Source: a bacterium GBS-1
GTDB lineage: Bacteria > Synergistota > GBS-1
Direction of reading: 5' to 3'
Assembly: GCA_001443005.1 (NCBI GenBank)
Contig: LEKQ01000001.1
Coordinates: 594,542-658,541, forward strand
Length of the DNA stretch: 64,000 bases
Shown here: piece by piece, positions 1 through 64,000 of the stretch
Layout of the letters: every line of letters begins with the position of its first letter
Position numbering within the stretch: position 1 is the first letter of the stretch
The notes under the pieces: model-generated
The model's database searches: none
What the model saw: only the letters and a program-made list of their open reading frames with translations
Told to the model about the DNA's origin: nothing
Position numbers and translations under genes: made by a program

Positions 1-344
1 CAGCATCTGATAGCTTCTTAATCAAGCGAGTTCCGTTAGTTGTAGTTAAAACAGCGCGCTTTCCCTTTATCATATGAGCGTTCTCCATAACATCGGTAGG
101 AGAGTTATCGAAGTCGAACCCAGGTATCTTAGCCCCTCCCCTCTCCCCCATTAGAAGGATATCGGGGTTTTCCCTCTTTAAGGACTTAGCTTCCCTTATA
201 GAAGATGTGATAAAGAGCGAGTCCCCACCATAAGCGAAGAAAGTAACTATAGTGGATGTGGCTCTTATTACATCCAGAGCTATCCATAGAAAATCCTCCT
301 TAGGCAAGGGCTCTGAGAGAGAAGACAAAAGGTAAACCTTCATA
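1..344 (-). CDS. 2-phosphosulfolactate phosphatase (ComB) family protein, N-terminal part only; C-terminus lies beyond the window start
   Basis: Not in the ORF track because it runs off the window. My own minus-strand translation from the ATG at 344 gives MKVYLLSSLSEPLPKEDFLWIALDVIRATSTIVTFFAYGGDSLFITSS..., with the ComB-type LDVIRATSTI motif. Confidence 0.55.
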
Positions 345-348
345 AAAC

Positions 349-2094
349 TCAACCCCGCTTAAGGATGGCTCCCTGATCAGCCGAAGTGACTGCTTCAGCG
401 TACCGCGCTAAATATCCCCGGGTTACCCTCGGAGCGGGAGGCTTCCAGTTGGCTAGCCTCCTCTTTATCTCCTCTTCGCTCAGATGCAAATCAAGTTTCC
501 TCTCATCGATATTTATAGTTATGAGGTCCCCATCTTGAACGATAGCGATCGGCCCACCTGAAGCTGCCTCAGGAGAGACATGCCCCACACAGGGACCCCT
601 CGTGGATCCAGAAAACCTCCCATCGGTGACTAAAGCCGTGCTATCCCCTAAGCCCATACCGACGAGAACAGACGTAGCGGCAAGCATCTCTCGCATACCC
701 GGTCCCCCCTTAGGTCCCTCATAGCGTATAACGACTACATCTCCCCTCTGAACCTTGCCATCAAGAATGGCTTGAACTGCATTTTCACAGGACTCGAAAA
801 CCTTAGCTGGACCAGTGTGAACCCTCATGGAGGGCGAAACCGCAGTCTGCTTCACAACTGCACCATTGGGAGCCAGACTTCCCCTTAAAATTGCCAAGCT
901 ACCTTCCTCATGAACAGGGTTATCAAGAGAACGAATTACCTCTCTATTACGGTTTTTGGCTTTCTTCAATATATCCCTAAGAGTGCAAAGCATAACGCTC
1001 CTCTCATCTAAATGAAGTAGGGGAGAAAGCTCCTTCATAACAGCAGGAATCCCACCGGCATCATCCAGATCCTTAAGGGTATATGGACCAGAAGGCTTCA
1101 AATCAACCAAGTGCGGCGTAGTCCTACTTACCCTATCGAAGTCATCCAGTGTTATCCTTATGCCTATCTCATGGGCTATAGCGGGGATGTGAAGCAAAGC
1201 GTTGCTTGAACCTCCCACAGCCACAACCACTCGCATGGCATTCTCAAAGGATCTGTCTGTTATTATATCGGAAGGTTTAACACCTCTCTCTATGAGCCTC
1301 ATAACCTGAATCCCCGAAAGCTTGGCTTCCCTAAGCTTTTTAGAATATACAGCGTGAGTTGTCGCACAGCCCGGCAAAGTCAAGCCCAGGCTTTCAGCCA
1401 CACATGACATGGTGTTCGCAGTCCCCATCATGGAACATGAGCCTACAACAGGGCATATGCAATCCTCCATTTCCCTAAACTCCTCTTCTGTCAACAATCC
1501 ACGCCTATAAAGTCCCACAGCCTCCCTTATCTCATAGACAGCTAAGCTTCTACCCTTAAAAACCCCCGGGAGCATCGGTCCACCAGTAACCATGATAGAT
1601 GGAACGTTTATCCTTAACATCGCCATAAGCATACCAGGAACTATCTTATCACAGGCGGCTAAGAAGACCAAGCCATCTAACTGCTCCGCCTGAGCCACGA
1701 GCTCTATGGAATCAGCTATCACCTCTCTACTGGGTAGAACATAACACATTCCCTGATGCCCCTGGGCTATACCATCGCATATGGCGATGGTGTTAAACTC
1801 AAAGGGCACGCCCCCAGCCAACCTTATGCCCTCCTTAACCGCCTCAGCGATCTGGCGAAAATGCTTATGCCCGGGGTGCATCTCATTCCAAGAGTTCACA
1901 ACACCAACGAAAGGACGGTTGAATTCCTCATCGATCAACCCACAAGCTTTAAGAAGGGCACGCATACCAGCCCTATCTATACCCTCCACAACAACTCGAC
2001 TGCGCAATCCCACGGCTTCATTCACCCTCCCTAAAAACAAAGGAATCAGGGCTCCAAGACCGGAATGGTAATCAAGGCATTGGGTACAACCCAA
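349..2094 (-). CDS. IlvD/EDD-family dehydratase (dihydroxy-acid or sugar-acid dehydratase), paralog 1
   Basis: [37 protein letters not shown] and [11 protein letters not shown] motifs. True start is probably near 2025 (GTG), which would remove the overlap with the upstream gene. Confidence 0.85.
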
Positions 2095-3329
2095 ACTTTA
2101 GCATCCTTGCCGAGCTCAAAGAACGCTCGCTCCAGCGCCTCTTCAACAGTAGGCTCGTACTCTAGAAATAGCTCCCTTAAGATAGGCTCTGGAACAGCTG
2201 TCCCAACCATAAAGATCTTAGCCCAGTTTAAGGCCTTAGCCAGAACGAAGGCCTTGTGCTCCCCCGGTTCAAATCCCTCGCGATAAGCCCTCTCTAAAGC
2301 TTCCACAGGTGACCTTACGCTTTTCATCCAGTTATAGTACCCCTCATGCCCTATACCATCCTCACACGCCGCAGGGATTATTATTATCCCCCCCTTTCTG
2401 ACCAAAGGACGAGGTGCAAATATCAGGTTATTAACCGCCCTGGTCGCCTGATATAGGTCCCTGTCCTTAGGATATCTGGGTATCGCTATGATAATATCCC
2501 CCTGCTGACTAGCTTTAACCTCATAAATCTCTTTCGCAAACCTCACGCCCGCATCGTGAGCTTTCACCGGATCACCAGCGAACACCCCAAGAAGGCGCTT
2601 ATCGTCATCGAGCACCACGTTAACTATGAAGTCAAGGCCAAGAAAGCCAGCCGCTTCCTCAAGAAAACGTCTAAAGAGGTTATCCTCGATCACACCCAAT
2701 CTGGTCTTAGGATGATCCAGCATGGCGATATTGTGCGTAGCAGAAATCGTGCGAACGCTTGCAACACCAACTGCAACGCTTTTAACCCCACCGCTGTACC
2801 CCGCAAAGAGGTGAGGTTCAATAACACCTGTCGCGATCCTTAAATCAGCCTCTGCTACGCTTTTATTTATCTCCACAGGTATGCCCTGAGATAGGGTGTT
2901 CCCCAAAAACTTAAGCCCCTCAGGGTTAAAGGCATTATGGTTCTCAACCTTGACTCTCCTTACCACCTCTTCACTATACATCTCCTTGAACTCCTCAATA
3001 GAATTGGGCCTGTGAGTACCAGTAGCAACAACTACACTGATATTCTCATCGGGTATCCCAGCTTCGTTAAGCTCCTTCAACAAAAGGGGAATGACTACCT
3101 CCTCACAAGCATATCTGGTTATATCGGTAGCTATGATGACCACCCTCTGCCCAGGCTTGGCTAAATCTCTTAGGGCTTTGCTCCCGATGGGATTTCTTAA
3201 GGCATCCTCAAAGGCAGAAACCACATCCTTAACCGGTGGGTACCTCTTCGGGTCAAGAACCCCCAAAAAATTCCTCTCAGGGATATTAAGCCTAAGAACA
3301 CTCCCCCTTAGGGGAATCTCGACTATCAA
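2046..3329 (-). CDS. LarA-like (DUF2088) nickel-pincer-dependent 2-hydroxyacid racemase/epimerase family protein
   Basis: 427 aa; overall resemblance to the LarA/DUF2088 family ([18 protein letters not shown] segments). Family assignment from memory of family features. Confidence 0.65.
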
Positions 3330-3358
3330 ATTAGATCAACCTGCCTTTCAGAGTACAA

Positions 3359-4417
3359 TCACATCCCCACAAGCTTTTTTGCCTCCTCTAAGGCCCTTAA
3401 GGCTCCTTCACCTAATGGTACGCCCTCCTTAAGCCTCTTGCACATGGTCCGATAGCTTCTCTCCCCCGGCAGAAGGATCTCATCCACGCCCTTAGCTCTC
3501 TTAGATCCCTTTATCATCTTTATGTATCCATCCACCTTTTCCTTGAACTCGTCAACCGGCATGAAGCTTTCGACTTTAATAGCCACCATAAAATTACCGA
3601 CGCCCATCGGCTTAGTAAAGTCCAAGAACATGGATTTTATATCTTTACCGTAAGAGGAACCAGTTAAGAGGCCACTTATTATGTCTATCACAATTGACAT
3701 CCCATATCCCTTGGCTCCCCCTAAGGGCAAAAGGGCTCCTTCTAGAGCCTTCTCCGGATCATCCGTGTGGTTTCCTTCATTATCCACAGCCCAACCGAAG
3801 GGGATTTTTTCACCCTTTCTTAAGCTCTCCTCTATCTTCCCTCTGGAAACAACGCTCGTTGACATATCCAAAACGATCGGTATCTCCCTACCTGCTGGTA
3901 TAGCAACTGCAAAGGGGTTCGTCCCTAGTACAGGCTCACAACCACCATGGGGAGCCATTAAAGCAGCTGTGTTAGTTAGAACGATGCCTATCATGTTTTC
4001 TCTCAGGGGCATCATCGCATAGTGACCCGCAATACCGATGTGATTCGTATTTCTAACGCCAGCGATAGCAACATCATTCTCCTTAGCCTTTTCTATACAC
4101 ATGGACATGGCCAGCTTTCCCGCAACCTGGCCAAGGCCATTATCTGCATCGATCAAGATAACGTTTCTTGATTCCCTTATAACCTTTATATTGGGTTTTG
4201 GATTTATAATCCCAAGCCTTATCCTCTTTACATAGGTGGGAAACCTAACTACACCGTGCGATTCTATTCCTCTTAAATCCGCTGCGACTATAGCCTCAGC
4301 TGTGTCAAGCGCATCCTGCTCTGGCACGCTCAAGCGCATCAGTACAGAGGAAAGGATCCCAATTAAATCCTCGTAAGGAACCAAAACCAAGGGAGCGAAA
4401 CCCTCCTTTAGGTTCAC
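3359..4417 (-). CDS. Ldh_2-family (malate/L-lactate dehydrogenase family 2; ComC/AllD-like) 2-hydroxyacid dehydrogenase
   Basis: N-terminal ADLRGIESHGVVRFPTYVKR motif typical of Ldh_2; 352 aa. Confidence 0.75.
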   Translation of the reverse strand: MNLKEGFAPLVLVPYEDLIGILSSVLMRLSVPEQDALDTAEAIVAADLRGIESHGVVRFPTYVKRIRLGIINPKPNIKVIRESRNVILIDADNGLGQVAGKLAMSMCIEKAKENDVAIAGVRNTNHIGIAGHYAMMPLRENMIGIVLTNTAALMAPHGGCEPVLGTNPFAVAIPAGREIPIVLDMSTSVVSRGKIEESLRKGEKIPFGWAVDNEGNHTDDPEKALEGALLPLGGAKGYGMSIVIDIISGLLTGSSYGKDIKSMFLDFTKPMGVGNFMVAIKVESFMPVDEFKEKVDGYIKMIKGSKRAKGVDEILLPGERSYRTMCKRLKEGVPLGEGALRALEEAKKLVGM

Positions 4418-5571
4418 ATCGTCGGACCTATTCTGGTTATCGCGAACTCACCATGACCAAGCTGCTCTGACTTAGTCATCTTTCCATTTATCACAGAAAG
4501 CATTTCCTTTATGATTCTGCGCCCAACCTCTTCAACCGTTTCGATCCCCAGTATTATAGTTCCTGCATTGATATCTATGTTATCGGACATCCTCTCCCAA
4601 GTCTTGGGATTACCAGTAATCTTTATAACCGGAGCAATGGGGCAACCAACGGGTGTTCCCCTTCCCGTGGAAAAGAGAACCAATTGAGCTCCACCTGCCA
4701 CCATGCCGCTCACCGACTGAACATCATGCCCTGGCGTATCCATTATCCACAGCCCTTTGCCCTTAGGCTGCTCCGCATATTCAACCACGCCTTGAATTGG
4801 AGACCTCCCAGCCTTAAGGATGCAACCAAGGGATTTTTCCTCTATCGTCGTTATACCACCTTCAATGTTGCCTCTCGTCGGCTGAGTCCCTCTTAAATCG
4901 ACGCCCATCTTCAAAGCGTCCTCTTCAGCTCTCTTTACGATCTCGTATATACGCTTAGCTACATCTTCGTTAACCGCTCGCTTGGCCAATATGTGCTCCG
5001 CCCCTATAAACTCGGGGGTCTCCGATAATATCGACGTTCCACCCGAGCTAACCACGAAGTCCGAAGCAACTCCCATGGCAGGGTTCGCCGCTATCCCAGA
5101 GGTGGCATCCGAACCACCGCACTCAAGAGCAATCACGATATGGGATAGATCTATGACCTCCCTCACCATCCCAGACAGATCCGAAAGCATGCTCTCAGCT
5201 ATGGCTATCCCCTTATCTATAGCCCTTAAGGTTCCACCTTCTTCCTGAATCACCAGGACCTCGACCTTCTTCCCCGACTCCGATATCCTCTCAGCCAACA
5301 TATAGGGATCGAGCTTCTCGCATCCGAGCCCAACCACCAGAACCGAAGCCACGTTGGGATTCTTACCAACCCCAACAAGGGTCCTCAGGGTTTGCTCATA
5401 GTCAACGCCAAGCTGTCCACATCCCTCATTATGAGTTATAGACACGCTTCCAGGAACACTCTTCGATATGGCTAAGACCACCTCATTGCTACAGACAACG
5501 CTCGAAAGTACAAGAAGGTGGTTTCTAATCCCAACTGAACCATCGGGCCTTATATAACCCCATAGTTTCAT
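4414..5571 (-). CDS. UxaA-family dehydratase large subunit (altronate/galactarate dehydratase C-terminal domain; SuyB-like)
   Basis: 385 aa matching the UxaA/GarD C-terminal region; 4-nt overlap with the upstream small subunit gene. Confidence 0.8.
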   Translation of the reverse strand: MKLWGYIRPDGSVGIRNHLLVLSSVVCSNEVVLAISKSVPGSVSITHNEGCGQLGVDYEQTLRTLVGVGKNPNVASVLVVGLGCEKLDPYMLAERISESGKKVEVLVIQEEGGTLRAIDKGIAIAESMLSDLSGMVREVIDLSHIVIALECGGSDATSGIAANPAMGVASDFVVSSGGTSILSETPEFIGAEHILAKRAVNEDVAKRIYEIVKRAEEDALKMGVDLRGTQPTRGNIEGGITTIEEKSLGCILKAGRSPIQGVVEYAEQPKGKGLWIMDTPGHDVQSVSGMVAGGAQLVLFSTGRGTPVGCPIAPVIKITGNPKTWERMSDNIDINAGTIILGIETVEEVGRRIIKEMLSVINGKMTKSEQLGHGEFAITRIGPTM

Positions 5572-5876
5572 CTCCCACCACCCTCTCCCTTAAGCAAGTC
5601 GCCTCTTCCCCTATTACTCACAACGTTATGAACATGCACCCAATCCCCAACCTCGATATCTCGCGTAGCCCTACCTATAACCTCACCGTACTTTATGACA
5701 TCGCCATCCTTTGGAATCCTCCTAACGGCAAACTTATGGCCAAAGGGTATGTCCGCGATCACCCTTACCTCCCTAGACTGGTTAGAGATTCTCACTAACG
5801 CTATCTCACCAGCTTGAATGTCTTCAAGAGCTGTAGCCACGTTATCTGCCCCATCAAGTAAAAGAGCCCTTTTCAT
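5568..5876 (-). CDS. UxaA-family dehydratase small subunit (SAF domain; SuyA-like)
   Basis: 102 aa; SAF-type segment IPFGHKFAVRRIPKDGDVIKYGEVIGRATRDIEVGDWVHVHN; overlaps the large subunit start. Confidence 0.7.
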   Translation of the reverse strand: MKRALLLDGADNVATALEDIQAGEIALVRISNQSREVRVIADIPFGHKFAVRRIPKDGDVIKYGEVIGRATRDIEVGDWVHVHNVVSNRGRGDLLKGEGGGR

Positions 5877-5891
5877 AAATCAATCACCTTC

Positions 5892-7775
5892 CTATAAAAG
5901 CCAGTCTAACCCTAGCTCGATAAGCTTCCAAGGTTGGGGAACGCCCTCTTCATCCCAACCAGACATAAGGTAATAAATCCTCTTGGCCTCCTCGAACTCC
6001 TCCCTAGTAACGAATCTACCCTCATGGATACCCCCTCGGAGAGGCATGTACATCTTTTCTGCCAATCTATCCTCCTTCGAATCCACTCCACTTCTAACGT
6101 TAAACACCCTCATCATGTTCAGTCTTCTTTCCCCAACCTTCATGAGCTCCCATAGGCTCACTTCCCAACCGGTCACCGCGCTAACGGCTTCGACCACCTC
6201 ACTGTAGTTTAAACCCCTTGTAGGAGCCATGCAAAACATGCATATATCGAGGGAGTTCAACATGCTATAAGCTATCATAGTGTAATAGGCGAACCTAACT
6301 TTTCTACCATCAAGATCGAACCAAGGTAATCTCTCATTGATACCCAAGATAGCTATTCTTTCAAGGTTAACGTCTGGAGCGTCAGGACCTATGCTTGGAT
6401 CATGTTCACTCGCCATGTGATCCGCTCCTATAGGACAAACAGAATAGACCAAAGCAAGGGACCTTTTAACCCTCGGCTCATGAGCGGGATACTCAACCCC
6501 TTTGCATTCAACGGCATACCTCTCCGCGTTTCTCCCTATAGCTTGAGCAGCCCTCCTCGACCCTTCAGCCAGAAGTCTCCCTATACCCTCTTTCTTAACT
6601 ATCTTCTCAATAAGGGGTATTACCACATCCTTGTTACCAAACCTCAACTCAAGCCCATCGGTCTCTTCCTCAGTTAATATTCCGTTCTCATAGCAATCCA
6701 TTGCAAAAGCTATAGTTCCTCCCAGGGATATAGTGTCTATGGTGTACTTATTGCAGAGCTCTATAGCCTTAGAGACGATATAGGGGTCATCCACCCCTAT
6801 GTAGGAACCTAAAGCAGCCATAGATTCATACTCCAGGCTGGTGTACTCTTGATCTATCTCAAATGGTTCTCTCGCTCCAACCAACCTCTTACATCTTACA
6901 GGACAAGCATAACACCCGGTCTTTTTCACATCCATTATGGTCTCTATGAAGTCACCTGCAATCTTATCCACACCATCAAATACCCCGCTTCTCCAGTTAA
7001 AGGTGGGTAGCTGCCCACCTGTGCTGAAGAGCTTGGTGGTTATGGTTGTCCCCCACTGGTGCAATCTAAGCTGACCTGGGTAGCTCTTAAACCTGGAAGC
7101 AAAATCCTTGGCTATCTTTACCAACTTACCTTCATCCTTAAACTGGGGTTTTCTCGTCCCCTTAACCACAATAGCCTTCAGCTTTTTAGAACCCATAACT
7201 GCTCCAAGTCCGCATCTACCATGCATATCATGAATATCACAAGCTATGCTTGCAAACCTAACGAGGTTCTCCCCACCTGGGCCTATTCCAAGAATCCTCA
7301 AGCCCCTTTCTCCTAACTCTTTCTCAACCTCTCTAAGAACATCTGCGTTGTGCTTCCCCCAAAGATGCGAAGCATCTTTGATCTCCACATTTCCATCCTT
7401 AACCCAAAGATAAACGGGTTTTGAAGCCCTTCCTTTAACCACTATCGCGTCCAATCCCGCAGACTTTAAGGCCACACCCCAAAATCCACCGGCCTCGCTA
7501 TCAGCTATACCACCGGTCAACGGAGAGACTGAAACAGCCGAATGCCTTGCGAACCCCGGTAAGGGAGCACCCGTCACCACGCTGGGAGCGAAAACTATCA
7601 CGTTCTCAGGAGAATAGGCATCCGTTCCAGGTTTAACGTACTTCAATACATAATAACTTCCAAGACATCCCCCACCTATATATTTCCTGAAAAAGGCCTC
7701 TCCCGGACTCTCATATTCAACCGCCATATTAGAGAGATCCACATGGGCTATCCTATCCCAAAAGCCATATCCCAC
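5892..7775 (-). CDS. aor: Aldehyde:ferredoxin oxidoreductase (tungsten-containing AOR family)
   Basis: 627 aa; AOR N-domain plus Fe-S/pterin-binding region (KPVYLWVKDG..., GPGGENLVRFASIACD, CYACPVRC). Confidence 0.9.
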   Translation of the reverse strand: MGYGFWDRIAHVDLSNMAVEYESPGEAFFRKYIGGGCLGSYYVLKYVKPGTDAYSPENVIVFAPSVVTGAPLPGFARHSAVSVSPLTGGIADSEAGGFWGVALKSAGLDAIVVKGRASKPVYLWVKDGNVEIKDASHLWGKHNADVLREVEKELGERGLRILGIGPGGENLVRFASIACDIHDMHGRCGLGAVMGSKKLKAIVVKGTRKPQFKDEGKLVKIAKDFASRFKSYPGQLRLHQWGTTITTKLFSTGGQLPTFNWRSGVFDGVDKIAGDFIETIMDVKKTGCYACPVRCKRLVGAREPFEIDQEYTSLEYESMAALGSYIGVDDPYIVSKAIELCNKYTIDTISLGGTIAFAMDCYENGILTEEETDGLELRFGNKDVVIPLIEKIVKKEGIGRLLAEGSRRAAQAIGRNAERYAVECKGVEYPAHEPRVKRSLALVYSVCPIGADHMASEHDPSIGPDAPDVNLERIAILGINERLPWFDLDGRKVRFAYYTMIAYSMLNSLDICMFCMAPTRGLNYSEVVEAVSAVTGWEVSLWELMKVGERRLNMMRVFNVRSGVDSKEDRLAEKMYMPLRGGIHEGRFVTREEFEEAKRIYYLMSGWDEEGVPQPWKLIELGLDWLL

Positions 7776-7810
7776 AATTTATCACCCCTTTTAATGGCTT
7801 TAATATCAAA

Positions 7811-8827
7811 CTACTGAGGCAACCTTCTAATATCCCATATTTCCGGGTTAGCGATATTATCGGGCCTCTCTCCCCTTAATACAGATATGACGTTTTTACA
7901 AACCATTTTCGCCATATTAGAGAGCGTTTCTTCAGTATGGGCTGCCATATGAGGCGTAGCAACAACATTATCTAAAGTTAAAATGGGCTCATCAACGGAT
8001 GGGGGCTCTGGATCGAAAACATCCATACCAGCACCTGCTATGACCCCATCCCTAAGAGCCCTATAAAGTGCCCTTTGATCTATCACCGAACCCCTTGCAG
8101 TGTTAACAATTATAGCGTTTCTCTTCATCATGGAGAGCTCCCTTTCGCCTATGAACTTCTCGTTCTCCTTAGTAGCAGGTATGTGTATCGTTATAAAATC
8201 CGCATTTCTAAGAAGATACTCCAGATCTCCAACAAGCTCAGTATCCTCTAACCCCTCTTGCCTAAGAAGCTCTTCGTTAATATATGGATCATAGCCTATA
8301 ACTTTCATAGAAAAACCATACTTGCATATCCTGGCAACCTTTCTTCCGATGTTGCCTAAACCTATAACTCCAAGGGTCTTTCCTGAAAGCTCAAAGCTCT
8401 TAACCTGAAGCCTATAGTTGTAGTTTCCATAAACCCTAAGCTGAACACCCGCATCCCATATGTGCTTCGCAACCGCCATCATCAGACATACGGTATGCTC
8501 AGCAACCGCATTAGCATTCGAGCCCGGTGCATAAACCACTGGAATGCGGTAGGCATTGGCTGCTTCTAAATCCACGTTATCAACCAAAGCCCCATGTTTA
8601 CCTATGACAACGCATCTTTTAGCGGCTTCGATTATACTTCTACCTATGTAGGGATGAACCCTCACGATTATGCCATCATAATCCATAACCTTTTTCAAGA
8701 GATATTCCTCGTCAAGGCTTTCCGCAACATCAACCTTTATCTCCGCTTCTTCCAACATCTTAACCCCATCTGGGTGAATTTCCTGCATCAAAAGGACCCT
8801 TCTTTCAGCCATGATACCCCACCTCAC
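7811..8827 (-). CDS. D-isomer-specific 2-hydroxyacid dehydrogenase (NAD-binding, PGDH/GyaR-like)
   Basis: GKTLGVIGLGNIGRKVA Rossmann motif and catalytic-domain layout of D-2-HADH. Confidence 0.8.
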   Translation of the reverse strand: MRWGIMAERRVLLMQEIHPDGVKMLEEAEIKVDVAESLDEEYLLKKVMDYDGIIVRVHPYIGRSIIEAAKRCVVIGKHGALVDNVDLEAANAYRIPVVYAPGSNANAVAEHTVCLMMAVAKHIWDAGVQLRVYGNYNYRLQVKSFELSGKTLGVIGLGNIGRKVARICKYGFSMKVIGYDPYINEELLRQEGLEDTELVGDLEYLLRNADFITIHIPATKENEKFIGERELSMMKRNAIIVNTARGSVIDQRALYRALRDGVIAGAGMDVFDPEPPSVDEPILTLDNVVATPHMAAHTEETLSNMAKMVCKNVISVLRGERPDNIANPEIWDIRRLPQ

Positions 8828-8839
8828 GTAAAGGCAGTC

Positions 8840-9703
8840 TTAAAGTACCTTCCTTAAGATCTTCGGAATCTCCGATAGCTTAAAGGCTATCTTAGCTCCA
8901 GCATCCTCTAAAACCCTTAGCTTGCTATCCGCACTTCCCGTTTCCCCTTGTATAATGGCCCCAGCATGCCCCATTCTCTTACCCGGCGGAGCCAGTCTAC
9001 CCGCAATGAAGGCTATGACTGGTTTCCTCATGCGCCTTATAACAGCGCTCGCATCCTCCTCACGGCTTCCTCCTATCTCTCCCACGATAACTACAGCCTC
9101 AGTATCGTTATCCCTATCAAACATTTCCAAGATATCAGCTATGTCTACCCCGGTAACTGGATCAGCTCCAATACCCACAACGCTGCTTTCACCGAAACCC
9201 TCATCGTTAAGATATCCAGAGACCTCATAAGAAAGCGTCCCGCTCCTTGAGATGACCCCTACCTTCCCCGGTTTAAACATATTGCCAGGCATTATCCCAA
9301 GCTTACCTACACCGGGAGAGATTACGCCAGGGGTTGTGGGACCAAGCATTACGACGCCCCTCTTCCTCGCAACCTCCCTCATCTCCATGGCATCAGCTAT
9401 GGGAACATGCTCGGGAATAACTACAACAAGCTTTATACCAGCATCTATAGCTTCAAACACAGCATCCTTCGCAGCAAAGGGTGGAGCAAATATAACCGTA
9501 GCATTAACGCCAAACCTCTCTACCGTCTCCTTAACATCATCAAACACTGGAACACCATATACCGTCTCTCCCTTTCTCCCAGGCGTTACTCCTGCCAAGA
9601 TCTTCGTACCATACTCCAACATCCACCTCGTCTGTATGCTTCCCACCCTACCAGTTATACCCTGGACGATAGCCCTGGTCTCATAAGTTAAAAGTATTGC
9701 CAT
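8840..9703 (-). CDS. sucD: Succinyl-CoA synthetase alpha subunit-like (CoA-binding)
   Basis: 287 aa; SucD-type segments IVQGITGRVGS and GPTTPGVISPG; the HAGA motif contains the phosphohistidine. Confidence 0.85.
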   Translation of the reverse strand: MAILLTYETRAIVQGITGRVGSIQTRWMLEYGTKILAGVTPGRKGETVYGVPVFDDVKETVERFGVNATVIFAPPFAAKDAVFEAIDAGIKLVVVIPEHVPIADAMEMREVARKRGVVMLGPTTPGVISPGVGKLGIMPGNMFKPGKVGVISRSGTLSYEVSGYLNDEGFGESSVVGIGADPVTGVDIADILEMFDRDNDTEAVVIVGEIGGSREEDASAVIRRMRKPVIAFIAGRLAPPGKRMGHAGAIIQGETGSADSKLRVLEDAGAKIAFKLSEIPKILRKVL

Positions 9704-9708
9704 AACCT

Positions 9709-10860
9709 TTATCCCCTCTCCTTCTGAGATAAAATCTCCTTAAGCAGATCGATCGCTTTCTCCGTATGGAAAGTTTTTATCAAGTGCACTCCAGCGCTAC
9801 TTAATATCTCCCAGGCCTCTTCCTGTTGATTCCCAACCGCCTTAACCACGATGGGGACATCTTTCGCAAAGCTCTCCCTAGCCTGTTTAACTCCATTAGC
9901 TGCTTCTATAAGGGAGTTCACCCCACCATAAAGATTAATGAGAATTGCCTTTATATTGCCTCTCCTTAAAACGAGCCTTATTGAATCGTTTATGAGCTTA
10001 GCTGTTATTCCACCGCCAGTCTCAAGAAAGTTGGCCGGCCTTAAGCCCTCATCAGCCATCAAATCTACAGTATACATACCCAAGCCCGCACCGCTCGATA
10101 TGAGCCCTATATCTCCATCAAGCACAACATAGGACACACCTATCTCTTTCGCTTCTCTTTCCATATAATCCTCCACGTCGACCTTTTCCAGCTTAGAGAA
10201 ATACTCCTGCCTAAATAAAGCATTATCATCTACTTCTACCTTAGCATCAGCCGCAACGATTCTTCCATCCTTTAAAAGGCATAAAGGATTTATTTCCAAG
10301 ATCGTTAAATCATAGCGAACGAAGGCATCGAACATAGAAGCAGCTATGTGAGAAAGCTTTACCAAAAGCTCCCTCTCAAAGCCCTTTCCCCTCAAAGCTG
10401 ACCTTATCTCATACTCCCTTAAAGCTTCGCTCGGATATTTATCTATTCTCACGAGCCTCTCGGGAAAGAGCTTAACTATCTCCTCTATATCCATGCCACC
10501 GGCATCGCAGAACATGAAGGTACGCTTACCAGATCGCGTATCTATGGTTATCCCCATATATATCTCCCTAGCTATGTCTAAAGCCTCCTCTACAAGGAGC
10601 TTCTTAACTTTAAAACCCCTTATCTCCTTACCAAAAAGCTCAGAAGCAACCTCTTGAGCGGTTTTAGGATCATCCGCAGGCTTAATACCACCCGCCTTAC
10701 CCCTACCACCTATGGGGACCTGTGCCTTAAGCACAACCTTCTTCCCTATCCTCTCGAAAGCGCCGGAAGCTTCCGACGGAGCGCTAATTACTACACCCTC
10801 GGGAACATCTATGCCGATCAGCTTTAAAAAATCCTTCCCCTGATATTCTAAAAGCCTCAT
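9709..10860 (-). CDS. sucC: Succinyl-CoA synthetase beta subunit-like (ATP-grasp)
   Basis: SucC-type N-terminus MRLLEYQGKDFL; track ORF starts 11 codons upstream at 10893, so I trimmed to the internal ATG. Confidence 0.85.
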   Translation of the reverse strand: MRLLEYQGKDFLKLIGIDVPEGVVISAPSEASGAFERIGKKVVLKAQVPIGGRGKAGGIKPADDPKTAQEVASELFGKEIRGFKVKKLLVEEALDIAREIYMGITIDTRSGKRTFMFCDAGGMDIEEIVKLFPERLVRIDKYPSEALREYEIRSALRGKGFERELLVKLSHIAASMFDAFVRYDLTILEINPLCLLKDGRIVAADAKVEVDDNALFRQEYFSKLEKVDVEDYMEREAKEIGVSYVVLDGDIGLISSGAGLGMYTVDLMADEGLRPANFLETGGGITAKLINDSIRLVLRRGNIKAILINLYGGVNSLIEAANGVKQARESFAKDVPIVVKAVGNQQEEAWEILSSAGVHLIKTFHTEKAIDLLKEILSQKERG

Positions 10861-10870
10861 CTCTCTTCCC

Positions 10871-11410
10871 TCACCCTTTCTTGAATATATCAAAGGCAGC
10901 CCTTAAGGCTTTTAAGTTTAAATCCCTAGTAGCAGGAGGTACCCTATTAAGCATGGCAGCCTCGAGCGATTCCCTTTTTACTATTCCTGTTAATGAGACC
11001 AAAACCCCCAAAGCCACTATGTTCGCAGATAAAGGCTTACCTGTCTCCCTTATGGATATCTCTGTTATAGGAAGCTCGTATATCTCAACGTCAGAGCGAG
11101 GTTTGACCTCCTTGATATAAAGTGTATCAATGATGATTAATCCTCCCTCTTTGACGCTCTCACCGTATTTATCCAGCGCATCTTGAGTCATAGCAAGTAA
11201 TATATCTGGTCTTTCGATCTCTGGGTAGTTTATCTCCTCATCGCTTATGATGATCTCGGACCTACTTGCACCACCTCTTGCCTCGGGACCATAGGACTGA
11301 TTATGCGTAGCGTTCTTTCCCTCATAAATCACCGCAGCCTCCGCAAGGATAATCCCTGCGAGAACCAGACCTTGACCACCGTAACCGCTTAACACTATCT
11401 CCTTCCTCAT
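10871..11410 (-). CDS. 2-oxoacid:ferredoxin oxidoreductase gamma subunit
   Basis: 179 aa; POR/KOR/VOR gamma-type GYGGQG motif. Confidence 0.8.
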   Translation of the reverse strand: MRKEIVLSGYGGQGLVLAGIILAEAAVIYEGKNATHNQSYGPEARGGASRSEIIISDEEINYPEIERPDILLAMTQDALDKYGESVKEGGLIIIDTLYIKEVKPRSDVEIYELPITEISIRETGKPLSANIVALGVLVSLTGIVKRESLEAAMLNRVPPATRDLNLKALRAAFDIFKKG

Positions 11411-12235
11411 TTAACCTTCCCCACCTTCAGCTAATTTTCGCCTTAACTCCTCATAAAGCTCCGTATACTCTCTCTTCTCCTTATTAACGAAGAGCTCGCC
11501 TATCAAAAACTTATCCTTCATCTCCTCGAGACTATACCTTTGAGCCTGTTGAACTAAAACAGCATGTTCCTTCTGCCACATCAGCATCTCATAAGGAGTT
11601 CTCATCCTATTTCTTCTCCCATAACCTACAGGACATTGAGAGACAACCTCAATGAAGCTAAAGCCCTTATGAGCGATGGCCTTAGCTATAAGATCAGCCG
11701 TTAACTGAATATGATAAACGGTGCTTCTTGCGATGAAGGTCGCTCCTGCCGCCTCAACAAGCTTGCATATGTCGAAGGATGGTTCAATGTTGCCGTAGGG
11801 AGCTGTTGTAGCATAGGTACCTTGAGGGCTTAAAGGGGAATACTGCCCACCTGTCATACCATATATACTGTTGTTTATAAGTATTGTAGTTATGTCTATG
11901 TTCCTTCTAGCAGCGTGGATCAGATGATTTCCCCCTATCGCCGCACCATCGCCGTCTCCCGTAATAACTATCACCTTCATATCGGGACGCATCAACTTAA
12001 AGCCTGTAGCGAAAGCTAAAGTCCTACCGTGAGTCGTTTGAATGGTGTTAAAGTCCACTATCACGTTGGTCCTTGCCGAACAGCCGATCCCGGTGAAAAG
12101 GACGATTTCATCCTTGCTCAACCCAAGCTTATCAACCGCCATGATCAAAGCCCTCACCACTGAACCGTTACCACAGCCCGGACACCATATATGAGGAAGC
12201 TTGCTTAACCTTAGATACTTCTTTATATCAAGCAT
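11411..12235 (-). CDS. korB: 2-oxoacid:ferredoxin oxidoreductase beta subunit (TPP-binding)
   Basis: CPGCGNG and TGDGD TPP-binding motifs; start trimmed to the internal ATG. Substrate (2-oxoglutarate vs pyruvate vs branched-chain) is not determinable from sequence. Confidence 0.8.
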   Translation of the reverse strand: MLDIKKYLRLSKLPHIWCPGCGNGSVVRALIMAVDKLGLSKDEIVLFTGIGCSARTNVIVDFNTIQTTHGRTLAFATGFKLMRPDMKVIVITGDGDGAAIGGNHLIHAARRNIDITTILINNSIYGMTGGQYSPLSPQGTYATTAPYGNIEPSFDICKLVEAAGATFIARSTVYHIQLTADLIAKAIAHKGFSFIEVVSQCPVGYGRRNRMRTPYEMLMWQKEHAVLVQQAQRYSLEEMKDKFLIGELFVNKEKREYTELYEELRRKLAEGGEG

Positions 12236-13373
12236 GGCTAAACACCTCTTTAATCGCATCAACTATCTCCCAAGGAGATATCATCTTGCCATCAACCCTA
12301 TTAATTCTAACAGCTTTCCTACAAATGCATCTTTCCACCTCTCCTACAAGCTGCCCCATGTTCATCTCAGGCACGACAACAACCTTAGCTCTTTTCGCAT
12401 ACCCCTCTACAACTTCGCCAGGGAAAGGCCAAAGGGTTTGTAACTGCAAAAGCCCAGCTCTTATCCCGCCCTCCCTCAGCATGTTAACTGCATCCTTGGC
12501 AGACCTCGCTGTACACCCATAGGCTACGATAAGCACGTCAGAATCCTCAACCCTATAGGTCTTATAATAAGTTATCTCCTTCCTATAAAACTCTATCTTC
12601 TTGTGAAGTCTCCTTATAAGCTCATTCGCCACCTTATGGTTATATGTTGCTGGGAAGCCCTCCTCATCATGTACATTACTAGTTACGTGATATCTGTACC
12701 CCTTACCGCGATAGGCGAAATCAGGAACACCGTCAGGCCCAGCGGCAAAAGGCTTATATTGCTCAGGCGGCAAGTTAGTAACTCTCCTATTAACTATCCT
12801 TATCCTGCTCGGATCTGGCAAAGTTACCTTCTCCCTTACGTGACCAACCACCGCATCGGAAAGAAGGATCACCGGATTTCTAATGAGCTCAGATATATTA
12901 AAGGCCTCTATAGTTAACTCAAAGGCCTCTTGAACCGTAGCAGGGCATAAGACAACTATAGGATGGTCTCCATGCGTTCCCCACCTCGCCTGCATGACAT
13001 CTCCCTGCGCAGGAAGGGTCGGTAAACCCGTGCTCGGCCCACCCCTTTGCACATCCACTATGACGCAAGGAATGTCAACTATTGTGGCATATCCCAAGTT
13101 CTCCTGCATTAAGGTAAATCCAGGACCACTCGTTGCAGTCATGGCCTTAAAACCAGCCATAGATGCTCCTATAACCGCAGCGATGCTAGCTATCTCATCC
13201 TCCATCTGAATGAATACCCCACCTACCTGAGGCATCCTAAGAGCCATCATCTCGGCTATCTCTGTAGCTGGAGTTATCGGATAACCCGCGAAGAACCTCA
13301 CTCCAGCTAAGATGGCTGCCTCAGCTATAGCCTCATTACCTTGCATGAATCGCACATCCTCCTTAAGGCTCAT
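12228..13373 (-). CDS. korA: 2-oxoacid:ferredoxin oxidoreductase alpha subunit
   Basis: 381 aa; GNEAIAEAAILAGVRFFAGYPITP alpha-subunit N-terminus. Confidence 0.85.
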   Translation of the reverse strand: MSLKEDVRFMQGNEAIAEAAILAGVRFFAGYPITPATEIAEMMALRMPQVGGVFIQMEDEIASIAAVIGASMAGFKAMTATSGPGFTLMQENLGYATIVDIPCVIVDVQRGGPSTGLPTLPAQGDVMQARWGTHGDHPIVVLCPATVQEAFELTIEAFNISELIRNPVILLSDAVVGHVREKVTLPDPSRIRIVNRRVTNLPPEQYKPFAAGPDGVPDFAYRGKGYRYHVTSNVHDEEGFPATYNHKVANELIRRLHKKIEFYRKEITYYKTYRVEDSDVLIVAYGCTARSAKDAVNMLREGGIRAGLLQLQTLWPFPGEVVEGYAKRAKVVVVPEMNMGQLVGEVERCICRKAVRINRVDGKMISPWEIVDAIKEVFSHA

Positions 13374-13597
13374 TCCTCTTCCCCCTCCCGCACCTCAACA
13401 GCATAATCAGGACACCTGAGCTCACAGCTTCTACAACCTACACACATCTCCTCGCGCATAACCCTAACCTTACCATCGCTTGTAAACTCAAAAACCTTCT
13501 TAGGGCAAAACTCTACACATATACCACAAGACTTACACCACTTAGTATTCAGAACAACCTTAAACCTCTTAGTCAAGGCAATCACCCCTTCTTTCAA
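13370..13597 (-). CDS. 2-oxoacid:ferredoxin oxidoreductase delta subunit (2x[4Fe-4S] ferredoxin)
   Basis: 75 aa with two cysteine clusters, CKSCGICVEFCP and CVGCRSCELRCP. Confidence 0.8.
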   Translation of the reverse strand: MKEGVIALTKRFKVVLNTKWCKSCGICVEFCPKKVFEFTSDGKVRVMREEMCVGCRSCELRCPDYAVEVREGEEE

Positions 13598-13602
13598 AGC
13601 GC

Positions 13603-13821
13603 TTAGCCGCCCGACATGATATATGTAACTACTATCTCGTCACCATCCCTAACTATCCTCGAGCTATACTCCCTCCTGGGCAAGACATCCCTATTCAAGA
13701 ACACAGTCATATAAGAGATATCATAACCAAGCTTCTCTAAAAGCTCCCCCACGGTCATCTCACCTTCCAAATTAACTTCCCTATTATTCACCTTAACAAG
13801 CATCTCCTCCATTTCCTCCAA
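13603..13821 (-). CDS. ThiS/MoaD-family small sulfur-carrier-like protein
   Basis: About 66-72 aa ending in GG (…DGDEIVVTYIMSGG); true start probably the ATG giving MLVKVNN... Confidence 0.55.
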   Translation of the reverse strand: MEEMEEMLVKVNNREVNLEGEMTVGELLEKLGYDISYMTVFLNRDVLPRREYSSRIVRDGDEIVVTYIMSGG

Positions 13822-13896
13822 ATAAATTATACTCAGTATACTGTCTACTTCCTAAATCATCAAGGCCACCCTTAAAAGGTATCTTTGGGTTTTTCT

Positions 13897-15552
13897 TCAC
13901 TCCAGGGATCTTCTAACCGCTCCCTTTGACGCGCTCTCAACGAAAAGCCTATAATATCTCAGGTAGCTGTTTTCAGGTATAAAGGAGCGATTGACCTCCT
14001 GTACCTCTCCTTTTCTCCTTTTATATTCTTCCTCTGATATCAATAGGTCTACCCTCTTCCTCCCGAGGTCTATCCTTATAACATCACCATCCCTAACTAT
14101 GGAGAGCGGTCCTCCTGCCGCCGCCTCAGGGGAAACATAAGCTATAGAGATGCCGTAAGAAGCCCCGCTAAGCCTGCCATCGGTTATGAGTGCAACGTTC
14201 TTATATCTATTTATTATCTCAACACACCTATGAAGCTCCCTCATGCCCGGACCTCCACAAGGCCCCTCGTATCTTATGATGATAACCTCCCCATCCTTAA
14301 GGTCATTGCTTGATGCATACTCCATAAACTCATCCTCCGAGTTAAATACCCTAGCTACCCCTTCAAAGGGATCCTTCAAAACGTCCACCAGCGCAGACAC
14401 CTTAAGCAGGGCTCCATCAGGAGCAAGGTTTCCTCTCAAGACTTTTATAGCTCCACCCTTAGCTATGGGGTCGGAAACCGATCTTATGATTGACTTCAAA
14501 GGCCTGAATCCCTCACTCTTCCCAATGATATCCCTCCAGGTATCGTTAAGGACCGTCTTTCTATCAAGGTTAAGATAATCCTTTAGTTCTCTTATCAATG
14601 CAACCACTCCGCCAGAAAAATACAGATCTATAACGGTATTCTCGTCGCTATTGGGAGTAACTTGAGCAATCAGGGGAACACTCTCGCTTATCCTCTCAAA
14701 ATCCTCCATGCTTATCTCTATCCTTAGCTCATGAGCTATGGCAGGAATGTGAAGAACAGCGTTTAGAGAACCACCTATAGCCATAACTACAGCTATTGCA
14801 TCCTCAAAAGCTTCCCTCGTCATTATCGCCGAAGGTTTCAAGCCCATCTCTATTAAGCGAACAGCTTGCTCTCCGGTTAATCTAGCTAAGTTATATCTCT
14901 GACTTGTTCCCGCTGGAGTTAAAGCTGACCCTGGCAATCCCACACCCAAAACCTCAGCTACTATACACATGGTATTTGCCGTTCCCAAAAATGGGCAAAC
15001 ACCTGGACCAGGATAATACCTCTCCGTGATGTCAAGCAGCTCATCCTCGGAGACCTTACCCTCAAGAAAGCTCCTTCTCGCCATCTTGGACTCCTTAGGC
15101 TTGATATAGTTGCACATCGGTCCTGCTCCCAACCAAATAGAGGGAAGGTCTATCCTAGCCATAGCCATAAGCATACCAGGGACGATCTTGTCGCAGGAGG
15201 AGAGAAAAACCAAACCATCGAATATATCGTGTCCCTTCACCATAGATTCTATCGAATCAGCGATCAACTCCCTGCTTGGGAGGCTATATTTCATGCCCTT
15301 ATGCCCCTGAGCTATACCATCGCATATAGCTATCGTGTTGAACTCGATTGGAACTCCACCAGCCTTGTAAACCCCTTCTTTTACCTTCTCGGCCAGGTCT
15401 CTTAAAGGGACATGCCCAGGGACTATTTCGTTCCAAGAGTTGACTATACCTACTATGGGCTTGTTAAGATCCGCTCGGGAAAAACCACAAGAAATTAGAT
15501 GCCCCTTTATAAGCTGTCTAACGTAGTTCGGAAAAGCACTCAATCGGTTCAT
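13897..15552 (-). CDS. IlvD/EDD-family dehydratase, paralog 2
   Basis: [30 protein letters not shown] and [11 protein letters not shown] motifs; 551 aa. Confidence 0.85.
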   Translation of the reverse strand: MNRLSAFPNYVRQLIKGHLISCGFSRADLNKPIVGIVNSWNEIVPGHVPLRDLAEKVKEGVYKAGGVPIEFNTIAICDGIAQGHKGMKYSLPSRELIADSIESMVKGHDIFDGLVFLSSCDKIVPGMLMAMARIDLPSIWLGAGPMCNYIKPKESKMARRSFLEGKVSEDELLDITERYYPGPGVCPFLGTANTMCIVAEVLGVGLPGSALTPAGTSQRYNLARLTGEQAVRLIEMGLKPSAIMTREAFEDAIAVVMAIGGSLNAVLHIPAIAHELRIEISMEDFERISESVPLIAQVTPNSDENTVIDLYFSGGVVALIRELKDYLNLDRKTVLNDTWRDIIGKSEGFRPLKSIIRSVSDPIAKGGAIKVLRGNLAPDGALLKVSALVDVLKDPFEGVARVFNSEDEFMEYASSNDLKDGEVIIIRYEGPCGGPGMRELHRCVEIINRYKNVALITDGRLSGASYGISIAYVSPEAAAGGPLSIVRDGDVIRIDLGRKRVDLLISEEEYKRRKGEVQEVNRSFIPENSYLRYYRLFVESASKGAVRRSLE

Positions 15553-15588
15553 TCAAGATCAACTCCCTCCATGAAGCGAAAATGGCTT

Positions 15589-16479
15589 TCATAGCAAACC
15601 AAGCCTCCTTAAGCCCTCTTTTATCTTTTCCCTTACCTCTTCGCTCGCTGGTCTGAAGGGTTCTCTCGGATACATCTTTATCCCGCGTAGGTTAACCATG
15701 GTATAAGCTCCTACGGTAGTGGTATTAGCGAGCCTCATAAGGTCTCTAACGGCCATCACCCTATTGTGAACCTCTATCACCTTATCCTTAGGGGCACCGC
15801 TCATCACCACATCATAAAGCTCCTTACAAAGCTCTGGAAAAGCGTTACCCAACCCTGGAATAAAGGCTTTGATGCCCAAAGAGGACGCAGGAACAAACAG
15901 AGCCTCGGTTCCTAAAACCACATCGAAGCCTTCTTTTTCTACCTTTCTCTTGAAATCCGATAGGACCATCAAATCGAAGCTACTATCCTTAACACCATGC
16001 ACACCTATATCCGCCAACCTCTTAAGCAAGCCCACGCTAACGGCATACCCGACAGTTTTGGGATTGTTATAAACATAAACAGGCACATTAACTGCATCAA
16101 CGATTCTTTTGAAATAAAATAAGACATCCTCCTCGGCATGATGATAGTAGAAAGGAGGAACCGCTGAAACAGCATCAGCACCTATCTCCTCAGCGTGTTT
16201 AGCGAGCTCAACAGCATCCCTCGTGCTTATGCTTCCCACATGAACAATAACCGGGACCCTCCCCCCGACCTCCTTCACAATTATCTCCGCAACCCTCTTT
16301 CTCTCCTCGAGGCTAAGCAAAGGTCCGCAGCCATAGGTCCCAAGGATGAAAAGGCCATCCACCGTCCCTAAAAGGAAGCTCGTAAAATCCCTCAAAGCTC
16401 CCTCATCTATATCGCCGTTTGCATCGAAGGGAACGATCATCGGCGGAATTACCCCTCTCAACTGGGTGATACCCATCAA
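15589..16479 (-). CDS. DapA/NAL-family class I aldolase or dehydratase (dihydrodipicolinate synthase family; 2-keto-3-deoxy-acid aldolase-like)
   Basis: 296 aa; GVIPPMIVPF..DGLFILGTYGCGPLLSLEER layout typical of DHDPS/KDG-aldolase family. Confidence 0.8.
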   Translation of the reverse strand: MMGITQLRGVIPPMIVPFDANGDIDEGALRDFTSFLLGTVDGLFILGTYGCGPLLSLEERKRVAEIIVKEVGGRVPVIVHVGSISTRDAVELAKHAEEIGADAVSAVPPFYYHHAEEDVLFYFKRIVDAVNVPVYVYNNPKTVGYAVSVGLLKRLADIGVHGVKDSSFDLMVLSDFKRKVEKEGFDVVLGTEALFVPASSLGIKAFIPGLGNAFPELCKELYDVVMSGAPKDKVIEVHNRVMAVRDLMRLANTTTVGAYTMVNLRGIKMYPREPFRPASEEVREKIKEGLRRLGLL

Positions 16480-16498
16480 AACACCCCCTTAAGGATCT

Positions 16499-18028
16499 TC
16501 ATCCCATTGTCTCTTGCAACTCGCTAATCTCCCTAAACTCATCCTGCAGCTTATGATAAATCTTCCAATATATCCTATATAACCTCTCGTATAAAACCCT
16601 TAGCCGCTCATCAGGCTCGATGCAATCGACTAACTGGACGGCCTTGGGAAGGATATCCTCATAGCTTTTTATATACCCAACGCCCCTCATGGCCATAACC
16701 GCTGCACCGAAAGAGGAAGCCTCCTCCATATTAACCCTAACTATTGATCTCCCAAGAACGCTTGATAGAACACCCGCCCAAACTTTAGACCTCATCAAAC
16801 CACCGGTTCCCCTAAGCTCTGTAGGGACGCTAACGACCTCTGAGACCGCCTCATATATACTCCTCATTCGAAAGGCTACACCCTCGATTATCGCCCTCGC
16901 TATATGTCTTCTATCATGGTGAAGCGCAAGACCGAACAAAATTCCTCTAACGTCAGCGTTCCAATAGGGGCCTCTCTCGCCGGTTAAAAAGGGCAAAAGC
17001 AAAAGCCCTCCTGCTCCTGGTTTGACCTCCTGAACCCATCTTTCGGCCTCCCTATAGAGGTCTAGGCCCATTTCTTTCAAATCCTCGTAAAAGCCATCGA
17101 TATACCAAGCCATCACAAGCCCAGCGTTGTTTATGGCGCACCCCACAAGCCAGGTATCCTCATCTAATATGTAACACCACGTTCTTCTTTTCTTATCAGT
17201 CATGGGACCCTTAACGGCCATTCTAACCGCACCGCTCGTTCCGATCATTATAGCCATCTTCCCTTCCCCGATTGAGTTGGAACCTAAAGACGATAAAGCA
17301 CCATCTCCAGCACCTATAACGATGGGAGTTCCCTCCCTTAAACTGGTTATGAGGCTAACTTCCTTAGAGACTTTTCCAACAACGGTTGAGGGGTAAACGG
17401 TCTCGCTCATTTTACCAATACTTATATCGAGGCTATCAAATATGGATTCCTCCCATTTTCTCTTATATATGTTAAGTAAACCGCTACCAGAGGCCACAGA
17501 GATATCGATGGCGAAGACCTTCGCTAAATTCCAAAGAACATACTCCTTTATGGTCATTATCCTATAAGCTTCATCAAGAGCTTGAGGGGTTTCATGCTTA
17601 AACCATATGAGCTTGGCGAGAGGATAGTTCACATGGAGGGGGCAACCTGTAATATCGTAAAGGTAATCAAACCTCTCTCGATAGCTCTTAAGCAGATCGT
17701 TAGACCTATTATCCCCCCAGATAATGAGATTGGTCTTTTTCCTCACATCAGAATCCACTAACATTATGCTGTGAAAAACGCTACTTAAACCTATGGCACC
17801 TATCTCATACTCACCGTTGGCAAGCTCCAAGGATTCCTTTATCGAGCTATATACAGCGGAGACAACCTCGTCAGGATCCTGCTCCACCCAACCAGGCTTA
17901 GGTTGAATAATCCTATAGTTTCTCTTAGCCATCGATATTAATCTTCCATCGCCATCGAAGATACAACATCTCGCCCCGGTTGTTCCTATATCAATACCTA
18001 TGAAAGCCGTCTTAGCCATCATAAACAC
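16499..18028 (-). CDS. FGGY-family carbohydrate kinase
   Basis: N-terminal FIGIDIGTTGARCC and two-domain FGGY layout; about 505 aa. Confidence 0.8.
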   Translation of the reverse strand: MFMMAKTAFIGIDIGTTGARCCIFDGDGRLISMAKRNYRIIQPKPGWVEQDPDEVVSAVYSSIKESLELANGEYEIGAIGLSSVFHSIMLVDSDVRKKTNLIIWGDNRSNDLLKSYRERFDYLYDITGCPLHVNYPLAKLIWFKHETPQALDEAYRIMTIKEYVLWNLAKVFAIDISVASGSGLLNIYKRKWEESIFDSLDISIGKMSETVYPSTVVGKVSKEVSLITSLREGTPIVIGAGDGALSSLGSNSIGEGKMAIMIGTSGAVRMAVKGPMTDKKRRTWCYILDEDTWLVGCAINNAGLVMAWYIDGFYEDLKEMGLDLYREAERWVQEVKPGAGGLLLLPFLTGERGPYWNADVRGILFGLALHHDRRHIARAIIEGVAFRMRSIYEAVSEVVSVPTELRGTGGLMRSKVWAGVLSSVLGRSIVRVNMEEASSFGAAVMAMRGVGYIKSYEDILPKAVQLVDCIEPDERLRVLYERLYRIYWKIYHKLQDEFREISELQETMG

Positions 18029-18043
18029 CTCAAGCTTTAAGAA

Positions 18044-18802
18044 TCAAACTGCCGTCCAGCCTCCGTCCACGAAGATTATCTGACCTGTGATATAAGAAGC
18101 CTCCTTAGAGGCCAAAAAAACCGCAACCCCTTTAAGGTCCTCCAAAGATCCAAACCTACCCAAGGGTATCCTTTTTATCATGCTTTCAAGCCTTTCTCTA
18201 TCGCTGAAGACCGCCTCGGTCATCCTGGTCTTGTACCATCCTGGCGCAATAGCGTTCACCCTTATGCCATACGCCCCCCACTCCTTAGCGAGCGCCTTAG
18301 TTAATGAGCCAACACCGCCCTTTGAAGCAGCATAGGCACATATGTTAGGAACGGTCACCTCAACCACGGTCAAGGAGCAAACGTTGATTATTGAGGGGGA
18401 ATCTGACCTCCTCAGTAATCTAAAAGCCTCCCTACACACGTAAAAGGTCCCAAAGAGATTAACCTCGATTATCTCCCTAAAATCATCGATTGGAAACTCC
18501 TCAGCGGGATACCTCCTATTGATGCCTGCAGCGTTCACAACGACATCAAGCCTACCATAGTTTCTCTCAATATTATCCATTATATTCTTCACTTCATCGT
18601 ATTTCGAGACATCGCATCTTAAGCCCGAAGCTTTAACACCATAGCCTTGACTTATCCTTAGGGCAGTCTCCTTTGCCTCCTCTATGGTCCTGCTAACTAT
18701 CAATACATCGCTTCCCGCCTCGGCGAGCCCCTCAGCGAGAGCCATACCTAATCCCCTTGACCCGCCAGTTACAAGAGAGAGCCTTCCTCTAAGGTTAAAC
18801 AT
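18044..18802 (-). CDS. SDR-family oxidoreductase (KduD/gluconate 5-dehydrogenase-like)
   Basis: TGGSRGLG cofactor motif and YAASKGG catalytic motif. Confidence 0.85.
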   Translation of the reverse strand: MFNLRGRLSLVTGGSRGLGMALAEGLAEAGSDVLIVSRTIEEAKETALRISQGYGVKASGLRCDVSKYDEVKNIMDNIERNYGRLDVVVNAAGINRRYPAEEFPIDDFREIIEVNLFGTFYVCREAFRLLRRSDSPSIINVCSLTVVEVTVPNICAYAASKGGVGSLTKALAKEWGAYGIRVNAIAPGWYKTRMTEAVFSDRERLESMIKRIPLGRFGSLEDLKGVAVFLASKEASYITGQIIFVDGGWTAV

Positions 18803-20276
18803 TTGCCCCCGTTATCCTCCTTCTCCCAAGAATCATTAGCACTATCAATACCCAAAGAATTATACAAATAGGCCTAGTAAAGAAAGGAGTTATGCTTTCA
18901 TTTAACGTCAAAGCCCTTCTTAGGTTCTCATCAGCCATCCTACCCAAAATCAACCCCAGGGTAAATGGAGCGAGAGGATAGCCGTGATTTCTCAGTACGT
19001 AACCTACTAAACCGAAAAGCAAGGTTACGTAGACGTCAAAAATGGAGTGATTCACAGCGTAGGCACCTATAACGCAGAGAGTTATTACTATAGGCATTAA
19101 GATGTCCTTCTTCACCAGCAACACCTTTATAAGTACGTTGCTTATAAGAAGCCCAAAGATAAGAAGCATAAAGTTAGCCAAAACCTGCATAGCAACGTAA
19201 TCATAGAAAAATTGCGGGGACTCAATGAAGATAAGCGGACCTGGCCTTATCCCGTGCAACAATATGCCTCCCAATAAAACGGCAGCAGCTCCGCTACCAG
19301 GTATGCCAAGAGCTATCATCGGAATCGAAGCTCCACCTATGCATGCGTTATTCGCTACCTCACAAGCGATAACCCCTTCCTTGCTCCCCTTACCTATCAT
19401 CTCCCTTTCCACACCGAGATTTTTGACAGCACCATAGCTTACCCAAGCGGCCACATCTTCACCAACGCCAGGAATAACACCGATCAGAATACCTATTATC
19501 GCAGACCTTATGGTCGTCTTCCAGTATCTAAAAACCTCTACTAAGGGAATACTAACCCTGAGCTTCTTAGGATCAACCACTAACTCCCCCTGTTTCGGCT
19601 CCCTCATCACGCAAAAAACCTCGGTTAAACCGAAAAGGCCTATCAAGGCAGGTATCAGAGATATGCCACTCATCAAATTTAGGCTGCCGAAGGTGAACCT
19701 TGGATAGGTGGTCATGTTATCCATACCTATCATAGCGGTCATAAGACCGAGAAAGCCCGTTATCCACCCCTTTAATTGCAACTCACCCATAGACAAGCTT
19801 CCACATATCATCACTCCCATTATGGTCAAAACGAAGAACTCCCAGGAACCAAACTTCAGGGCTATCTTAGCAAGCAAAGGGGTAGAAACAGCCAAGGCTA
19901 AGACGCCTATTAAACCACCCCAGAAGGAAGCTAAACGAGCAAGCCCTAAAGCTTCCCCAGCCATCCCATTCTTAGCTAATTCGTATCCATCTATAGCGGT
20001 AGCTGCAGCTGAAGGGGTACCAGGGATGTTAAGCAAAATGGCACTATTGGATCCTCCATATATACCACCGCAATAGAGAGCTACGAGCATCGGTATGGCA
20101 TATCGAGGGTCCAGACCATAGGTTATACCACTTAAGAGGGCTATACCCATCGTAGCTGTAAGACCAGGTAAAGCCCCGATTATTACCCCAAGGACAGAAG
20201 ATAGTGACATCAAAGATAGCAGCTTTAAGTCAAGAAGACCAACGAAACCATCAAAAAGCCTTAATAAGCTTTCCAC
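18795..20276 (-). CDS. tctA: Tripartite tricarboxylate transporter large permease TctA (copy 1)
   Basis: 493 aa polytopic membrane protein with the GALPGLTATMGIALL motif. Confidence 0.85.
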   Translation of the reverse strand: MESLLRLFDGFVGLLDLKLLSLMSLSSVLGVIIGALPGLTATMGIALLSGITYGLDPRYAIPMLVALYCGGIYGGSNSAILLNIPGTPSAAATAIDGYELAKNGMAGEALGLARLASFWGGLIGVLALAVSTPLLAKIALKFGSWEFFVLTIMGVMICGSLSMGELQLKGWITGFLGLMTAMIGMDNMTTYPRFTFGSLNLMSGISLIPALIGLFGLTEVFCVMREPKQGELVVDPKKLRVSIPLVEVFRYWKTTIRSAIIGILIGVIPGVGEDVAAWVSYGAVKNLGVEREMIGKGSKEGVIACEVANNACIGGASIPMIALGIPGSGAAAVLLGGILLHGIRPGPLIFIESPQFFYDYVAMQVLANFMLLIFGLLISNVLIKVLLVKKDILMPIVITLCVIGAYAVNHSIFDVYVTLLFGLVGYVLRNHGYPLAPFTLGLILGRMADENLRRALTLNESITPFFTRPICIILWVLIVLMILGRRRITGANV

Positions 20277-20300
20277 CTCGATCCCTCCTCAAAGCAGAAC

Positions 20301-20783
20301 TTAGGGCAACCTCACTCCAAGTAAATGTCCAAATGAGTACATCAAGCTCAAACTCACCAAAAGAGCGATCCCGATCGCGACGTGTAGCTTGACACTTTTA
20401 AAGTAAAGATAGGACCCAACTAGATAGAGAAAAGTCGCCAAAGTATAGGGTATCTTCCCCAAAAGAGCAACATAGGCGACCGTTAAAGCTATAAAGACGA
20501 CGAGCCTTTGTGTCTTGAGTCTCTCCTCCCTGCTTCCCTCATTTCTCCCCTTTGACTCCGAGAGGCTCCAACCTTTAAGGTTTCTTTTAAAGATAAACAA
20601 GAGGTAAAACATAAGCGCAGCTGAAAGAACCATAAGAATTGCCGATAAAACTGCGGGGGTAAGACCTGGGGAGTCATGAGGGTCTCCAGTAGGCATCTTT
20701 AGGGATTCAAACAAGCCATAAGCACCGATCAGGAAAACGAAAAGGGCAATCGCAAACTCCCACCACCATCTCTTCCTATCCAT
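20301..20783 (-). CDS. tctB: Tripartite tricarboxylate transporter small subunit TctB (copy 1)
   Basis: 160 aa, four hydrophobic segments, sits between tctC and tctA. Confidence 0.6.
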   Translation of the reverse strand: MDRKRWWWEFAIALFVFLIGAYGLFESLKMPTGDPHDSPGLTPAVLSAILMVLSAALMFYLLFIFKRNLKGWSLSESKGRNEGSREERLKTQRLVVFIALTVAYVALLGKIPYTLATFLYLVGSYLYFKSVKLHVAIGIALLVSLSLMYSFGHLLGVRLP

Positions 20784-20813
20784 CCTGAACTAAATCGCCT
20801 CCCCCTTAAAACA

Positions 20814-20845
20814 GTGCATGGCAGGAGGAAGAACCTGCCATGCAC
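20814..20845 (-). promoter_or_regulatory. Intercistronic stem-loop between tctC and tctB (copy 1): perfect 12-bp inverted repeat, 8-nt loop
   Basis: GTGCATGGCAGG-aggaagaa-CCTGCCATGCAC read directly from the sequence; no downstream U-tract. Confidence 0.5.
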
Positions 20846-20869
20846 CCATCTCTATCTAAGGGTCCAAAC

Positions 20870-21877
20870 TTACTCCGGCTTAGGAATCTTGAAATCCTCA
20901 GGAGATTTCTTCGCAAGCTTCAACTCATGTAAGAGCCAGCTAACCAAAGATGTCTCTCTCTTAGCGTACTCCTCAGACTTCTGCCTATCATAGCCAAGAT
21001 AAACCATGGCCTGCTTCTGTACGAACTCCTTGAACTTAGGAGACTGAACGGCCTTAGCGTATGCCTTATCTATCGCATCTACAACCTCTTGAGGAACATC
21101 CCTAGGAACTGCTATGCCCCACCAACCACCGAAAGGTAGATATTTCTTAATATCAGGAGCCCACTTCGCCACAGTGGGAACCTTACCTACGCCCTCTATC
21201 TCAATATCCTCGTCATTGAACGTCGCAAGGATCCTAAGCTGGCCACCCTTTATCAAATCTATGGCCTCCATTAAGCCTGGAATTCCCGCTTTCGTCTCCC
21301 CTGCCACAGCCGCGGCAGCAGCCGCACGACCGCTGGGATAAACCACTATCTTAAAGTCCCCTCCAACAGATTTCTTAAGCATCTCCAAAGCTATATGCCA
21401 CCCGTTGGCTATACCAGAGTTAGCAAGGGTTAAGTCCTTCCCCATCTCCTTCATAGCCTTAATGAAATCATCCATGGTCTTTATGGGAGAATCGGGCTTA
21501 ACGCATATGGTCGCTACACCAGCAGCAGCGATCCACATATGAAAGTCCTTATAAGAGAAGGGACCAAGGTCCATCACCTGATACATCCTTATGTTATCTG
21601 AGAGTCCTAACCAAATATAACCATCATGAGGCTGACCCATGACGTAAGCTGTCGCAACAGCTCCAGTGGCCCCAGGCATATTTATGACATTAATAGGAAC
21701 CCCTAGGATCTGCTGCATCTCTGCCGCCAATGCTCTATTGACCTGGTCTGTTGCTCCACCCGCACCGAACTGAACTATAACGGTTATAGGTCTCGTTGGA
21801 TAGGCAGCCCATCCCATACCTGCGAAGACACCCACGAACAAGCCCAACACCGCCAACATAACAAGAGCCTTCTTCAT
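20870..21877 (-). CDS. tctC: Tripartite tricarboxylate transporter substrate-binding protein TctC (Bug family; copy 1)
   Basis: Signal peptide followed by AAYPTRPITVIVQFGAGGATD Bug-family motif. Confidence 0.85.
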   Translation of the reverse strand: MKKALVMLAVLGLFVGVFAGMGWAAYPTRPITVIVQFGAGGATDQVNRALAAEMQQILGVPINVINMPGATGAVATAYVMGQPHDGYIWLGLSDNIRMYQVMDLGPFSYKDFHMWIAAAGVATICVKPDSPIKTMDDFIKAMKEMGKDLTLANSGIANGWHIALEMLKKSVGGDFKIVVYPSGRAAAAAAVAGETKAGIPGLMEAIDLIKGGQLRILATFNDEDIEIEGVGKVPTVAKWAPDIKKYLPFGGWWGIAVPRDVPQEVVDAIDKAYAKAVQSPKFKEFVQKQAMVYLGYDRQKSEEYAKRETSLVSWLLHELKLAKKSPEDFKIPKPE

Positions 21878-21901
21878 CTTTCTTCCCCCCTTTAGATTAA
21901 T

Positions 21902-21919
21902 TTCTTAAAGCTTTAAGAA
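21902..21919. promoter_or_regulatory. Perfect 18-bp palindrome TTCTTAAAGCTTTAAGAA just upstream of the tctC (copy 1) Shine-Dalgarno; candidate operator
   Basis: Read directly; near-identical palindrome lies in the same position upstream of tctC copy 2. Confidence 0.4.
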
Positions 21920-21954
21920 CCTCTTCCTTTTCACATCACCTCCCTCTACGGCTT

Positions 21955-23109
21955 TTACATGGCAGATCTGCATATCTGGATCAGATCTTCCAAGGTAGGA
22001 GTTCTCGGATTAATGGGTATCCCAACGTTACTCATCGCCTCACGACATATATCTTCAATGGCATCCTCTTTGACGCCTACCTCTCTTAGCCCTGCCGGTA
22101 TACCCACATCTCTACACAAAGCCTTTACCGCCTCAACCGCCCTACGTGCAGCCTGAAGCTCCGTAAGACCGGAAACGCTCTCTCCCAACGCTTCAGCTAT
22201 CTTAGCAAACTTAGAAAGGTTGCCAATGAGATTAAACTCCATACCATAGGGTAATAGGATAGCGTTTATCACACCATGAGGCACGTCGAAGTACCCACCC
22301 ATAACAGCTGTGATAGCGTGAATAACGCCCAAGCGCGTATTTGCGAAAGCCAAGGCTGCCATCGTGCTTCCTAAGAGCATGTTATAGCGAGCTTCAATAT
22401 TATCCCCCTTAGCATAGGCAGCCCTCAGATACTTTCCAATAAGATAGATAGCGTGATAGGCAAGCGACTCCGATATAGGCTCAGTTACAACGTTCGTGAA
22501 GGACTCTATAGCGTGAGTTAGAGCATCTAAACCAGTAGCAGCGGTCACGCTTGGCGGCATACTCAAGGTTAGAAGGGGGTCGCAAACCGCAATGTGAGGA
22601 GCGATCTTAGGATTACCTATGCCCATCTTAACTTTCTTCTTGGTATCCTTTATCACCGTCACCCAAGTTATCTCGCTACCTGTGCCAGCCGTAGTAGGAA
22701 CGGCAATGAGAGGAAGTATCCTGTTCTTCGGAGGGTTCTTCCAAAAGTAGGCTATCTCCCCCTCGTTAGTTAAAAGTAGACCGATCGCCTTAGCGGTGTC
22801 TATCGAGCTTCCTCCCCCAATCGCCAATAGGAGATCACACCCAAACTCCCGAGCAACTTTAACTCCCTCCTCGACTATCTCAACCGTCGGATTAGGCTCA
22901 ACTTTAGAGAAAACCTCAGTTCTAAAGCCAGCAATATCCAACTTGGCCTTTATGCCATTTACGATGTTCGTGCACATCAATCCCGGATCCGTAACTATTA
23001 AGACGCTCTTTCCGCCCAGTTCGTTAACCCTGTCTACTATTTTTTCGGCCTCTCCTATCCCAAAATACAACTTAGTCGGAATCTGCCAAACGAAGGGCTT
23101 AACAAACAT
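21955..23109 (-). CDS. Iron-containing alcohol dehydrogenase (Fe-ADH family)
   Basis: 384 aa; GGGSSIDTAKAIG motif and Fe-ADH layout. Confidence 0.85.
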   Translation of the reverse strand: MFVKPFVWQIPTKLYFGIGEAEKIVDRVNELGGKSVLIVTDPGLMCTNIVNGIKAKLDIAGFRTEVFSKVEPNPTVEIVEEGVKVAREFGCDLLLAIGGGSSIDTAKAIGLLLTNEGEIAYFWKNPPKNRILPLIAVPTTAGTGSEITWVTVIKDTKKKVKMGIGNPKIAPHIAVCDPLLTLSMPPSVTAATGLDALTHAIESFTNVVTEPISESLAYHAIYLIGKYLRAAYAKGDNIEARYNMLLGSTMAALAFANTRLGVIHAITAVMGGYFDVPHGVINAILLPYGMEFNLIGNLSKFAKIAEALGESVSGLTELQAARRAVEAVKALCRDVGIPAGLREVGVKEDAIEDICREAMSNVGIPINPRTPTLEDLIQICRSAM

Positions 23110-23325
23110 GCTATCCCCCCTCTATACTTTATTATTGTGATAATATCATCCATCCAAACAAATCTATCCTTATCCGCCAACGGAACAACATTCGCTATTT
23201 CTAAATGATATCTTAACATAAGCACCCGACAGCGTCAAGCCATGTTCGTATACCCAGTATGCTTGGATTAATGGTAATACCTCAACTATTTCGCATATAG
23301 GAGAATCTTTTAGATTCTCTCTATC

Positions 23326-24795
23326 TTAGTCCTTTAATTTACGCACCACCTTCCAAATAGATGGTCCTAAAAGGGTTAAAACTATAAGAGAAAACAAGAT
23401 TAAAGATATGGGACGGGTTAGGAAAGGGATAATGCTACCACCTGACTTTATAAGCCCTATACGGAGATTGTCCTCGATCATCCTACCAAGGATTAGAGCT
23501 AAAACCATTGGAGCAAGAGGCATGTTTATTTTCTCCATAACGTAGCCGAGTAAGCCAAACAGCGCCATTAGCCATATATCGAAGACGCTGTTTCTTATGG
23601 CGTAGGAGCCTACCATGGAAAACAGAACCACAGCACTCATAACTACACCTGCTCTAAGGCTAACCAAGCGAGAAAAGGCCTTTATCCCCAGCCACCCAAC
23701 CGGTAAAAGCATTATCTGCACCAGCAGGGCTACAGCGAAAATCTGATATACCAAATCCTTAGATTGAGCGAAGATGAGCGGTCCAGGCTTCAAGCCATAC
23801 ATCAGCATAGCGCCTAGGACTATCGCAGTTATAGAATCGCCAGGTATCCCCAGTGCCAGTGCAGGGATCCAAGTTCCACCTATAGCAGCATTATTCGCAC
23901 TGGTTGGAGCTATAACGCCACGGGGGCTACCGGAACCTATCTCATTACCACTAAGGCTTTTTTCCGCTCCATAGGCAACCCATGCAGCGATGTCCGCCCC
24001 CGCTCCAGGAAGAGCACCTATGAAAGTCCCTATCAAAGAGCTCCTTATTATAATGAACTTATTGCGATACATAAGCTTTAAAGCCTCAAGCACATCCAAC
24101 TTCCCATTGATTTTAACGCTTGGTAAGTCCAAGCTCTCCCTAAAGGACAATCTCTTCAATACCTCGGAAATTCCAAAAAGTCCTATCATAGCTGGGATAA
24201 AGCTAACACCATCCATCAGCTCCGTGATCCCAAAGGTAAACCTGGGATATCCCGTGGTGACATCTATACCTATGGTAGATATGAGAAGCCCAAACAAGGC
24301 TGAAAGAAGCCCCTTGATGGTATTACCTCTACTTAAAACGGCAGCCATGCTTAAACCAAAGACCCCCAACCAGAAATACTCGAAGTGCGTGAACTTCAAG
24401 GCTACCTCAGCTAACGGGGGAGCAGTGAAGATCAATATCAAAACCCCTATCAATCCTCCAAGAGCAGAACAGAAGAGATCCAAAGTTAAGGCTAAAGCTC
24501 CTTTACCCTTCTTATTCATCTCAAAGCCATCTAAAACCGCTGCCCCAGAGGCTGGCGTACCCGGAATCCTTAAGAAGGTCGCGGGAATATCGCCTGCAAA
24601 TATGGCGGTGAAGGAAACACCTATAACCATAGCCAAACCCGTTAGGGGCTCCATGTAATAGGTCAATGGTATTATGAGAGCTACGGCCATCGTAGCCGTA
24701 AGGCCAGGCATAGCGCCCACGAAAACGCCAAAGGCCATTGAAAGCAAAAGCGGAAAAAGAACCTTTAAGGAAAGGATGGATAAAAGATAAGACAT
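23326..24795 (-). CDS. tctA: Tripartite tricarboxylate transporter large permease TctA (copy 2)
   Basis: 489 aa; GAMPGLTATMAVALI motif; paralog of copy 1. Confidence 0.85.
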   Translation of the reverse strand: MSYLLSILSLKVLFPLLLSMAFGVFVGAMPGLTATMAVALIIPLTYYMEPLTGLAMVIGVSFTAIFAGDIPATFLRIPGTPASGAAVLDGFEMNKKGKGALALTLDLFCSALGGLIGVLILIFTAPPLAEVALKFTHFEYFWLGVFGLSMAAVLSRGNTIKGLLSALFGLLISTIGIDVTTGYPRFTFGITELMDGVSFIPAMIGLFGISEVLKRLSFRESLDLPSVKINGKLDVLEALKLMYRNKFIIIRSSLIGTFIGALPGAGADIAAWVAYGAEKSLSGNEIGSGSPRGVIAPTSANNAAIGGTWIPALALGIPGDSITAIVLGAMLMYGLKPGPLIFAQSKDLVYQIFAVALLVQIMLLPVGWLGIKAFSRLVSLRAGVVMSAVVLFSMVGSYAIRNSVFDIWLMALFGLLGYVMEKINMPLAPMVLALILGRMIEDNLRIGLIKSGGSIIPFLTRPISLILFSLIVLTLLGPSIWKVVRKLKD

Positions 24796-24802
24796 CTACA
24801 CT

Positions 24803-25294
24803 CTACCCCCTTAAGAGTGAAAATATAACTCCCTCAGGTAAGGGTAGCTTAAATATAACCTTGAAAATCCAATGGATTAACAAAGCCAAGACTACAGAAT
24901 AAACTAGAGATGAAAACCACCTAACTCTCATAAATCGCATTAGGAAAACTCCCAAGAGCGTTATACCAATCACGCTTCCGAAAATCTTCAGAACCGGGTA
25001 AAAGAGAAACCCCACACCTATGATAATTACGAAGCTCAAGCTTTTATATAAGCTGACGCCTTTAAATAGCGATGATCTCAATTCCTCCCTCGCTTTAAAT
25101 AGAGAGGTCAAACCAGATACAAAAAAGTAAAAACCAAAGATCAAGATCAAAAAAGCTAAGAGATCCGGGAAAAAGCTCGGTCCAGGCAACTTTTCCCCTC
25201 TTACCGTAAACTTCGGGAAAAACCTGGAATGGTAAAAAACGAAGCCTGATAAAGCGAAACAGCTCAAACTCAATATAAGGTCACTCCACCCCAT
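24803..25294 (-). CDS. tctB: Tripartite tricarboxylate transporter small subunit TctB (copy 2)
   Basis: 163 aa hydrophobic protein in the tctCBA position. Confidence 0.6.
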   Translation of the reverse strand: MGWSDLILSLSCFALSGFVFYHSRFFPKFTVRGEKLPGPSFFPDLLAFLILIFGFYFFVSGLTSLFKAREELRSSLFKGVSLYKSLSFVIIIGVGFLFYPVLKIFGSVIGITLLGVFLMRFMRVRWFSSLVYSVVLALLIHWIFKVIFKLPLPEGVIFSLLRG

Positions 25295-25320
25295 TTAGCC
25301 ACAATCCCCCTTTAAAGGCG

Positions 25321-25350
25321 GGGCAAGCTCGTGGGAACGAGCTTGCCCCA
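25321..25350 (-). promoter_or_regulatory. Intercistronic stem-loop between tctC and tctB (copy 2): perfect 12-bp inverted repeat, 6-nt loop
   Basis: GGGGCAAGCTCG-tgggaa-CGAGCTTGCCCC; same position and architecture as copy 1. Confidence 0.5.
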
Positions 25351-25362
25351 AAGAGAATACCT

Positions 25363-26337
25363 TTACTTCTTAAGATATCCGCCTAGCTCGAGAACCGTCT
25401 TCCAAGCTTTATCCTGCTCCTCAACGAATTTCCTGAACTCCTCTCCCCTTCTTACCTTTATACCAAAGCCATTGGTTTCCATGAACTTCTTGAAAGCTTC
25501 AGAGTTAGCTATCTCAATAATGGCATCCTCGAGCTTCTTCTTTATCTCAGCAGGGGTTCCTTTAGGAACACCCACACCCCTCCACGTACCAGCGCTCCAG
25601 TTAATACCGAGCTCCTTTAAGGTCGGTACATCTGGGAATGCAGGAAGCCTCTCATCGGCCATAACAGCGAGAGCTCGAGCCTGACCGCTCTTTATATAAG
25701 GAGCGGCTTCCGCCAACGAACAGGTAACCACGTGGACATGCCCACCTAAAAGCTCGGTCAAAGCTTGAGCAGCGCCCGTGGTAGACGGAATCCACTTAAC
25801 GGAATCCACAGGCAAACCAGCAGCGTGAAGCATACCTATCCTAGCTAAATCCCATATCCCACCCGCTGCGACGCCGGAGAAAAGAAGCTTACCTGGATTA
25901 GCCTTTATATCGTCCAGTAGCTCCTTGAGATTCTTCCATGGGGCATCGGCCTTGACCGTTACTCCTGCAGCATCCTCGTTAACCTGAGCTATATAGTCGA
26001 AAGCCTCATAGGTTAGGTCCGTGAGGCCCATCCAGTGCATTGTGGCTAACTCCAATGTCACGATGGTTATGGTGTATCCGTCTGGGGGTGCATAAGCACC
26101 AGCGGCGTGCCCCACCGCTCCACCGCCACCCGTTTTGTTAACCACAGTGAAGGGCTGACCAAACTTCTTAGAAAGCTCATCTGCCAAAAATCGAGCAAGC
26201 CTGTCGGTGCCCCCACCAGCACCCCAAGGACAGATAACCGTAACCGCCTTCTCTGGATAGGCCGCCCACGCGCTTAAGGTAAAGACCCACGTAAACCCCA
26301 TAACCGCCAAAACTACCACCCATAAAAGCTTCTTCAT
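25363..26337 (-). CDS. tctC: Tripartite tricarboxylate transporter substrate-binding protein TctC (Bug family; copy 2)
   Basis: Signal peptide followed by AAYPEKAVTVICPWGAGGGTD Bug-family motif. Confidence 0.85.
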   Translation of the reverse strand: MKKLLWVVVLAVMGFTWVFTLSAWAAYPEKAVTVICPWGAGGGTDRLARFLADELSKKFGQPFTVVNKTGGGGAVGHAAGAYAPPDGYTITIVTLELATMHWMGLTDLTYEAFDYIAQVNEDAAGVTVKADAPWKNLKELLDDIKANPGKLLFSGVAAGGIWDLARIGMLHAAGLPVDSVKWIPSTTGAAQALTELLGGHVHVVTCSLAEAAPYIKSGQARALAVMADERLPAFPDVPTLKELGINWSAGTWRGVGVPKGTPAEIKKKLEDAIIEIANSEAFKKFMETNGFGIKVRRGEEFRKFVEEQDKAWKTVLELGGYLKK

Positions 26338-26350
26338 TTTGAAACCCCCT

Positions 26351-26366
26351 TTCTTAAATTTAAGAA
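26351..26366. promoter_or_regulatory. Perfect 16-bp palindrome TTCTTAAATTTAAGAA abutting the tctC (copy 2) Shine-Dalgarno; candidate operator
   Basis: Read directly; shares the TTCTTAAA / TTTAAGAA half-sites with 21902-21919. Confidence 0.4.
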
Positions 26367-26523
26367 GCTTTGCTTAAAAAGCAAATATTACCAGTTTCAC
26401 CTCCTTCCTTATGTTAAACTCTCTGTTTAAAGTATAGCAAAAGAAGAACCATCTTTCGAGATCTCCAAAACCTTTTCGGGAAAAGATGTGCTGAAAAAAT
26501 CTCTTAAATTTTTTAGTCTATTC

Positions 26524-26997
26524 TTAAAAGCACCTTTTTCTGAGATTAAACCTTCTTAAAATGGGCAGAAACATGCCTCCAACGAGAGCTAACGCCCCAA
26601 GAGCGCCGGGCCTGGAGGAGATTTCACAACCGCCGCACCACCAGTCAAAGTCAACCCTTATGCTACGAGGCCCCCACCATGTAGAATGACCGTATTCATC
26701 CTCAACCTTAACGCATACATCGTACCACCCCTCGTACCACACCCTATACCATAGAGTGTCGCTCCACTCCACCTCAACGCCATTCACATACCATGTATAG
26801 TAAATGTAATCACCATCAGGATCATAGGCTTCAACGCGCCCCTTTATGATCGCATATTCATCACACCAATCGTATTCGTAATAATCCACATCCAACCAAA
26901 CGTTCGTTATTATAGGAGGCGAGTTCTGCCCCAAAGCATATCCAGATATACATAAGAGCAAGACAAGGGAAACAAGCGATATCTTAAGCCCCTTCAA
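26524..26997 (-). CDS. Small secreted W/Y-rich PKD-like domain protein with a C-terminal hydrophobic/basic tail
   Basis: N-terminal signal peptide (MKGLKISLVSLVLLLCISGYALG); DPDGDYIYYTWYVNG PKD-like core; tail CGGCEISSRPGALGALALVGGMFLPILRRFNLRKRCF; 4-nt overlap with upstream gene. Confidence 0.5.
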   Translation of the reverse strand: MKGLKISLVSLVLLLCISGYALGQNSPPIITNVWLDVDYYEYDWCDEYAIIKGRVEAYDPDGDYIYYTWYVNGVEVEWSDTLWYRVWYEGWYDVCVKVEDEYGHSTWWGPRSIRVDFDWWCGGCEISSRPGALGALALVGGMFLPILRRFNLRKRCF

Positions 26998-28232
26998 ATG
27001 AAACTTCCTCCCTTAGCGCGTTCCATCAAATCAAGGAGAACTTCAACCACCTTTTGAGCAAACTCAGGATCATTTATGTTGTTATCGAGCTCGTAAACTG
27101 GTATCCCAGGTCTAAGATTAGCCTTTATCGAATCGAAGCAAGCCCTATCAGCCTCAGGATCCCAGAAGGCTTGACCAGGACTGTCAAGCATGGAAACACC
27201 CTTTAGCGGTATAAGCACGGCCACCGGCCCCTTGCTTTCGTTCGCCGCCCTAGCTATCCACTCCCCTATGGCTTTGTTTTCTTCAACGTTCGTCCTAACC
27301 AAGGTGACATTAGGATTCCACTCGTATATCTTTCTGCCCCTATACTTCTCCGGAACCGTATCTTTCGCCCAGAAATTGATCATATCGACACAACCCGGAA
27401 CTAAAACGGCAGGGATACCTCTTCTTGCAGCAGCAAAGAGCCTATCCTTCCCCGCCGATAGAACCCCTCCACCTATCTCATCAGCTAACTCCGTAGTCGT
27501 TATATCAGCCACAGCTGAAACCAAGCCCTGATCAATGAGCATCTCCATGGTTCTCCCACCGGTCCCAGTAGCGTGAAACACCAGTATCTCAAAGCGATCG
27601 CCCAAAAGCTCTTTAACCTTCTCGACGCACGGTGTCGTGTTCCCAAACATGCTTATAACTATAACTGGCTTCTCAGGCTCCTTAAGCATCTCCTCATAGG
27701 CACCATGCTCAAGCATCCCCGCGAGCGCCCCCACGGCGTTCTTATAAATCGCCCTGCTAATCCTATTTAAGCCAGCCACATCAACTATTGAGGGAAACAT
27801 CACTATATCCTTAATCCCAACATATCGAGATACATCTCCACCAGCAACCGTAGACACCATCACCTTAGGAATACCTATGGGCAAAGCTTGCATGGCCGTT
27901 GTGGCTATTATGGTCCCAGCGCTTCCTCCCATACCAAGTATGCCATGAAGATTCCCTTCATCATATAACCTCCTAACTACCTCCTTAAGCCCCTTGGTCA
28001 TCGTATCCATCGCTAAGCTCTTATCCTTTTTCGCCTGGAGCTCCTCTATGCTCACTCCCCCCGCCTTTGCCACCTCTGCCCTCGTTATATCTGGTTCGAA
28101 GAAGGGCTTCCCCATCACACCAAAATCAACCACAATAACCTCAAAACCAGAGCTCTTGAGCAGATCCCTAACGTAGGCAAAATCCTGCCCTTTGGTATCT
28201 AAGGCACCGACTAAAACAACCTTCTTAGTCAT
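26994..28232 (-). CDS. Tm-1-like / UPF0261-family protein
   Basis: 412 aa; N-terminal MTKKVVLVGALDTKG and overall resemblance to UPF0261; recognised from memory of the family. Confidence 0.6.
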   Translation of the reverse strand: MTKKVVLVGALDTKGQDFAYVRDLLKSSGFEVIVVDFGVMGKPFFEPDITRAEVAKAGGVSIEELQAKKDKSLAMDTMTKGLKEVVRRLYDEGNLHGILGMGGSAGTIIATTAMQALPIGIPKVMVSTVAGGDVSRYVGIKDIVMFPSIVDVAGLNRISRAIYKNAVGALAGMLEHGAYEEMLKEPEKPVIVISMFGNTTPCVEKVKELLGDRFEILVFHATGTGGRTMEMLIDQGLVSAVADITTTELADEIGGGVLSAGKDRLFAAARRGIPAVLVPGCVDMINFWAKDTVPEKYRGRKIYEWNPNVTLVRTNVEENKAIGEWIARAANESKGPVAVLIPLKGVSMLDSPGQAFWDPEADRACFDSIKANLRPGIPVYELDNNINDPEFAQKVVEVLLDLMERAKGGSFI

Positions 28233-28247
28233 ACTATCCTCCCTCCC

Positions 28248-29087
28248 CTAACGAGCAAGCCTCAGCGACTTAAAGGCCTCAACCTGCGCTTTTATCGCCC
28301 TCTCTGTAGGCAGGCGCTCGATGCTTGAAGCGCCAAAGAACCCCACGACACCAGGCATCATCGCAAGAGCCTTACCCACATTCTCAGGCTCATCGAAAGG
28401 CCCTCCATGGCATATCACCAGTATATCCTTTCTAACTCTCTTAGCAGCTTCAGCGATAGACATCACCTTCTCAACGGCTTGCTCCAAGGTCATGGCCACA
28501 CCAGCTCCTATCGTACCACCGGTAGTTAAACCAACATGAGCAACGATAACATCAGCACCAGCCTTAACCATCTCAACGGCCTGGTCCTCATCAAACACAT
28601 AGGGTGTGGTAAACATATCAAGCTCATGAGCTATCCTTATCATCTCGATCTCCTTATCATACCCCATACCTGTGGCCTCAAGGTTAGCCCTGAAGTTACC
28701 GTCAATTAGACCAACAGTTGGGAAGTTCTGAACGCCGGAGAAACCCATTTCCTTAAGCTCCCTTAAGAAAACGGGCATAAGCCTAAAGGGATCTGTGCCG
28801 CAAACGCCAGCCAAAACAGGGGTGTTTTTCACAACCGGCAAGACCTCCCTCGCCATCTCAACAACTATAGCGTTAGCATCACCATAGGGCATAAGACCCG
28901 CTAGGGAACCTCTCCCACCCATCCTGAATCGACCAGAATTATAGATAACTATCAGATCTATTCCACCAGCCTCAGCCATCTTCGCGGATATCCCTGTTCC
29001 AGCTCCACCACCCACTATGGGCCTTCCAGCCTCGATCTGAGCGTGAAGGCGAGCTAATATTTCTTCCCTCGTAAAACCGATCTTCAT
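28248..29087 (-). CDS. PEP hydrolase-like TIM-barrel protein (usual partner of UPF0261)
   Basis: About 280 aa; start set to the ATG (MKIGF...) preceded by GGAGGTG; track ORF extends to a GTG at 29096. Confidence 0.6.
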
Positions 29088-29124
29088 TAGCAACACCTCC
29101 CTTAAAAAAATCTTTTCTGACTAT

Positions 29125-29154
29125 ATTATAAAGCTTAGACAATCTTTATATCAA
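29125..29154 (-). promoter_or_regulatory. Candidate promoter for the long minus-strand array (upstream of the PEP hydrolase-like gene)
   Basis: Minus strand reads TTGATA (29154-29149), 18-bp spacer, TATAAT (29130-29125); lies in the divergent gap shared with the eamA-like gene. Confidence 0.35.
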
Positions 29155-29162
29155 CTTAAAAG

Positions 29163-30035
29163 ATGACAGGATCAAGGAAAGCTGATAAAATATTTAAAGG
29201 AATGAAAAGGCTATTACTCTTCCTAGGGGTCTTTATAGTTTCCTTCTCTGGAATAATGATAAGATTAAGTTCCGCTAACCCCTCTTCTATCGCCTTTTAC
29301 AGATGTCTAATAGCTTCCCTATGCTATGCATTAGCTTTGAGAGGAAGCTTTAAAAGGTTCGACCTTAAGAAGGAATTGCTCCTTTTGGTCGCCGGAGCCT
29401 TCCTTTCCATGCACTTTTTCTTCTGGATAAGCTCCTTCGAACATACTACGGTGGCAGGTGCTGTCATTCCCTTGATGCTTCAGCCCTTCCTAACATCGAT
29501 AATTTCCTTCCTACTTTACAGGGAAAGGGTATCCCCCACTCAAATCCTAGCGACCTTAATAGTCCTTTCAGGAATAACGCTGATGATGTTCTGGGATGCA
29601 AAGGCTTCCATTAGGCTATCCTTTGGAGACTTACTCTCCCTTATAGGAACCGTTTTTTTATGCGGGTTCATCCTAACCGGGAAATACCTAATCCCTAAGA
29701 TTGGAACCCTTAACTTTAACCTGAGAAGCTATGTAATTGCAAGTTTAATTCTCTTTCTAGCAAGTTATGAGAGATCCATGCAGGTCTTTCCGCTAAGAGA
29801 GTGGCTTATATTCTCAGGCCTTGGGGTAGGGTGTTCCTTCTTAGGCTACACGCTAATTAATAATTCCTTAAAGTTCTTCGGCGCAGGCACGATAGCGATG
29901 GCCTTGGTTGGCGAACCCGTGCTTAGCATATTATGGTCCTGGGTCCTTTTGGGCGAGAAAGCAACCTTTCCTCAGTTTTTCGGCCTTCTAACATCTATCG
30001 TCGGAATGATCATCTTCTTTAGAGCGAAGCTTTAA
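29163..30035 (+). CDS. EamA/DMT-family transporter
   Basis: About 10 predicted hydrophobic helices in a two-repeat arrangement; real start may be the ATG at about 29202. Confidence 0.7.
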   Translation: MTGSRKADKIFKGMKRLLLFLGVFIVSFSGIMIRLSSANPSSIAFYRCLIASLCYALALRGSFKRFDLKKELLLLVAGAFLSMHFFFWISSFEHTTVAGAVIPLMLQPFLTSIISFLLYRERVSPTQILATLIVLSGITLMMFWDAKASIRLSFGDLLSLIGTVFLCGFILTGKYLIPKIGTLNFNLRSYVIASLILFLASYERSMQVFPLREWLIFSGLGVGCSFLGYTLINNSLKFFGAGTIAMALVGEPVLSILWSWVLLGEKATFPQFFGLLTSIVGMIIFFRAKL

Positions 30036-30608
30036 CTTGCTTAATAGAAGGTCAACCTTTCTCTCTAACTCCTTAAGATCACCATCGTTATAGATAACGT
30101 AGTCTGCCAAGCGTTCTTTCTCCTCCAAAGGAAGCTGCTTAGACATCCTATCCCTTATCTCCTCTTCACTCCAACCACGAGATTTCCTTAATCTCTCTAC
30201 AACCACATCGAGGGAAGCAGTAACAACGACTACGAGGTCAACATCATAGGCTCCACCAGCTTCGAAGAGAAGGGGAATTTCAACAACAAGGTCATCGTTC
30301 GCTTTGCGAGCTCTCTCTATCTCTACCTTAATCCTCTCCCTAACTAGGGGGTGAAGCAGGGAGTTCAAAGATGATAGTTTAGAATCATCCTTAAAAACTA
30401 TACCTGCAAGGCTCTTTCTATTCACCTCCCCTCTATCGTCAAATATACAATCGCCGAAAAGCTCCCTAAGCTTGGCTTTAACCCAAGCTTCCCTTAAAAG
30501 CTCATGAACGATATCATCAGCGCTTATGACCTTCAAACCCCTTTCTCTTAATATTCTCGCGACCTCGCTCTTCCCGCAACCTATGCCCCCGGTTAAGCCT
30601 ATTATCAT
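29988..30608 (-). CDS. coaE: Dephospho-CoA kinase
   Basis: N-terminal IIGLTGGIGCGKSEVA P-loop and CoaE length. Confidence 0.85.
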   Translation of the reverse strand: MIIGLTGGIGCGKSEVARILRERGLKVISADDIVHELLREAWVKAKLRELFGDCIFDDRGEVNRKSLAGIVFKDDSKLSSLNSLLHPLVRERIKVEIERARKANDDLVVEIPLLFEAGGAYDVDLVVVVTASLDVVVERLRKSRGWSEEEIRDRMSKQLPLEEKERLADYVIYNDGDLKELERKVDLLLSKLKLRSKEDDHSDDRC

Positions 30609-30609
30609 A

Positions 30610-32493
30610 TTAATCCTCTATAACCATCTTGTGTATAGACCTTATCTCATCGATGAACATAGAAAGAGAGTAAGACATGGTCCTTCCATAGATCCTGCGC
30701 ATCCTACAAGCGGTCATGTATAGTCTATCCATGGCCCTCGTCATTCCAACGTAGCAGAGACGCCTCTCCTCCTCAAGCTCATCACGATTATTGAAGCTCC
30801 TATAAAGCGGGAAAAGCCCCTGCTCCATGCCAACCATAAATACCACTGGGAACTCAAGCCCCTTAGAGGCATGCAACGTCATCATGTTTATCGCATCCTC
30901 AGTGCCCCTCTTAAGGTCCTGATCTGTATATAGAGAGATCTTGTCTAAGAAGGCGGTGAGGGTTAGATGAGGTTCTTCCTCCTCCATACGACTTATAACC
31001 GTTAAAAGCTCCTCAAGGTTCCTTATCCTATCCTCACCCTCATCACCAAGAGAGCGAAGCATATCTATGTAGCCACTTTTTTCAAGAAGCTCTATGAAAA
31101 GCTCCCTCAAGGGAACCTTATCCACCTTCTCCCTGAAACTATCTATCAAGTCAGAGAAAGAGAGCAAGGACTTCTTCACCTTAGACGGTGCTGGAAAGCT
31201 CCTTATACCCTCCCATATGGTTAAATTATTCTCTAACAGATACTCCCTCAGGGAAAGCAACGTTTTCTTCCCTACACCTCTCGAGGGAGTAGAGATGGCT
31301 CTTTCAAGACCTAGAATATCATAGGGCATAACGAGTATTCTCAGATAAGCTAAGGCATCCTTAATCTCCTTCCTCTCATAGAAGCGAACGCCACGGACTA
31401 TCCTATAGGGAAAGCCACTCCTTAAAAAGAGCTCTTCATAAAACCGAGATTGGGCATTGGTTCTATAAAAAAGAGCTATATCCTTGAAGGAATACCCCTC
31501 TTTAGTTAGGGATGATATCTCATCCACGATGAACCTTCCCTCTTCTATATCGCTATCCCCCACGTAGACTACAACCGGTCTACCTCTACCCCTTTCGGTC
31601 CACAGCTTCTTAGGAAATCTACTTTCATTGTTAGCTATAACGCTATTTGCCGCTTCAAGAATCGACTGGGTTGACCGATAGTTTCTTTCAAGGTAAATTA
31701 TCTTAGCATCTGGGAAATCTTCCCTAAAATTAAGTATTATCTTTGGGTCTGCTCCTCTCCAACTATATATAGATTGATCCGGATCACCTACCGCAGTTAG
31801 GTTTCTGCTCCCTGACGATATTATCTTGGTCAAAAGAAACTGAGGCCTATTTATATCCTGATACTCATCGACAAGCACATATTTAAACCTTTTTGTATAC
31901 TTCTCTCTTACGCTGTCCACCCTAAGGAGTTTAAGTGGTTCAAGGAGAAGGTCATCAAAATCAACGAGATAAAGATCTTTTTTCCTTTTCTCATACTCAA
32001 AATATATATCTCCCAAAACCTTATCCTTAGCGGTGTAGGCGATAAACTCCTCTGGAGAAACCATAGAGTTCTTAAGTAAGCTTATTCTGGAAGCACAAAA
32101 CTGAGGAGTTATACCATCCAGCTTGGGGGAAATCTCCCCTATTATCTCCTTTAAAAGCTCCTCTCTGTCATCCTCGTCCAACACTGACACCTTGTGCCCT
32201 TCTGATCTAAGAACCCTAAGCCCGAAGGAGTGAAATGTAGATATAATCATATCCTTTGCCCTTTCACCGACGAGCCTAATGACCCTATCCCTCATCTCAT
32301 CGGCCGCCTTATTAGTGAAGGTAACCGCTAATATCTCCTCTGGAAAGGCAAGCCCCTCAGCCAAGATATAGGCTATCTTATATGTTACTACCCTGGTCTT
32401 ACCGCTACCCGCACCCGCAAGGACTAAAAGGGGCCCCTTCGTATAAGTGACGGCTTCCCTTTGCTCCTCGTTCAACTCCTTAAGAAAGTCCAT
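30610..32493 (-). CDS. UvrD/PcrA/Rep-family ATP-dependent DNA helicase (short form, 627 aa)
   Basis: Walker A GAGSGKTRV, motif Ia TFHSFG, motif II VLVDEYQD. Confidence 0.8.
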   Translation of the reverse strand: MDFLKELNEEQREAVTYTKGPLLVLAGAGSGKTRVVTYKIAYILAEGLAFPEEILAVTFTNKAADEMRDRVIRLVGERAKDMIISTFHSFGLRVLRSEGHKVSVLDEDDREELLKEIIGEISPKLDGITPQFCASRISLLKNSMVSPEEFIAYTAKDKVLGDIYFEYEKRKKDLYLVDFDDLLLEPLKLLRVDSVREKYTKRFKYVLVDEYQDINRPQFLLTKIISSGSRNLTAVGDPDQSIYSWRGADPKIILNFREDFPDAKIIYLERNYRSTQSILEAANSVIANNESRFPKKLWTERGRGRPVVVYVGDSDIEEGRFIVDEISSLTKEGYSFKDIALFYRTNAQSRFYEELFLRSGFPYRIVRGVRFYERKEIKDALAYLRILVMPYDILGLERAISTPSRGVGKKTLLSLREYLLENNLTIWEGIRSFPAPSKVKKSLLSFSDLIDSFREKVDKVPLRELFIELLEKSGYIDMLRSLGDEGEDRIRNLEELLTVISRMEEEEPHLTLTAFLDKISLYTDQDLKRGTEDAINMMTLHASKGLEFPVVFMVGMEQGLFPLYRSFNNRDELEEERRLCYVGMTRAMDRLYMTACRMRRIYGRTMSYSLSMFIDEIRSIHKMVIED

Positions 32494-33268
32494 AAACCTC
32501 TGGTGCCCTGTCCTTAAAGACAGGGATCATCTCCCTGACCTCCTTAACCTTATCTACATTTATCTCTGCAAATATGACCGTTTCAATATCGCTCCCACCT
32601 GCTATAATATCGCCCCATGGGTCGATCACCAGAGAGCTTCCACCAAACACCAGGTCACCCTCCTGACCGCACCTATTAACCCCTATAACATAGCATTGAT
32701 TCTCTATAGCTCTTGCCTGAAGCAGTATCTTCCAGTGGTTTATGCGCGCTAACGGCCACTGGGCGGGAACGAAGATAACCTCCGCTCCCTTCAAGGCGAG
32801 CGATCGAAAAAGCTCGGGAAAACGAAGATCATAGCAAATAGTTAAACCGCATTTCACCCCTTCTAGCTCAAAGAGACAAAGATCACTTCCTCGCTCAAAG
32901 ACTCGATCCTCACCCATAAGCCCAAAGAGGTGTATCTTCCTATAAACCCCAAGGAGCTTCCCCATCCTATTAAATACAAAGGAAGTATTATATATTTTAC
33001 CCTTATCAATAAAGGGGATACTGCCTCCAACTACGTTAACGTTATAGTGGCTAGCAATATCCATTAAAAACTTTAAGGTTTTAGGGTTTTCATTTGACGC
33101 AATTTCTCTTAAGTTCTTAATATCGTAGCTCGTGTCCCACATCTCCGGAAGAATCACGATATCGGGGTTCTTCCCTTTCGTCCTCTCAAGTAAAGCTTTT
33201 ACCCTCTGCCTATTGGCCTCTGGATCACCGAGCTTTACATCAAACTGAAACAAAGCCACTTTAAGCAA
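32480..33268 (-). CDS. Carbon-nitrogen hydrolase (nitrilase superfamily)
   Basis: Catalytic E/K/C context (ILPEMW, KIHLF, ICYDLRFPE). Confidence 0.8.
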   Translation of the reverse strand: MLKVALFQFDVKLGDPEANRQRVKALLERTKGKNPDIVILPEMWDTSYDIKNLREIASNENPKTLKFLMDIASHYNVNVVGGSIPFIDKGKIYNTSFVFNRMGKLLGVYRKIHLFGLMGEDRVFERGSDLCLFELEGVKCGLTICYDLRFPELFRSLALKGAEVIFVPAQWPLARINHWKILLQARAIENQCYVIGVNRCGQEGDLVFGGSSLVIDPWGDIIAGGSDIETVIFAEINVDKVKEVREMIPVFKDRAPEVYGLS

Positions 33269-33332
33269 TTTAATTCCCCCCTCTTAGTATTCGAACTCAT
33301 GAAATATTATATCACCTTTTCGCAAGCCCCCG

Positions 33333-33378
33333 TTGACTTTTAGAGCGCTTTAGATTATATTGATTTTAAAAGCGCTTT
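33333..33378 (+). promoter_or_regulatory. Candidate sigma-70-type promoter of the TAXI-TRAP operon with two AAAGCGCTTT-type palindromic boxes
   Basis: -35 TTGACT (33333-33338), 17-bp spacer, -10 TATATT (33356-33361); box AGAGCGCTTT at 33342-33351 and perfect palindrome AAAGCGCTTT at 33369-33378. Confidence 0.4.
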
Positions 33379-33392
33379 AAGGGGGGATAAGC

Positions 33393-34394
33393 ATGAAAAG
33401 GTTAGCCTTAGCAATTTTGATCGTTGCTTTAGGGTTCTCGCTGTTTGCAGGTACAAGTTTAGCCCAACTTAAGTTTATAGTCATAGGAACAGGTTCAACA
33501 GGAGGAACCTTCTATCCAGCTGGAACCGTCTTAGCGAACACTTTCAACACTTATCTCAAGGATCTGGGAATCAAGTGGTCAGCGCAGGCATCTGGTGGAA
33601 GCATAGAGAACCTATCGATGCTTTCAAGGAAAGAGATACAAATGGGGATAGCAGGAAGCGCACCAGCCTCTTGGGCATACGAAGGCAAGGAAATGTTCGA
33701 GGGAAAGCCAATTAAAAACATCAGAGCTATAACGACCTTGTGGCCGGAGATGACTCAAGTGATATACAGAAAGGACTCTGGGATAAAGCACTGGAAGGAC
33801 CTCAAAGGAAGAAAAGTAGCTGTTGGTCCTGCGGGAAATCCACACTTCTACATGGCATCGCTCCTTAAGGCAACCGCTGATTTGACCTTTAACGACATAA
33901 TTCCAGAATATATGGGATACGGCGATTCGGTAGAAGCCCTCCAAAGCAGACTTATAGATGCAGCTTACCTTTCCGCTGGAATCCCAACACCTGCCGTAGC
34001 CCAAGCCTACGCAGGTAGAGTTCCAGTAGATATGCTTGAGATATCCGATGAAGAGCTCGATAGACTCCAGAAGATAGCGCCTTTCTATGTTAGAGGCATT
34101 ATACCCAAGGGAACTTATCCAGGACAAGACAGAGACCTTAAGGTGGCCGCTAACCCCACGGTCTTGCTTGTGGAAAAGGACCTACCAGAAGATATAGTCT
34201 ACAAGATGGTCGAGGTTATCTACGCAAAGGCACTAGATGAGATAAGAAAACAGCATAAGGCCTTATCTTACCTGAGCTTAGAAAGCGCAACACAGGTGGG
34301 AGGAATTCCTTTCCATCCTGGCGCCATAAAATTCTACAAGGAAAAGGGAATAAAGGTAAGCGAGGATATAATACCTCCAGAGATGAAGAAGTAA
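33393..34394 (+). CDS. TAXI-family TRAP transporter solute-binding protein
   Basis: Signal peptide followed by IGTGSTGGTFYPAG TAXI motif. Confidence 0.8.
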   Translation: MKRLALAILIVALGFSLFAGTSLAQLKFIVIGTGSTGGTFYPAGTVLANTFNTYLKDLGIKWSAQASGGSIENLSMLSRKEIQMGIAGSAPASWAYEGKEMFEGKPIKNIRAITTLWPEMTQVIYRKDSGIKHWKDLKGRKVAVGPAGNPHFYMASLLKATADLTFNDIIPEYMGYGDSVEALQSRLIDAAYLSAGIPTPAVAQAYAGRVPVDMLEISDEELDRLQKIAPFYVRGIIPKGTYPGQDRDLKVAANPTVLLVEKDLPEDIVYKMVEVIYAKALDEIRKQHKALSYLSLESATQVGGIPFHPGAIKFYKEKGIKVSEDIIPPEMKK

Positions 34395-34422
34395 ATTAAG
34401 GTAAGTAAAGCGCTTTCTCTCC

Positions 34423-34462
34423 AAAAGGTGGTGTCGCTAGCTTGAACGACACCACCTTTTTA
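34423..34462 (+). terminator. Rho-independent terminator or attenuator after the TAXI binding-protein gene
   Basis: AAGGTGGTGTCG-ctagcttgaa-CGACACCACCTT followed by TTTTTA; a third AAAGCGCTTT box lies at 34407-34416 just upstream. Confidence 0.6.
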
Positions 34463-34492
34463 TAATTTTACAGATGAGGGGGAATTAAGGGT

Positions 34493-36370
34493 ATGCGCAA
34501 GCTTAGTGGAAAGACAGCAACGTGGGCTTTAATATTTGCCGTTTTCGTTTCCCTATTTCACGTATGGATGAATAGCATAGGCCTAACGGAGATAATAAAG
34601 AAAAACATAGCACATGTATGCTTACTTATGTCTCTTGCATTCCTATACTATCCTGCAACATCTAAATCTCCAAAGGATAGACCCTCCTTATTAGACTGGG
34701 TTTTTTCCTTTATATCTATAGCCATTACTATTTACTTCTTCCTAAGCTATGAGAAGATCATAAAGAGCGTGTTTAACCCAACGACGCTAGACTTCGTCTA
34801 TGGAATAAGTCTTATGATACTGCTTACCGAAGCCTCAAGGAGAGTGGTAGGGGTTCCCCTAACTCTTCTATCTGTTATGTTTCTAGTTTACGCTTACTTC
34901 GGTCCCTACTTTCCCGAGCCCTTCACTCATCAAGGCTATAACTTAAGAAGGATAATCATAAGGATGACCATGACTGACGAAGGTATACCTGGAATAGCGT
35001 TAATGGTATCATCCTCCTACGTGTTCATGTTCGTGCTCTTCTCAAGCTTCCTAAGGGCCAGTGGAACATCGAAGTTCTTCAATGACTTCGCCTCAGCATT
35101 AGCTGGGAAGAGAAGAGGAGGGCCAGCTAAGATAGCTATAGTGGCAAGCGCTTTAACGGGAACCATAAGCGGCAGCGCTCAAGCAAATGTGGTTACGACA
35201 GGCAGCTTCACCATCCCTCTAATGATTCAAATAGGATATAAGCCTTACTTCGCAGCAGCGGTAGAAGCTATAGCCTCCACGGGAGGCATCATCATGCCCC
35301 CCATAATGGGAGCAGCTGCCTTCATAATGAGCTCCTTCTTAGGCGTTCCCTATCTTAAAATAATGTACGCGGGTTTTATCCCTGCCTTACTCTATTACTT
35401 CAGCTTATATCACATGGTTGACTTGGGCGCTGTAAAGTGGGGGCTTGAAGGACTACCACCGGAAAAGCTCCCCAATGTCAAGGATGTGTTCAAGGAAAGA
35501 GGACATATGGTTGTTCCTCTAGTAGCTCTAATAGTCGCACTTATAATGGGCTTCAGCCCTATCATAAGCGCGCTCTTCGGGCTCGCTCTTATACTGATAT
35601 TGGGAAACTTGAGAAAATCAACCAGGATGTCATTAAAAGACATAATAAAGGCGCTTTATGAGAGCGCAATAGATTCTATATCAATCGCGGTAGTATGCGG
35701 TATAGTAGGGTATATCATAGGTGTGGTAGGGATGACCGGCTTGGGTCAGGAAATAGGATACACGATACTCCGTTTTTCTCAGGGAAACTTAACGTTAACC
35801 TTAATCACCTGCATGATAACAGCCATAATCCTCGGTATGGCACTACCTGCAGCTGCCTGTTACATAATAACAGTCACCGTAGCCGCCCCAGCGCTCATGA
35901 TGATAGGGGTTGAGCCATTAGTCGCCCACTTTTTCGCTTTCTACTTCGGAACCATGTCCGCCGTCATCCCACCCGTAGCGCTCACATCCTATACAGCAGC
36001 TGCTATAGCTAAGGCTCCACCAACCAAAGTAGCAATAACGGGACTTGGCTTAGGGATAGCTGGATTAATAATACCTTATCTATATGCTTATAATCCTGTC
36101 TTGCTATTGATAGACTTCTCTTGGGGGAAATTTATTTGGGCTATAGCCTTTAGCTTCGTAGCGCTATACTCTATGGCCATAACTGTGATAGGCGTTATCC
36201 CTTCATCGAAGGAGCTCTCGATCTACGAAAGGGGGATTTTTGGGCTCTCTTCAATATTGATGATGCCTAATTCAAACAACCTTAAGATCCTTGGTCTTCT
36301 CCTTTTCCTAGCAGCCTACATTACTCACAAAAGGCTAAAAAAAACTGATCCTCGAAAACAATTAATGTAA
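34493..36370 (+). CDS. TRAP transporter fused permease (DctQM-like, TAXI-associated)
   Basis: 625 aa polytopic membrane protein immediately downstream of the TAXI binding protein. Confidence 0.8.
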   Translation: MRKLSGKTATWALIFAVFVSLFHVWMNSIGLTEIIKKNIAHVCLLMSLAFLYYPATSKSPKDRPSLLDWVFSFISIAITIYFFLSYEKIIKSVFNPTTLDFVYGISLMILLTEASRRVVGVPLTLLSVMFLVYAYFGPYFPEPFTHQGYNLRRIIIRMTMTDEGIPGIALMVSSSYVFMFVLFSSFLRASGTSKFFNDFASALAGKRRGGPAKIAIVASALTGTISGSAQANVVTTGSFTIPLMIQIGYKPYFAAAVEAIASTGGIIMPPIMGAAAFIMSSFLGVPYLKIMYAGFIPALLYYFSLYHMVDLGAVKWGLEGLPPEKLPNVKDVFKERGHMVVPLVALIVALIMGFSPIISALFGLALILILGNLRKSTRMSLKDIIKALYESAIDSISIAVVCGIVGYIIGVVGMTGLGQEIGYTILRFSQGNLTLTLITCMITAIILGMALPAAACYIITVTVAAPALMMIGVEPLVAHFFAFYFGTMSAVIPPVALTSYTAAAIAKAPPTKVAITGLGLGIAGLIIPYLYAYNPVLLLIDFSWGKFIWAIAFSFVALYSMAITVIGVIPSSKELSIYERGIFGLSSILMMPNSNNLKILGLLLFLAAYITHKRLKKTDPRKQLM

Positions 36371-36399
36371 CGGGAGGATGGGGATACGCTCCTCCCGTT
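36369..36399. terminator. Stem-loop between convergent TRAP permease and glnA (possible bidirectional terminator)
   Basis: AACGGGAGG-atggggatacgct-CCTCCCGTT, 9-bp stem, in the 32-bp gap between convergent stop codons. Confidence 0.45.
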
Positions 36400-36402
36400 A
36401 AT

Positions 36403-37743
36403 TTATAAGATGGGAAGATATCTCTTTACCTCAAACTCGGTCACCTGAGCACGATATATATCCCACTCCTTCTTCTTATTACGGATAAAGCTCTCGAACA
36501 CATGGTCTCCCAAACACTCCCTCACGAGCTCGCTTTTCTCCATCACAGATATGGCTTCCCCTAAGCTTCCAGGGAGTGTCTCTATTCCAAGTCTTCTTCT
36601 CTCCTCATCGGTAAGCTCGTAAACGTCCACCTCCACAGGTGGTGGAGGCTCAAGCCCCTCTTCAACCCCCTTAAGTCCTGCAGCCAACATAACGGAAAAA
36701 GCAAGATAAGGATTACACGCTGGGTCAGGAGCGCGATACTCCACTCGCGCTGCCCTTTCCGTGCCTATTCCAAAGGCGGGAACCCTAACTAAAGCTGAGC
36801 GATTCTTTCTCCCCCAGCATATGTAAGCAGGAGCCTCATAACCGGGTATCAGGCGCTTATAAGAGTTAACCCACTGGCAAGTGATCGCCGTGATCTCACG
36901 AGAGTACTTCAAGAGACCGGCTACAAAGCTAAGCCCTATTCCAGAAAGTCCATAATATCCATTAGGATCATAAAAGGCGTTCCTATCACCCTTAAACAGC
37001 GACTGGTGAACATGCATACCACTACCATTAATTCCATAAACAGGCTTAGGCATAAAGGTCGCATAGACGTTATTCTCTAAAGCCACCTGCTTAACTACCA
37101 CCTTATACGTCATAACGTTATCAGCCATCGTTAGAGCATCTGTATACTTTATATCAACTTCATGCTGGCTATAGGCTACCTCGTGATGACTAAACTCCAC
37201 GCTTATACCCATCTCATTCAACATGAGGACAGTCTGACGTCTGAGATCTATCGCCATATCGAGAGGCGTCGCATCGAAATACCCACCGTAGTCAAGAAAA
37301 TCAGTTCCATCCGAAGATTTAAAGTAAAAATACTCGAGTTCAGGCCCTACATAGTAGGTAAACCCCTTCTCTGCCGCTTTCTTCAGGTTACGCTTAAGAA
37401 CATAGCGTGGGTCTCCCTCAAAGGCTTTACCATCAGATGTTAAGATATCACAAAACATCCTTGCTACCCCGTACTCTTTAGGACGCCACGGAAGGATGCA
37501 AAATGTGGTAGGATCAGGCATAGCGATCATATCGCTCTCCTCAATGCGAACAAAACCCTCAATAGACGATCCATCGAAGCCCACACCCTGTTCTAAGGCT
37601 CCCGGGAGCTCATCCGCCGTTATCGTGAAGCTCTTAAGGAATCCCAAAATATCGGTAAACCAAAGTTTGATGAACTTAATGTTTCGCTCCTTAACAAGTC
37701 TCATCACATACTCCTTAGGATCACCAACCATTTTCATCTTCAT
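36403..37743 (-). CDS. glnA: Glutamine synthetase (short type I, about 446 aa)
   Basis: GS N- and C-domain layout (IKFIKLWFTDILG; GPELEYFYF). Confidence 0.85.
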   Translation of the reverse strand: MKMKMVGDPKEYVMRLVKERNIKFIKLWFTDILGFLKSFTITADELPGALEQGVGFDGSSIEGFVRIEESDMIAMPDPTTFCILPWRPKEYGVARMFCDILTSDGKAFEGDPRYVLKRNLKKAAEKGFTYYVGPELEYFYFKSSDGTDFLDYGGYFDATPLDMAIDLRRQTVLMLNEMGISVEFSHHEVAYSQHEVDIKYTDALTMADNVMTYKVVVKQVALENNVYATFMPKPVYGINGSGMHVHQSLFKGDRNAFYDPNGYYGLSGIGLSFVAGLLKYSREITAITCQWVNSYKRLIPGYEAPAYICWGRKNRSALVRVPAFGIGTERAARVEYRAPDPACNPYLAFSVMLAAGLKGVEEGLEPPPPVEVDVYELTDEERRRLGIETLPGSLGEAISVMEKSELVRECLGDHVFESFIRNKKKEWDIYRAQVTEFEVKRYLPIL

Positions 37744-37858
37744 GACCTCCTTAGCCTAAAGCTGCATTTTGTCAAATTATACCCAGCCAAGTTCACAGAA
37801 GTTTTTCAGGATTGTTACAAATTTGTTTCCTAATAGCGATCAGCAATTAAACTTAAAA

Positions 37859-38566
37859 TCATTCTTCCTCATCACTGAACTTATATCCTATGTTCCTTAC
37901 CGTCTGAATATATTTATGATCATAATCCCCAAGTTTATTTCTAAGCCTACTTATATGAGTATCAACCGTTCTACTACCACCATAATAGTCATAGCCCCAA
38001 ACTTTGTTAAGAAGCTCTTCTCTCGTGAAAACTCTACCCCTATTGGTGATAAGGAGCTTCAAAAGCTCGTACTCCTTAAAGGTTAAGGGGATAAACCTAC
38101 CCCTTAAAATCACCTTATACCTTTCCATGTCTATCATAAGGTCACCGCATCTTATCACCCTTTCATCCTTAAAAGATGAGGATCCCTTCCTCAACAACCT
38201 TCTCACCCTAAGAAATAACTCCTCAGACGATATCGGCTTAACAAGGAAATCCTTAAAAAGATTATCCTCCGCAAGAAAGGCAAAACTCCATTCCTTCTCA
38301 GAAACAAGGGCAACTATAGGAATATCTTTTGATGAAAGAAAGTTTAAGACATCACTCAAAGTGTACTCCATATCGGACAGGGATTCAAAGAGGTCTAAAT
38401 CAACGAGGAATAGGTCAAAAAAGTGTCCTTCCCTCTCAAGCTCATCAAGAAACTCGTCCGGATCCTCAAAAATCATGAGGGCAATACCCTTCCTTGAAAA
38501 CTCCTTTAAAGCATTCCTAAGATCCTCCTTCTTCGCTAAAAGAGCCAGTCTCACAAAAACTACCAC
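37859..38566 (-). CDS. OmpR-family winged-helix response regulator with an atypical receiver domain
   Basis: C-terminal OmpR/PhoB-type DNA-binding domain (TREELLNKVWGYDYYGGSRTVDTHISRLRNKL); receiver retains LVDLDL and KP but lacks the usual N-terminal acidic pair. Confidence 0.7.
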   Translation of the reverse strand: MVVFVRLALLAKKEDLRNALKEFSRKGIALMIFEDPDEFLDELEREGHFFDLFLVDLDLFESLSDMEYTLSDVLNFLSSKDIPIVALVSEKEWSFAFLAEDNLFKDFLVKPISSEELFLRVRRLLRKGSSSFKDERVIRCGDLMIDMERYKVILRGRFIPLTFKEYELLKLLITNRGRVFTREELLNKVWGYDYYGGSRTVDTHISRLRNKLGDYDHKYIQTVRNIGYKFSDEEE

Positions 38567-38596
38567 CTTCCAGGAAAGAAAGCGATATTTTTAAAA

Positions 38597-39913
38597 TCAC
38601 GCCTCCAAACTCTCTTCCGCAATACCCAAGAGCTTGGCCACATCCTCATAGTTAGGACCGTAAATGCCTTCAAGTATATTCATAGAAGAGGCCATATAAT
38701 CTAATAGGTCCCTATCGCAGAGCTCCTTTAGCTTTAAATAAACTCTACCATCTAACTTCCCACCTTTTACATCCCTCTCTATTACGCTTAAAGCCTCTAG
38801 GGGGCTCATCTTCGGTCTATAGGGCCTTTCCTCAACTAAGGCGGAAAAAACATCACAAACCTGAAGGATTCTCTGCGATAAACTCAACCTATCACCGGTT
38901 AAGCCCAAGGGATAACCCGTTCCATCGAGCCTCTCGTGGTGAGCAGCGGAGATAATCCCTAGATGCTCTAGACCCGCCCTCTTAAGCATCTCATAGGTAT
39001 CCACCACATGCATACGCATTATTAGAGCTTCAGTATCATCAAGTGGACCCTTCTTATGCAACACCTCAAGAGGTGTTTTGATCTTCCCAACATCATGAAA
39101 CAAAGCAGATATATTTATAAGTTTAGCATCTTCCTCACTTAGTAGCTCCTGAGCTATAATCTCGGAAAACTTGAAAGTTAAAAAGGTATGATTCCTCGTA
39201 TAGGGGCTACGCAAATCGATAAGCGCTGCTATAACCTCAGCGAATCCCTCTATCTCATCCAGTGAAAGCGTTTTAGAGGAGGTAAAGCCCTCGTCATCAT
39301 CAAGAAGAGCATTTAAAACCCTGTAGTCCTTTAAGATATCCATGGTAACTCCATTAACTTCCTCCAATGTTCCGGCCTCATTATCCACAAAATGAAAAAT
39401 AGATTTAAACAAATCCGGCTTAAGCTCAGCGTCTTCAGACTTAATATGAGCTATAGAGATCATGTCGGCGATTCTAATGGAGTTTGCAAGTATCCTTATA
39501 AGATCGTCACTCTCATCTATCATCTGATAGGGTGTATGGTGATAGAGGATCGCCTTAGCACACCTCGGACAGAGAGGTTTGACGCGCATAGCGATTAGAT
39601 AGGACAGCATAGGATGGTCGTTAGATTTATCAAAAGTTAAAACTAACTTTTCCAGATCTGAAAAGTTTCTAAACATATCCTTAAAGAGTTCGTAATTCAT
39701 CAGCGAAGCTTTAACAGCAAGGCCGATATCGTGAAACAACCCCGCAAGATACGCGCAATCAAGATCAACGGATAAAGCTAACCTTTTTAAGATCTCTCTC
39801 GTTATCTTAGCCACCTGAAAGCCATGCCTGATGAAGTTCTTATACTCCAATACACCAAACTCGCGAAAGAGCCTCACCATGGACGCCAAAGGAAACTTAA
39901 GGACGAGCTCCAA
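38597..39913 (-). CDS. Tandem HD-domain protein with C-terminal HD-GYP (putative c-di-GMP phosphodiesterase)
   Basis: First HD (LFHDIGLAV, HHTPYQ), second HD-GYP (LFHDVGKIKTP, HHERLDGTGYPLGL). Confidence 0.75.
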   Translation of the reverse strand: MELVLKFPLASMVRLFREFGVLEYKNFIRHGFQVAKITREILKRLALSVDLDCAYLAGLFHDIGLAVKASLMNYELFKDMFRNFSDLEKLVLTFDKSNDHPMLSYLIAMRVKPLCPRCAKAILYHHTPYQMIDESDDLIRILANSIRIADMISIAHIKSEDAELKPDLFKSIFHFVDNEAGTLEEVNGVTMDILKDYRVLNALLDDDEGFTSSKTLSLDEIEGFAEVIAALIDLRSPYTRNHTFLTFKFSEIIAQELLSEEDAKLINISALFHDVGKIKTPLEVLHKKGPLDDTEALIMRMHVVDTYEMLKRAGLEHLGIISAAHHERLDGTGYPLGLTGDRLSLSQRILQVCDVFSALVEERPYRPKMSPLEALSVIERDVKGGKLDGRVYLKLKELCDRDLLDYMASSMNILEGIYGPNYEDVAKLLGIAEESLEA

Positions 39914-40060
39914 ACAAAATCACCTCCTCAACATCGTGATTATAGTATAACATAAGAGAAAGCCGTTTCAAATACGTTTAAAGATGTTAAGCATAAAGCT
40001 ATTAATACATTAAATAAATTAATACAAAATGCCACTTTTTATGTGTTTAATGACATAGTA

Positions 40061-40089
40061 TAGACACATCTTTAGGTCTATGATATAAT
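40061..40089 (+). promoter_or_regulatory. Candidate near-consensus promoter directly upstream of the histidine kinase gene
   Basis: -35 TAGACA (40061-40066), 17-bp spacer, extended -10 TGaTATAAT (40081-40089); predicted start site within a few nt of the GTG at 40098. Confidence 0.4.
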
Positions 40090-40097
40090 TTAAAACC

Positions 40098-41570
40098 GTG
40101 TGGATTAGGCTTAGAACTGGAATCAGAACAAGGATCATTCTCTTAACCCTCTTTATGGTTTGCGTTCTCCTTGTTTCGGGGTGGCTAAATGTGAAGCTAT
40201 TTAGCAGGGCAACGGAGACGATGATGTCCCTTTCCGAAGAGAGGAGTACACTAGACTACATTAGAACTCTAGAGGAAATTTTAGAAAGACTAAGGGTAGA
40301 TTTCGAGATATTAGCTTTAATTAGGGATGGTTGGCTACCCCCCACACTTAAAACGCTCCAGGAAGTCGAAGCTTATGTAAGAATTATCGAAGAGAAGGAA
40401 GCCATTGAAGAAAGCTTAAGGGAGGCTTTCCATGAGCTTAAAGGCCACATAACGGGTTTAACCCCTCCCTTTGATGATAAAAAGTTCAGGGAAGCTAACA
40501 AGCTACTAAAACAATTAAGAGAATCCGTAGAGGAATTATCACACAAAGTAGAAGCCAAGATTATAAAGATAGAAGCGAACTTTAGAACATTCCTTGAGAG
40601 CTCAAGAAGACTATCTTGGAACATTCTAATAGTAGCTATGATATTTACTACCATTTTAGCTTACCTTATAGTAAGGGAACATATGAAAACTAGCCTCGCT
40701 ATAGTTAACCATCTTAAGAACATAACCAGTCAGATAAAGAGTAACTCCTTCCCTGTGATTCCCCCTCCGTTGAAGGCAATGCTACCCGAAGGGGAAAAGA
40801 TAGCCGAATACATAAATGAGCTTGTTAACCAACACAATATAAGCCTTAAAAGGATTAGGGAACTAAGCGAAGCCAAAACCGCCTTCCTGGCGATAGCGTC
40901 TCACGAAACTAAAACACCCTTAACCTCGATAATCGGCTACTCGGAGATACTCCTAGAGGAAGATATCCCTCCTAAGCTTAAGGAGAAACTCACCATCATA
41001 AGATCTCAAGCTCAGACTCTACTTAAAACGATGGAAAGGATGCTATCCTATTCAAGGCTCGGCTCCGACATCAACCTATCTAAAGTAAATTTAAGGGAAC
41101 TCCTAGAAAAGGTTGGAATGGAATTTGTGGAAAAAGCGAGAGAAAAAGGAATAGATTTCAAGATTAATATACTAAGTAATAATACGACCATAGAAACTGA
41201 CCCCTATAGGCTCGAGATAGCCTTAAGGGAGATCTTAGATAATGCCTTTAAGTTTGCCCAAAATGGTTACATAGAATTAACGTTGAAAATTATCAAAGAT
41301 CGTGCTATCATAGCTGTAAAAGATAGCGGTCCCGGAATAGAAGAAGACAAAAAAGATATGATATTTGAACTCTTCTACCAAGGAGAGGGCTTCTTAACTA
41401 GAAAGCACAGCGGCTTAGGTTTGGGTTTACCCTTAGCTTTAAGAGCTATTAACGGTATAGGAAAGATCACCTTTAAAAGCCAAAAAGGGAAGGGTAATAC
41501 CTTCTATATAATCCTCTACGGAGGGGGGATCTTAAGTTGGTCAAGCTCACGAGAAAACTCGAAACCATAG
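40098..41570 (+). CDS. Sensor histidine kinase (two TM segments flanking an extracytoplasmic region; HisKA + HATPase_c)
   Basis: H-box ASHETKTPLTSIIGYSEIL; C-terminal G-box GLGLGLPLA; hydrophobic segments at aa about 10-30 and about 160-185. Confidence 0.8.
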   Translation: MWIRLRTGIRTRIILLTLFMVCVLLVSGWLNVKLFSRATETMMSLSEERSTLDYIRTLEEILERLRVDFEILALIRDGWLPPTLKTLQEVEAYVRIIEEKEAIEESLREAFHELKGHITGLTPPFDDKKFREANKLLKQLRESVEELSHKVEAKIIKIEANFRTFLESSRRLSWNILIVAMIFTTILAYLIVREHMKTSLAIVNHLKNITSQIKSNSFPVIPPPLKAMLPEGEKIAEYINELVNQHNISLKRIRELSEAKTAFLAIASHETKTPLTSIIGYSEILLEEDIPPKLKEKLTIIRSQAQTLLKTMERMLSYSRLGSDINLSKVNLRELLEKVGMEFVEKAREKGIDFKINILSNNTTIETDPYRLEIALREILDNAFKFAQNGYIELTLKIIKDRAIIAVKDSGPGIEEDKKDMIFELFYQGEGFLTRKHSGLGLGLPLALRAINGIGKITFKSQKGKGNTFYIILYGGGILSWSSSRENSKP

Positions 41571-42730
41571 AGCCTTCAGCAACCTTGGCAATCACAGCTT
41601 TAGCTATCAAGATGAAGAGGGAAGGAAAGGATGTTATAAGCTTGTCAGCAGGAGAGCCCGACTTTCCAACCCCAAGAAACATCAAGGATGAAGCAATTAA
41701 GGCTATAGAAAACGATTTCACTCACTATACCCCAGAATCTGGGATAACCGAACTAAAGGAAGCGATCGCGGAGAAGTTTGAAAAAGAGTGGGGAATAAAG
41801 TACAACGTTAATGAAGTGATCATCTCCAATGGAGCAAAGCATGTTATATTCAATGCCCTGTTTGCCCTATGCGATGAGGGAGACGAAGTTTTGGTTATAA
41901 CGCCGGCCTGGGTGAGCTACATAGAGCAGATAAAGCTCGCTGGAGGTAAACCGGTAATAGTCGAGACCAAGGAGGATAACGATTTTATCCCAGACCCAAA
42001 GGAAGTAGAGAGAAAAATATCGCCTAAAACGAAAGCCATAATTTTAAACAGCCCTCATAACCCAACAGGTGCAGTATACCCAAAGGATGTTCTTATAAAG
42101 ATAGCTGAAACAGCGACATCAAAGGGCGTCTTCATAATTAGCGATGAGATCTACGACAAGTTATCCTATGATGAGGAATGCGTTCCACTGGTCCATCTTA
42201 TCCCTGAGGCGAAAGAAAATATATTAATAGTGAACGGAGCCTCCAAAGCCTACGCTATGACTGGCTGGAGAATGGGATGGGGCTTAGGTCCAGCTAACCT
42301 AATCAAGGCCATGGGTATAATACAGGGGCATATGACATCGAACCCCTGCTCCATATCCCAGAAAGCAGCATTAGAGGCAGTGAGGGGTCCTCAAGACGAG
42401 GTAACGGAGATGGCAAGGGAGTTCAAAGAAAGAAGAGAGCTCATATGCTCGCTACTTGAGAAAGCCCCATATATGACCTTTAGGAAGCCGAAGGGAGCCT
42501 TTTATCTCTTTCCAAACATTACTAAAGCCTTGGGAAAGAGCTTTAAAGGAGAGGTAATAGAAGACGATATAACCTTAGCAAGAAAGTTACTCGAAGAAAA
42601 GCTCGTCGCTATAGTCCCAGGAAAGGCGTTCCTTGCTCCAGGATATATAAGGATATCTTATGCTGCTTCCAGAAAAGATATAGAGGAGGCTTCAAAAAGA
42701 ATAATAGAATTTTTAGAGGAATTAGTCTAA
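41537..42730 (+). CDS. Aspartate/aromatic aminotransferase (PLP-dependent, class I)
   Basis: [21 protein letters not shown] (PLP-lysine region); TTG start preceded by GGAGGGGGG. Confidence 0.85.
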
Positions 42731-43822
42731 GAAATCTTTAAGCTTTTTACTTCTTGTAGGATGTCTCAACTTACGCAGGGCTTTACTTTCAATCTGCCTT
42801 ATTCTTTCCCTTGTAACGCCGAAGCGCTTACCAACCTCCTCAAGGGTAGAAGGTCTTCCATCCTCAAGTCCAAAGCGAAGCTTTAATACCTCTCTCTCTC
42901 TCTTTGAAAGGGTGTTTAAGACCGCCTCAAGTTGCTCCTTAAGAAGCTGCTTTGCCGCAGCTTCAGAGGGAGAAGGGATAATTTTATCCTCGATGAAATC
43001 TCCAAGATGACTATCCTCCTCTTCCCCTATTGGCGTCTCGAGGGAAACCGGATCCTGAGCCACTTTCATTATCTCCTCAACCTTCTCAGGAGGCATCTCC
43101 ATAGCTTCGGCTATCTCCTCTATGGTTGGTTCCCTTCCAAGCTCCTGAACGAGCTGCCTTGAAACCCTCTGAAGCTTATTTATGGTCTCTACCATATGAA
43201 CTGGTATCCTTATGGTTCTCGCTTGATCGGCGATAGCTCTTGTTATGGCTTGCCTTATCCACCAAGTTGCATAGGTGCTGAACTTATAACCCTTCCTGTA
43301 GTCAAACTTCTCAACGGCTCTTATAAGCCCAAGATTACCTTCCTGAATAAGATCCAGGAAAAGCATCCCTCTACCTATATACTTCTTAGCTATACTGACA
43401 ACGAGCCTGAGGTTAGACTCTATGAGCTTCCTCTTCGCCTCCATATCGCCTTGTTCCATCCTCTTAGCAAGCTCTACCTCTTCCTCCGCGCTTAAAAGAG
43501 GGATCTTACCTATCTCCTTAAGATACATCCTAACAGGATCATCAATCGCTATCTCATCCCCCAGCTCCAAATCCAGATCCTCAAGCTCTAACTCTTCCTC
43601 CTTCTCCCTACTAACGACCCTATCATAAGTCTCTGGAGAGTCTACCACATCTACGCCCATTTCCATAAGGTTAATATAAAGCTCGTCCAATTCATTAGGA
43701 GATATGACATCCTTCCCCAAAACCTCCTCTATCTCATCATAGGTTACATAACCTTTGCCCTTCCCCTCCTCTAAAAGGGTTTTAATCATCTCAACCTTCT
43801 TATTTGTTGCCTCCGTCATCAA
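42722..43822 (-). CDS. rpoD: RNA polymerase primary sigma factor (sigma-70 family, short form)
   Basis: Region 2 [37 protein letters not shown] and region 4 ending; lies downstream of dnaG. Confidence 0.9.
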
Positions 43823-45560
43823 TCAAACACCCCCTCTTGTGAAACTTCTTCAAAAGCTCCAAATATTCCCGATATTGAGATGGGGAAAGCGACCCCTCTC
43901 TCCTTAAAGTCCCTTCAAGCTCGTCGAGCCTTTTCTTAAGCTTCCTTAAAAGCAAAGATTCCAACAAACCATCGAAATAAACCTCTATTCTCTCCTCCTC
44001 ACAGGGAAGTTCTCTTAAGAGAAGAGAGGAAAGCAAACCAACAATCTTCTCCTCTCCTTGAGCTTCCTCCATTATTTTATATTCGCTAAAACCCCTTAAA
44101 ATCCTCTCTAAAATCCACCTTAATTTTTCATCCTCAAAGAGATCCAAACCACCAAACTTAATTAGCTTCTCCAGAAAAGCGGGTCTTTTAAGAACAAGCA
44201 AAAGGACCTCCTCCTCAGCCCTTTGAAAACCGTTCTTCTTAGATATAGGTGGAAGCGAAACCCTTACCTTTTCGCCCCTCCCTCGAGAGCTAAGAACCCT
44301 CCGAAGCGTCCTCTCTGAGAGTCCTAACCTTTCAGAAAGCTTCTGGAGAATGATATCCCTATCAACTTCAGAAAGCTCCAACAGGAAGTCTATCCCTTTC
44401 TTTAACGCTTCCCTCTTGCTCTCGATGCTCGCAGGATTGAAATCTTTAAATATCAGATCAAGCCTAAAGTCCCAAAAGCTGCGAGAACTCCTAAGAAGGA
44501 GCTTGAAAGCTTCACCACCATTCTCCGAAACGAAGTCGTCGGGATCCATCCCCACAGGCAGATCAACGACACTAACCTTTAACCCCCTGTTGACGAGAAT
44601 TGATATCCCCCTTAATGTAGCAGACTCCCCCGCAGCATCAGCATCGTAGGCTATGAAAACCTTGGATGCATAACGCGCTATCAAGTTCGCTTGCGCCTCG
44701 GTTAAAGAGGTCCCTAAGGAAGCAACGACAAATCGCACCCCCGCCTGGAATAGCTTTATCATATCCATATACCCTTCGACTAGAACGATACTATCCTCGG
44801 CCTTTATATAGTTTAATGACTTATCTATCCCAAATAGGACCTTTCTTTTGCTGAAAACGGCTGTCTCTGGAGAGTTTAGATACTTGGGCTCTTCTCCTTC
44901 AAGGCTTCTCCCACCAAAGCCAAGGATTCTTCCCCTCTCATCAGCTATGGGGAAGATAATTCTACCCCTGAACTTATCATAATAGCGGCCATCTAAGGAA
45001 AGGGAAGCAAGCCCAGCCCTTAAGAGGTCCTCAGGGTAGAAACCTTTATTAAACATAAAGTTCATCAACGCATCCTTAGAGGATGGAGCATATCCTATCC
45101 TGAAGAGCCTTACTGTAGAAAGATCCAAACCCCTCCTCTTCAAGTAGGATAGCGCTTCACTCCCTTCCTCATCCCAAAGCTTCGTCTCAAAGAAAGCCAA
45201 AGCGAGTTCATTAAGCTTATAAATTTTCTCCCTCTCACGAGCCTCCCTCGTTAAGCTCGTGGGGTCAAGCTCACTTAAGGATATACCAGCCCTTTCAGCG
45301 AGCTTCAAAACCGCATCATGAAAAGAGATCTTCTCCATCCTCATCACAAAACCGACGACATCCCCTCCTGCACCGCAGCCGAAGCAGTGGAATATCTGCT
45401 TCTCCGGACTAACGATGAAAGATGGTGTCTTCTCGCTATGGAAGGGGCAGAGGGCCTTATAGTTCTTACCAGCTCGCTTAAGGGTCACATACTCCGAGAT
45501 GACATCCACTATATCGTTTCTCCTTCTAACTTCCTCAATGAAATCAGGCGTAAGTCGCAA
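43800..45560 (-). CDS. dnaG: DNA primase
   Basis: CHC2 zinc finger ([20 protein letters not shown]) and TOPRIM region; start placed at the TTG giving [10 protein letters not shown] (track start 45599). Confidence 0.9.
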
Positions 45561-45587
45561 GCTCCTTAAACCTCCCAAGACAATTAT

Positions 45588-45618
45588 AGGGGACTTCAAC
45601 CCGGGGTTGAAGTCCCCT
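45588..45618 (-). terminator. 31-bp near-perfect palindrome / hairpin downstream of hppA and upstream of dnaG
   Basis: AGGGGACTTCAACC-cgg-GGTTGAAGTCCCCT, 14-bp stem; no clear U-tract, so terminator function is uncertain. Confidence 0.4.
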
Positions 45619-45652
45619 ATGGGTTTAAGCTAAAGTTAGATGATCTTCAAAA

Positions 45653-47605
45653 TTAAAAGAGAGAAGCGAAAACCAAAGCTATTATAGACATAAGCTTGAT
45701 TAGAATGTTAAGGGAAGGTCCAGCCGTATCCTTAAAAGGATCACCCACGGTATCTCCAACAACTGCAGCAGCATGGGTAGGAGTCCCCTTGCCACCAAAG
45801 TGTCCCTCTTCTATGTATTTCTTAGCGTTATCCCAAGCGCCACCAGCGTTGGCCATGAAAACGGCAAGAAGAACTCCCGTTATTATGGAACCAGCCAAAA
45901 GCCCTCCTAACGCTTCCTTGCCCAGAATGAAACCAACGAGGAGCGGAGAGACTATAGCCAACATTCCAGGAAGCACCATCTGCTTTAAAGCTCCAGCCGT
46001 GCTTATATCTATACATCTATTATAGTCAGGTTTTGCCTTACCCTCAAGTAAACCTGGTATCTCCCTAAACTGACGACGAACCTCCTCAACCATAAAGTAA
46101 GCAGCTCTACCAACAGCCTCTAAAGCGAAGGAGCAAAAGAGGAATGGAAGCATACCACCTATGAAAGCACCTGCTATAACCTTAGGAGATATCAAGGATA
46201 TGACCTTAAGGTCAACGGCAGTACTATAAGCTGAGAACAGAGCTAGAGCTGTAAGGGCAGCAGAACCTATCGCAAGCCCCTTACCTATAGCAGCTGTCGT
46301 ATTTCCAACAGCATCTAACCTATCGGTTATCTTCCTAACCTCCGGTGGAAGCCCAGCCATCTCAGCTATACCCCCAGCGTTATCAGCTATAGGCCCATAG
46401 GCATCGATGGAAAGATTCATACCCGTTAAAGCGAGCATCCCAACCGCTGCCACGGCTATCCCATAAAGACCACCAAAGTGATAAGAAACGAGTACGGAAC
46501 CTACGAGAACCAAAACGGGTAAGGCGGTACTTTTCATACCTACGGCTATGCCCATAAGTATATCGGTAGCCGCTCCCGTCTGAGCGGACTCAGCTATTCT
46601 CTTAACCGGGTTATACAGAGAAGAGGTATAATATTCCGTTAAAAGCCCTATGGCGATTCCAGCGATATCTCCTGCAACCACAGCCCAGAATAGATTCAAA
46701 CTATCAAATAGAAATCTCGTTATAAAGAAGCTAGAAACTATTATGAGGATCCCTGTTATATAAGTTCCCCTTCTTAAGGCAAGCTGAGGATCTTCATCCT
46801 TTCTGATACGTACGAAATAGGTCCCTACTATGGCAGAAAGGATACCCATGCTTGAGAGGATAAGGGGATAAGCCACACCCTTAACCCCGTAAACGACAGC
46901 CCCGATGATCATAGCAGCTATTATAGAGTTCACGTAGGACTCGAAGAGATCAGCGCCCATACCGGCTATATCCCCAACGTTATCTCCCACGTTATCGGCT
47001 ATAACTGCAGGGTTCCTTGGGTCATCCTCAGGAATACCAGCTTCTACCTTTCCTACAAGATCCGCTCCAACGTCAGCAGCTTTAGTGTAAATTCCACCAC
47101 CAACACGAGCAAACAAAGCTATAGAGCTTGCCCCAAAACCAAAACCATTTATTATATTGGGATCACCAAAAATAGAGTAAAGAACCGCAACCCCCAATAT
47201 CCCGAGACCCACAACCGACATACCCATAACCGTCCCGCCCATGAAAGCGATTCTCAGAGCAGGAGCAACGCCTTGCGTAGCCGCATAAGCAGTTTTACCG
47301 TTGGTCTTCGTAGCTATGTTCATGCCCACATATCCCGCAAGAGCTGAGCAGAAAGCCCCTGACACGAAAGCGATAGCCGTGGAGAGGCTCACCTTCCAGA
47401 CCAATACCAGAGCAACTATTATTACAAAGGGAACAAGAACCTTGTACTCCCTGAAGAGGAAGGTCATAGCGCCACCGTGAATTATGTTCGATAGCTCCCT
47501 AATCCTCTCGGGACCAGGATCAGCCTTCCCCACCCTATTAGCGGCGTAAGCCGCAAAAATAAGCGCCAGTATCCCAACCATAATTGAGAACATTATAACA
47601 CCCAT
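45653..47605 (-). CDS. hppA: Membrane-bound ion-translocating pyrophosphatase (H+/Na+-PPase)
   Basis: 650 aa polytopic protein with [14 protein letters not shown] and DNAGGIAEM motifs. Confidence 0.9.
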
Positions 47606-47621
47606 TTAAAGCACCTCCCCT

Positions 47622-48683
47622 TTAGATGTTATACCAGGCTTCGCTCCTCCAAGGATGGGGGAGAAGAAGCTCATCGAATACCTGTAAAGCATATCTATCG
47701 GTCATACCAGCTATGTAATCGATTATCACCCTCTCACGCCCGTCAGAGAGGCTCCTCTCCCTAAAGCCATAAGGCAAGTGCTCCGGATGCTCCATAAAGA
47801 ACTCGAAGAGCTTCTTAAGCATGAAACGAACGCGCGGTTTCTCCCGCTGAGCGATATCACCCATATAAACTCTATCGTAAAGAAACTTCCTGAGTTCTTC
47901 CATCGCATCAAGAAGCTCTTGGCTCAAAACTATCTCACCTTTATTCATACTCATCCTAACGCAGTCCTTAACCATCTTGTCTATTCTCTCACCATGAGTC
48001 TTACCCAGGAAAGCTACAGCCTCCCTTGGAAGATCCTCGACGGAAACAAGATTGGCCCTTAAAGCATCATCCAAATCATGATTCAAATAAGCTATACAGT
48101 CTGAAATTCTAACTACCATTCCCTCAAGAGTCAAGGGGGGATCCGATGAAAACCCAAGGCTAAAATCCACTTGCCCCTTGGAGTGCTTCAATATACCATC
48201 TCTAACCTCCAAAGTAAGATTGAGCCCCTTTCCGTCTCGTTCAAGCCTATCCACGATCCTCAGGCTCTGCTCAGCGTGCTTGAAGCCACCCAAGCCTATC
48301 TCCCTCGATATCTCATCCAGAACCTCCTCCCCCATATGCCCAAACGGAGTGTGTCCAAGATCATGGCCTAAAGCTATGGCTTCAGTTAGATCCTCATTAA
48401 GACGCAAGGCCCTCGCTATCGTCCTCGCTATCTGAGCGACCTCAAGAGTATGAGTCAACCTCGTCCTATAGTGGTCTCCCTGAGGAGATAGAAGGACCTG
48501 CGTCTTATATTTCAGACGCCTAAAGGACTTAGAATGAATTATTCTATCCCTATCCCTCTGATAGCAGGTCCTTAAATCGCACTCCTTCTCAGGCTTTAAT
48601 CTTCCTCTGCTACGCTTCGCCAAAGATGCGTAGGGGGATAGAGTACTCTCCTCTATGCTTTCAGTTATTTCTCTGATGACCAT
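47622..48683 (-). CDS. dgt: dGTP triphosphohydrolase-like HD-domain protein
   Basis: [29 protein letters not shown] motif. Confidence 0.8.
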
Positions 48684-51334
48684 CCCTTCCCATCTTCGCT
48701 CAGCTTAGCGTGAGCAGCAGCAAGGCGTGCAACAGGAACTCTAAAGGGAGAACAGCTCACGTAGTTTAAGCCTATCTGATGGCAGAACTCTATAGAAGAT
48801 GGCTCTCCACCATGCTCTCCACATATTCCTATCTTAAGGTTAGGTCTGGTCTTCCTACCCTTTTCAACAGCTATTTTCATCAAAGCGCCAACACCATCTC
48901 TATCAAGCACCTCAAATGGGTTATGCTTAAGGATACCCTTCTCTATATACTGTGGCAAGAACTTACCCTCTACATCATCTCTCGAGAAACCAAAAACAGT
49001 CTGAGTCAGGTCGTTCGTACCAAAGGAGAAGAACTCAGCATACTTAGCTATCTCATCGGCGGTTAGAGCTGCTCTGGGTAACTCAATCATAGTTCCGACA
49101 TGGTACTCAACCCTGACGCCCGCTTTGCTCATCTCCTCTTCAGCAACCCTAACCACCATCTCCCTTAAAATCTCCATCTCCTTCCAATGCCCAACTATAG
49201 GAAGCATCACATCTGGAAGCGCCTTACAACCCTCCTTAACAAGCCTAGTAGCCGCCCTAAATATCGCCCTAACCTGCATCTCGTATATCTCCGGGTAGAC
49301 TATACCAAGGCGACAACCTCTAAAGCCAAGCATGGGGTTAGCCTCCTGAAGAGCCCTAACCTTCTTTAAAAGTTCCCTCTTTTCCTCAATAAGCAAAGCG
49401 TTCTTCTCAGGCTCCTTCTCGAGCTCCATGAGCTCCTCAAGTATCTCCCTCTCCTTGGGCAGGAATTCATGAAGAGGCGGATCAAGAAGCCTTATGGTCA
49501 CAGGATAACCTTCCATAGCCTTGAGTATCTCGTAGAAATCTCCTTCTTGCATAGGCAAAATCTCATCCAAAGCGCTTTCCCTTTCCTCCCTCGTCATAGC
49601 CATTATCATTCTCTTAACTGCGGGAAGCCTATCCTCAGCCATAAACATATGCTCAGTACGACAGAGACCTATACCCTTAGCTCCAAACTCCCTTGCCCTC
49701 CTCGCATCTTCAGGCGTATCAGCGTTAGCCCAAACCTGAAGGCGCGCGATCTCGTCAGCCCAAGAAAGAAGCTCCCTAAACTCGGGGCTCATCGATGGCT
49801 CAACCATTGGGACCTCTCCAAGTATAACTATCCCCCTGCTCCCATCTATGGTTATTACGTCCCCCTTCTTAACCACTACATTCCCTACAGTGAAAACCTC
49901 CTTCTCAAGGTCTATGCTTATAGCCTCACATCCAACAACACAAGGCTTACCCATACCTCTTGCCACAACCGCAGCGTGACTCGTCATGCCACCCCTACTA
50001 GTCAATATCCCTTGTGCCGCATAAAGACCATGAATATCATCGGGAGTCGTCTCAGGTCTGACCAAGATCACCTTCTCACCCCTGCTTCCTAACTCGCTAG
50101 CCTCATCGGCAGTGAAAACCACCTTACCACAGGCAGCACCAGGTGAAGCCGGAAGCCCCTTGGCCAAAACATCATATTTGGCGCTCGGGTCTACCTGCCT
50201 ATGAAGGAGGGTCTCAACCTGCTTCGGCGAAACCATCCTTACAGCCGTAGCCTTATCTATTATCCCCTCTTTAACCATATCCACAGCGATCTTCACCGCT
50301 GCCTGAGCGGTTCTCTTTCCAGACCTCGTCTGAAGAAGATAAAGCTTCCCCTTTTCAACGGTGAACTCTATATCCTGAACGTCCTTGTAATACCTCTCAA
50401 GCTGATCGCAAACCCTCTTTAACTCCTCATAAATCTCAGGCAAAGCCTCGGCCATCTTCTCTATAGGAAGGGGCGTCCTTATACCTGCAACCACATCTTC
50501 ACCTTGGGCATTAAGCAAAAACTCACCATATATCTTCTTCTCGCCGGTCGATGGATTTCTAGTAAATGCCACACCTGTTCCAGAGTCATTGCCCCTGTTA
50601 CCGAAAACCATGGTCTGTACGTTAACCGCGGTTCCCATCTCTTCCGATATACCATGTATCTTTCTATAAACCTTAGCTCTCTCGTTGTTCCACGATTCAA
50701 AAACGGCAGCTATAGCCATAAAAAGCTGCTCCCAGACATCCTGTGGAAACTCTTTGCCGGTCTTCTTCTTGACCAACTCCTTATAATCCTCGATGACCTT
50801 CTTCCAAGTTACAGCATCTACCTCAGTATCATACTTAACACCCTTCTCCCTCTTCCATTTCTCTATAATATGCTCGAACTCCTCGTGAGGAATTCCCATA
50901 ACGACGTTCCCAAACATCTGTATGAACCTACGGTAGCTATCATAAGCGAACCTTTCATCACCCGTTTGAGCTATAAGCCCCTTAACCGTCTCATCGTTGA
51001 GACCAAGGTTAAGAATGGTATCCATCATCCCAGGCATCGATACAGGAGCACCAGACCTAACGGAAACCAAAAGAGGATTATTCACATCACCAAACCTTTT
51101 ACCAGTCTTCTCCTCAAGGATCTCCATTTTCTTCCTGACCTCAGGTTCTATCTCTTTTAGAACCTCTTTGCCAAGCTTCAAGTACTTTCTACAAACCTCG
51201 GTTGTAATGGTAAAACCGGGAGGAACAGGTAAGCCAGCTTTTGTCATCTCCGCAAGCCCAGCACCCTTTCCACCAAGCAGAGCCCTTAAACTCTCACTCC
51301 CCTCCTCAAACAGATATATCAGCTTTTCTGCCAT
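48665..51334 (-). CDS. ppdK: Pyruvate, phosphate dikinase
   Basis: N-terminus [12 protein letters not shown], phosphohistidine region [20 protein letters not shown]-terminal PEP-utilising domain; track start at 51373 trimmed. Confidence 0.9.
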
Positions 51335-52154
51335 CGAGGAGCCCCCTCCTCTCCAAGTGATATATAATCTCATGAGCGGTTTCCTCTATCGCCTTATTTG
51401 TAACATCTATCACAGGCACACCAAGCCTCCTCATCACCCCCTCCGCATACTCAAGCTCCTGAAGAACCCTCTCCAGCTTAACGTAATTGACCTCTGGTCC
51501 AAGGCCCATCAGCTTCAACCTCTCCTGTCTTATTTGAACAAGCTTCTCAGGGTGAATCGTTAGGCCGAAGATTCTCCTCCTGTCTATCTCCAACAACTCC
51601 TTAGGAACCTCCACCTCCGGGATAAGAGGAACGTTAGCAGCGAAAATGCCCCTATAAGCGAGATACATGGACACGGGCGTCTTTGAAGATCTGGAAACCC
51701 CTATTAAAACCACATCCGCGCCCTTAATTCCAGGAAGATATCTACCGTCATCACACTTTACTGCAAATTCTATAGCCCTTATCCTTCTAAAGTAGGCCTC
51801 ATCCATCCTCCTTAAAAGACCAGGACGCTCCTTAGCCCTCATCCCAGAGACTCTCTCAATCGAGGATATAACAGGGCCTAAAACGTCAACGCTAAATATC
51901 TCTGCCTCTTTGGCCTTCCTCATCATGTATTCTCTTAGGGCTGAAGAGGCTAGGGTATAAATTACCAAGGATGCACCTTCTTTCAAGGCCAGATTCATAA
52001 TCTCATCTATATTGGCCTTACTCGTAATAGAGGGGAATTTATCCAAAGTATAATTAAGGCCCTCAAATTGAGACAACGCAGCTTTACAAACCAACTCAGC
52101 TGTCTCACCTGTAGAATCGGAAACCACGAAAATTCGAAAGATCCCCCCAGGCAT
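51306..52154 (-). CDS. Pyruvate phosphate dikinase regulatory protein (bifunctional kinase/pyrophosphorylase, DUF299)
   Basis: IFVVSDSTGETAE N-terminus and GVSRSSKTP P-loop; directly upstream of ppdK. Confidence 0.8.
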   Translation of the reverse strand: MPGGIFRIFVVSDSTGETAELVCKAALSQFEGLNYTLDKFPSITSKANIDEIMNLALKEGASLVIYTLASSALREYMMRKAKEAEIFSVDVLGPVISSIERVSGMRAKERPGLLRRMDEAYFRRIRAIEFAVKCDDGRYLPGIKGADVVLIGVSRSSKTPVSMYLAYRGIFAANVPLIPEVEVPKELLEIDRRRIFGLTIHPEKLVQIRQERLKLMGLGPEVNYVKLERVLQELEYAEGVMRRLGVPVIDVTNKAIEETAHEIIYHLERRGLLDGRKADISV

Positions 52155-52156
52155 TA

Positions 52157-54232
52157 CTAAACCCCCAGCATCCAGATAGCACCTATCCTTTCAACACATT
52201 CCTTTATGGACTTAAGGAGCCTTAGCCTGTTTAATTTAAGCTCCTCCTGAGGAGCCATGACTAAAACCTTGTCGAAAAAGCGATTTATAAGATCAGTAAG
52301 AGAGAAAAGCTCCAGCAAAAACTCAGGGTAATCTCCACTAAGGAAGCTCTTTTCCGCCCTAGGTTTGACTTGAGAAAAGGCCTCGTAAAGCTCTCTCTCT
52401 GCCTCCTCGACTAAAAGCTCCTCCTTAACCTCTCCATCCACGCTTAACCCCTTCAATATGTTAACCACCCTTACGAAGGCTGAAACGAACCTCCTGAAAT
52501 CCTCCCTGTTAATGAACTCACTTAATACGGAAGCCCTCCTTAAAAGCTCATATGGCTTAAACCAATCTGAAGCTATAACGCATTCAGAAAGCGCGTGCTC
52601 AAAACCCTTCTCCTTCAGCTGGTTAAATATTCTATTTTTAAGAAATTCAAATACCTCCTCCTTCACACCATTGGGAGCCTTAAGAAGCTCAACACTCCTT
52701 AAAACCAAGTAATCCAAGGACAGGGTTAATCCCCTCTGCCATATTATCTCATTTATGGCACGAGCCTGCCTTCTTAAAGCGTACGGATCCTGAGAACCGG
52801 TTGGTGCCAAACCAGCCATGAAACAAGCTACTATCGTATCCATCTTATCAGCCAAGCTCACAATTGTGCCCGTCCACGTCTTGGGCAGTTCATCTCCAGC
52901 AAAGCGCGGAAGATAATGCTCATATATACCCCAAGCTACTTCCTCACTCTCACCGAACTTTAAAGCATATTCTCTTCCCATTATCCCTTGAAGCTCTGGA
53001 AACTCGCTAACCATATCTGTAACGAGGTCAGCTTTGGCGAGATAAGCGGTTCTAGAAACCACTTCTGAAGAGACAGGAAAACCAAGAATGGCATTAATAT
53101 CAAGCGATAAGGCCCTTATCCTTTCCATCTTATCATACATCGTCCCCACTTTCTCAAGAAATACAACGCCCTTAAGAAGGGGAACTCTATCCTCAAGGGG
53201 AACCTCAAGATCCTTTTTATAATAAAAGTCTGCGTCCTCAAAGCGAGCCTCTAAAACTCTTTCATACCCCTCGATTATGGGATCCATAACTGATGCCCTA
53301 TTATTGCTGACAGCTATAAAATGGGGCAAAAGTTTACCATCCCCAGAGTAAACCGGGAAGTACCTCTGATTAACCTTCATAACCATAACGAGAACTTCGC
53401 TCGGAAGCTTGAGAAATTCCTCCCTAAAATCCCCCTTAACTACAACTGGGTATTCCGTTAAAAAGACGTTTTCCTCAAGCAGATCCTCATCTACCAACTC
53501 CTTTCCCCCGACGCTTCTCTGAAGCTTCTTAACCCCCTCTTCTATTATGGTCCTCCTCTTCGCTGGGTCAAATATGACAAACTCCCTCTCTAAACTAAAG
53601 AAGAAGTCCTTCACATCTTTCACCTCAAACTCAGCCCGTCCCATAAACCTATGCCCCCGCGTCCTTCTACCGCTTTTAATTCCGTCAAGCTCAAACTCTA
53701 TTACCTCATCTCCATAGAGAGCCAAAAACCAGCGTATGGGTCTTAGAAACTTCAGGCTCCCCTTCCATCTCATAGACTTAGGAAGGGGTAAAGATGTAAC
53801 AAGTCGAGGCAAAAGATAAGCCAAAACTTCCGCTGTCTTCCTTCCTTTATGCCTTTTGATGGCGAAAACATACTCCCCCTGATCCGTATCCTTCACAACA
53901 AGATCCTCTACCCTAACCCCTCTTGATCTGGCAAAGCCAATTGCGGCTTGTGTAGGCAAGCCATTAGCATCGAAAGCAACTCTTCTTGCAGGTCCCTTAA
54001 TCTCTTCGATCAGATCCTCTTGATCCTCGGAAAGCCCCTTTACGAACAGAATGAGCCTCCTTGGCGTACCAAAGGTCTCCACCTCATCAAACTTCAAGCG
54101 CTCACTGTTAAATATTGAAAGGGATAACTCCTTAAGTAAATGAAGGAGCTCAGGGATGCTTCTTGCTGGTAGTTCTTCAGTCCCTATCTCAAAAACTAAG
54201 TCCCTCACCATTTTCAAAACAACCCCCTTCAA
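52157..54232 (-). CDS. glyS: Glycine--tRNA ligase beta subunit
   Basis: N-terminus [12 protein letters not shown]; 691 aa; follows glyQ. Confidence 0.9.
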
Positions 54233-55110
54233 AACTTGTTAAGCAATGGAAAGCCCATCTCTTCCCTTTGCTTTATATAAGCTAAGGCGCACTTCCTAGC
54301 AAGATTTCTAACCCTTGAGATATAGTGAGTCCTTTCGGCAACGCTTATAGCCCCTCTCGCATCAAGGAGATTAAAGGTATGAGAGCATTTAAGAACGTAA
54401 TCATAAGAAGGAAGAACCAGCCCTTTCTCAACAAGTCTTGCAGCCTCCCTTTCATACATCTCAAAGAGCTTTTGAAGCATATCCACATCAGCCTCATCAA
54501 AGTTATATATTGAGTACTCAACCTCTCCCTTGTGATGTATGTCTCCATAGGTAACCGACCCAACCCACTTAAGCTCGAAGACGGATTTAACCTTCTGAAT
54601 GAACATGGCTATCCTCTCAATCCCATAGGTCAGCTCAACGGGTATGGGATCAAGGTCAACTCCCCCAACCTGCTGAAAGTAGGTGAATTGGGTTATCTCC
54701 ATACCATCGAGCCATACCTCCCATCCCATACCCCATGCGCCCAAAGTAGGGGCCTCCCAATCATCCTCCACAAACCTAATATCATGCTCTTTTGGATCTA
54801 TACCAAGGGCTTCCAAGCTCTTGAGATAAAGTTCCTGAACGTCATCAGGAGCTGGCTTCAATATCACCTGATATTGGTAGTAATGCTGAAGCCTATTGGG
54901 ATTCTCGCCATATCTCCCATCGGTAGGACGACGAGAGGGCTCCACATAGGCCACACGCCAGGGTTCCGGTCCTAAAGACCTCAAAGTGGTGGCAGGATTC
55001 ATGGTCCCCGCCCCAACCTCGATATCATATGGCTGTTGGATAACACATCCCTGTTCAGCCCAAAACCTTTCAAGCCTAAATATCACTTCCTGAAAGTTCA
55101 AACTTAACAC
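54229..55110 (-). CDS. glyQ: Glycine--tRNA ligase alpha subunit
   Basis: Strongly conserved [29 protein letters not shown] and [19 protein letters not shown] blocks. Confidence 0.9.
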
Positions 55111-55813
55111 CCCCCAATATCTTATCAGATACCAATTTCAAATATAAAGAAATTTCTTTCAAATATTTTAAATCAAAAGCTCTACTTTTAAAAGTGGCAA
55201 AGGAACCTTTTTGAGCATCTCGCATTATAGTTATAGCCTCGTCATCAAGCTTGATAACCTCTCCTGAAGAGCAATCCTCACAAAGAGGAAAAAGCGAATC
55301 CCCACTTACATAGGCCACTCCCCTAAGATCTTGACCGCAGGAATAGCAGACATCAAATCTAGGAAGATAGCCAAGGATGTTAAGAACCTTAACGGAAGCA
55401 ACAAGCTCACCAAGGGTAGGGTCGCCATCCTCCTCAAGAAATTTCAAAAAGGCAAGGGAAGAATCAAACAGCTTCGGCTCAGGAAGCTCATAGGGAAGAA
55501 GTTCCTCAATAAGACGAAGATAAGATAGGCTCGCCCTCAACCTATCTAAAGAGGACCTTACCTTCCAGAAACTCCTTCCCAAATCAAACTCTTTAAGATA
55601 AAGGTTCCCACGCGTAGAGCGATAAACGCTCATCACCCCATAATTCAATGGCTCTAGGAGACCCCCAAACCTATTTGGAATCTTAGCGGCACCAGGTGCG
55701 ATAACCAAAAGCTTCCCCTTCTCTCTCGTAAAGATGGAGAGAAGCTTATCTGATCTCACAACTTTCCTGCCAAGGATTAAAGCATGAAGGTGGATAAACC
55801 TATCGAAAACCAT
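55076..55813 (-). CDS. recO: DNA repair protein RecO
   Basis: 245 aa with C-terminal Cys cluster (CYSCG...CEDCS); sits in era-recO-glyQS order. Confidence 0.8.
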
Positions 55814-55819
55814 TTCCCC

Positions 55820-56743
55820 TCAATACTCCGAAAAACCTAACCTCCTAACATCGCTCTCCGACATTCTCCAGTCCTCTCTAACCTTAACCCAAAGCTCAAG
55901 GAAAACCTTCGACCCTAAGATATGTTCTATCTCTTCCCGAGCCATCCTCCCTATCTTCTTGAGCATGCTTCCCCCTTTACCTATGACTATCTTCCTATGA
56001 GAATCTCTCTCCACATATATAGTAGCCCTTATGTAAACCAGATTCTTGTTCTCTCTCCTTTCCATCTCTTCCAGAACAACCGCAACCGAGTAAGGTATCT
56101 CCTGATGAAGCTCATTAAACAGCTTCTCCCTTATTATCTCCGATATCAAAAACTTAAGCGACTGATCAGTAACCATGTTATCTGGGTAAAGGGGTTCACC
56201 ATAAGGTAAGTGCTCAAATATCTTCTCGATAAGTACATCCAAGTTGGTTCCCTTAAAGGCAGAGATGGGTATAACCTCCCTGAAGTAAAGCTTATCCTGA
56301 TAAAGCTCAATAGCTCTCCAAAAGGCCTCCTTATATTCAAGCAGATCTATCTTATTAACCAAGAGAAACTTGGGAGTATCTACCTTACTCAAAAGGGATA
56401 TTATGATCTCATCCTCGGGTGATATCTCCTGATCGCTTGCCTCAACCAAGTAAAGTATAAGGTCAACCCCTTCAAGCGACTCCATGGCTATCTTAACCAT
56501 CTCTTCCCCCAAAAGATGCCTTGGCTTATGAATTCCAGGCGTATCAATGAAAACTATCTGTCCCTCCGGCCGAGTGAGAATCCCTCTAACTTGGGTCCTC
56601 GTGGTCTGAGGCTTGGGAGAAACTATAGCGACCTTCCTCCCCAAAAGAGCATTCATTAGGGTTGACTTTCCCACATTTGGTCTTCCGACCAAAGCAACGA
56701 AGCCCATCTTTTTCTTGCTCACCTTATCAGTTTGAACCCCCAT
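55820..56743 (-). CDS. era: GTPase Era
   Basis: G1 GRPNVGKST, G3 DTPG, C-terminal KH domain. Confidence 0.9.
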   Translation of the reverse strand: MGVQTDKVSKKKMGFVALVGRPNVGKSTLMNALLGRKVAIVSPKPQTTRTQVRGILTRPEGQIVFIDTPGIHKPRHLLGEEMVKIAMESLEGVDLILYLVEASDQEISPEDEIIISLLSKVDTPKFLLVNKIDLLEYKEAFWRAIELYQDKLYFREVIPISAFKGTNLDVLIEKIFEHLPYGEPLYPDNMVTDQSLKFLISEIIREKLFNELHQEIPYSVAVVLEEMERRENKNLVYIRATIYVERDSHRKIVIGKGGSMLKKIGRMAREEIEHILGSKVFLELWVKVREDWRMSESDVRRLGFSEY

Positions 56744-57117
56744 GGAAGTAAATCCTTTAGCCTCCTCTCAATGAAACTTCCATCTGGCTTCGCCATAATA
56801 ACTAAGAGATCTTCAGAAAACTCATAAAGCGTCTGCCTACAGGCACCGCAAGGGTAAATGAAATCTGAAGAATCACCAACTACAGCTATGACTTCAAACT
56901 CCCTACACCCATTCGCAACGGCACTAAAGAGAGCGACACGCTCAGCGCAGATAGTCAAACCATAGGAAGAGTTTTCAACATTGCATCCCCAAAATATCTT
57001 ACCATCCTTAGATAGTATAGCCGAACCGACCCTAAAGCCAGAATAAGGAGCGTAAGCCCGCTCCATCGCTTTAAGCGCCGCTTTAATCAGTTTGACTTTC
57101 TCAATCTCTGTAACCAA
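56719..57117 (-). CDS. cdd: Cytidine deaminase
   Basis: Zinc-binding CAER...PCGACRQ motifs; 132 aa. Confidence 0.85.
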   Translation of the reverse strand: MVTEIEKVKLIKAALKAMERAYAPYSGFRVGSAILSKDGKIFWGCNVENSSYGLTICAERVALFSAVANGCREFEVIAVVGDSSDFIYPCGACRQTLYEFSEDLLVIMAKPDGSFIERRLKDLLPWGFKLIR

Positions 57118-58135
57118 CGAGACTCACCTTCTCACTCTTTTCCACCTCTATCCTTATTCCAAAGAACTCTAGGCTCTTCTCTATGAGCCTTAAGGCAGAG
57201 CTCAAAACCTCAGGATTTCCAACAGCCTTTATGATAACCGGATCAACCGGAATCGGTCTATGATTAACCAAGATCACGGGACCAACGCACCTTATGGATG
57301 ACTGAACCACTAACCTTTCCCCTCCTACCTGAATGCCAAGAGCTCCAGCGGCGAAGAGCTCATTAACTATATCCCTGAGGTCGCTATCGTGTATTATATG
57401 GGCTTCGCCCTCTTTTTTCTTAGCATCATAAACCTTAAGGATAATTCCCTCCCCCTCTAGGGGAGCAAAGCCTGCCAAGCTGGCTAAAGTGTCAAGACGG
57501 CTTTTCAAGCTCATGATCTCCCCCTTAAGGCTATCCAATCTGCTTTTAAGCATGTCCTCAGTTAAAACTACCACCTTTCCCTGTGATACCTCAAACCTAA
57601 AGGTAGAGGAAATTTGACGGAATAGAGGAATCTCCTCTATCTTGGAGATGGTTTCACCAGAAAGCAACCCCCGAGGAGCCTCCACTTCAACCCTACTCCC
57701 ATCTTCAGCCCTTCTTATGACTATCTCAGCAACTCCATCGAACACTCTAACCTTGCTATCGGAAGCGATAAGATTAACAACCTCCCTTAAGTGATGATTC
57801 TTAGCCTCATTTAAGATAGCATCATAAACGAGACTACCATGATGAAGCAAAGCGCCTATAGTCTCCTCCGCGGTTGAAGAAGATTCGGTCTCAAACCGAA
57901 GTCTGGCAAGAGCGCTCCTAACGGAAGGGTAGTTTGAAACTCCAAGCTGATTCGCTAAAAGCTGATAGTATTGAAGAAGGATAACAGCCATACCTTTAGC
58001 CTTTTTGAGCTCTGCAGCTCTACCACCTAAACCACCAATATCTATTAATTTAACTAGGAAAACGGTGTTAACGGCCAAAAGTATTAGAAGTATCCACAGA
58101 ATCCAATTTTCTCTTTTCTTCGTATTCCAAAGCAT
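57101..58135 (-). CDS. DUF881-family membrane-anchored protein
   Basis: N-terminal TM segment; C-terminal DSDLRDIVNELFAAGALGIQVGGERL resembles DUF881. Assignment from memory, moderate. Confidence 0.5.
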   Translation of the reverse strand: MLWNTKKRENWILWILLILLAVNTVFLVKLIDIGGLGGRAAELKKAKGMAVILLQYYQLLANQLGVSNYPSVRSALARLRFETESSSTAEETIGALLHHGSLVYDAILNEAKNHHLREVVNLIASDSKVRVFDGVAEIVIRRAEDGSRVEVEAPRGLLSGETISKIEEIPLFRQISSTFRFEVSQGKVVVLTEDMLKSRLDSLKGEIMSLKSRLDTLASLAGFAPLEGEGIILKVYDAKKKEGEAHIIHDSDLRDIVNELFAAGALGIQVGGERLVVQSSIRCVGPVILVNHRPIPVDPVIIKAVGNPEVLSSALRLIEKSLEFFGIRIEVEKSEKVSLVGYRD

Positions 58136-58751
58136 TTTTCTTCTCCTCCAATAATTCGCTCGCTAAAACTCCTGCTGAAACCACAAACTTTAATGCCTGA
58201 TCCACCGTGATGGGAATGCGAATGACCTCACTTGCTGGGACGAGAAGCACGAAACCCGATGTAGGATTAGGAGCTGTGGGCACAAAAATCGTAAGGAACT
58301 CATCCTTATCGACACAAGAAACAAATTTTCCTCCTTTACTCGTAACGAGCCCCATCGAATAAATTCCCTTACGCGGGAACTCCACCAAAACGACCTCCCT
58401 AAAGGAGCTTTTCTCTTTAACCAGAAAAACTTCAAGTACCTGCTTTATGGTCATGTAAACCCCCCTGACGAAGGGGATCATCGAGACCAATCCCTCTAAT
58501 AGCGAAACCAATCTTCTCCCTATATAGTGGGCTGTCAACATACCTATCAGAATTGTCAGTAAAACGAAGACTCCAAGGAACAAAAAGCTTATACCAGGGA
58601 TCTTATAACTCGTGAGCTTGAAAACTATCCTTCCAAGATTAGCATCGACCCAAAGGAAGATCTGATAGAAAACGTATAAAGTTATCGTTAAGGGAATGAC
58701 AACTATAAGCCCAGCAAAGAAGTAATGTCTAATCCTCCTCAGCCCTTCCAC
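58068..58751 (-). CDS. DUF502-family membrane protein
   Basis: N-terminal FFAGLIVVIPLTITLYVF and second TM segment; about 227 aa. Confidence 0.55.
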   Translation of the reverse strand: MEGLRRIRHYFFAGLIVVIPLTITLYVFYQIFLWVDANLGRIVFKLTSYKIPGISFLFLGVFVLLTILIGMLTAHYIGRRLVSLLEGLVSMIPFVRGVYMTIKQVLEVFLVKEKSSFREVVLVEFPRKGIYSMGLVTSKGGKFVSCVDKDEFLTIFVPTAPNPTSGFVLLVPASEVIRIPITVDQALKFVVSAGVLASELLEEKKNALEYEEKRKLDSVDTSNTFGR

Positions 58752-60003
58752 CCTCTTCCTTCAAAACCATAACCCTCTTGATTCTATTCCTTTTGACCTC
58801 AAGGACCTTTAGCTTAAGATTTTTGAAGTTAACCTCTTCTCCTGTCCGAGGGATCCTCCCAAGCAATGAGAAGAGTAGACCTGCTACCGTATCATAGTCC
58901 CTTTCCTCAAGATCACTATCGCCCTCGATACCGAACAGCTCAAGAAGCTCGTCGAGGTTCATCTTTCCATCGACTACATAGACCTCCTCTCCAACCTTTT
59001 CCACAGGTGGGAGCTCCTTATCGTATTCATCCTCTATCTCCCCCACTATCTCCTCAAGAATATCCTCCATTGTAACCAAACCTGCGGTTCCACCATATTC
59101 ATCTATCACTATCGCTATATGAATCTTTCTCTGCCTTAACTCCTCGAAGAGCTCCTTAACAGGTTTGGTCTCGGGAACGAAGTAGGGAGAGCGAGCTAAT
59201 CTCCCAACCTTCTCATCCCACTTACCAGCGGCTATCACGGGAAGTAGATCCTTAGCGTAGAGTATGCCTATGATATTATCTATATCATTCTCAAAAATGG
59301 GTATTCGAGAATGACCATAATCCTCCACCACCCTTACTGCATCCCTAACATCGGAGGTAGATTCCAAGCAAACCATATCAGGTCTTGGAACCATGATCTC
59401 TCTGACTACCTTATCTCCAAGATCTATAACGCTCCTTATCATCTTCCTTTCCTCTTCCTCGAGATCCACCTCTTCACCTCTAGATAAGAGAATCTCAAGC
59501 TCCTCTCTCGTAATAAGAGGGTAAAGGAATTTTTTGCTTTCCCCTCCCAAGAGCTCAACGATCTTAGAAAATACGATCGCAACAGGGTAAAAGACCAGCG
59601 ATAACAAATACATAGTGTATATAACTCTTTTGGCTATATCCTCAGAATATCTTAGCGCCAACCCCTTTGGCGTTATCTCACCGAAAAAGAGTATCACTAA
59701 GGTCATTATACCTATGGCAAAACCAACACCAAGGTTAGGGAAGATCTTCAGGGATAAGGATGTAGCTAACGCAGATGCGGTTATATTAACTAAGTTGTTG
59801 CCTATGAGTATAGCCACAAGCACCCTCTGAGGATCATCTAAGAAAAACTCCCAAGCCTTTGCTTTAGATGGGGTAGTTTTCATCAAGCTAAGTATCTTAG
59901 TCTTGCTTAAAGATACAAGCGCAGTTTCCGAAGCCGAGAAAAGAGCTGATAGAGAAACGAACAAAGCTAAAAGAAACAAATCCGCTTTAGGAACTTCCAT
60001 CAC
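58729..60003 (-). CDS. HlyC/CorC-family transporter (DUF21 + CBS pair + CorC_HlyC)
   Basis: N-terminal DUF21 membrane domain (SASETALVSLSK), CBS region, C-terminal transporter-associated domain. Confidence 0.8.
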   Translation of the reverse strand: MMEVPKADLFLLALFVSLSALFSASETALVSLSKTKILSLMKTTPSKAKAWEFFLDDPQRVLVAILIGNNLVNITASALATSLSLKIFPNLGVGFAIGIMTLVILFFGEITPKGLALRYSEDIAKRVIYTMYLLSLVFYPVAIVFSKIVELLGGESKKFLYPLITREELEILLSRGEEVDLEEEERKMIRSVIDLGDKVVREIMVPRPDMVCLESTSDVRDAVRVVEDYGHSRIPIFENDIDNIIGILYAKDLLPVIAAGKWDEKVGRLARSPYFVPETKPVKELFEELRQRKIHIAIVIDEYGGTAGLVTMEDILEEIVGEIEDEYDKELPPVEKVGEEVYVVDGKMNLDELLELFGIEGDSDLEERDYDTVAGLLFSLLGRIPRTGEEVNFKNLKLKVLEVKRNRIKRVMVLKEEGGRAEED

Positions 60004-60469
60004 CTGACTCTTCCTTCTTAAAGCCTTCCAAATACTCCCTTTCCTTTAAACGCATCTTTGCAGCTTCCTCTTCAGAAGCATGATCATAACCAAGAAGATG
60101 AAGCAATCCGTGAATGACAAGAAGCTTCACCTCAGATGCAGGGTCCCAACCAGCTTCCTGAGCCTGAGAAATAGCCCTATCTATCGAGACCATCACCTCT
60201 CCTAAAAGGAAGAAGGGCGCACGCTCATCAATATCGTCATGCATTGGGAAAGATAAAACATCAGTTGAGCCCTTCCTCCCAGTGAAAGCCTCATTTACAG
60301 GTATCATCTCTCTATCGGTCACGAAGGTAAGGCTCACCTTCATTTTCGAAAGCTTAATCGAATCCCTATACTCCCTCCCTACCACCATGCGCGTTATCTC
60401 TCTTATCTCCTTCTGGGTTAATCCCACCCTCCTTAGAAGCTTCCCTTGATCGTTTATTAGAACTCTCAC
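59987..60469 (-). CDS. ybeY: rRNA maturation endoribonuclease YbeY
   Basis: HGLLHLLGYDH zinc-binding motif. Confidence 0.85.
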   Translation of the reverse strand: MRVLINDQGKLLRRVGLTQKEIREITRMVVGREYRDSIKLSKMKVSLTFVTDREMIPVNEAFTGRKGSTDVLSFPMHDDIDERAPFFLLGEVMVSIDRAISQAQEAGWDPASEVKLLVIHGLLHLLGYDHASEEEAAKMRLKEREYLEGFKKEESGDGSS

Positions 60470-62426
60470 CGTTCTTTCCCCCCTCTGGATACTCTATCCT
60501 CGAATGATACATCCCCCTAAGAACTTTAACGAAAGTATATACTATCCTCTCCAGATCCCTAAAGGATAACGGAGATTCGTTCAATTGCCCATCTTCTACT
60601 TTCATCTTTATCGCCTCTCTCACCAACCCCTCAAGCTTAGACGGCGTAAGTTCTGTTAACAATCTAGCTGAAGCTTCAACGCAATCCGCAAGCATAACTA
60701 TAGCGGCCTCCTTAGTCTGAGGCTTTGGACCAGGATACCTAAAATCGTCTGGGTTCACTGCATCGCCCATTTCCTCCTTAGCCTTATGATAGAAGTAGGA
60801 AACAACACTTGTTCCATGATGCTGAAGAATTATATCGACAACCGGTTGAGGAAGTTTATACTCCCTAGCCAACTCTAAGCCATCCTTAACGTGGGAGGTC
60901 ACAACAAGCAAACTAAGATGAGGCGTTATTTTCTCATGGTAGTTTTTCTCGTCAACCTGATTCTCTATGAAAAGGTGTGGTCTTTTAAGCTTGCCTATGT
61001 CATGGTAGTAGGAGCCAACCCTGGCAAGCAGAGCGTCAGCCCCTATCTCATCCGCTGCTGCCTCGGCCAGATTAGCTACCAAAAGGCTATGATGATAGGT
61101 TCCCGGAGCCTCAACCTGAAGCCTTCTTAATAGGGGATGAGATGGGTCAGCAAGCTCAAGGAGCCTAAGGGGAGAAAAGAGCCCGAAAAGGCTTTCCACA
61201 TAGGGAAGTCCACCTGCAACGACTATGCTTGAACCAACACCGTTAAGAAAGCCCAAGAAACCGTTTAAAAGCATCACCCTTGTGGGAATATTCAGGAACA
61301 GACCGATGGCAGTTAAAGCGATCCCGTTAACCACTCCCATTATTACTCCCGCTCTTATGAAGGAGCCCCTATGCCTTATCCCTCTCAGCTCCTTTATACC
61401 AGCAATACCACCGAATATGCCCAATACGAGGGGAGCAAAACCAGCGCCCTTAAAGAAGCTCAAGGCAAATGCCAGAATCCAAGTCATGAAAATAGCAAAC
61501 CTAGGACATATCAATACAGCGTAAGACAAAGGAACTATGCCTATGGGAACCAAGGTAGGAAAGACAGGGGTCAGGATCCTCCCCAAGAAGAAAAGTAGGG
61601 AAACGGAAAAGAATATAAAGAGAAGCAGACCTATATCCTCAAAGCCCTTACTATACCAGATGGCTAAGTAGATATAGATAATCCAAATCAAAAGAAGCGA
61701 AACGATAAGTATCCCGATCAACTTTAGGGTTATCTTGGATTTAGAGAAGCCCAAAGCCTCAAGGATTAAGATATGCTCCCTTTTAAGCGGCTCACCCTTA
61801 CGAACGACGGTCTCCCCTCTATGAACCCTCAGGGTAACGGGTCTTACCTCTCTTACAGCAAGGAGCCTCTGTTTTTCCGTTTCAGTCTCATCAAGCCTAA
61901 CGTTAGGCTTAAGCTCGGCCTCAAGAATATCCTTAAGCTTGGTTATAACATCCTCATGTAGGGTTATCTCTGAAGCACGTTTCAAAATTCCCTCCAGCAA
62001 AGCGGGCAAGGACTCCTGAGAGATGCCCTTAGAATACCCCTCTTCAAGCACCTTAAGGATATGATCTCTCTGCTCAGGAAGAAGCTCCTCCAAGCCTGAA
62101 AGCCTCTCTTTAACCTTCGCTAAGACCTCCTCAACAACCCTCTCATCGGCGATGAACACACCCCTTATTCTCGAAGCAACCCTCTCTTTAAGCTTTTGTG
62201 TCTCTTCTTCATCTATAATCTCCACATCCTTATGAGCCACTATATCGTAAGGAGCCTTCTCCCCAACCCCAACCGAAAAAGCTAAGATGGACAGCCAATC
62301 CCACGAAAGCATAAAGAAAGCACTTAACCCTATACCCATTAAGACCAGTATTAAACTAAGCTTAACCTTAATGCGCCTTAAAGTGTCTTTTAAACCACTA
62401 CTGCCGTTGCTTTTCCCGCGACTCAT
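60366..62426 (-). CDS. 7TM-receptor-linked HD-domain phosphohydrolase (PgpH/YqfF-like)
   Basis: Extracytoplasmic N-region, multi-TM block, C-terminal HD domain (YYHDIGKLKRPHLF); sits in the phoH-yqfF-ybeY order. Confidence 0.8.
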   Translation of the reverse strand: MSRGKSNGSSGLKDTLRRIKVKLSLILVLMGIGLSAFFMLSWDWLSILAFSVGVGEKAPYDIVAHKDVEIIDEEETQKLKERVASRIRGVFIADERVVEEVLAKVKERLSGLEELLPEQRDHILKVLEEGYSKGISQESLPALLEGILKRASEITLHEDVITKLKDILEAELKPNVRLDETETEKQRLLAVREVRPVTLRVHRGETVVRKGEPLKREHILILEALGFSKSKITLKLIGILIVSLLLIWIIYIYLAIWYSKGFEDIGLLLFIFFSVSLLFFLGRILTPVFPTLVPIGIVPLSYAVLICPRFAIFMTWILAFALSFFKGAGFAPLVLGIFGGIAGIKELRGIRHRGSFIRAGVIMGVVNGIALTAIGLFLNIPTRVMLLNGFLGFLNGVGSSIVVAGGLPYVESLFGLFSPLRLLELADPSHPLLRRLQVEAPGTYHHSLLVANLAEAAADEIGADALLARVGSYYHDIGKLKRPHLFIENQVDEKNYHEKITPHLSLLVVTSHVKDGLELAREYKLPQPVVDIILQHHGTSVVSYFYHKAKEEMGDAVNPDDFRYPGPKPQTKEAAIVMLADCVEASARLLTELTPSKLEGLVREAIKMKVEDGQLNESPLSFRDLERIVYTFVKVLRGMYHSRIEYPEGGKNGESSNKRSREASKEGGINPEGDKRDNAHGGREGV

Positions 62427-63396
62427 TCTCCCTCCTCATCTCATATTCCTCATAGGCTTTAACTATCCTCTGAACTAGCTCATGCCTCACAACATCCTGC
62501 TCCGTTAGGTAAACAAAGGCTATGCCTCCTATGCCAATTAATATATCTCTAACTTCAACAAGACCAGATCTCTTGCCCGGCAGATCTATCTGAGTTATAT
62601 CACCGGTTATAACCATTTTGGAACCAAACCCCAACCTTGTCAAGAACATCTTCATCTGCTCCGGGGTAGCGTTCTGAGCCTCATCAAGTATAACGAAGGC
62701 ATCGTTAAGCGTCCTTCCTCGCATATAGGCTAAGGGGGCTATCTCTATGGTTCCGCTCTCCAAAAGCTTATGGAACCTTTCAGCCTCAAGCATCTCATAA
62801 AGAGCGTCATAGAGGGGTCTGAGATAGGGCTCTATTTTCTCTCTTAAATCCCCAGGAAGAAAACCGAGCTTCTCCCCCGCTTCAACGGCTGGCCTGACAA
62901 GTATAATTCTTCCAACCTTCCTACTCTGAAGGTAAGAAACGGCTAAGGCAACAGCAAGGTAGGTTTTACCAGTACCAGCAGGCCCTATAGCAAAAGTTAT
63001 ATCGTTTTCCCTCACCGCCTCCACATACTTCTTCTGTCCTAAAGTCTTCGGTCTTATTATCTTACCCCTGACAGTAACGTGAATTACATCATCGTAAAGC
63101 TCACCTAGCTTTAAATCCCTACCCTGCTTTAACATCTTAACGCTATATTTAAGTTCCTTAAGACTTATTGGATGCCCTTTTCTAGCTATTTCCATCATCT
63201 CTTGAAACAGGATGCCTGCCTTTTTCAGAGACTCCTCATCATTACCTACCATAACAAGCTCATTTCCTCTAGGGAATATCCTAACGTTGAAGCTCTTTTC
63301 AACAAACCGTAGGTTCTCATCCTCTTTACCTGCAACGTTTATCATCACGAGGTGGTCATCTGCCAAAAACCTCAGTTCGGTCTTGACTTCACCCAC
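62398..63396 (-). CDS. phoH: PhoH-family ATPase
   Basis: Walker A AIGPAGTGKTYLAVA and PhoH layout. Confidence 0.9.
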   Translation of the reverse strand: MGEVKTELRFLADDHLVMINVAGKEDENLRFVEKSFNVRIFPRGNELVMVGNDEESLKKAGILFQEMMEIARKGHPISLKELKYSVKMLKQGRDLKLGELYDDVIHVTVRGKIIRPKTLGQKKYVEAVRENDITFAIGPAGTGKTYLAVALAVSYLQSRKVGRIILVRPAVEAGEKLGFLPGDLREKIEPYLRPLYDALYEMLEAERFHKLLESGTIEIAPLAYMRGRTLNDAFVILDEAQNATPEQMKMFLTRLGFGSKMVITGDITQIDLPGKRSGLVEVRDILIGIGGIAFVYLTEQDVVRHELVQRIVKAYEEYEMRRENESREKQRQ

Positions 63397-63416
63397 GATT
63401 TAAGCTTTCACCCCCT

Positions 63417-63647
63417 TCAAACGGACTCAACACTTTTTACCTCTGGCACATGCTTCTTTATCGTAGACTCCACCATAGCCTTCAAGGTGAACTGGGCGAA
63501 GGGGCACCCTCCACACTGTCCCGTAAGTCTAATCTTGACCTTCCCATCTTCATCCACGCTAACCAGCTCCGCCTTACCCCCCTCGATTGCCAAATAGGGG
63601 TTGACGAAATTATCTAAAACCTCTTTTACCTTCCCCTCAAGCTCCAT
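63417..63647 (-). CDS. NifU-like (Nfu-type) Fe-S cluster assembly domain protein
   Basis: 76 aa with GQCGGCPFA CxxC motif; good SD (AGGGGG) upstream. Confidence 0.7.
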   Translation of the reverse strand: MELEGKVKEVLDNFVNPYLAIEGGKAELVSVDEDGKVKIRLTGQCGGCPFAQFTLKAMVESTIKKHVPEVKSVESV

Positions 63648-63660
63648 AACTTATTCCCCC

Positions 63661-64000
63661 TTTCTAAACCGGATAGGCATACTCATCCCACGGCTTCTCA
63701 AACCCCATATCCAACTTGAACTTCCTTGCATACTTTCTCCTCAAGAAGTCGATAGCAACTTGAGGAAACAAAGCATAGGTCAAAACGTCCTCTGGCTCAA
63801 CCGCTAAAACTCCTAACTCTTTTCTACACTTTTCCAACATGGGTTCAAGAAGATCCGCAGGCCTACAGGTTATAGGCTCTTCATCCCCTATGGCCTTTCT
63901 CTTTACCTCCGGGTCTATAGGAGCGGGAGGCCTACCATAAAACCCCTTAATATAGTCCCTAACCTCCTTAGGAACTATCTTATACCTCTCACCTACAAGG
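63661..64000 (-). CDS. Oxaloacetate decarboxylase alpha / pyruvate carboxylase subunit B-like carboxyltransferase, C-terminal part only (N-terminus beyond the window end)
   Basis: My own minus-strand translation ends ...ITCRPADLLEPMLEKCRKELGVLAVEPEDVLTYALFPQVAIDFLRRKYARKFKLDMGFEKPWDEYAYPV*, matching the conserved carboxylase C-terminal region; no biotinyl domain follows. Confidence 0.6.

Follow-up and report, generated by a model that had tools for sequence, protein, structure and literature searches.

A conserved gene block from a Synergistota bacterium with a possible role in ferredoxin-linked breakdown of acidic sugars

Described systems related to the array

Several described systems share gene families with an array that an uncultured hot-spring bacterium carries at positions 349 to 29096 of the window (the whole 64,000-nucleotide stretch of DNA that was analysed). 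The Entner-Doudoroff (ED), De Ley-Doudoroff and GntII operons of E. coli (edd-eda, dgoRKADT and idnDOTR-idnK) resemble it in combining a transporter, a keto-aldonate reductase, a C6 kinase, a dehydratase and a pyruvate-releasing aldolase. The order kinase-aldolase-dehydratase is that of dgoK-dgoA-dgoD, and a true Eda-family aldolase, as in edd-eda, is found in a relative, L093. In contrast to the E. coli operons, every component here is non-orthologous: the transporter is of the tripartite tricarboxylate type (TTT), a class of dicarboxylate/tricarboxylate carriers, rather than MFS; the kinase is of the FGGY family; the aldolase is of the DHDPS/NAL type; and the dehydratase is a DHAD-like IlvD/EDD paralogue rather than Edd or the enolase-type DgoD. 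An aldehyde:ferredoxin oxidoreductase (AOR), an Fe-containing alcohol dehydrogenase (Fe-ADH) and a D-2-hydroxyacid dehydrogenase (2-HADH) are conserved additions. A DHDPS/NAL-family KD(P)G aldolase and a ferredoxin- or cofactor-dependent aldehyde oxidoreductase are also combined, in thermophiles as here, in the branched (semi- or non-phosphorylative) ED pathway of Sulfolobus and Thermoproteus, and the GTYGCGP motif of the DapA-like protein resembles what we take to be the archaeal motif, GTTGLGP. However, the host here is bacterial, the dehydratase is IlvD/EDD rather than enolase type, an FGGY kinase takes the place of PfkB, and the DapA-like protein reaches just 150 bits against the archaeal KDG aldolase model (cutoff 390).

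Clusters for Weimberg and aldarate routes that lead to 2-oxoglutarate (A. brasilense araABCDE, B. subtilis ycb/gud-gar, Priestia plasmid pNCT2_4 and Pseudosulfitobacter plasmid P4) likewise contain IlvD/EDD- and UxaA/GarD-type dehydratases and a DHDPS-family enzyme, with 2-HADH adjoining an aldehyde-oxidising enzyme and a LarA-type epimerase adjoining the UxaA-type dehydratase. The array differs in having no NAD(P)-dependent 2-oxoglutarate semialdehyde (KGSA) dehydrogenase and no FAH- or KdgD-type dehydratase, with AOR instead and with a 2-oxoacid:ferredoxin oxidoreductase (KOR) and succinyl-CoA synthetase (SCS) added; its DapA-like protein also keeps the aldolase tyrosine, unlike L-KDP dehydratase. 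The sulfolactate-degrading SlcC-ComC-SuyAB clusters of Chromohalobacter, Paracoccus and Roseovarius share four contiguous families and TTT transporters with the array, which nevertheless retains a four-cysteine site, has no gene for sulfite export or reduction, and contains LarA, AOR, KOR and SCS in addition. Finally, the KGOR and AOR of Pyrococcus, which oxidise 2-oxoacids and aldehydes with ferredoxin, are matched by KorA (449 bits to a P. furiosus 2-keto acid:ferredoxin oxidoreductase alpha subunit) and by the AOR found here (368 bits to the P. furiosus enzyme), although the genes here lie within a transporter/dehydratase/aldolase operon and are accompanied by SCS rather than ADP-forming acyl-CoA synthetases.

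Extent and gene content of the array

ORF and profile searches of the window identified 28 ORFs between 349 and 29096, all on the minus strand (as are all features described here, in 5′ to 3′ order). An earlier sequence-only reading had described one 29-kb island of about 29 co-directional genes; every enzyme family that it listed was found by profile search, but its list omitted the UPF0261, PEP-hydrolase-like, ThiS-like and secreted proteins. The shared strand is simply the background state of this genome: the minus strand also carries nearly all genes in the remaining 35 kb, a housekeeping region (PcrA, GlnA, DnaG, RpoD, PPDK, GlyQS, Era, RecO, PhoH), and the whole window shows negative GC skew. 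What speaks against a chance arrangement is therefore the gene order kept in other genomes, not the strand. Intergenic gaps downstream from Fe-ADH range from −49 to 86 nt; only two gaps are larger, of 186 nt (157-aa ORF/TctC1) and 216 nt (TctA1/Fe-ADH). A promoter-like site lies in each of these two gaps, and another lies ahead of the first gene (29154-29125, 11 of 12 matches). The array is more than one unit, and the conserved block extends over about 23 kb from Fe-ADH (23109) to IlvD#1 (349). The idea of an island holds for 349-23240 but not for the upstream 6 kb, which form a unit apart from the block.

This upstream unit begins with a PEP-hydrolase-like TIM-barrel protein (28248..29096; PF09370, 429 bits), followed by a UPF0261 protein (26994..28232, profile match) of the MarK/Tm-1 ATP-binding kinase family, for which kinase activity is the sole catalytic activity reported (PMC12624787). 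A 157-aa ORF (26524..26997) had no family match in profile searches; its signal peptide and hydrophobic C-terminal tail suggest a product that is probably secreted or anchored. The TctC/TctB/TctA #1 transporter (23326..26337), its own unit between the 186-nt and 216-nt gaps, is 30-42% identical to TTT#2. Ahead of the block, L015 showed neither this transporter nor the PEP-hydrolase-like gene. At the other end, a ComB-like gene (1..343; ORF 343..2), cut by the window edge after 114 N-terminal codons, is real, as the sequence-only reading had proposed, being a full 245-aa PF04029 gene on the source contigs. The tight array runs on from there into unrelated genes (PF04463/DUF1722, photolyase); conservation of the block does not extend to ComB and photolyase, and ComB is absent after IlvD in L007.

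We propose that the block starts at a promoter-like site (23210..23238, TTGACG-17-TAAGAT, a consensus match only) in the 216-nt gap before Fe-ADH, and the genes of 349-23240 are probably co-transcribed. The first gene, Fe-ADH (21955..23109), best matches choline dehydrogenase and lactaldehyde reductase, both under cutoff, and is 87% and 76% identical to its counterparts in L015 and L093. The conserved TctC/TctB/TctA #2 transporter (18795..21877) follows, with identities in the same genomes of 94% and 60% for TctC2 and 90% and 74% for TctA2, and then a classical SDR (18044..18802), nearest to gluconate 5-dehydrogenase (250 bits, cutoff 279), and a gluconokinase-like FGGY carbohydrate kinase (16499..18028; 389 bits, cutoff 648). 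The FGGY orthologue of Pseudothermotoga thermarum (57%) also adjoins an SDR, though one only 32% identical, and a TRAP transporter. The DHDPS/NAL-family class I aldolase-type (DapA-like) protein (15589..16479), which carries the GTYGCGP motif, keeps Lys161, Tyr133, Tyr107 and Thr44 and lacks the DHDPS Arg138, and scores 77 bits against the KdgD model (cutoff 374). We propose that it is a 2-keto-3-deoxy-(phospho)acid aldolase; by sequence, it is of the aldolase type and not a KdgD or L-KDP dehydratase. Its homologues in other genomes (43-55%) adjoin FGGY and 2-HADH (L034, L039, L040), DgoK (L027), or 2-HADH, an AOR-family gene and a sugar-binding protein (L023). The DHAD-like IlvD/EDD#2 (13897..15552; 581 bits, ilvD cutoff 618), a putative sugar-acid dehydratase, is 46% identical to IlvD#1 and has orthologues (66-77%) in L007, L014, L015 and L093.

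A 72-aa ThiS/MoaD-like sulfur-carrier protein ending in GG (13603..13821, profile match) is kept in L007, L014 and L015; in L011 a ThiS gene also lies near an AOR homologue. The four-subunit KOR (10871..13597; delta, alpha, beta, gamma) is of the 2-oxoglutarate type by best hits, and the SCS-like beta and alpha subunits (8840..10893) fall just under the cutoff and pass TIGR01019, respectively. They are followed by the PGDH/glyoxylate-reductase-like 2-HADH (7811..8827, profile match) and by an enzyme of the AOR clade (5892..7775), for which sequence supports assignment to the AOR family only and does not determine the metal.

The last genes encode a split UxaA/GarD-family dehydratase (4414..5876; SAF small subunit 5568-5876, GD_AH large subunit 4414-5571), an Ldh_2-family L-2-hydroxyacid dehydrogenase (3359..4417, profile match), a LarA-family nickel-pincer 2-hydroxyacid racemase/epimerase (2046..3329) and IlvD#1 (349..2094, likely start near 2013). 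The split UxaA keeps all four cysteines of UxaA/GarD sugar-acid dehydratases. The best NCBIfam match of the archaeal MdhII/ComC-like Ldh_2 is L-sulfolactate dehydrogenase (329 bits, cutoff 500), with Pyrococcus malate dehydrogenase equally close. LarA carries the dicarboxylate signature of malate racemases, H/K at the positions specifying a second carboxylate; tartrate, too, is epimerised by malate racemases that have been characterised. Regarding a role of the dehydratases in branched-chain amino acid biosynthesis, IlvD#1 passes the ilvD equivalog (775 bits, cutoff 618) and IlvD/EDD#2 does not.

Conservation and modules in other genomes

Three or four related thermophiles, all uncultured, keep the block order (67-94% amino-acid identity). 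L014 and L015 show the same order from transporter through SDR, FGGY, DapA, IlvD/EDD, KOR, SCS and 2-HADH to AOR, and L007 overlaps and extends it; Fe-ADH was reached in L015 only, and the genes after AOR, to IlvD#1 (81% identical, at the same position), were seen in L007 only. These genomes are close relatives, and their synteny may be partly inherited rather than selected.

Genomes at a greater distance carry the block as separate, recurring modules, three in number and with AOR and 2-HADH in common: M1 (TTT-SDR-FGGY-aldolase-IlvD/EDD), M2 (AOR with ferredoxin-dependent KOR-SCS-2HADH) and M3 (split UxaA-Ldh_2-LarA-IlvD). L093 keeps orthologous TTT#2, SDR, FGGY, IlvD/EDD#2, Fe-ADH and AOR (60-76%) and has an upstream Eda-type (PF01081) aldolase instead of the DapA-like gene, a non-orthologous displacement that argues for a KD(P)G-type aldolase role. 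The AOR orthologue of L093 goes with M1 and that of L095 with KOR-SCS, the latter being directly followed by KOR-SCS-2HADH orthologues (56-72%; 2-HADH, 61%). L090 carries TctBA, IlvD (52% identical to IlvD#1), split UxaA (50%) and a LarA-like gene. On Priestia pNCT2_4, which carries the nearest plasmid homologue of the split UxaA (55%), this homologue is accompanied by a DapA-family gene, two FAH genes and gucD, encoding KGSA dehydrogenase, and the Pseudosulfitobacter P4 plasmid carries UxaA-LarA-LarC, AraD (IlvD/EDD)-DapA family and ALDH-2HADH genes, an NAD(P)-dependent counterpart of the block's enzyme set. C. hydrogenoformans and other genomes with 60% UxaA homologues show quite different gene contexts.

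A proposed route and its alternatives

Our preferred reading, to which we give about even chances, is that 349-23240 forms a conserved super-operon by which acidic sugars (aldonates, keto-aldonates or uronates, aldarates) are broken down anaerobically, with ferredoxin-dependent enzymes standing in for the usual NAD-dependent ones. The sequences themselves show protein families, catalytic-residue patterns, gene order, its conservation and its modular re-assortment elsewhere; the substrates, the redox directions and the aldehyde used by AOR are inferred. Acid sugars would be imported as anions by TTT#2; Fe-ADH, SDR, 2-HADH and Ldh_2, with the LarA epimerase, would interconvert stereoisomers and keto forms; and three iron-dependent dehydratases (IlvD/EDD#2, IlvD#1 and split UxaA) would form 2-keto-3-deoxy acids. 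The FGGY kinase and the DapA-type aldolase could then complete an ED-type route to pyruvate and a (phospho)aldehyde. AOR, with ferredoxin, may replace an NAD(P)-dependent aldehyde dehydrogenase in oxidising the free aldehyde of the pathway, candidates being glyceraldehyde, a uronate or KGSA from an aldarate branch, and KOR with SCS would convert a 2-oxo-dicarboxylate to succinate and ATP. In favour of this reading are the conserved block order, the make-up of the modules in L093 and L095, the neighbours of the DapA-like homologues, the aldolase residues of the DapA-like protein, the four cysteines of the split UxaA, the dicarboxylate signature of LarA and the gene surroundings of UxaA homologues on the two plasmids and in L090. 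A literature search found no paper linking KGSA or SuyAB with AOR.

The sequence-only reading had also suggested an anaerobic, ferredoxin-linked island for acidic carbon compounds, which applies to 349-23240 rather than to all 29 kb and to modules that also occur apart. Its Weimberg/aldarate proposal is better than its sulfonate proposal and agrees with AOR adjoining KOR-SCS in L095, the UxaA homologue adjoining KGSA dehydrogenase in Priestia and the NAD(P)-dependent equivalent set on a proteobacterial plasmid; it is incomplete in that the DapA-like protein is of the aldolase type. An ED-type branch, which it did not propose, is suggested by the kinase, dehydratase and aldolase occurring together and by the Eda aldolase that replaces the DapA-like one in L093. 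Against the acidic-sugar proposal, IlvD#1 is the only enzyme to pass a substrate-specific curated cutoff, and as a biosynthetic dihydroxy-acid dehydratase; the block holds neither a regulator nor a lactonase, sugar dehydrogenase or uronate isomerase that would fix the substrate; and UxaA homologues of 60% identity have the differing contexts noted above. Moreover, an Eda-type or phosphorylative route yields glyceraldehyde-3-phosphate and hence no obvious free aldehyde for AOR, and because the DapA-like protein is unlike KdgD, the KGSA-forming step is missing. Fermentation of amino acids or 2-oxoacids can by itself account for KOR-SCS-AOR.

Alternatively, sulfogluconate, DHPS or sulfolactate could enter by TTT, with IlvD/EDD and aldolase acting in a sulfo-ED route, AOR oxidising sulfolactaldehyde, LarA or the 2-HADH/Ldh_2 pair racemising sulfolactate, and either SuyAB-like desulfonation or conversion of sulfopyruvate by the KOR- and SCS-like enzymes to sulfoacetate and ATP. 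The contiguity of the four SlcC/ComC/SuyA/SuyB families, TTT uptake as in the Variovorax sulfolactate-type cluster, the best NCBIfam match of Ldh_2, the ComB-like gene after the block and the lysine of the malate-racemase-type LarA, which could hold a sulfonate group, fit this scheme. The one discriminating test available goes the other way: four cysteines that UxaA/GarD dehydratases have in common are not conserved in SuyAB (PMC6336799), and the split enzyme of the Variovorax SlcC/SuyAB/TctC/ComC-like cluster lacks three of them, whereas the split UxaA here has all four. Ldh_2 is well below its cutoff and as near to malate dehydrogenase, L007 lacks ComB, the conserved kinase would have no role on a 6-sulfo sugar, sulfoquinovosidase, mutarotase and lactonase are all absent, and no TauE/SafE-type exporter or sulfite reductase was found in the window or a 10-kb flank. 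The sulfonate scheme, though reasonable, is therefore disfavoured and very improbable. Also improbable is catabolism of tartrate, malate or 2-hydroxyglutarate by the downstream half, beside a separate hexonate route upstream, with the UxaA-type enzyme dehydrating a tartrate-like acid, LarA and Ldh_2/2-HADH handling D/L malate or 2-hydroxyglutarate, and KOR and SCS oxidising the 2-oxo-dicarboxylate. The LarA signature, the proximity of Ldh_2 to archaeal malate dehydrogenase and ComC, the dicarboxylate enzymes KOR and SCS, and the TTT transporter class are consistent with it, but we know of no UxaA-family tartrate dehydratase, UxaA homologues are found among KGSA and sugar-acid genes, and AOR is left without a role.

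A mosaic of units, somewhat unlikely in our view, would place an ED-type hexonate operon (TTT-SDR-FGGY-aldolase-IlvD/EDD) beside central or amino-acid fermentation genes and a small UxaA-Ldh_2-LarA hydroxy-dicarboxylate unit. KOR and SCS would act on 2-oxoglutarate, AOR on 2-oxoacid-derived aldehydes (a role put forward for the Pyrococcus enzyme) and IlvD#1 in branched-chain amino acid synthesis, and the genes would lie side by side owing to common descent and to a genome that is compact and strand-biased. The modules do occur apart (L093, L095, L010, C. hydrogenoformans and P. thermarum), the genomes that keep the whole block are near relatives, IlvD#1 passes its equivalog cutoff, the minus-strand bias covers the entire window, and the tight array continues into photolyase and other plainly unrelated genes. 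Nevertheless, gaps of at most 86 nt and several overlaps cross the module borders, IlvD-, UxaA- and LarA-type genes recur together with TTT genes in unrelated lineages, and AOR with a 2-HADH bridges the modules by accompanying both M1 in L093 and M2 in L095.

Extent and conservation of the block

ORF calling placed 28 ORFs on the minus strand within 349-29096, and Pfam and NCBIfam scans found every enzyme family named in the sequence-only reading. These comprise two TctCBA (TTT) transporter sets, two IlvD/EDD dehydratases, a split UxaA (SAF and GD_AH subunits), a DHDPS-family protein (here DapA-like), an FGGY kinase, an SDR, an Fe-ADH, a D-2-hydroxyacid dehydrogenase (2-HADH), a LarA-like protein, an Ldh_2 dehydrogenase, an AOR, the delta (75 aa), alpha, beta and gamma subunits of a 2-oxoacid:ferredoxin oxidoreductase (OFOR, here KOR), and the beta and alpha subunits of a succinyl-CoA synthetase-like enzyme (SCS). 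Also present were four genes absent from its list, encoding a PEP-hydrolase-like TIM barrel, a UPF0261 protein, a secreted-looking 157-aa ORF and a ThiS-like 72-aa ORF. The listed ComB-like gene is real and complete (PF04029) on the source contigs, but only its first 114 codons (343..2) fall inside the window.

The minus-strand run that had been described as a co-directional array is likewise real but uninformative, because the remaining 35 kb is nearly all minus strand too. That remainder is housekeeping (CoaE, PcrA/UvrD, GlnA, DnaG, RpoD, H+-PPase, PPDK, GlyQS, Era, RecO and PhoH), and GC skew is negative over the entire window. Past the window start (15229-18199 in L001, a view extending beyond it), a ComB-like gene, PF04463/DUF1722 and a photolyase follow IlvD#1 on the same strand, the first two junctions leaving 5 and 9 nt and the third overlapping by 8 nt. 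Since the tight array runs into DUF1722 and the photolyase, spacing by itself predicts too many operons in this genome. Downstream of Fe-ADH, distances between genes range from −49 to 86 nt, and the sole large gaps in the array are 186 and 216 nt, each with a promoter-like site; another lies upstream of the first gene. Promoter and terminator counts were not above shuffled expectation; what is suggestive is only where these three sites lie, namely in the three largest gaps. Whole-window Rfam and tRNA scans gave no matches, indicating that the gaps contain neither a riboswitch nor a Moco RNA, and no transcription regulator was found anywhere in 1-37 kb.

Support beyond chance is instead comparative and lies in gene order in other genomes. 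The block was found on three contigs, two from Logan assemblies (L007 and L014) and one from a Synergistota MAG (L015; GCA_025060595.1), with 67-94% amino acid identity for most genes and 53-62% for the ThiS-like protein and TctB. Combined, these contigs give the common order Fe-ADH, TctCBA#2, SDR, FGGY, DapA-like, IlvD/EDD#2, ThiS-like, ferredoxin-KOR alpha/beta/gamma, SCS beta/alpha, 2-HADH, AOR, split UxaA, Ldh_2, LarA and IlvD#1. Upstream of Fe-ADH, L015 carries unrelated genes, which makes the stretch with the PEP-hydrolase-like, UPF0261, 157-aa ORF and TctCBA#1 genes (23326-29096) a separate unit; L007 carries unrelated genes beyond IlvD#1 and lacks ComB at that position, which suggests that ComB is outside the block. 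The conserved block thus spans about 349-23240. Proteins identical to those of the window are encoded on JGI sample contigs that probably derive from Great Boiling Spring at 77 C (sediment, water and cellulolytic enrichments), and a 687-kb contig carries the sequence as well. Among named genomes, the nearest relatives are MAGs of Synergistota and Bacillota, and a search with the FGGY kinase of contigs from the scanned representative genomes returned a sole match, a 29% identical archaeal relative. It is highly probable that this is a real conserved block of ~23 kb, built of three re-assorting modules and flanked by a separate upstream unit and non-conserved downstream genes.

Within the block, Fe-ADH, TctC2 and TctA2 (18795-23109) are 87-94% identical to their L015 counterparts (4945-9259), compared to 54-82% for the remaining block genes. 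This difference suggests that the uptake end is under stronger constraint or has been exchanged more recently.

Candidate dehydratases, aldolase, kinase and racemase

The two IlvD/EDD proteins fell on opposite sides of the IlvD equivalog cutoff of 618 bits (TIGR00110), with 775 bits for IlvD#1 (349..2094) and 581 bits for IlvD/EDD#2 (13897..15552). Both missed the Edd model TIGR01196 (279 and 313 bits, respectively, vs a cutoff of 708).

Analysis of the DapA-like protein (15589..16479) excluded several assignments. A score of 77.7 bits vs a cutoff of 374 (TIGR03249) argued against KdgD. In L-2-keto-3-deoxypentonate (L-KDP) dehydratase of the AraD type, the catalytic Tyr (E. coli DapA Tyr133) is replaced by Gln (PMC9795676). 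The DapA-like protein retains Tyr at this position and was rejected as an L-KDP dehydratase; the DapA-family protein adjoining AraD in Pseudosulfitobacter has the Gln. It also differs from DHDPS, with 150.7 bits vs the TIGR00674 cutoff of 206 and a Thr in place of E. coli DapA Arg138, the aspartate-semialdehyde binding residue of DHDPS proper. The pattern of a class I pyruvate aldolase is present, namely the Schiff-base Lys, the Tyr-Thr-Tyr relay and the GxxG motif as GTYGCG. In the more distant contig L093 the DapA-like gene is missing between FGGY and IlvD/EDD and an Eda-family (PF01081) aldolase lies upstream of the transporter, a replacement that indicates that the DapA-like protein is a 2-keto-3-deoxy-(phospho)acid aldolase. 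The GTYGCGP sequence differs from the family GTTGE/GSTGE by Glu to Cys plus Gly-Pro, is invariant in L014 and L015, and presumably resembles the archaeal KD(P)G aldolase motif.

The FGGY kinase (16499..18028) scored 389 bits with the gluconokinase model TIGR01314, below the cutoff of 648; no other FGGY model scored higher, and among solved structures its best relative is a gluconate kinase. A literature search on the Thermotoga gluconate kinase, FGGY or TM0443 returned only unrelated papers. Judged by family, the kinase, the DapA-like aldolase and the DHAD-like IlvD/EDD#2 are a putative Entner-Doudoroff (ED) or De Ley-Doudoroff-type trio, and the kinase-aldolase-dehydratase order matches dgoK-dgoA-dgoD. 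Homologues of the DapA-like protein (43-55%) adjoin FGGY and 2-HADH genes in three contigs (L034, L039 and L040) and DgoK and an RraA-like gene in a gut contig (L027), and one in L023 lies in a run of SDR, 2-HADH, aldolase, AOR-family and sugar-binding protein genes.

The split UxaA (4414..5876) has its closest plasmid homologue (55%) on Priestia pNCT2_4, in the order IclR, FAH, GucD (2-oxoglutarate semialdehyde [KGSA] dehydrogenase), FAH, DapA family, UxaA small, UxaA large and MFS. A Pseudosulfitobacter plasmid carries the groups UxaA-LarA-LarC, AraD (IlvD/EDD)-DapA family and ALDH (NADP)-2-HADH. This set is an aerobic, NAD(P)-dependent counterpart of that in the window, its ALDH-2-HADH pair paralleling 2-HADH-AOR. 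A further contig, L090, has the order TctB-TctA-IlvD (52% to IlvD#1)-split UxaA (50%)-LarA-like, indicating that an IlvD-type beside a UxaA-type enzyme is recurrent. IlvD#1 may be more than biosynthetic despite passing the IlvD cutoff.

LarA proteins of the malate racemase (MAR) group have catalytic His108 and His174, with H/Q and K at the positions of LarA1 W358 and T359 (PMC11770544). Both His residues and the H/K pair (GEHKA) are present in the window protein, which has L/F/H/K at the four specificity positions and scored below cutoff with the NCBIfam MAR models (401 vs 500 bits). Malate racemases carry the H/Q plus K signature, the Lys binding the second carboxylate (PMC11770544); they also epimerise tartrate, and a related LarA group epimerises arabinarate. 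The signature suggests that the downstream module handles dicarboxylic, aldarate-type substrates, in keeping with import by a TTT system. L090 and Pseudosulfitobacter have LarA-like proteins of another subgroup than that of the window, and the recurring element is an epimerase-plus-dehydratase logic rather than a single LarA orthologue.

Proposed ferredoxin-linked oxidation

The AOR is typical of its clade and has AFOR_N and AFOR_C domains over its full length, and its closest solved relative is an AOR, not FOR or GAPOR (368 bits to the Pyrococcus furiosus AOR). Assignment as GAPOR was rejected as family membership only, the GAPOR model giving a 45-bit partial match. Orthologues at least 60% identical were limited to a small set of uncultured relatives. 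All four KOR subunits are present. The alpha subunit scored 563 bits, above the cutoff of 411 for the generic 2-oxoacid model NF006412. Against individual proteins it reached 449 bits with the alpha subunit of a P. furiosus 2-keto acid:ferredoxin oxidoreductase and 295 with a 2-oxoglutarate synthase. For beta, gamma and delta the best models were of the 2-oxoglutarate type, beta best matching KOR beta at 325 vs a cutoff of 364 bits and gamma reaching 221 vs 235. Of the SCS subunits, alpha (378 bits; TIGR01019 cutoff 353) passed and beta fell below its cutoffs (342 vs 376 and 358 vs 370 bits; TIGR01016). The most economical reading of these families is that KOR and SCS would convert 2-oxoglutarate via succinyl-CoA to succinate and ATP. 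Candidate substrates for the AOR are glyceraldehyde (non-phosphorylative branch), a uronate and KGSA (aldarate branch), and KGSA best explains the adjacency of AOR, KOR and SCS. Among the papers that could be searched, none concerned an AOR in a KGSA or sulfolactate context.

Directly upstream of the KOR delta gene lies the gene for the ThiS/MoaD-like protein (13603-13821), which ends in GG and is kept in L007, L014 and L015; a ThiS gene (12970-13239) also occurs near a 55% identical AOR homologue in L011. Such a protein may serve as the sulfur carrier for the AOR pterin cofactor.

More distant AOR homologues (52-55%) have other neighbors. That of L012 (52%; 10001-18558) is followed by Fe-ADH, methylisocitrate lyase-like, aconitase, PrpF and PrpD genes, with a sigma-54 PrpR-type regulator and a TAXI-TRAP transporter ahead of the AOR and methylcitrate-cycle genes, which suggests that alcohols enter propionate metabolism there by way of aldehyde and acid. 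That of L011 (55%; 4052-7363, 10001-11905) adjoins two SSF transporters, a LarA homologue and a multi-subunit FAD/Fe-S dehydrogenase with Fer2_4, Pyr_redox_2, Fer4, SO_alpha_A3/Fer2_BFD and DAO domains, and SDR and 2-HADH genes are also nearby. The dehydrogenase resembles heteromeric D-hydroxyproline or opine dehydrogenases and could provide another route to KGSA.

Rival readings, proposed route and flanking genes

The sequence-only reading had offered sulfonate catabolism as one interpretation. As given in the supplement to 10.1101/2023.08.01.551581, the sulfolactate set comprises SlcC (PF00389/PF02826), ComC (PF02615), SuyA and SuyB (PF20629/PF04295). All four families lie side by side in the window, 2-HADH next to Ldh_2, making the idea reasonable, and the split UxaA has the two-subunit form of SuyAB, its SAF small subunit (102 aa) overlapping the GD_AH large subunit (385 aa) by 4 nt. 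Heteromeric members are, however, not confined to SuyAB, a heteromeric L-fuconate dehydratase having been reported, and four Cys are conserved across UxaA/GarD enzymes, SuyAB excepted (Watanabe et al., PMC6336799). The window enzyme retains all four (C129, C153, C186 and C253 in concatenated-subunit numbering). They are also present in E. coli UxaA and GarD, in the split enzymes of Priestia and Carboxydothermus and in the fused Pseudosulfitobacter enzyme. In contrast, three of the four are missing from a Variovorax plasmid SuyB-like enzyme, which was chosen by its sulfolactate-type gene context (GntR-2-HADH-UxaA small-UxaA large-TctC-Ldh_2) and, together with the published Cys criterion, stands in for a named SuyB. 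PLSDB annotates all matches as UxaA or altronate dehydratase family. Loss in Variovorax and retention elsewhere indicate that the criterion acts as published, placing the window enzyme on the dehydratase side. Further evidence against sulfonate catabolism is that no sulfite exporter or reductase was found in the window or flank, that ComB is absent after IlvD#1 in L007, that Ldh_2 falls short of the cutoff for sulfolactate dehydrogenase and lies just as close to malate dehydrogenase of Pyrococcus, and that 6-sulfo sugars leave no role for the conserved gluconokinase-like kinase. A literature search found nothing on sulfolactate with lactate racemase, nor on SuyAB with AOR. Thus, sulfonate catabolism was not borne out, failing in the comparison with SuyAB at the four-Cys site, and we consider it very unlikely. 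Clusters of split UxaA, Ldh_2 and 2-HADH should not be called sulfolactate pathways before the four Cys are checked.

The main rival, in which a hexonate operon and genes of central fermentation together form a mosaic block, turns on how its parts occur in distant genomes. L093 keeps orthologues of TctCBA#2, SDR, FGGY, IlvD/EDD#2, Fe-ADH and AOR (60-76%; TctB 38%); in L095, an AOR behind an SSF transporter is directly followed by orthologues of ferredoxin-KOR, SCS and 2-HADH (56-72%). Pseudothermotoga thermarum has an FGGY orthologue (57%) within a 2-HADH-TRAP-SDR-FGGY arrangement, and ~60% identical split UxaA homologues stand alone or, in Carboxydothermus hydrogenoformans, with KdgT, a DUF1537 kinase and PdxA. 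The array therefore does split in part into independently conserved units, the outcome that the sequence-only reading had named as counting against it. The AOR and a 2-HADH, however, accompany both the sugar-acid and the KOR-SCS modules, linking the two; L010 was discounted as a second case of AOR with KOR-SCS, its KOR and SCS being distant paralogues (36-48%). We regard a mosaic as unlikely, though a serious contender.

That the block breaks down TTT-imported acid sugars by means of dehydratases, a kinase and an aldolase, and oxidizes aldehydes and 2-oxoacids with ferredoxin, seems to us an evenly balanced proposition. Its Weimberg/aldarate form was the other interpretation first offered; the AOR-KOR-SCS adjacency fits KGSA oxidation, but the DapA-like protein has neither a KdgD score nor the L-KDP Tyr replacement. 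That the AOR replaces KGSA dehydrogenase in such a route, ending in succinate and ATP, is put forward only tentatively. A similarly doubtful, if appealing, idea is that AORs of this clade use ferredoxin to oxidize an aldehyde derived from sugar acids, KGSA being the most attractive candidate. The proposed route would lead from an acid sugar through a 2-keto-3-deoxy acid, a semialdehyde, 2-oxoglutarate and succinyl-CoA to succinate and ATP; it would be fully ferredoxin-linked and ATP-yielding, and would be combined with an ED-type branch made wholly of non-orthologous parts.

If correct, this would be an undescribed anaerobic, thermophilic counterpart of the Weimberg/aldarate pathway and would show how strict anaerobic thermophiles oxidize plant-derived acid sugars (glucuronate-, gluconate- and aldarate-type), with ferredoxin in place of NAD(P), so that more hydrogen, and more ATP by substrate-level phosphorylation, would be gained. 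Several poorly understood enzyme groups would likewise acquire physiological roles, namely a bacterial AOR clade, a DHAD-like IlvD/EDD paralogue, split UxaA/GarD dehydratases, a malate-racemase-type LarA beside sugar-acid dehydratases and TTT transporters in anaerobes. The enzymes would be candidate heat-stable biocatalysts for sugar acids.

In the separate upstream unit, the PEP-hydrolase-like TIM barrel gene (PF09370) adjoins UPF0261 next to a TTT transporter (26524-29096), behind the best promoter-like site of the region (29154-29125). The two domains are fused in plant Tm-1. The sole catalytic activity reported for UPF0261 is that of the aromatic kinase MarK (PMC12624787). The 157-aa ORF (26524-26997) overlaps the UPF0261 stop by 4 nt, and profile scans gave it no family match. 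Its product combines a signal peptide with a middle region rich in W, Y and D; the C-terminal tail is hydrophobic, rich in Gly and Ala and followed by basic residues (PGALGALALVGGMFLPILRRFNLRKRCF), as in a C-terminal sorting or anchor signal. The few plus-strand genes cluster at 29163-36370, with an EamA transporter divergent from the array and a TAXI-TRAP system (33393-36370) beside a CN-hydrolase. Finally, a membrane H+-pyrophosphatase lies near PPDK and its regulatory kinase/pyrophosphorylase (45653-52154), consistent with a PPi-based energy economy in this thermophile.

Follow-up and report, generated by a model that had tools for sequence, protein, structure and literature searches.

The open reading frame at 2046-3329 of the 64-kb stretch of DNA analysed here (the window) was ascribed in a first-pass annotation to the LarA family of NPN-dependent 2-hydroxyacid racemases and epimerases, and it lies among genes encoding catabolic enzymes, including dehydratases (Table 1). 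This raises the question of which 2-hydroxy acid the predicted protein, hereafter called window LarA, would invert, and for which of its neighbours. About half of the LarA homologues have no assigned substrate.

Table 1 Predicted features of the window at and around the LarA homologue
Feature	Position	Strand	Remarks
ComB-like (PF04029) phosphatase, first 114 codons	2..343	-	Directly downstream of IlvD; gene cut by the window edge
IlvD-type dihydroxy-acid/sugar-acid dehydratase	349..2094	-	TIGR00110, 775 bits (cut-off 618)
LarA-family NPN-dependent 2-hydroxyacid racemase/epimerase	2046..3329	-	427 aa, uncharacterised malate-racemase-like subgroup
Active-site residues of the LarA ORF	2046..3329		D69, R72, H106, H173, K183, H199, Y293, Q294, R297; pocket L174, F175, H358, K359
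Ldh_2-family malate/L-lactate/sulfolactate-type dehydrogenase	3359..4417	-	NF040650 (ComC), 329.4 bits (cut-off 500)
Split UxaA/GarD dehydratase, large subunit	4414..5571	-	GD_AH_second + GD_AH_C, 385 aa
Split UxaA/GarD dehydratase, small SAF-domain subunit	5568..5876	-	102 aa, Pfam
Aldehyde:ferredoxin oxidoreductase (tungsten/molybdenum AOR family)	5892..7775	-	Pfam
D-isomer-specific 2-hydroxyacid dehydrogenase, phosphoglycerate dehydrogenase/glyoxylate reductase-like	7811..8827	-	Profile matches
ADP-forming succinyl-CoA-ligase-type alpha subunit	8840-9703	-	Passes TIGR01019
ADP-forming succinyl-CoA-ligase-type beta subunit	9709-10893	-	Profile matches
2-Oxoacid:ferredoxin oxidoreductase gamma, beta and alpha subunits	10871..13373	-	Closest to 2-oxoglutarate synthase

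Identity and fold of the LarA homologue

The assignment to the LarA family was confirmed by Pfam (Lar_N, E 2.2e-67, profile positions 6-203 of 204; LarA_C, E 3.2e-19), by matches of residues 3-421 to solved LarA and Mar2 structures (E 1e-73 to 1e-65) and by an AlphaFold model (pLDDT 90.1, pTM 0.88), which superposed on 9eid, 5huq and 2yjg with TM-scores of 0.91-0.92. The open reading frame is intact, with a TTG start codon preceded by a AAAGGCAGG-type ribosome-binding site and a TGA stop codon at 2048-2046, and the identical protein is present on nine independent metagenome contigs. The product is a genuine, full-length member of the LarA superfamily, and its family membership, fold, active-site conservation and conserved synteny are shown here.

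The best structural matches, namely the lactate racemases of L. plantarum (5HUQ) and T. thermosaccharolyticum (2YJG) and the broad-spectrum LarA from Isosphaera pallida (9EIA/9EID), have 33-34 % amino acid sequence identity with window LarA, and identity with the characterised LarA groups is 31-36 %. None of the NCBIfam equivalog cut-offs was reached. The best match was the model of the LarAH6 malate racemases (400.8 bits, cut-off 500); the models of the LarAH5 malate racemases (360.1 bits, cut-off 462) and of lactate racemase sensu stricto (NF033504, 360 bits, cut-off 460) scored lower, and the hexonate-epimerase model gave 51 bits. Clustering at 90 % leaves at least 120 sequences in the subgroup to which window LarA belongs. 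A 542-amino-acid LarA-SAF "fusion" (P0010) was found on one contig, but as the adjoining genes on the same contig are fragmented, suggesting indel errors, it was discounted as Rosetta-stone evidence.

Active site

The NPN-tethering lysine, the nickel-binding histidine and Arg75 of LarA (K184, H200 and R75) correspond to K183, H199 and R72 in window LarA, and the catalytic histidine pair H108 and H174, with D72, to H106, H173 and D69. The Lys tether, the nickel-binding His and the two catalytic His are thus at the same positions as in the lactate and broad-spectrum LarA enzymes. The first-pass annotation had proposed that the NPN-binding lysine and the catalytic histidines be checked for conservation; K183, H106 and H173 are present, and no variation at the NPN-binding or catalytic positions was seen among 120 homologues, down to 46 % identity. 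In substrate-bound LarA structures the carboxylate is bound by R73, Q295 and K298 together with the two histidines, and the C-alpha substituent is contacted by residues 174, 175, 356 and 357. The carboxylate binders Tyr294 and Gln295 of LarA are conserved as Y293 and Q294, and Lys298 is replaced by Arg297 in window LarA and in all 120 homologues, with the charge retained. The signature across the homologues reads D R H H [L F] K H Y Q T R, with H358 and K359.

The side-chain pocket of window LarA is composed of L174, F175, H358 and K359, the last two within the motif PGEHKAF. LarA has Phe-Phe-Trp-Thr at these positions, and the I. pallida enzyme has Leu-Met-Trp-Gln. In malate racemases His or Gln and Lys occupy the positions of LarA W358 and T359, the Lys having been proposed to bind the second carboxylate, and the same combination is present in window LarA. 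The G-x-H-K-A-[F/Y] loop which directs the His-Lys pair toward the substrate side chain is common to window LarA, Mar2/LarAH6 from T. thermosaccharolyticum (PDB 6D6Z/7S91) and Mar1/LarAH5 from D. hafniense (Dhaf_4417). One half of the pocket is hydrophobic and the other cationic, a composition shared with the malate racemases, which makes it most likely that the substrate has a further group of acidic or strongly polar character. Window LarA nevertheless has only 32-36 % identity with the malate racemases and misses both of their equivalog cut-offs. It has Leu174 after the second catalytic His, where malate racemase groups 4, 5 and 6 have Gln, Tyr or His, and Thr296-Arg297 in place of their Gln297-Lys298. 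No group with the Thr-Arg signature was found among the listed rows of Dataset S1 (Desguin 2020).

Cofactor biosynthesis genes

The reported absence of larB, larC and larE from the window was borne out, since Pfam scans of essentially all open reading frames of at least 120 amino acids in the 64 kb detected no LarB, LarC or LarE family member, and tblastn with a LarC protein gave no match in the window. When 98 loci were searched with LarC by tblastn, nothing was found beside members of the window LarA clade, and LarC adjoined only distant Dehalococcoidia LarA homologues (33-37 % identity). Supply of NPN by larB, larC and larE located elsewhere in the genome is assumed. The lack of these genes in the window and beside close relatives would also be expected of a non-functional or cofactor-less relic in a genome without NPN biosynthesis, but this is very improbable considering the intact reading frame, the invariance of catalytic and cofactor residues in the 120 homologues and the recurrence of the identical protein on separate contigs. 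Nor are larBCE found in the neighbourhoods of groups 5 and 6, which are characterised malate racemases.

Gene neighbourhood in the window and in relatives

The gene encoding window LarA is co-directional with the surrounding run of catabolic genes. The true start of the IlvD gene is probably an in-frame GTG near 2010, which follows a GGGAGG ribosome-binding site, so that the two genes would not really overlap. An aldehyde-acid intermediate of the putative pathway might be oxidised by the aldehyde:ferredoxin oxidoreductase. A second block, with IlvD/EDD, DHDPS, FGGY and SDR genes, lies 10 kb away.

Ten loci with a LarA of at least 55 % identity, from Synergistota, Peptococcaceae and other Bacillota genomes including metagenome-assembled ones, were regarded as close relatives. 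The most consistent partner of LarA was the D-2-hydroxyacid dehydrogenase (9 of 10 close relatives, and 24 of 42 in sub-clade B). The split UxaA/GarD dehydratase also adjoins LarA in nine close relatives, a TRAP/TAXI carboxylate transporter in at least seven, IlvD in five and the 2-oxoacid oxidoreductase in four. The transporters at related loci are of the TRAP, TAXI and Tct carboxylate/dicarboxylate types. The ComB-like gene and Ldh_2 are not beside LarA in most relatives, Ldh_2 being found beside the clade only in the window and in one other locus (L006). Relatives at 41-53 % identity have the same pocket residues, but DHDPS-type and HpcH-type aldolase genes are adjacent instead of the dehydratase, so that a single common substrate is not obvious. 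For several LarA homologues the gene context has predicted the substrate poorly.

Sulfolactate as a candidate substrate

The first-pass annotation had described the flanking genes as IlvD/EDD, "ComC-like" and "SuyAB-like" and had suggested a sulfolactate or sugar-acid C2 racemase. The families themselves (IlvD/EDD, Ldh_2, split SAF + GD_AH) were retained, and Ldh_2 and the split SAF + GD_AH pair are indeed also the Pfam families of the SlcC/ComC and SuyAB systems of Chromohalobacter salexigens and Paracoccus, with which the locus would have in common the logic of stereo-inversion before beta-elimination. A direct 3-sulfolactate racemase would turn the (S)-isomer into the (R)-sulfolactate used by an adjoining SuyAB-type sulfo-lyase, replacing the two-dehydrogenase scheme of SlcC/ComC, and would be the first NPN-dependent one; no connection between LarA and sulfolactate was found in the literature searched, so that the reaction would be new. 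SuyAB requires the (R)-isomer, and sulfoquinovose breakdown yields (S)-sulfolactate, which is isosteric with malate and whose sulfonate could be bound by the His-Lys pocket. Ldh_2, split UxaA and ComB-like proteins, all families with sulfolactate-acting members, are moreover encoded in one gene run here.

The large dehydratase subunit, however, has a complete cysteine tetrad (C27, C51, C84 and C151, aligning with the GarD cysteines), and these four Fe-site cysteines are kept in all LarA-linked homologues, whereas SuyB, according to a published statement and a machine-read alignment, lacks three of the four (no Cys at 134, HAYGRLQ at 173, IGIEPEW at 208). The nearest annotated relatives of the large subunit are in sugar-acid or alpha-ketoglutarate-semialdehyde clusters, and a homologue with 55 % identity adjoins genes for DHDPS-like, FAH and alpha-ketoglutarate-semialdehyde dehydrogenase proteins. 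In a tblastn search of plasmids for a SuyB sequence, the matches were annotated solely as "UxaA family" or "altronate dehydratase". The pairing of a SAF protein with a GD_AH protein is the heteromeric layout of SuyAB, but L-fuconate dehydratase is heteromeric too, and the split architecture is therefore not diagnostic. As judged from its cysteines and from the genes around its homologue, the split UxaA/GarD neighbour is a dehydratase of the sugar-acid type.

The Ldh_2 protein scored below the ComC cut-off, and neither its linkage nor that of the ComB-like gene to LarA is conserved. Genes for a TauE/SafE exporter, a sulfite reductase or any other sulfonate-related function were absent from the window and from the related loci. 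Sulfite, which the lyase would release, is a strong competitive inhibitor of LarA and forms a covalent adduct with the NPN cofactor. Sulfolactate is thus an unlikely substrate of window LarA, and of the two suggestions the sugar-acid C2 epimerase fits better. The subgroup adjoins sugar-acid dehydratase genes in several phyla, for which inversion of an acidic hydroxy acid, rather than of sulfolactate, is most likely. The locus also cautions against taking a "SuyAB-like plus ComC-like" arrangement as evidence of sulfonate metabolism.

Malate and aldonates as candidate substrates

According to the published His-Lys rule, window LarA could be a plain malate racemase, with the dehydratases reflecting general C4-dicarboxylate metabolism. 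H358 and K359 fit the signature and the LarAH6 model was the best family match; a malate-type Ldh_2 dehydrogenase is adjacent, and in one relative (L008) a malic enzyme is encoded 6 kb from LarA. LarAH group 5, which racemised malate in vitro, has a 100 % association with COG2721 altronate dehydratase and TctA/TctC, and the window LarA clade is likewise linked to a COG2721 (UxaA) dehydratase and Tct transporters. This reading is nonetheless rather unlikely, as both model cut-offs were missed and three substrate-proximal positions (L175, T297 and R298) are unlike those of every malate racemase group. Malate cannot serve as substrate of either of the two dehydratases to which the gene is tightly and repeatedly linked, and this linkage speaks in favour of a 2,3-dihydroxy acid.

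The classic dehydratases of aldonates (monocarboxylic sugar acids) include UxaA-family and IlvD/EDD enzymes, and a GntE-like aldonate 2-epimerase could feed them in a Weimberg-like route to 2-oxoglutarate. The AOR, the 2-oxoglutarate-type oxidoreductase and the succinyl-CoA ligase of the same run, as well as the second IlvD/EDD block, would agree with such a route. An aldonate substrate is still improbable, because the GntE-type specificity positions are E, V/S, A and H compared with L, F, H and K here, the score with the hexonate-epimerase model was very low, and the transporters at related loci are of carboxylate/dicarboxylate types.

Proposed function

Inversion of a pathway 2-hydroxy acid, as the first-pass annotation had proposed, is probable from the family, the residues and the co-directional catabolic run. 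We consider it somewhat better than an even chance (approximately 0.55) that window LarA is a C2 racemase or epimerase for a dicarboxylic hydroxy or sugar acid of the tartrate, aldarate or malate type, serving the neighbouring dehydratases. The anionic side chain of the substrate, its identity and the order of the pathway steps are what we infer from this material. The configuration at C2 would be inverted by proton-coupled hydride transfer, in which His106 or His173 would accept the hydroxyl proton, the C2 hydride would move to C4 of the pyridinium ring and the planar 2-oxo intermediate would be reduced again on its opposite face. Arg72, Gln294 and Arg297 would hold the C1 carboxylate, with the C-alpha substituent in the Leu174/Phe175/His358/Lys359 pocket. 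Candidate substrates would be tartrate, which malate racemases epimerise as well, a C5 or C6 aldarate or its 2-keto-3-deoxy product, and malate. The association of LarAH group 5 with altronate dehydratase is a published precedent. Window LarA would supply the co-transcribed UxaA/GarD-type and IlvD-type dehydratases with the stereoisomer on which they act, the resulting 2-oxoacid would be oxidised by the adjoining 2-oxoacid:ferredoxin oxidoreductase, and ATP would be recovered by the succinyl-CoA-ligase-type enzyme.

A more specific version is put forward tentatively, namely that the clade consists of dedicated epimerases for tartrate- or aldarate-type sugar diacids or their 2-keto-3-deoxy products. 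These might act in an undescribed anaerobic, ferredoxin-linked route comprising the split UxaA, the IlvD-type dehydratase, the D-2-hydroxyacid dehydrogenase, the 2-oxoacid:ferredoxin oxidoreductase and the ADP-forming CoA ligase. Sugar diacids might thereby be converted as far as 2-oxoglutarate and succinate, with substrate-level phosphorylation and with no kinase encoded in the core operon. Should a sugar diacid prove to be the substrate, this would account for the hitherto puzzling association of LarAH group 5 with altronate dehydratase and would outline a ferredoxin-dependent fermentation of oxidised sugars in strict anaerobes such as Synergistota. The clade has an invariant Leu-Phe, Thr-Arg and His-Lys signature, and its synteny with the two dehydratases is unusually tight in different phyla; it is therefore a well-defined target in the search for a new NPN-dependent reaction.

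Other LarA-like proteins beside UxaA-type dehydratases

The NPN-dependent isomerase "group 22" (NF052515) is LarA-like, but has only the Lar_N domain and is of a different lineage, barely alignable with window LarA (E 1e-4 over approximately 170 residues). It is absent from the window, and elsewhere adjoins UxaA-type dehydratases, IlvD/EDD, carboxylate transporters and, once, LarC. Group 22 and the window LarA clade both occur around the same split UxaA at two loci (L010 and L018). A LarA-like gene beside a split UxaA on a Sporomusa termitida plasmid was considered as the characterised LarAH62 and rejected, since it encodes a group-22 protein. A Pseudosulfitobacter plasmid carries together genes for UxaA, a LarA-like protein, LarC, L-arabinonate dehydratase, DHDPS, an aldehyde dehydrogenase and a 2-hydroxyacid dehydrogenase.

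Identity and active site of the LarA homologue

The LarA-family gene is preceded by a AAAGGCAGG-type ribosome-binding site and ends with a TGA stop codon at 2048-2046. Its product matched the Pfam domains Lar_N (E 2.2e-67) and LarA_C (E 3.2e-19) nearly end to end, and residues 3-421 aligned with solved lactate racemases and with the malate racemase Mar2 (E 1e-73 to 1e-65). The AlphaFold2 model, predicted with 21 homologues as input (mean pLDDT 90.1, pTM 0.88), superposed on the LarA structures 9EID, 5HUQ and 2YJG with TM scores of 0.91-0.92 at approximately 33 % identity. An identical protein is encoded by nine independent metagenome contigs, and the nearest named relative, from a Synergistetes metagenome-assembled genome, shares 70 % identity. 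A chance ORF is ruled out, and Pfam matches, structural alignments and model superposition agree on the LarA homologue reported in the first-pass annotation.

Active-site equivalences were taken from pairwise alignments and from one that comprised the top 120 database hits. D69, R72, H106, H173, K183, H199, Y293 and Q294, which correspond to LarA D72, R75, H108, H174, K184 (the NPN tether), H200 (a Ni ligand), Y294 and Q295, are invariant among the 120. Of the residues called catalytic only one departs from LarA: Arg297, also invariant, replaces Lys298. The change keeps the charge and is probably conservative, since Lys298 is among the substrate-carboxylate ligands in substrate-bound structures. 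The loss of active-site residues, which the first-pass annotation had named as grounds for rejecting its reading, was thus not seen apart from this replacement. Judged from the aligned residues, the protein has all requirements for NPN binding and for proton-coupled hydride transfer, the mechanism established for LarA.

Contacts to the C-alpha substituent have been reported in LarA for F175, F176, W358 and T359, and the corresponding residues here are Leu174, Phe175, His358 and Lys359. According to a published rule, malate racemases have His or Gln followed by Lys at the last two of these positions, the Lys binding the second carboxylate. The residues of the pocket suggest that the substrate bears a second group that is anionic or strongly polar.

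Gene surroundings in the window

Genes of the window discussed in the text, the first nine in order from the window edge
Feature	Position	Strand	Remarks
ComB-like phosphatase	2-343	-	first 114 codons, truncated by window edge; directly downstream of IlvD
IlvD-type dehydratase		-	downstream of LarA; ilvD equivalog cut-off passed, 775 bits
LarA-family gene	2046..3329	-	intact ORF, 427 aa, TTG start
Ldh_2 dehydrogenase		-	first gene upstream of LarA
Split UxaA/GarD dehydratase	4414-5571 (large subunit)	-	SAF 102 aa, GD_AH 385 aa; upstream of Ldh_2
Aldehyde:ferredoxin oxidoreductase (AOR)		-	upstream of split UxaA/GarD
D-2-hydroxyacid dehydrogenase		-	upstream of AOR
Succinyl-CoA-ligase-type alpha and beta subunits		-	upstream of D-2-hydroxyacid dehydrogenase
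2-Oxoacid:ferredoxin oxidoreductase, three subunits		-	upstream of CoA ligase; closest to 2-oxoglutarate synthase
Second sugar-acid block	13897-21877	-	IlvD/EDD, DHDPS-like, FGGY kinase, SDR, TctABC
ORF without Pfam match (157 aa), UPF0261 protein, PEP-hydrolase-like protein	26524-29096	-	UPF0261/PEP-hydrolase-like pair adjoins second TctABC transporter and Fe-ADH

Between position 2 and about 28 kb every gene is encoded on the minus strand. With the longest-ORF start of the IlvD-type dehydratase (TTG at 2094), the gene would share 49 nt with the end of LarA. This overlap is an artefact of the longest ORF, because translation from an in-frame GTG near 2010, which a GGGAGG site precedes, yields a product of the size of the 558-aa IlvD orthologue in the related locus L006; the GTG is the likely start, without true overlap. 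The full-length copy of the ComB-like gene in locus L001 matched PF04029 (2-phosphosulfolactate phosphatase). As the first-pass annotation had stated, LarB, LarC and LarE were not found in the window, either when essentially all ORFs of at least 120 aa were scanned against Pfam or, for LarC, by tblastn.

Farther along the window is a second IlvD/EDD dehydratase, which at 581 bits falls slightly short of the ilvD cut-off. With it are a DHDPS-like protein, an FGGY kinase resembling gluconokinase and an SDR resembling gluconate-5-dehydrogenase/KduD; two TctABC transporters and an Fe-ADH also lie in this part. The family set of the second block is that of the published context of LarAH group 22, yet a group-22 LarA is absent from the window. 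GC skew is about -0.15 to -0.33 in nearly all 2-kb bins of 1-64000, where nearly all genes are on the minus strand; the exceptions, around 34-36 kb and 40-42 kb, are where plus-strand genes occur.

Subgroup and substrate alternatives

None of the NCBIfam equivalog models was reached at its cut-off, the scores being 400.8 bits for LarAH6 malate racemase (cut-off 500), 360.1 for LarA lactate racemase (460), 360.1 for LarAH5 malate racemase (462) and 325.9 for LarAH10 (540). Identity to the group sequences in Dataset S1 of Desguin et al. (2020) was 33-36 % for group 5, 34 % for group 6 and 31 % for group 23. The G-x-H-K-A-[F/Y] loop is common to the window protein and malate racemase groups 4-6, whereas LarA position 175 is Leu instead of Gln, Tyr or His, and positions 297/298 are Thr-Arg instead of Gln-Lys. 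By sequence comparison the protein belongs to a malate-racemase-like subgroup of its own, as yet uncharacterised. A plain malate racemase, with which the loop and the His-Lys pair would be compatible, is rather unlikely beside these differences, and an aldonate epimerase, as the nearby sugar-acid genes might suggest, is improbable for a pocket of this kind.

The first-pass annotation had described the neighbours as ComC-like and SuyAB-like and had proposed a direct C2 racemase of sulfolactate or of a sugar acid. According to Watanabe et al. (2019), four cysteines, a proposed iron site, occur in all UxaA/GarD-family enzymes, L-fuconate dehydratase being among the heteromeric members, except sulfolactate sulfo-lyase; in the machine-read alignment of their supplement, P. 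pantotrophus SuyB has no Cys at 134, HAYGRLQ at 173 and IGIEPEW at 208. The window GD_AH subunit, in contrast, has Cys27, Cys51 (HNEGCG), Cys84 (GLGCE) and Cys151 (ECGGSD) at the positions of the GarD cysteines, and all four are kept in all LarA-linked UxaA large-subunit homologues. Its closest annotated homologues (50-55 % identity) are 'UxaA family hydrolases', one of which, on a Priestia megaterium plasmid, is accompanied by DHDPS-like, FAH and alpha-ketoglutarate-semialdehyde dehydrogenase genes. Ldh_2 scored 329 bits against the ComC cut-off of 500, and genes for a sulfite exporter, a sulfite reductase or any other sulfonate function were found neither in the window nor in related loci. 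Sulfite inhibits LarA strongly and competitively, forming a covalent adduct with the cofactor, so an operon that releases it would suit an NPN enzyme poorly. A full-text literature search gave no paper in which LarA is connected with sulfolactate. Sulfolactate is therefore an improbable substrate; the earlier reading is supported in part, for the LarA homologue, the probable inversion of a pathway hydroxyacid and the lack of larBCE in the window.

Two extra cysteines, C250 and C310, are common to LarA-linked UxaA large subunits from anaerobes (the window and loci L006, L009, L016-L018 and L020) and are missing in the Priestia and Sporomusa plasmid homologues.

Conservation of the neighbourhood

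Contexts were collected by exact-protein look-ups and a scan of GTDB species genomes, and all ORFs were then clustered. Sub-clade A (LarA identity at least 55 %) comprises ten loci from Synergistota, Peptococcaceae and other Bacillota. The split UxaA/GarD dehydratase and the D-2-hydroxyacid dehydrogenase each adjoin LarA in nine of the ten, a TRAP/TAXI carboxylate transporter in at least seven, the IlvD-type dehydratase in five and the 2-oxoacid oxidoreductase in four. The usual order is transporter, LarA, SAF, GD_AH, D-2-hydroxyacid dehydrogenase, IlvD, ferredoxin and three oxidoreductase subunits. Ldh_2 is beside LarA only in the window and one other Synergistota locus, and the ComB-like gene only in the window organism, not being kept in relatives.

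Sub-clade B (42 loci, 41-53 % identity; Syntrophaceae, Thermodesulfobacteriota, Moorella, Pseudothermotoga) has the same pocket residues but no dehydratases. DHDPS-type and HpcH/HpaI-type aldolases adjoin LarA in 28 loci and a D-2-hydroxyacid dehydrogenase in 24, often with TctABC alongside. Dehalococcoidia homologues (33-37 % identity) have a different context again.

In locus L008, a long-read contig, a 542-aa ORF (P0010, 10001-11629) joins LarA to the SAF subunit; the fusion is probably an indel read-through, because adjacent genes are broken up, GD_AH into two pieces and DctM into several.

For LarAH group 5, whose tested member Mar1 is a malate racemase in vitro, Desguin et al. (2020, Table S1) give a 100 % association with COG2721 altronate dehydratase and a partial one with TctA/TctC; for several enzymes that study found no apparent link between activity and context. 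A second, very divergent lineage, NCBIfam group 22, also repeatedly adjoins UxaA-type dehydratases. In loci L010 (168-5227) and L018, one split UxaA is flanked by a LarA of the window clade and a group-22 NPN-dependent isomerase (521 bits, cut-off 400). On Pseudosulfitobacter pseudonitzschiae plasmid P5 (L096, 6650-10708), a fused UxaA-family dehydratase, a group-22 LarA-like protein and the nickel-insertion protein LarC are encoded in a row, adjoining L-arabinonate dehydratase, a DHDPS-like protein, an NADP aldehyde dehydrogenase and a 2-hydroxyacid dehydrogenase. This arrangement, found again on dozens of related plasmids, has essentially the same families as the window. With group 5, group 22 and the window clade all near UxaA, the LarA-UxaA linkage is recurrent, and the window adds a new LarA subgroup with conserved dehydratase synteny, which is no surprise in a superfamily known to be broad.

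Proposed function

Unlinked larBCE genes would supply the NPN. Arg72, Gln294 and Arg297 would hold the substrate C1 carboxylate, and His358 and Lys359 would bind a side chain bearing a carboxylate or similar group against Leu174 and Phe175. Synteny suggests that LarA may provide the C2 epimer taken by the UxaA-type and IlvD-type dehydratases, both of which are enzymes that form 2-keto-3-deoxy acids from 2,3-dihydroxy acids; the product would be oxidised by the ferredoxin-dependent oxidoreductase, and the CoA ligase would then make ATP. The protein is a clean target for finding a new NPN-dependent reaction, perhaps in an anaerobic sugar-diacid pathway. Speculatively, candidate substrates are tartrate (tartrates are also epimerised by malate racemases), C5/C6 aldarates, or their 2-keto-3-deoxy products, such as 4-hydroxy-2-oxoglutarate or 5-keto-4-deoxyglucarate. 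The 2-keto-3-deoxy acids would also suit sub-clade B, because aldolases replace the dehydratases there.

What the first reader, a model, noticed from the sequence alone, without database searches (positions are those of the whole stretch)
5892..13597. Ferredoxin-linked oxidation module: tungsten AOR, D-2-HADH, succinyl-CoA synthetase-like pair and four-subunit 2-oxoacid:ferredoxin oxidoreductase in series
Contiguous genes for AOR, a D-2-hydroxyacid dehydrogenase, sucD/sucC-like and oxidoreductase delta/alpha/beta/gamma subunits suggest aldehyde to acid, then 2-oxoacid to acyl-CoA, then acid plus ATP, with all electrons passing to ferredoxin. Linking an AOR to sugar-acid dehydratases would be an anaerobic replacement for NAD(P)-dependent aldehyde dehydrogenases. 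The 2-oxoacid substrate cannot be decided from sequence; the SCS-like pair could also act on a different acyl-CoA.
Basis: partly seen in the sequence, partly recalled or inferred. Interest (0 to 1): 0.65.

Follow-up and report, generated by a model that had tools for sequence, protein, structure and literature searches.

The report
Ferredoxin-linked sugar-acid oxidation gene module
An uncultured anaerobic bacterium packs a tungsten-type aldehyde oxidoreductase next to 2-oxoglutarate:ferredoxin oxidoreductase and succinyl-CoA synthetase inside a long sugar-acid breakdown operon, which probably gives an oxygen-free, ferredoxin-based and ATP-yielding version of a pathway that aerobes run with NAD-dependent enzymes; the genes are certain, but the chemistry is inferred.

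Summary
Window 5892-13597 (minus strand) encodes AOR, a D-2-hydroxyacid dehydrogenase, SucD, SucC and OFOR gamma, beta, alpha and delta. Cofactor motifs are intact and gaps are 0-35 nt. A ThiS/MoaD-like gene at 13603-13803 also belongs to the block.

The block lies in a 28-gene, single-strand array of at least 29 kb that also holds transporters, dehydratases, an aldolase-like protein, a kinase and a LarA-like racemase.

The same eight genes recur as orthologues in three further loci: two in the same order, and one permuted with no dehydratase on its 10-kb contig. A looser version occurs in a fourth locus. So this is a real module, not chance adjacency.

The OFOR is KGOR-type, so 2-oxoglutarate is the likely substrate. 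KorDABC-SucCD is itself a widespread operon. AOR orthologues also occur with the IlvD/SDR/kinase genes and no KOR or SCS.

In aerobic Bacillaceae, the closest annotated relatives of the adjacent split UxaA-like dehydratase sit beside 2-oxoglutarate-semialdehyde dehydrogenase (gucD).

My best reading (confidence about 0.4) is that AOR replaces the NAD(P)-dependent aldehyde dehydrogenase of a non-phosphorylative sugar-acid route, and KOR plus SCS then turn 2-oxoglutarate into succinate plus ATP. The aldehyde, the role of the 2-HADH and the direction of flux remain unproven. I rate it a new variant of a known kind, of moderate interest.

The parts
5892..7775 (-). Aldehyde:ferredoxin oxidoreductase (AOR family, 627 aa). 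It stands alone, with no partner-subunit genes.
   Evidence: Pfam AFOR_N and AFOR_C. The best solved relative is P. furiosus AOR 1AOR at 368 bits, with the four cluster cysteines, Glu313 and His448 conserved. The GAPOR model scores only 44.7 bits against a 1300 cut-off. A 100% identical protein is P0001.
7811..8827 (-). D-isomer-specific 2-hydroxyacid dehydrogenase, of the PGDH / glyoxylate-reductase-like subgroup. The substrate is unknown and the true start may be a few codons downstream.
   Evidence: Pfam 2-Hacid_dh and 2-Hacid_dh_C. It is below every NCBIfam equivalog cut-off (PGDH 301.8/454, glyoxylate reductase 252.9/455). Best PDB hits are 1WWK, McyI and Pyrococcus glyoxylate reductase. 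Orthologues are 77% identical in L002 and 61% in L085.
8840..9703 (-). Succinate-CoA ligase alpha subunit (SucD).
   Evidence: TIGR01019 377.8 bits (cut-off 353.2) and NF004230 370.2 bits (cut-off 336). The GHAGA phosphohistidine motif is present.
9709..10860 (-). Succinate-CoA ligase beta-like subunit (SucC), belonging to a variant lineage.
   Evidence: NF001913 357.7 bits (cut-off 370) and TIGR01016 341.8 bits (cut-off 375.55). It reads 'ISSGAGLGM' and 'NLYGGVNSLIE' where E. coli has 'VNGAGLAM' and 'NIFGGIVRCD'. All 120 best database hits share this signature.
10871..11410 (-). 2-oxoacid:ferredoxin oxidoreductase gamma subunit (KorC).
   Evidence: Pfam POR 138 bits. The best NCBIfam model is NF006323 at 221.4 bits against a 235 cut-off.
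11411..12262 (-). 2-oxoacid:ferredoxin oxidoreductase beta subunit (KorB, TPP and [4Fe-4S]). The likely start is the ATG at 12235.
   Evidence: TPP_enzyme_C. The best NCBIfam model is '2-oxoglutarate ferredoxin oxidoreductase subunit beta' at 324.8 bits against a 364 cut-off. The cysteine motifs and GDG-X25-NN are present.
12228..13373 (-). 2-oxoacid:ferredoxin oxidoreductase alpha subunit (KorA).
   Evidence: NF006412 563.5 bits (cut-off 411). The 2-oxoglutarate synthase alpha model gives 401.7 bits, VorB 309.8 and PorA 123.9. PDB hits are P. furiosus 2-keto acid:Fd OR alpha 1YD7 at 449 bits, then 2-oxoglutarate synthase 8YS5 at 295 and M. marinus OGOR 6N2N at 244.
13370..13597 (-). 2-oxoacid:ferredoxin oxidoreductase delta subunit (KorD, 2x[4Fe-4S]).
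   Evidence: Two CxxCxxCxxxCP motifs appear in the translation. The best NCBIfam models are OorD at 56.9 bits (cut-off 93) and OGOR_delta at 53.5.
13603..13803 (-). ThiS/MoaD-like sulfur-carrier protein (66 aa, C-terminal GG). It is part of the conserved block and probably serves pterin cofactor synthesis for AOR (inference).
   Evidence: TIGR01683 53.7 bits (cut-off 37.45); Pfam ThiS. The start was read from the sequence. It holds the same position in L002 and L173. ThiS-like genes also lie next to AOR homologues in L006 and L088, where there is no KOR.
13897..15552 (-). IlvD/EDD-family dehydratase 1, a likely sugar-acid dehydratase.
   Evidence: ILVD_EDD_N/C. The ilvD model gives 581.5 bits, below the 618 cut-off, and edd gives 312.9. 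It is conserved upstream of the block in L002, L173 and L003.
15589..16479 (-). DHDPS/NAL-family class I aldolase-like protein.
   Evidence: Pfam DHDPS. NCBIfam scores are NAL 156, DapA 151, archaeal KD(P)G aldolase 150 and KdgD only 78. The catalytic Tyr137 and Lys164 are kept.
16499..18802 (-). FGGY-family kinase (16499-18028) and SDR oxidoreductase (18044-18802).
   Evidence: Pfam. The best NCBIfam models are gluconokinase at 388.8 bits (cut-off 648) and gluconate 5-dehydrogenase at 250 bits (cut-off 279). Both are conserved with IlvD1 and AOR in L003 and L173.
18795..26337 (-). Two TctCBA tripartite tricarboxylate-type transporters (18795-21877 and 23326-26337), with an Fe-alcohol dehydrogenase (21955-23109) between them.
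   Evidence: Pfam TctA/B/C and Fe-ADH. The Fe-ADH is 76% identical to the one next to AOR in L003.
4414..5876 (-). Split UxaA/GarD-family dehydratase: a SAF small subunit (5568-5876) and a GD_AH large subunit (4414-5571).
   Evidence: Pfam SAF, GD_AH_second and GD_AH_C. It is 50-55% identical to 'UxaA family hydrolase' pairs on Bacillaceae and haloarchaeal plasmids, about 40-43% to altronate dehydratases and about 37% to GarD. Neighbours in those records include gucD and fucose-type oxidative pathway genes.
349..4417 (-). Ldh_2-family 2-hydroxyacid dehydrogenase (3359-4417), LarA-like nickel-pincer racemase/epimerase (2046-3329) and IlvD/EDD dehydratase 2 (349-2094).
   Evidence: Pfam. NCBIfam scores are L-sulfolactate DH 329/500, malate racemase LarAH6 400.8/500 and ilvD 775, above the 618 cut-off. 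The LarA catalytic His/Lys/His are present in the translation.

Best explanation
The block thiS-like / korDABC / sucCD / D-2-HADH / AOR is the ferredoxin-linked, energy-conserving end of an anaerobic, non-phosphorylative sugar-acid catabolic island.

Proposed sequence of steps:
1. Sugar acids enter through the TTT transporters.
2. IlvD/EDD-type and split UxaA-type dehydratases convert them to 2-keto-3-deoxy acids.
3. These are processed further to an aldehyde. The most coherent candidate is 2-oxoglutarate semialdehyde. Glycolaldehyde or glyceraldehyde from an aldolase branch is the alternative.
4. The stand-alone AOR oxidises the aldehyde to the acid and reduces ferredoxin. It takes the place that 2-oxoglutarate-semialdehyde dehydrogenase (GucD) or another NAD(P)-dependent aldehyde dehydrogenase holds in aerobes.
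5. The KGOR-type four-subunit OFOR oxidises 2-oxoglutarate to succinyl-CoA plus CO2, again reducing ferredoxin.
6. SucCD releases succinate and makes ATP.

The D-2-HADH, together with the LarA-like racemase and the Ldh_2 enzyme further down, most simply feeds 2-hydroxy-dicarboxylates such as 2-hydroxyglutarate into the same 2-oxoacid pool.

Shown here: gene identities, intact cofactor motifs, operon-like packing, and conservation of the block. Inferred: every substrate, the direction of flux, and the use of tungsten.
For: 1. Family assignments and intact motifs.
2. Tight co-directional packing: gaps of -8 to +35 nt within the block and no gap above 216 nt in the 28-gene array. The scan found no terminator-like site in any intergenic gap of the array.
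3. Whole-block orthology in other loci. In L002, AOR is 79% identical, KorA 79%, SucC 74% and HADH 77%, in the same order. L173 has the same order and was found through SucC at 73%. In L085 the figures are AOR 65%, KorA 70%, SucC 58% and HADH 61%, but the order is permuted to AOR-KorDABC-SucCD-HADH. L005 carries KorABC-SucCD-LarA-HADH-AOR, with AOR at 57%.
4. The link is specific to a clade. Every locus whose KorA is at least 63% identical carries an AOR-family gene (L093 at 93%, L002 at 79%, L085 at 70%, L094 at 63%; L173 carries one too, its KorA identity not computed). None of about 75 loci at 52-60% does.
5. The OFOR scores as KGOR/Oor-type. For alpha, the 2-oxoglutarate synthase model gives 401.7 bits against VorB 309.8 and PorA 123.9, and the best beta and delta models are the 2-oxoglutarate ones. 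The PDB ranking is P. furiosus KGOR-like, then 2-oxoglutarate synthase, then M. marinus OGOR, far above POR and OOR.
6. KorDABC lies directly upstream of SucCD in 6 of 8 independent loci with this SucC lineage, including a Nitrososphaerota locus with no catabolic genes. This argues for a genuine 2-oxoglutarate to succinate unit.
7. The closest annotated relatives (54-55% identical) of the split UxaA-like dehydratase that abuts AOR sit next to gucD, together with FAH- and DHDPS-family genes, on Priestia megaterium and Metabacillus plasmids. Others sit in oxidative fucose-type clusters.
8. AOR orthologues at 68-71% identity lie next to IlvD/EDD plus SDR, with an FGGY kinase, Fe-ADH and an Eda-type aldolase as well in L003.
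Against: - No recognisable 2-oxoglutarate-semialdehyde-forming enzyme is present. There is no FAH-family gene in the window. The DHDPS-family protein scores poorly on the KdgD model (78 bits) and better on aldolase models (about 150 bits). It keeps the Tyr that the KdaD type replaces with Glu (PMC13398020). In L003 its place is taken by an Eda-type aldolase. All this points to pyruvate plus a C2/C3 aldehyde rather than 2-oxoglutarate semialdehyde.
- The FGGY kinase and the 2-HADH have no role in a Weimberg-type scheme.
- The block occurs without dehydratases in L085.
- KorDABC-SucCD with LarA, HADH or UxaA-like genes occurs without AOR in L174, L175 and L180.
- SucC is below the SCS cut-offs and lacks canonical motifs.
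- No 2-oxoglutarate-specific NCBIfam equivalog cut-off is reached.
- All relatives are uncultured or uncharacterised, and there are no expression or activity data.
Confidence: 0.4

Rival explanations
1. This is a mosaic without shared chemistry. AOR, with the Fe-ADH, belongs to the TTT / SDR / FGGY / aldolase / IlvD module. That module would be a modified Entner-Doudoroff or Dahms-type route in which an aldolase releases pyruvate plus glyceraldehyde or glycolaldehyde, and AOR oxidises the aldehyde as proposed for archaeal non-phosphorylative ED. KorDABC-SucCD-HADH (with LarA and Ldh_2) is a separate hydroxy-dicarboxylate / 2-oxoglutarate module. The two share only an operon and the ferredoxin pool.
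For: - L003 has Eda aldolase-TctCBA-SDR-FGGY-IlvD-HADH'-FeADH-AOR with no KOR or SCS.
- L012 has a split transketolase-IlvD-SDR-AOR.
- L175, L174, L180 and L181 have KOR-SCS without AOR.
- The DHDPS-family protein looks like an aldolase.
- A use of AOR for glyceraldehyde in Thermoproteus tenax is discussed in PMC2063504 (listed).
Against: - L085 and L005 keep AOR directly fused to KorDABC-SucCD-HADH without the SDR/FGGY/IlvD set on the same contig.
- In the window, AOR is 6 kb away from the aldolase and sits between HADH and the UxaA-like dehydratase.
- No glycerate kinase family gene was seen among the annotated ORFs of the window.
Confidence: 0.25
2. This follows the Thermococcales-style scheme. 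2-oxoglutarate, from 2-hydroxyglutarate, glutamate or sugar acids, goes through KGOR and SCS to succinate plus ATP. AOR only scavenges the succinate semialdehyde that the OFOR forms by non-oxidative decarboxylation, or other stray aldehydes. It is therefore a parallel safety valve and not a pathway step.
For: - KorA is very close to a P. furiosus 2-keto acid:ferredoxin oxidoreductase alpha subunit (449 bits), and AOR is closest to P. furiosus AOR.
- The decarboxylation of 2-keto acids to aldehydes followed by AOR is the accepted model for Pyrococcus, as restated in PMC9246946.
- L094 links an AOR with SucCD, KorDA, a class III aminotransferase, a beta-hydroxyacid dehydrogenase and a 4-hydroxybutyrate-CoA-transferase-family gene. 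That is a succinate-semialdehyde context.
- LarA plus D-2-HADH next to SucCD in 4-5 of 8 loci fits entry through 2-hydroxyglutarate.
Against: - The AOR in L094 is only 45% identical, so it belongs to a different clade.
- A scavenger would not be expected to keep strict synteny.
- AOR orthologues also sit in clusters that have no OFOR.
Confidence: 0.12
3. This is a strict in-series chain on a non-canonical substrate: 2-hydroxy-aldehyde to 2-hydroxyacid (AOR), to 2-oxoacid (2-HADH), to acyl-CoA (OFOR), to acid plus ATP (variant ligase). One example is glyceraldehyde to glycerate to hydroxypyruvate to glycolyl-CoA to glycolate. Another is 3-sulfolactaldehyde to sulfolactate to sulfopyruvate to sulfoacetyl-CoA to sulfoacetate.
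For: - The SucC-like subunit lacks canonical motifs and is below the cut-offs.
- HADH is always the immediate neighbour of SucD or AOR.
- For the sulfonate version: the SAF plus GD_AH architecture equals that of SuyAB. The best NCBIfam model for the Ldh_2 protein is L-sulfolactate dehydrogenase at 329 bits. A ComB-family phosphatase gene follows IlvD2. ComA and ComB genes lie near KOR-SCS in L180. TTT transporters import sulfolactate in known systems (PMC10507020).
Against: - The variant SucC lineage also occurs as plain KorDABC-SucCD in an archaeal housekeeping context, so it is probably a true SCS.
- The OFOR is KGOR-like.
- The GD_AH protein matches no record annotated as sulfolactate sulfo-lyase, and its nearest annotated relatives are in sugar-acid clusters.
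- There are no sulfite reductase or exporter genes in the array.
- No paper links AOR with sulfolactaldehyde.
Confidence: 0.08
4. This is a closed ferredoxin loop. Ferredoxin reduced by KOR is re-oxidised by AOR running in the acid-reducing direction, so that 2-oxoglutarate goes to succinyl-CoA, to succinate plus ATP, and then to succinate semialdehyde and on to an alcohol through the Fe-ADH. The reverse is also possible, with aldehyde oxidation driving reductive carboxylation of succinyl-CoA.
For: - It would explain why AOR, an OFOR and an ATP-forming ligase are kept together with no hydrogenase or Rnf genes nearby.
- Acid reduction by AOR is documented in Thermoanaerobacter and C. autoethanogenum (PMC10816221 and PMC12727526, both listed).
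- L094 has a succinate-semialdehyde / 4-hydroxybutyrate-type context.
- An Fe-ADH lies in the same array, with partial similarity to 4-hydroxybutyrate dehydrogenase (264.7 bits).
Against: - There is no direct evidence.
- The Fe-ADH is 14 kb from AOR and scores better as lactaldehyde reductase.
- The catabolic setting favours oxidation.
- Acid reduction needs very low-potential ferredoxin and a high acid concentration.
Confidence: 0.07

Closest known systems
Weimberg pathway and oxidative glucarate/galactarate pathway (aldonate or aldarate dehydratase, then KdaD/KdgD/XylX, then 2-oxoglutarate-semialdehyde dehydrogenase GucD/AraE/XylA, giving 2-oxoglutarate)
   Same: Both use sugar-acid dehydratases of the IlvD/EDD and UxaA/GarD families and a DHDPS-family protein. 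An aldehyde-oxidising enzyme is encoded directly beside the dehydratase. The nearest annotated relatives of the split dehydratase lie next to gucD.
   Different: The aldehyde step would be carried by a ferredoxin-dependent AOR instead of an NAD(P)-dependent aldehyde dehydrogenase. No recognisable semialdehyde-forming dehydratase (KdgD, KdaD or FAH type) is present. The product is not handed to a TCA cycle but to an operon-encoded KOR plus SCS.
Non-phosphorylative Entner-Doudoroff branch of anaerobic archaea (Thermoproteus tenax; the original 'pyroglycolysis' proposal for P. furiosus AOR)
   Same: Both combine a sugar-acid dehydratase, a DHDPS-type KD(P)G-aldolase-like protein, and an AOR-family enzyme that oxidises the released aldehyde with ferredoxin (PMC2063504).
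   Different: This is a bacterial locus. The dehydratase is IlvD/EDD-type rather than of the enolase superfamily. No glycerate kinase gene was seen in the window. An FGGY kinase, KOR, SCS and a 2-HADH are interleaved.
Thermococcales peptide fermentation module (KGOR plus an ADP-forming acyl-CoA synthetase, with AOR oxidising aldehydes derived from 2-keto acids)
   Same: Both have a four-subunit delta-alpha-beta-gamma KGOR-type enzyme whose alpha subunit is the best PDB match (1YD7, 449 bits). Both have an AOR closest to P. furiosus AOR, ATP made from the acyl-CoA, and ferredoxin as the only acceptor.
   Different: The ligase is SucCD-type rather than the archaeal ACD type. The genes are fused into one operon with sugar-acid genes. 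The host is a bacterium.
korDABC-sucCD operons of anaerobic Bacillota and Archaea (incomplete or reversible TCA segment)
   Same: The same six genes occur in the same order, with the same SucC lineage signature.
   Different: Here and in four other loci the six genes are flanked by AOR and a D-2-HADH (in L094 by AOR alone), and in the window group also by a ThiS-like gene. Here the operon is also embedded in a catabolic island.
Sulfolactate degradation (SlcHFG TTT transporter, SlcC, ComC, SuyAB)
   Same: The protein families match: a TTT transporter, an Ldh_2 (ComC-like) dehydrogenase and a two-subunit SAF plus GD_AH lyase/dehydratase. A ComB-family gene lies at the end of the array.
   Different: No match is annotated as SuyB, and the nearest annotated relatives are in sugar-acid clusters. 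There are no sulfite-handling genes. The Ldh_2 score of 329 bits is below the 500 cut-off.

Membership tests
AOR family (tungsto-pyranopterin aldehyde:ferredoxin oxidoreductases) | AFOR_N plus AFOR_C domain architecture, about 600-630 aa | tested here: met
   PF02730 scores 241 bits and PF01314 scores 375 bits, both full length.
AOR family (tungsto-pyranopterin aldehyde:ferredoxin oxidoreductases) | Four cysteines ligating the [4Fe-4S] cluster, plus the active-site Glu313 and His448 (P. furiosus numbering) | tested here: met
   The alignment to 1AOR shows CYACPVRC, EYES, GADH and DICMF aligned with the P. furiosus residues.
AOR family (tungsto-pyranopterin aldehyde:ferredoxin oxidoreductases) | Tungsten (not molybdenum) bis-pyranopterin cofactor; aldehyde oxidation with ferredoxin | not testable with these tools
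   Metal content and activity need biochemistry. No tup/wtp or moa/moe genes lie in the window. Only a ThiS/MoaD-like gene is present.
GAPOR (glyceraldehyde-3-phosphate:ferredoxin oxidoreductase) | Match to the GAPOR equivalog model | tested here: not met
   NF040818 scores 44.7 bits against a 1300 cut-off, and the match is only partial.
2-oxoglutarate:ferredoxin oxidoreductase (KGOR/Oor type, four subunits) | Separate delta, alpha, beta and gamma genes. Beta has TPP motif GDG-X-NN and cluster cysteines. Delta has two 4Fe-4S motifs. | tested here: met
2-oxoglutarate:ferredoxin oxidoreductase (KGOR/Oor type, four subunits) | Closer to characterised 2-oxoglutarate enzymes than to POR, VOR, IOR or OOR | tested here: met
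   For alpha, the 2-oxoglutarate synthase model gives 401.7 bits, VorB 309.8, PorA 123.9 and IOR 79. The best beta and delta models are the 2-oxoglutarate ones. The PDB order is 1YD7, then 8YS5, then 6N2N, far above 9BT4 and 5C4I.
2-oxoglutarate:ferredoxin oxidoreductase (KGOR/Oor type, four subunits) | Reaches a curated 2-oxoglutarate-specific equivalog cut-off; 2-oxoglutarate is the preferred substrate | tested here: not met
   Alpha scores 401.7 (cut-off 579), beta 324.8 (364) and delta 56.9 (93). Only the generic alpha model NF006412 passes. Substrate preference itself cannot be tested here.
Succinyl-CoA synthetase (SucCD) | Alpha subunit above the curated cut-off, with the phosphohistidine motif | tested here: met
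   TIGR01019 scores 377.8 against 353.2, and GHAGA is present.
Succinyl-CoA synthetase (SucCD) | Beta subunit above the curated cut-off, with canonical 'NGAGLAM' and 'FGGI-x-RCD' loops | tested here: not met
   The scores are 357.7 against 370 and 341.8 against 375.55. The loops read SSGAGLGM and YGGVNSLIE. The same signature is present in all 120 nearest database relatives, including ones that NCBI names SCS beta.
D-isomer-specific 2-hydroxyacid dehydrogenases | Catalytic and NAD-binding domains; assignment to a substrate-specific equivalog | tested here: inconclusive
   Both domains are present. Every equivalog model is below its cut-off, and the best are PGDH and glyoxylate reductase. The PDB neighbours have mixed substrates.
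Weimberg / oxidative aldarate pathway | An enzyme forming 2-oxoglutarate semialdehyde (KdgD, KdaD or an FAH-family dehydratase) | tested here: not met
   No FAH-family protein appears among the window ORFs scanned. The DHDPS-family protein scores 77.7 bits on KdgD against a 374 cut-off. It has Tyr where the KdaD type has Glu (PMC13398020).
Weimberg / oxidative aldarate pathway | A sugar-acid dehydratase and an aldehyde-oxidising enzyme encoded together | tested here: met
   AOR lies 15 nt from the split UxaA-like dehydratase. Relatives of that dehydratase lie next to gucD.
Non-phosphorylative ED pathway | KD(P)G aldolase, an aldehyde oxidoreductase and a glycerate kinase | tested here: inconclusive
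   An aldolase-like DHDPS protein (150 bits on the archaeal KDG aldolase model, cut-off 390) and AOR are present. No glycerate kinase family hit was found in the window.
SuyAB sulfolactate sulfo-lyase system | A two-subunit SAF plus GD_AH enzyme orthologous to SuyAB, with sulfite disposal genes | tested here: inconclusive
   The architecture matches. None of 468 plasmid records with a match is annotated as a sulfo-lyase among the 85 listed, and the hits in Pseudosulfitobacter, Sulfitobacter and Paracoccus (genera I expected might carry suyAB) are only 36-39% identical. No sulfite reductase or exporter family was seen in the array.

The most novel reading that the evidence does not exclude
AOR, the KGOR-type OFOR and the SucCD-type ligase form a self-contained ferredoxin loop. 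Electrons released when 2-oxoglutarate is oxidised to succinyl-CoA are used by AOR to reduce the succinate released by the ligase to succinate semialdehyde, which then goes on to 4-hydroxybutyrate. The net reaction would be '2-oxoglutarate to succinate semialdehyde plus CO2' with one ATP conserved. This would be an energy-conserving substitute for a simple decarboxylase. The same enzymes run the other way would be an aldehyde-driven CO2-fixing C4-to-C5 extension.
Probability: 0.07. Interest if true: 0.8.

Novelty: new variant of a known kind. Interest (0 to 1): 0.48.

Why it matters
Oxidative, non-phosphorylative sugar and sugar-acid pathways (Weimberg, Dahms, aldarate, non-phosphorylative ED) are known almost only from aerobes and a few archaea. 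They depend on NAD(P)-linked aldehyde dehydrogenases and a respiratory TCA cycle.

A conserved operon that swaps the aldehyde dehydrogenase for a ferredoxin-dependent AOR, and adds KOR plus SCS, would explain how strict anaerobes could use aldonates and aldarates. Such anaerobes include Synergistota- or Clostridia-like organisms in digesters and the subsurface. They would gain one ATP by substrate-level phosphorylation and four low-potential electrons per C5 unit, available for H2 or for syntrophy.

It would also give a defined physiological substrate context to one bacterial AOR clade. Most bacterial AORs still lack one.

The eight-gene block is a compact candidate cassette for engineering ferredoxin-coupled conversion of pentose acids to succinate.

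Tried and rejected
- **Exact-sequence look-up of the AOR.** It found nothing, although the homology search then returned a 100% identical JGI protein (P0001). The source contig was not retrieved directly. L093 is essentially the same genome.
- **Cluster-member look-up for organism names.** It gave no names. The only taxonomic hints are the gene order and the label 'Synergistetes bacterium' on a 73% SucC relative.
- **Promoter and terminator scans.** The counts are not above shuffles. A TTGATG-17-TATACT match in the IlvD1-thiS gap (13863-13835) and an 11/12 match at 29154-29125 are leads only.
- **Rfam scan.** No riboswitch or any other RNA family was found in the window.
- **Literature searches.** I searched for AOR with sugar acids and semialdehydes, for AOR with KOR, SCS and 'gene cluster', for AOR with sulfolactaldehyde, and for tungsten with ketoglutarate semialdehyde. 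None described this gene combination. The library is incomplete, so this is weak evidence of novelty.
- **DHDPS-family protein as a KdgD or KdaD dehydratase.** Rejected on model scores and on the Tyr/Glu position.
- **Split UxaA-like enzyme as SuyAB, GarD or UxaA.** It is equidistant from GarD and UxaA (37-43%), and no hit is annotated as SuyB.
- **2-oxoglutarate-binding residues.** I tried to find published residues so that I could read specificity from the alignment. No usable source was in the library, so specificity rests on model and PDB ranking.
- **Sporomusa LarA.** I tested whether the Sporomusa plasmid LarA-like gene next to a UxaA pair is an orthologue of the window LarA. It is not; only a 59-residue local match was found.
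- **Variant SucC motifs as proof of a new substrate.** Rejected, because the same lineage occurs in a plain KorDABC-SucCD archaeal locus.

Full report
**1. What is there**

- AOR, 5892-7775.
- D-2-hydroxyacid dehydrogenase, 7811-8827.
- SucD, 8840-9703.
- SucC, 9709-10860. The true start is probably the ATG that gives MRLLEYQGK.
- OFOR gamma, 10871-11410.
- OFOR beta, 11411-12262.
- OFOR alpha, 12228-13373.
- OFOR delta, 13370-13597.

The proteins look functional.
- AOR aligns over its full length to P. furiosus AOR (368 bits). It keeps the four cluster cysteines and the Glu313/His448 pair.
- KorB carries the cluster cysteines and GDG-X25-NN.
- KorD has two CxxCxxCxxxCP motifs.
- SucD has GHAGA.

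A 66-aa ThiS/MoaD-like protein ending in GG lies at 13603-13803, 5 nt upstream of korD.

**2. Setting**

The block is not a separate island. It lies in the middle of a run of 28 genes on one strand, from 29096 down to the window edge. Gaps within the block are -8 to +35 nt, and no gap in the run exceeds 216 nt.

In transcription order the run reads as follows:
- PEP-hydrolase-like protein, UPF0261 protein, and an ORF with no family match.
- TctCBA transporter.
- Fe-ADH.
- Second TctCBA transporter.
- SDR, FGGY kinase, DHDPS-family protein, IlvD/EDD dehydratase 1.
- ThiS-like, KorDABC, SucCD, 2-HADH, AOR.
- SAF plus GD_AH (a split UxaA/GarD-type dehydratase).
- Ldh_2 dehydrogenase, LarA-like racemase, IlvD/EDD dehydratase 2.
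- A partial ComB-family phosphatase gene that runs off the window.

The rest of the window is a housekeeping block (phoH, ybeY, era, recO, glyQS, ppdK, H+-PPase, dnaG, sigA). It contains no tungstate transport, pterin synthesis, hydrogenase or Rnf genes.

Consensus promoter and terminator scans are not enriched over shuffles. The only notable sites are an 11/12 promoter match at the head of the array and a 9/12 match in the IlvD1-thiS gap. Rfam finds nothing.

**3. Is the adjacency meaningful?**

Yes.

Starting from the AOR:
- L002 (AOR 79% identical) has the same order.
- L085-L087 (AOR 65%, a Clostridia MAG) have orthologues of all eight genes (56-72% identical), permuted to AOR-KorDABC-SucCD-HADH. 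They follow an SSF transporter and a cyclophilin-like gene, and there is no dehydratase on the 10-kb contig.
- L005 (AOR 57%) has KorABC-SucCD-LarA-HADH-AOR.

Starting from KorA in JGI metagenomes:
- Of the 80 best loci, only the near-identical L093 and L094 (KorA 63%) carry an AOR-family gene.
- About 75 loci at 52-60% identity have KorDABC alone, with SucCD present in a few.

Starting from SucC:
- L173, labelled a Synergistetes MAG (SucC 73%), repeats the window's order from TctC to LarA.

The link between AOR, KOR, SCS and HADH is therefore a conserved, clade-specific unit.

**4. The unit is also separable**

- AOR orthologues at 68-71% identity occur without KOR or SCS directly beside them. 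L003 reads Eda-type aldolase-TctCBA-SDR-FGGY-IlvD-HADH'-FeADH-AOR. L012 reads split transketolase-IlvD-SDR-AOR.
- At 52-55% identity AOR sits in quite different clusters.
- KorDABC-SucCD of the same lineage occurs without AOR. In Gelria sp. Kuro-4 it sits with LarA, SAF/GD_AH, 2-HADH and IlvD. In L180 it sits with TctBAC and LarA. In L174 it sits with 2-HADH, LarA and Ldh_2. In a Nitrososphaerota MAG it sits among housekeeping genes.

Across eight independent loci with this SucC lineage, the counts are:

| Neighbour | Loci (of 8) |
|---|---|
| An OFOR adjacent | 8 |
| KorDABC directly upstream of SucC | 6 |
| LarA | 5 |
| D-2-HADH | 5 |
| AOR | 4 |

The window is best seen as a mosaic of three parts:
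- An uptake, dehydratase, aldolase and kinase part.
- A KOR-SCS core, with hydroxyacid dehydrogenases and a racemase.
- An AOR that travels with either of the other two.

**5. Which 2-oxoacid?**

It can be narrowed.
- KorA passes the generic alpha model. It scores 401.7 bits on the 2-oxoglutarate synthase alpha model, against 309.8 for VorB, 123.9 for PorA and 79 for IOR.
- The best beta and delta models are the 2-oxoglutarate ones.
- Among solved structures the order is P. furiosus 2-keto-acid:ferredoxin oxidoreductase alpha (449 bits, roughly 60% identical as I read the printed alignment), then a 2-oxoglutarate synthase (295), then Magnetococcus OGOR (244). POR and oxalate oxidoreductase fall below 70 bits.
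- Together with the conserved fusion to SucCD, this makes 2-oxoglutarate to succinyl-CoA to succinate plus ATP the default reading.

Two caveats apply.
- No 2-oxoglutarate-specific equivalog cut-off is reached.
- The SucC-like subunit is marginally below both SCS-beta cut-offs, and it replaces the canonical 'VNGAGLAM' and 'FGGIVRCD' loops with 'SSGAGLGM' and 'YGGVNSLIE'. This signature is shared by all 120 nearest relatives, including the stand-alone archaeal operon. I therefore read it as a lineage trait of a genuine SCS. It remains untested.

**6. Which aldehyde?**

The AOR is nearest to the broad-spectrum AOR clade and is not a GAPOR.

The strongest contextual clue comes from the gene that abuts it. 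The split UxaA-like dehydratase is 50-55% identical to annotated pairs on Bacillaceae plasmids.
- On Priestia megaterium pNCT2_4 and Metabacillus pBY2G20 these pairs lie beside gucD (2-oxoglutarate-semialdehyde dehydrogenase), FAH-family genes and a DHDPS-family gene.
- In two other Bacillus plasmids they lie in lactonase-SDR-FAH-FucU clusters typical of the oxidative fucose route.

This subfamily therefore consists of sugar-acid dehydratases, and in aerobes an NAD-dependent semialdehyde dehydrogenase sits where the window has AOR. If AOR oxidises 2-oxoglutarate semialdehyde, then the downstream KOR and SCS make chemical sense. An anaerobe without an oxidative TCA cycle could convert the Weimberg-type end product to succinate, with one ATP and four electrons on ferredoxin.

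Evidence against this reading:
- No enzyme that forms the semialdehyde is recognisable. There is no FAH-family gene.
- The DHDPS-family protein scores 78 bits on KdgD but about 150 on aldolase models.
- It keeps the Tyr that KdaD enzymes replace with Glu (PMC13398020).
- It is replaced by an Eda-type aldolase in L003.

An aldolase would give pyruvate plus glycolaldehyde or glyceraldehyde. AOR would then act as in the archaeal non-phosphorylative ED branch (PMC2063504), and KOR-SCS would be a neighbour rather than the next step.

**7. Other readings**

- **Thermococcales model.** OFORs leak aldehydes and AOR oxidises them (PMC9246946). This fits the archaeal affinities of both enzymes. It also fits L094, where an AOR, SucCD and KorDA sit with a class III aminotransferase, a beta-hydroxyacid dehydrogenase and a 4-hydroxybutyrate-CoA-transferase-family gene.
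- **Strict in-series chain through the 2-HADH.** This has no specific support. A sulfonate version is suggested by several features: the SuyAB-like architecture, a ComC-like Ldh_2, a ComB-family gene and TTT transporters. Against it, the nearest annotated relatives of the dehydratase are in sugar-acid clusters, no hit is annotated as SuyB, and no sulfite genes are present.
- **Closed ferredoxin loop with AOR reducing succinate.** This is not excluded and would be the most novel outcome.

The 2-HADH is PGDH / glyoxylate-reductase-like. Given its constant position next to SucD, and the frequent company of LarA- and Ldh_2-type enzymes, oxidation of 2-hydroxyglutarate or a similar hydroxy-dicarboxylate to the KOR substrate is the simplest role. 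That is an inference. LarA homologues are shown to act on malate, tartrate, 2-hydroxyglutarate and pentarates in PMC7583248 and PMC11770544.

The ThiS-like gene also accompanies AOR homologues where no KOR is present (L006, L088). A MoaD-like role in pterin cofactor synthesis is therefore more likely than thiamine synthesis for KOR.

**8. Verdict**

- The idea of a ferredoxin-linked oxidation module, with AOR standing in for NAD(P)-dependent aldehyde dehydrogenases beside sugar-acid dehydratases, is backed by comparative context.
- The 2-oxoacid is most likely 2-oxoglutarate.
- The linear chain through the 2-HADH is not established, and the module is separable from the dehydratases.

I found no published description of this gene combination in the searchable library. 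Each component, and the general logic, is known from archaea and aerobes. I rate it a new variant of a known kind. It is of moderate interest and directly testable with a small set of enzyme assays.

Noticed in passing
window 1-343 (-): There is a partial gene of the ComB / 2-phosphosulfolactate phosphatase family (PF04029, 109.9 bits). It starts 5 nt after the stop of IlvD2, so the co-directional array continues beyond the window edge. ComA and ComB genes also lie a few kb from KorDABC-SucCD in L180.
   Followed up: partly
window 9709-10860 (-); P0246-P0365: The SucC-like subunit belongs to a large, widely distributed lineage in Bacillota, Bathyarchaeia, Nitrososphaerota, Anaerolineae and others. 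In this lineage the canonical SCS-beta loops 'VNGAGLAM' and 'FGGIxRCD' read 'xSGAGLxM' and 'YGG(V/I)N(P/S)xxx'. Sources annotate members inconsistently as SCS beta, acetate-CoA ligase family or ATP-grasp protein.
   Followed up: partly
window 26524-29096 (-): The head of the array holds a PEP-hydrolase-like protein, a UPF0261 protein and a 157-aa ORF with no Pfam match. The array's best promoter-like site (TTGATA-18-TATAAT at 29154-29125) precedes them. Their function is unknown.
   Followed up: no
window 12228-13373 (-): KorA of this bacterium is much closer to a Pyrococcus furiosus 2-keto-acid:ferredoxin oxidoreductase alpha subunit (PDB 1YD7, 449 bits) than to the bacterial 2-oxoglutarate synthase structures (295 and 244 bits). 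This suggests a shared archaeal-type lineage or an inter-domain transfer.
   Followed up: no
L094 500-11134: A more distant relative of the module (KorA 63%, AOR 45%) reads AOR / acetyl-CoA hydrolase-transferase family / beta-hydroxyacid dehydrogenase / class III aminotransferase / SucC / SucD / thiolase / KorD / KorA. This looks like a 4-aminobutyrate / succinate-semialdehyde / 4-hydroxybutyrate cluster.
   Followed up: partly
L005 6889-7479 and 7949-9856: A 196-aa AFOR_N-only fragment lies just upstream of the full-length AOR gene, so it is a partial duplication or a pseudogene remnant. A radical-SAM gene follows the AOR. It is possibly a cofactor-maturation gene like the one next to archaeal aor genes, but that comparison is from memory.
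   Followed up: no
L001 versus L012: Two loci have 71%-identical AORs and the same downstream genes (UPF0158, AP endonuclease 2, Fur, ArsP) but different upstream regions. L001 has KorBC-SucCD, racemase and amidohydrolase genes and a DDE transposase directly before AOR. L012 has LarA, TctABC, a split transketolase, IlvD and an SDR. This is evidence of recent rearrangement around the AOR.
   Followed up: partly
L183 and L184 (Bacillus sp. F19 and S3 plasmids): Split UxaA-family pairs sit in lactonase-SDR-UxaA-SDR-FAH-FucU clusters next to GH95 fucosidases. This suggests that the subfamily can replace the enolase-superfamily L-fuconate dehydratase in the oxidative fucose pathway.
   Followed up: no
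window 2046-3329 (-): The LarA-like protein keeps the catalytic His/His, the Lys tether and the Ni-binding His. It has 'GHE' where the malate-racemase groups are reported to have 'GHK' (PMC7583248), and it is below the malate racemase cut-off (400.8 against 500). It may act on a related dicarboxylic hydroxyacid.
   Followed up: partly
window 1-64000: GC skew is negative in 31 of the 32 2-kb bins I profiled. Nearly all genes are on the minus strand, and there are no tRNA genes and no Rfam matches. This fits a long leading-strand stretch of a genome with strong purine loading of the coding strand.
   Followed up: no
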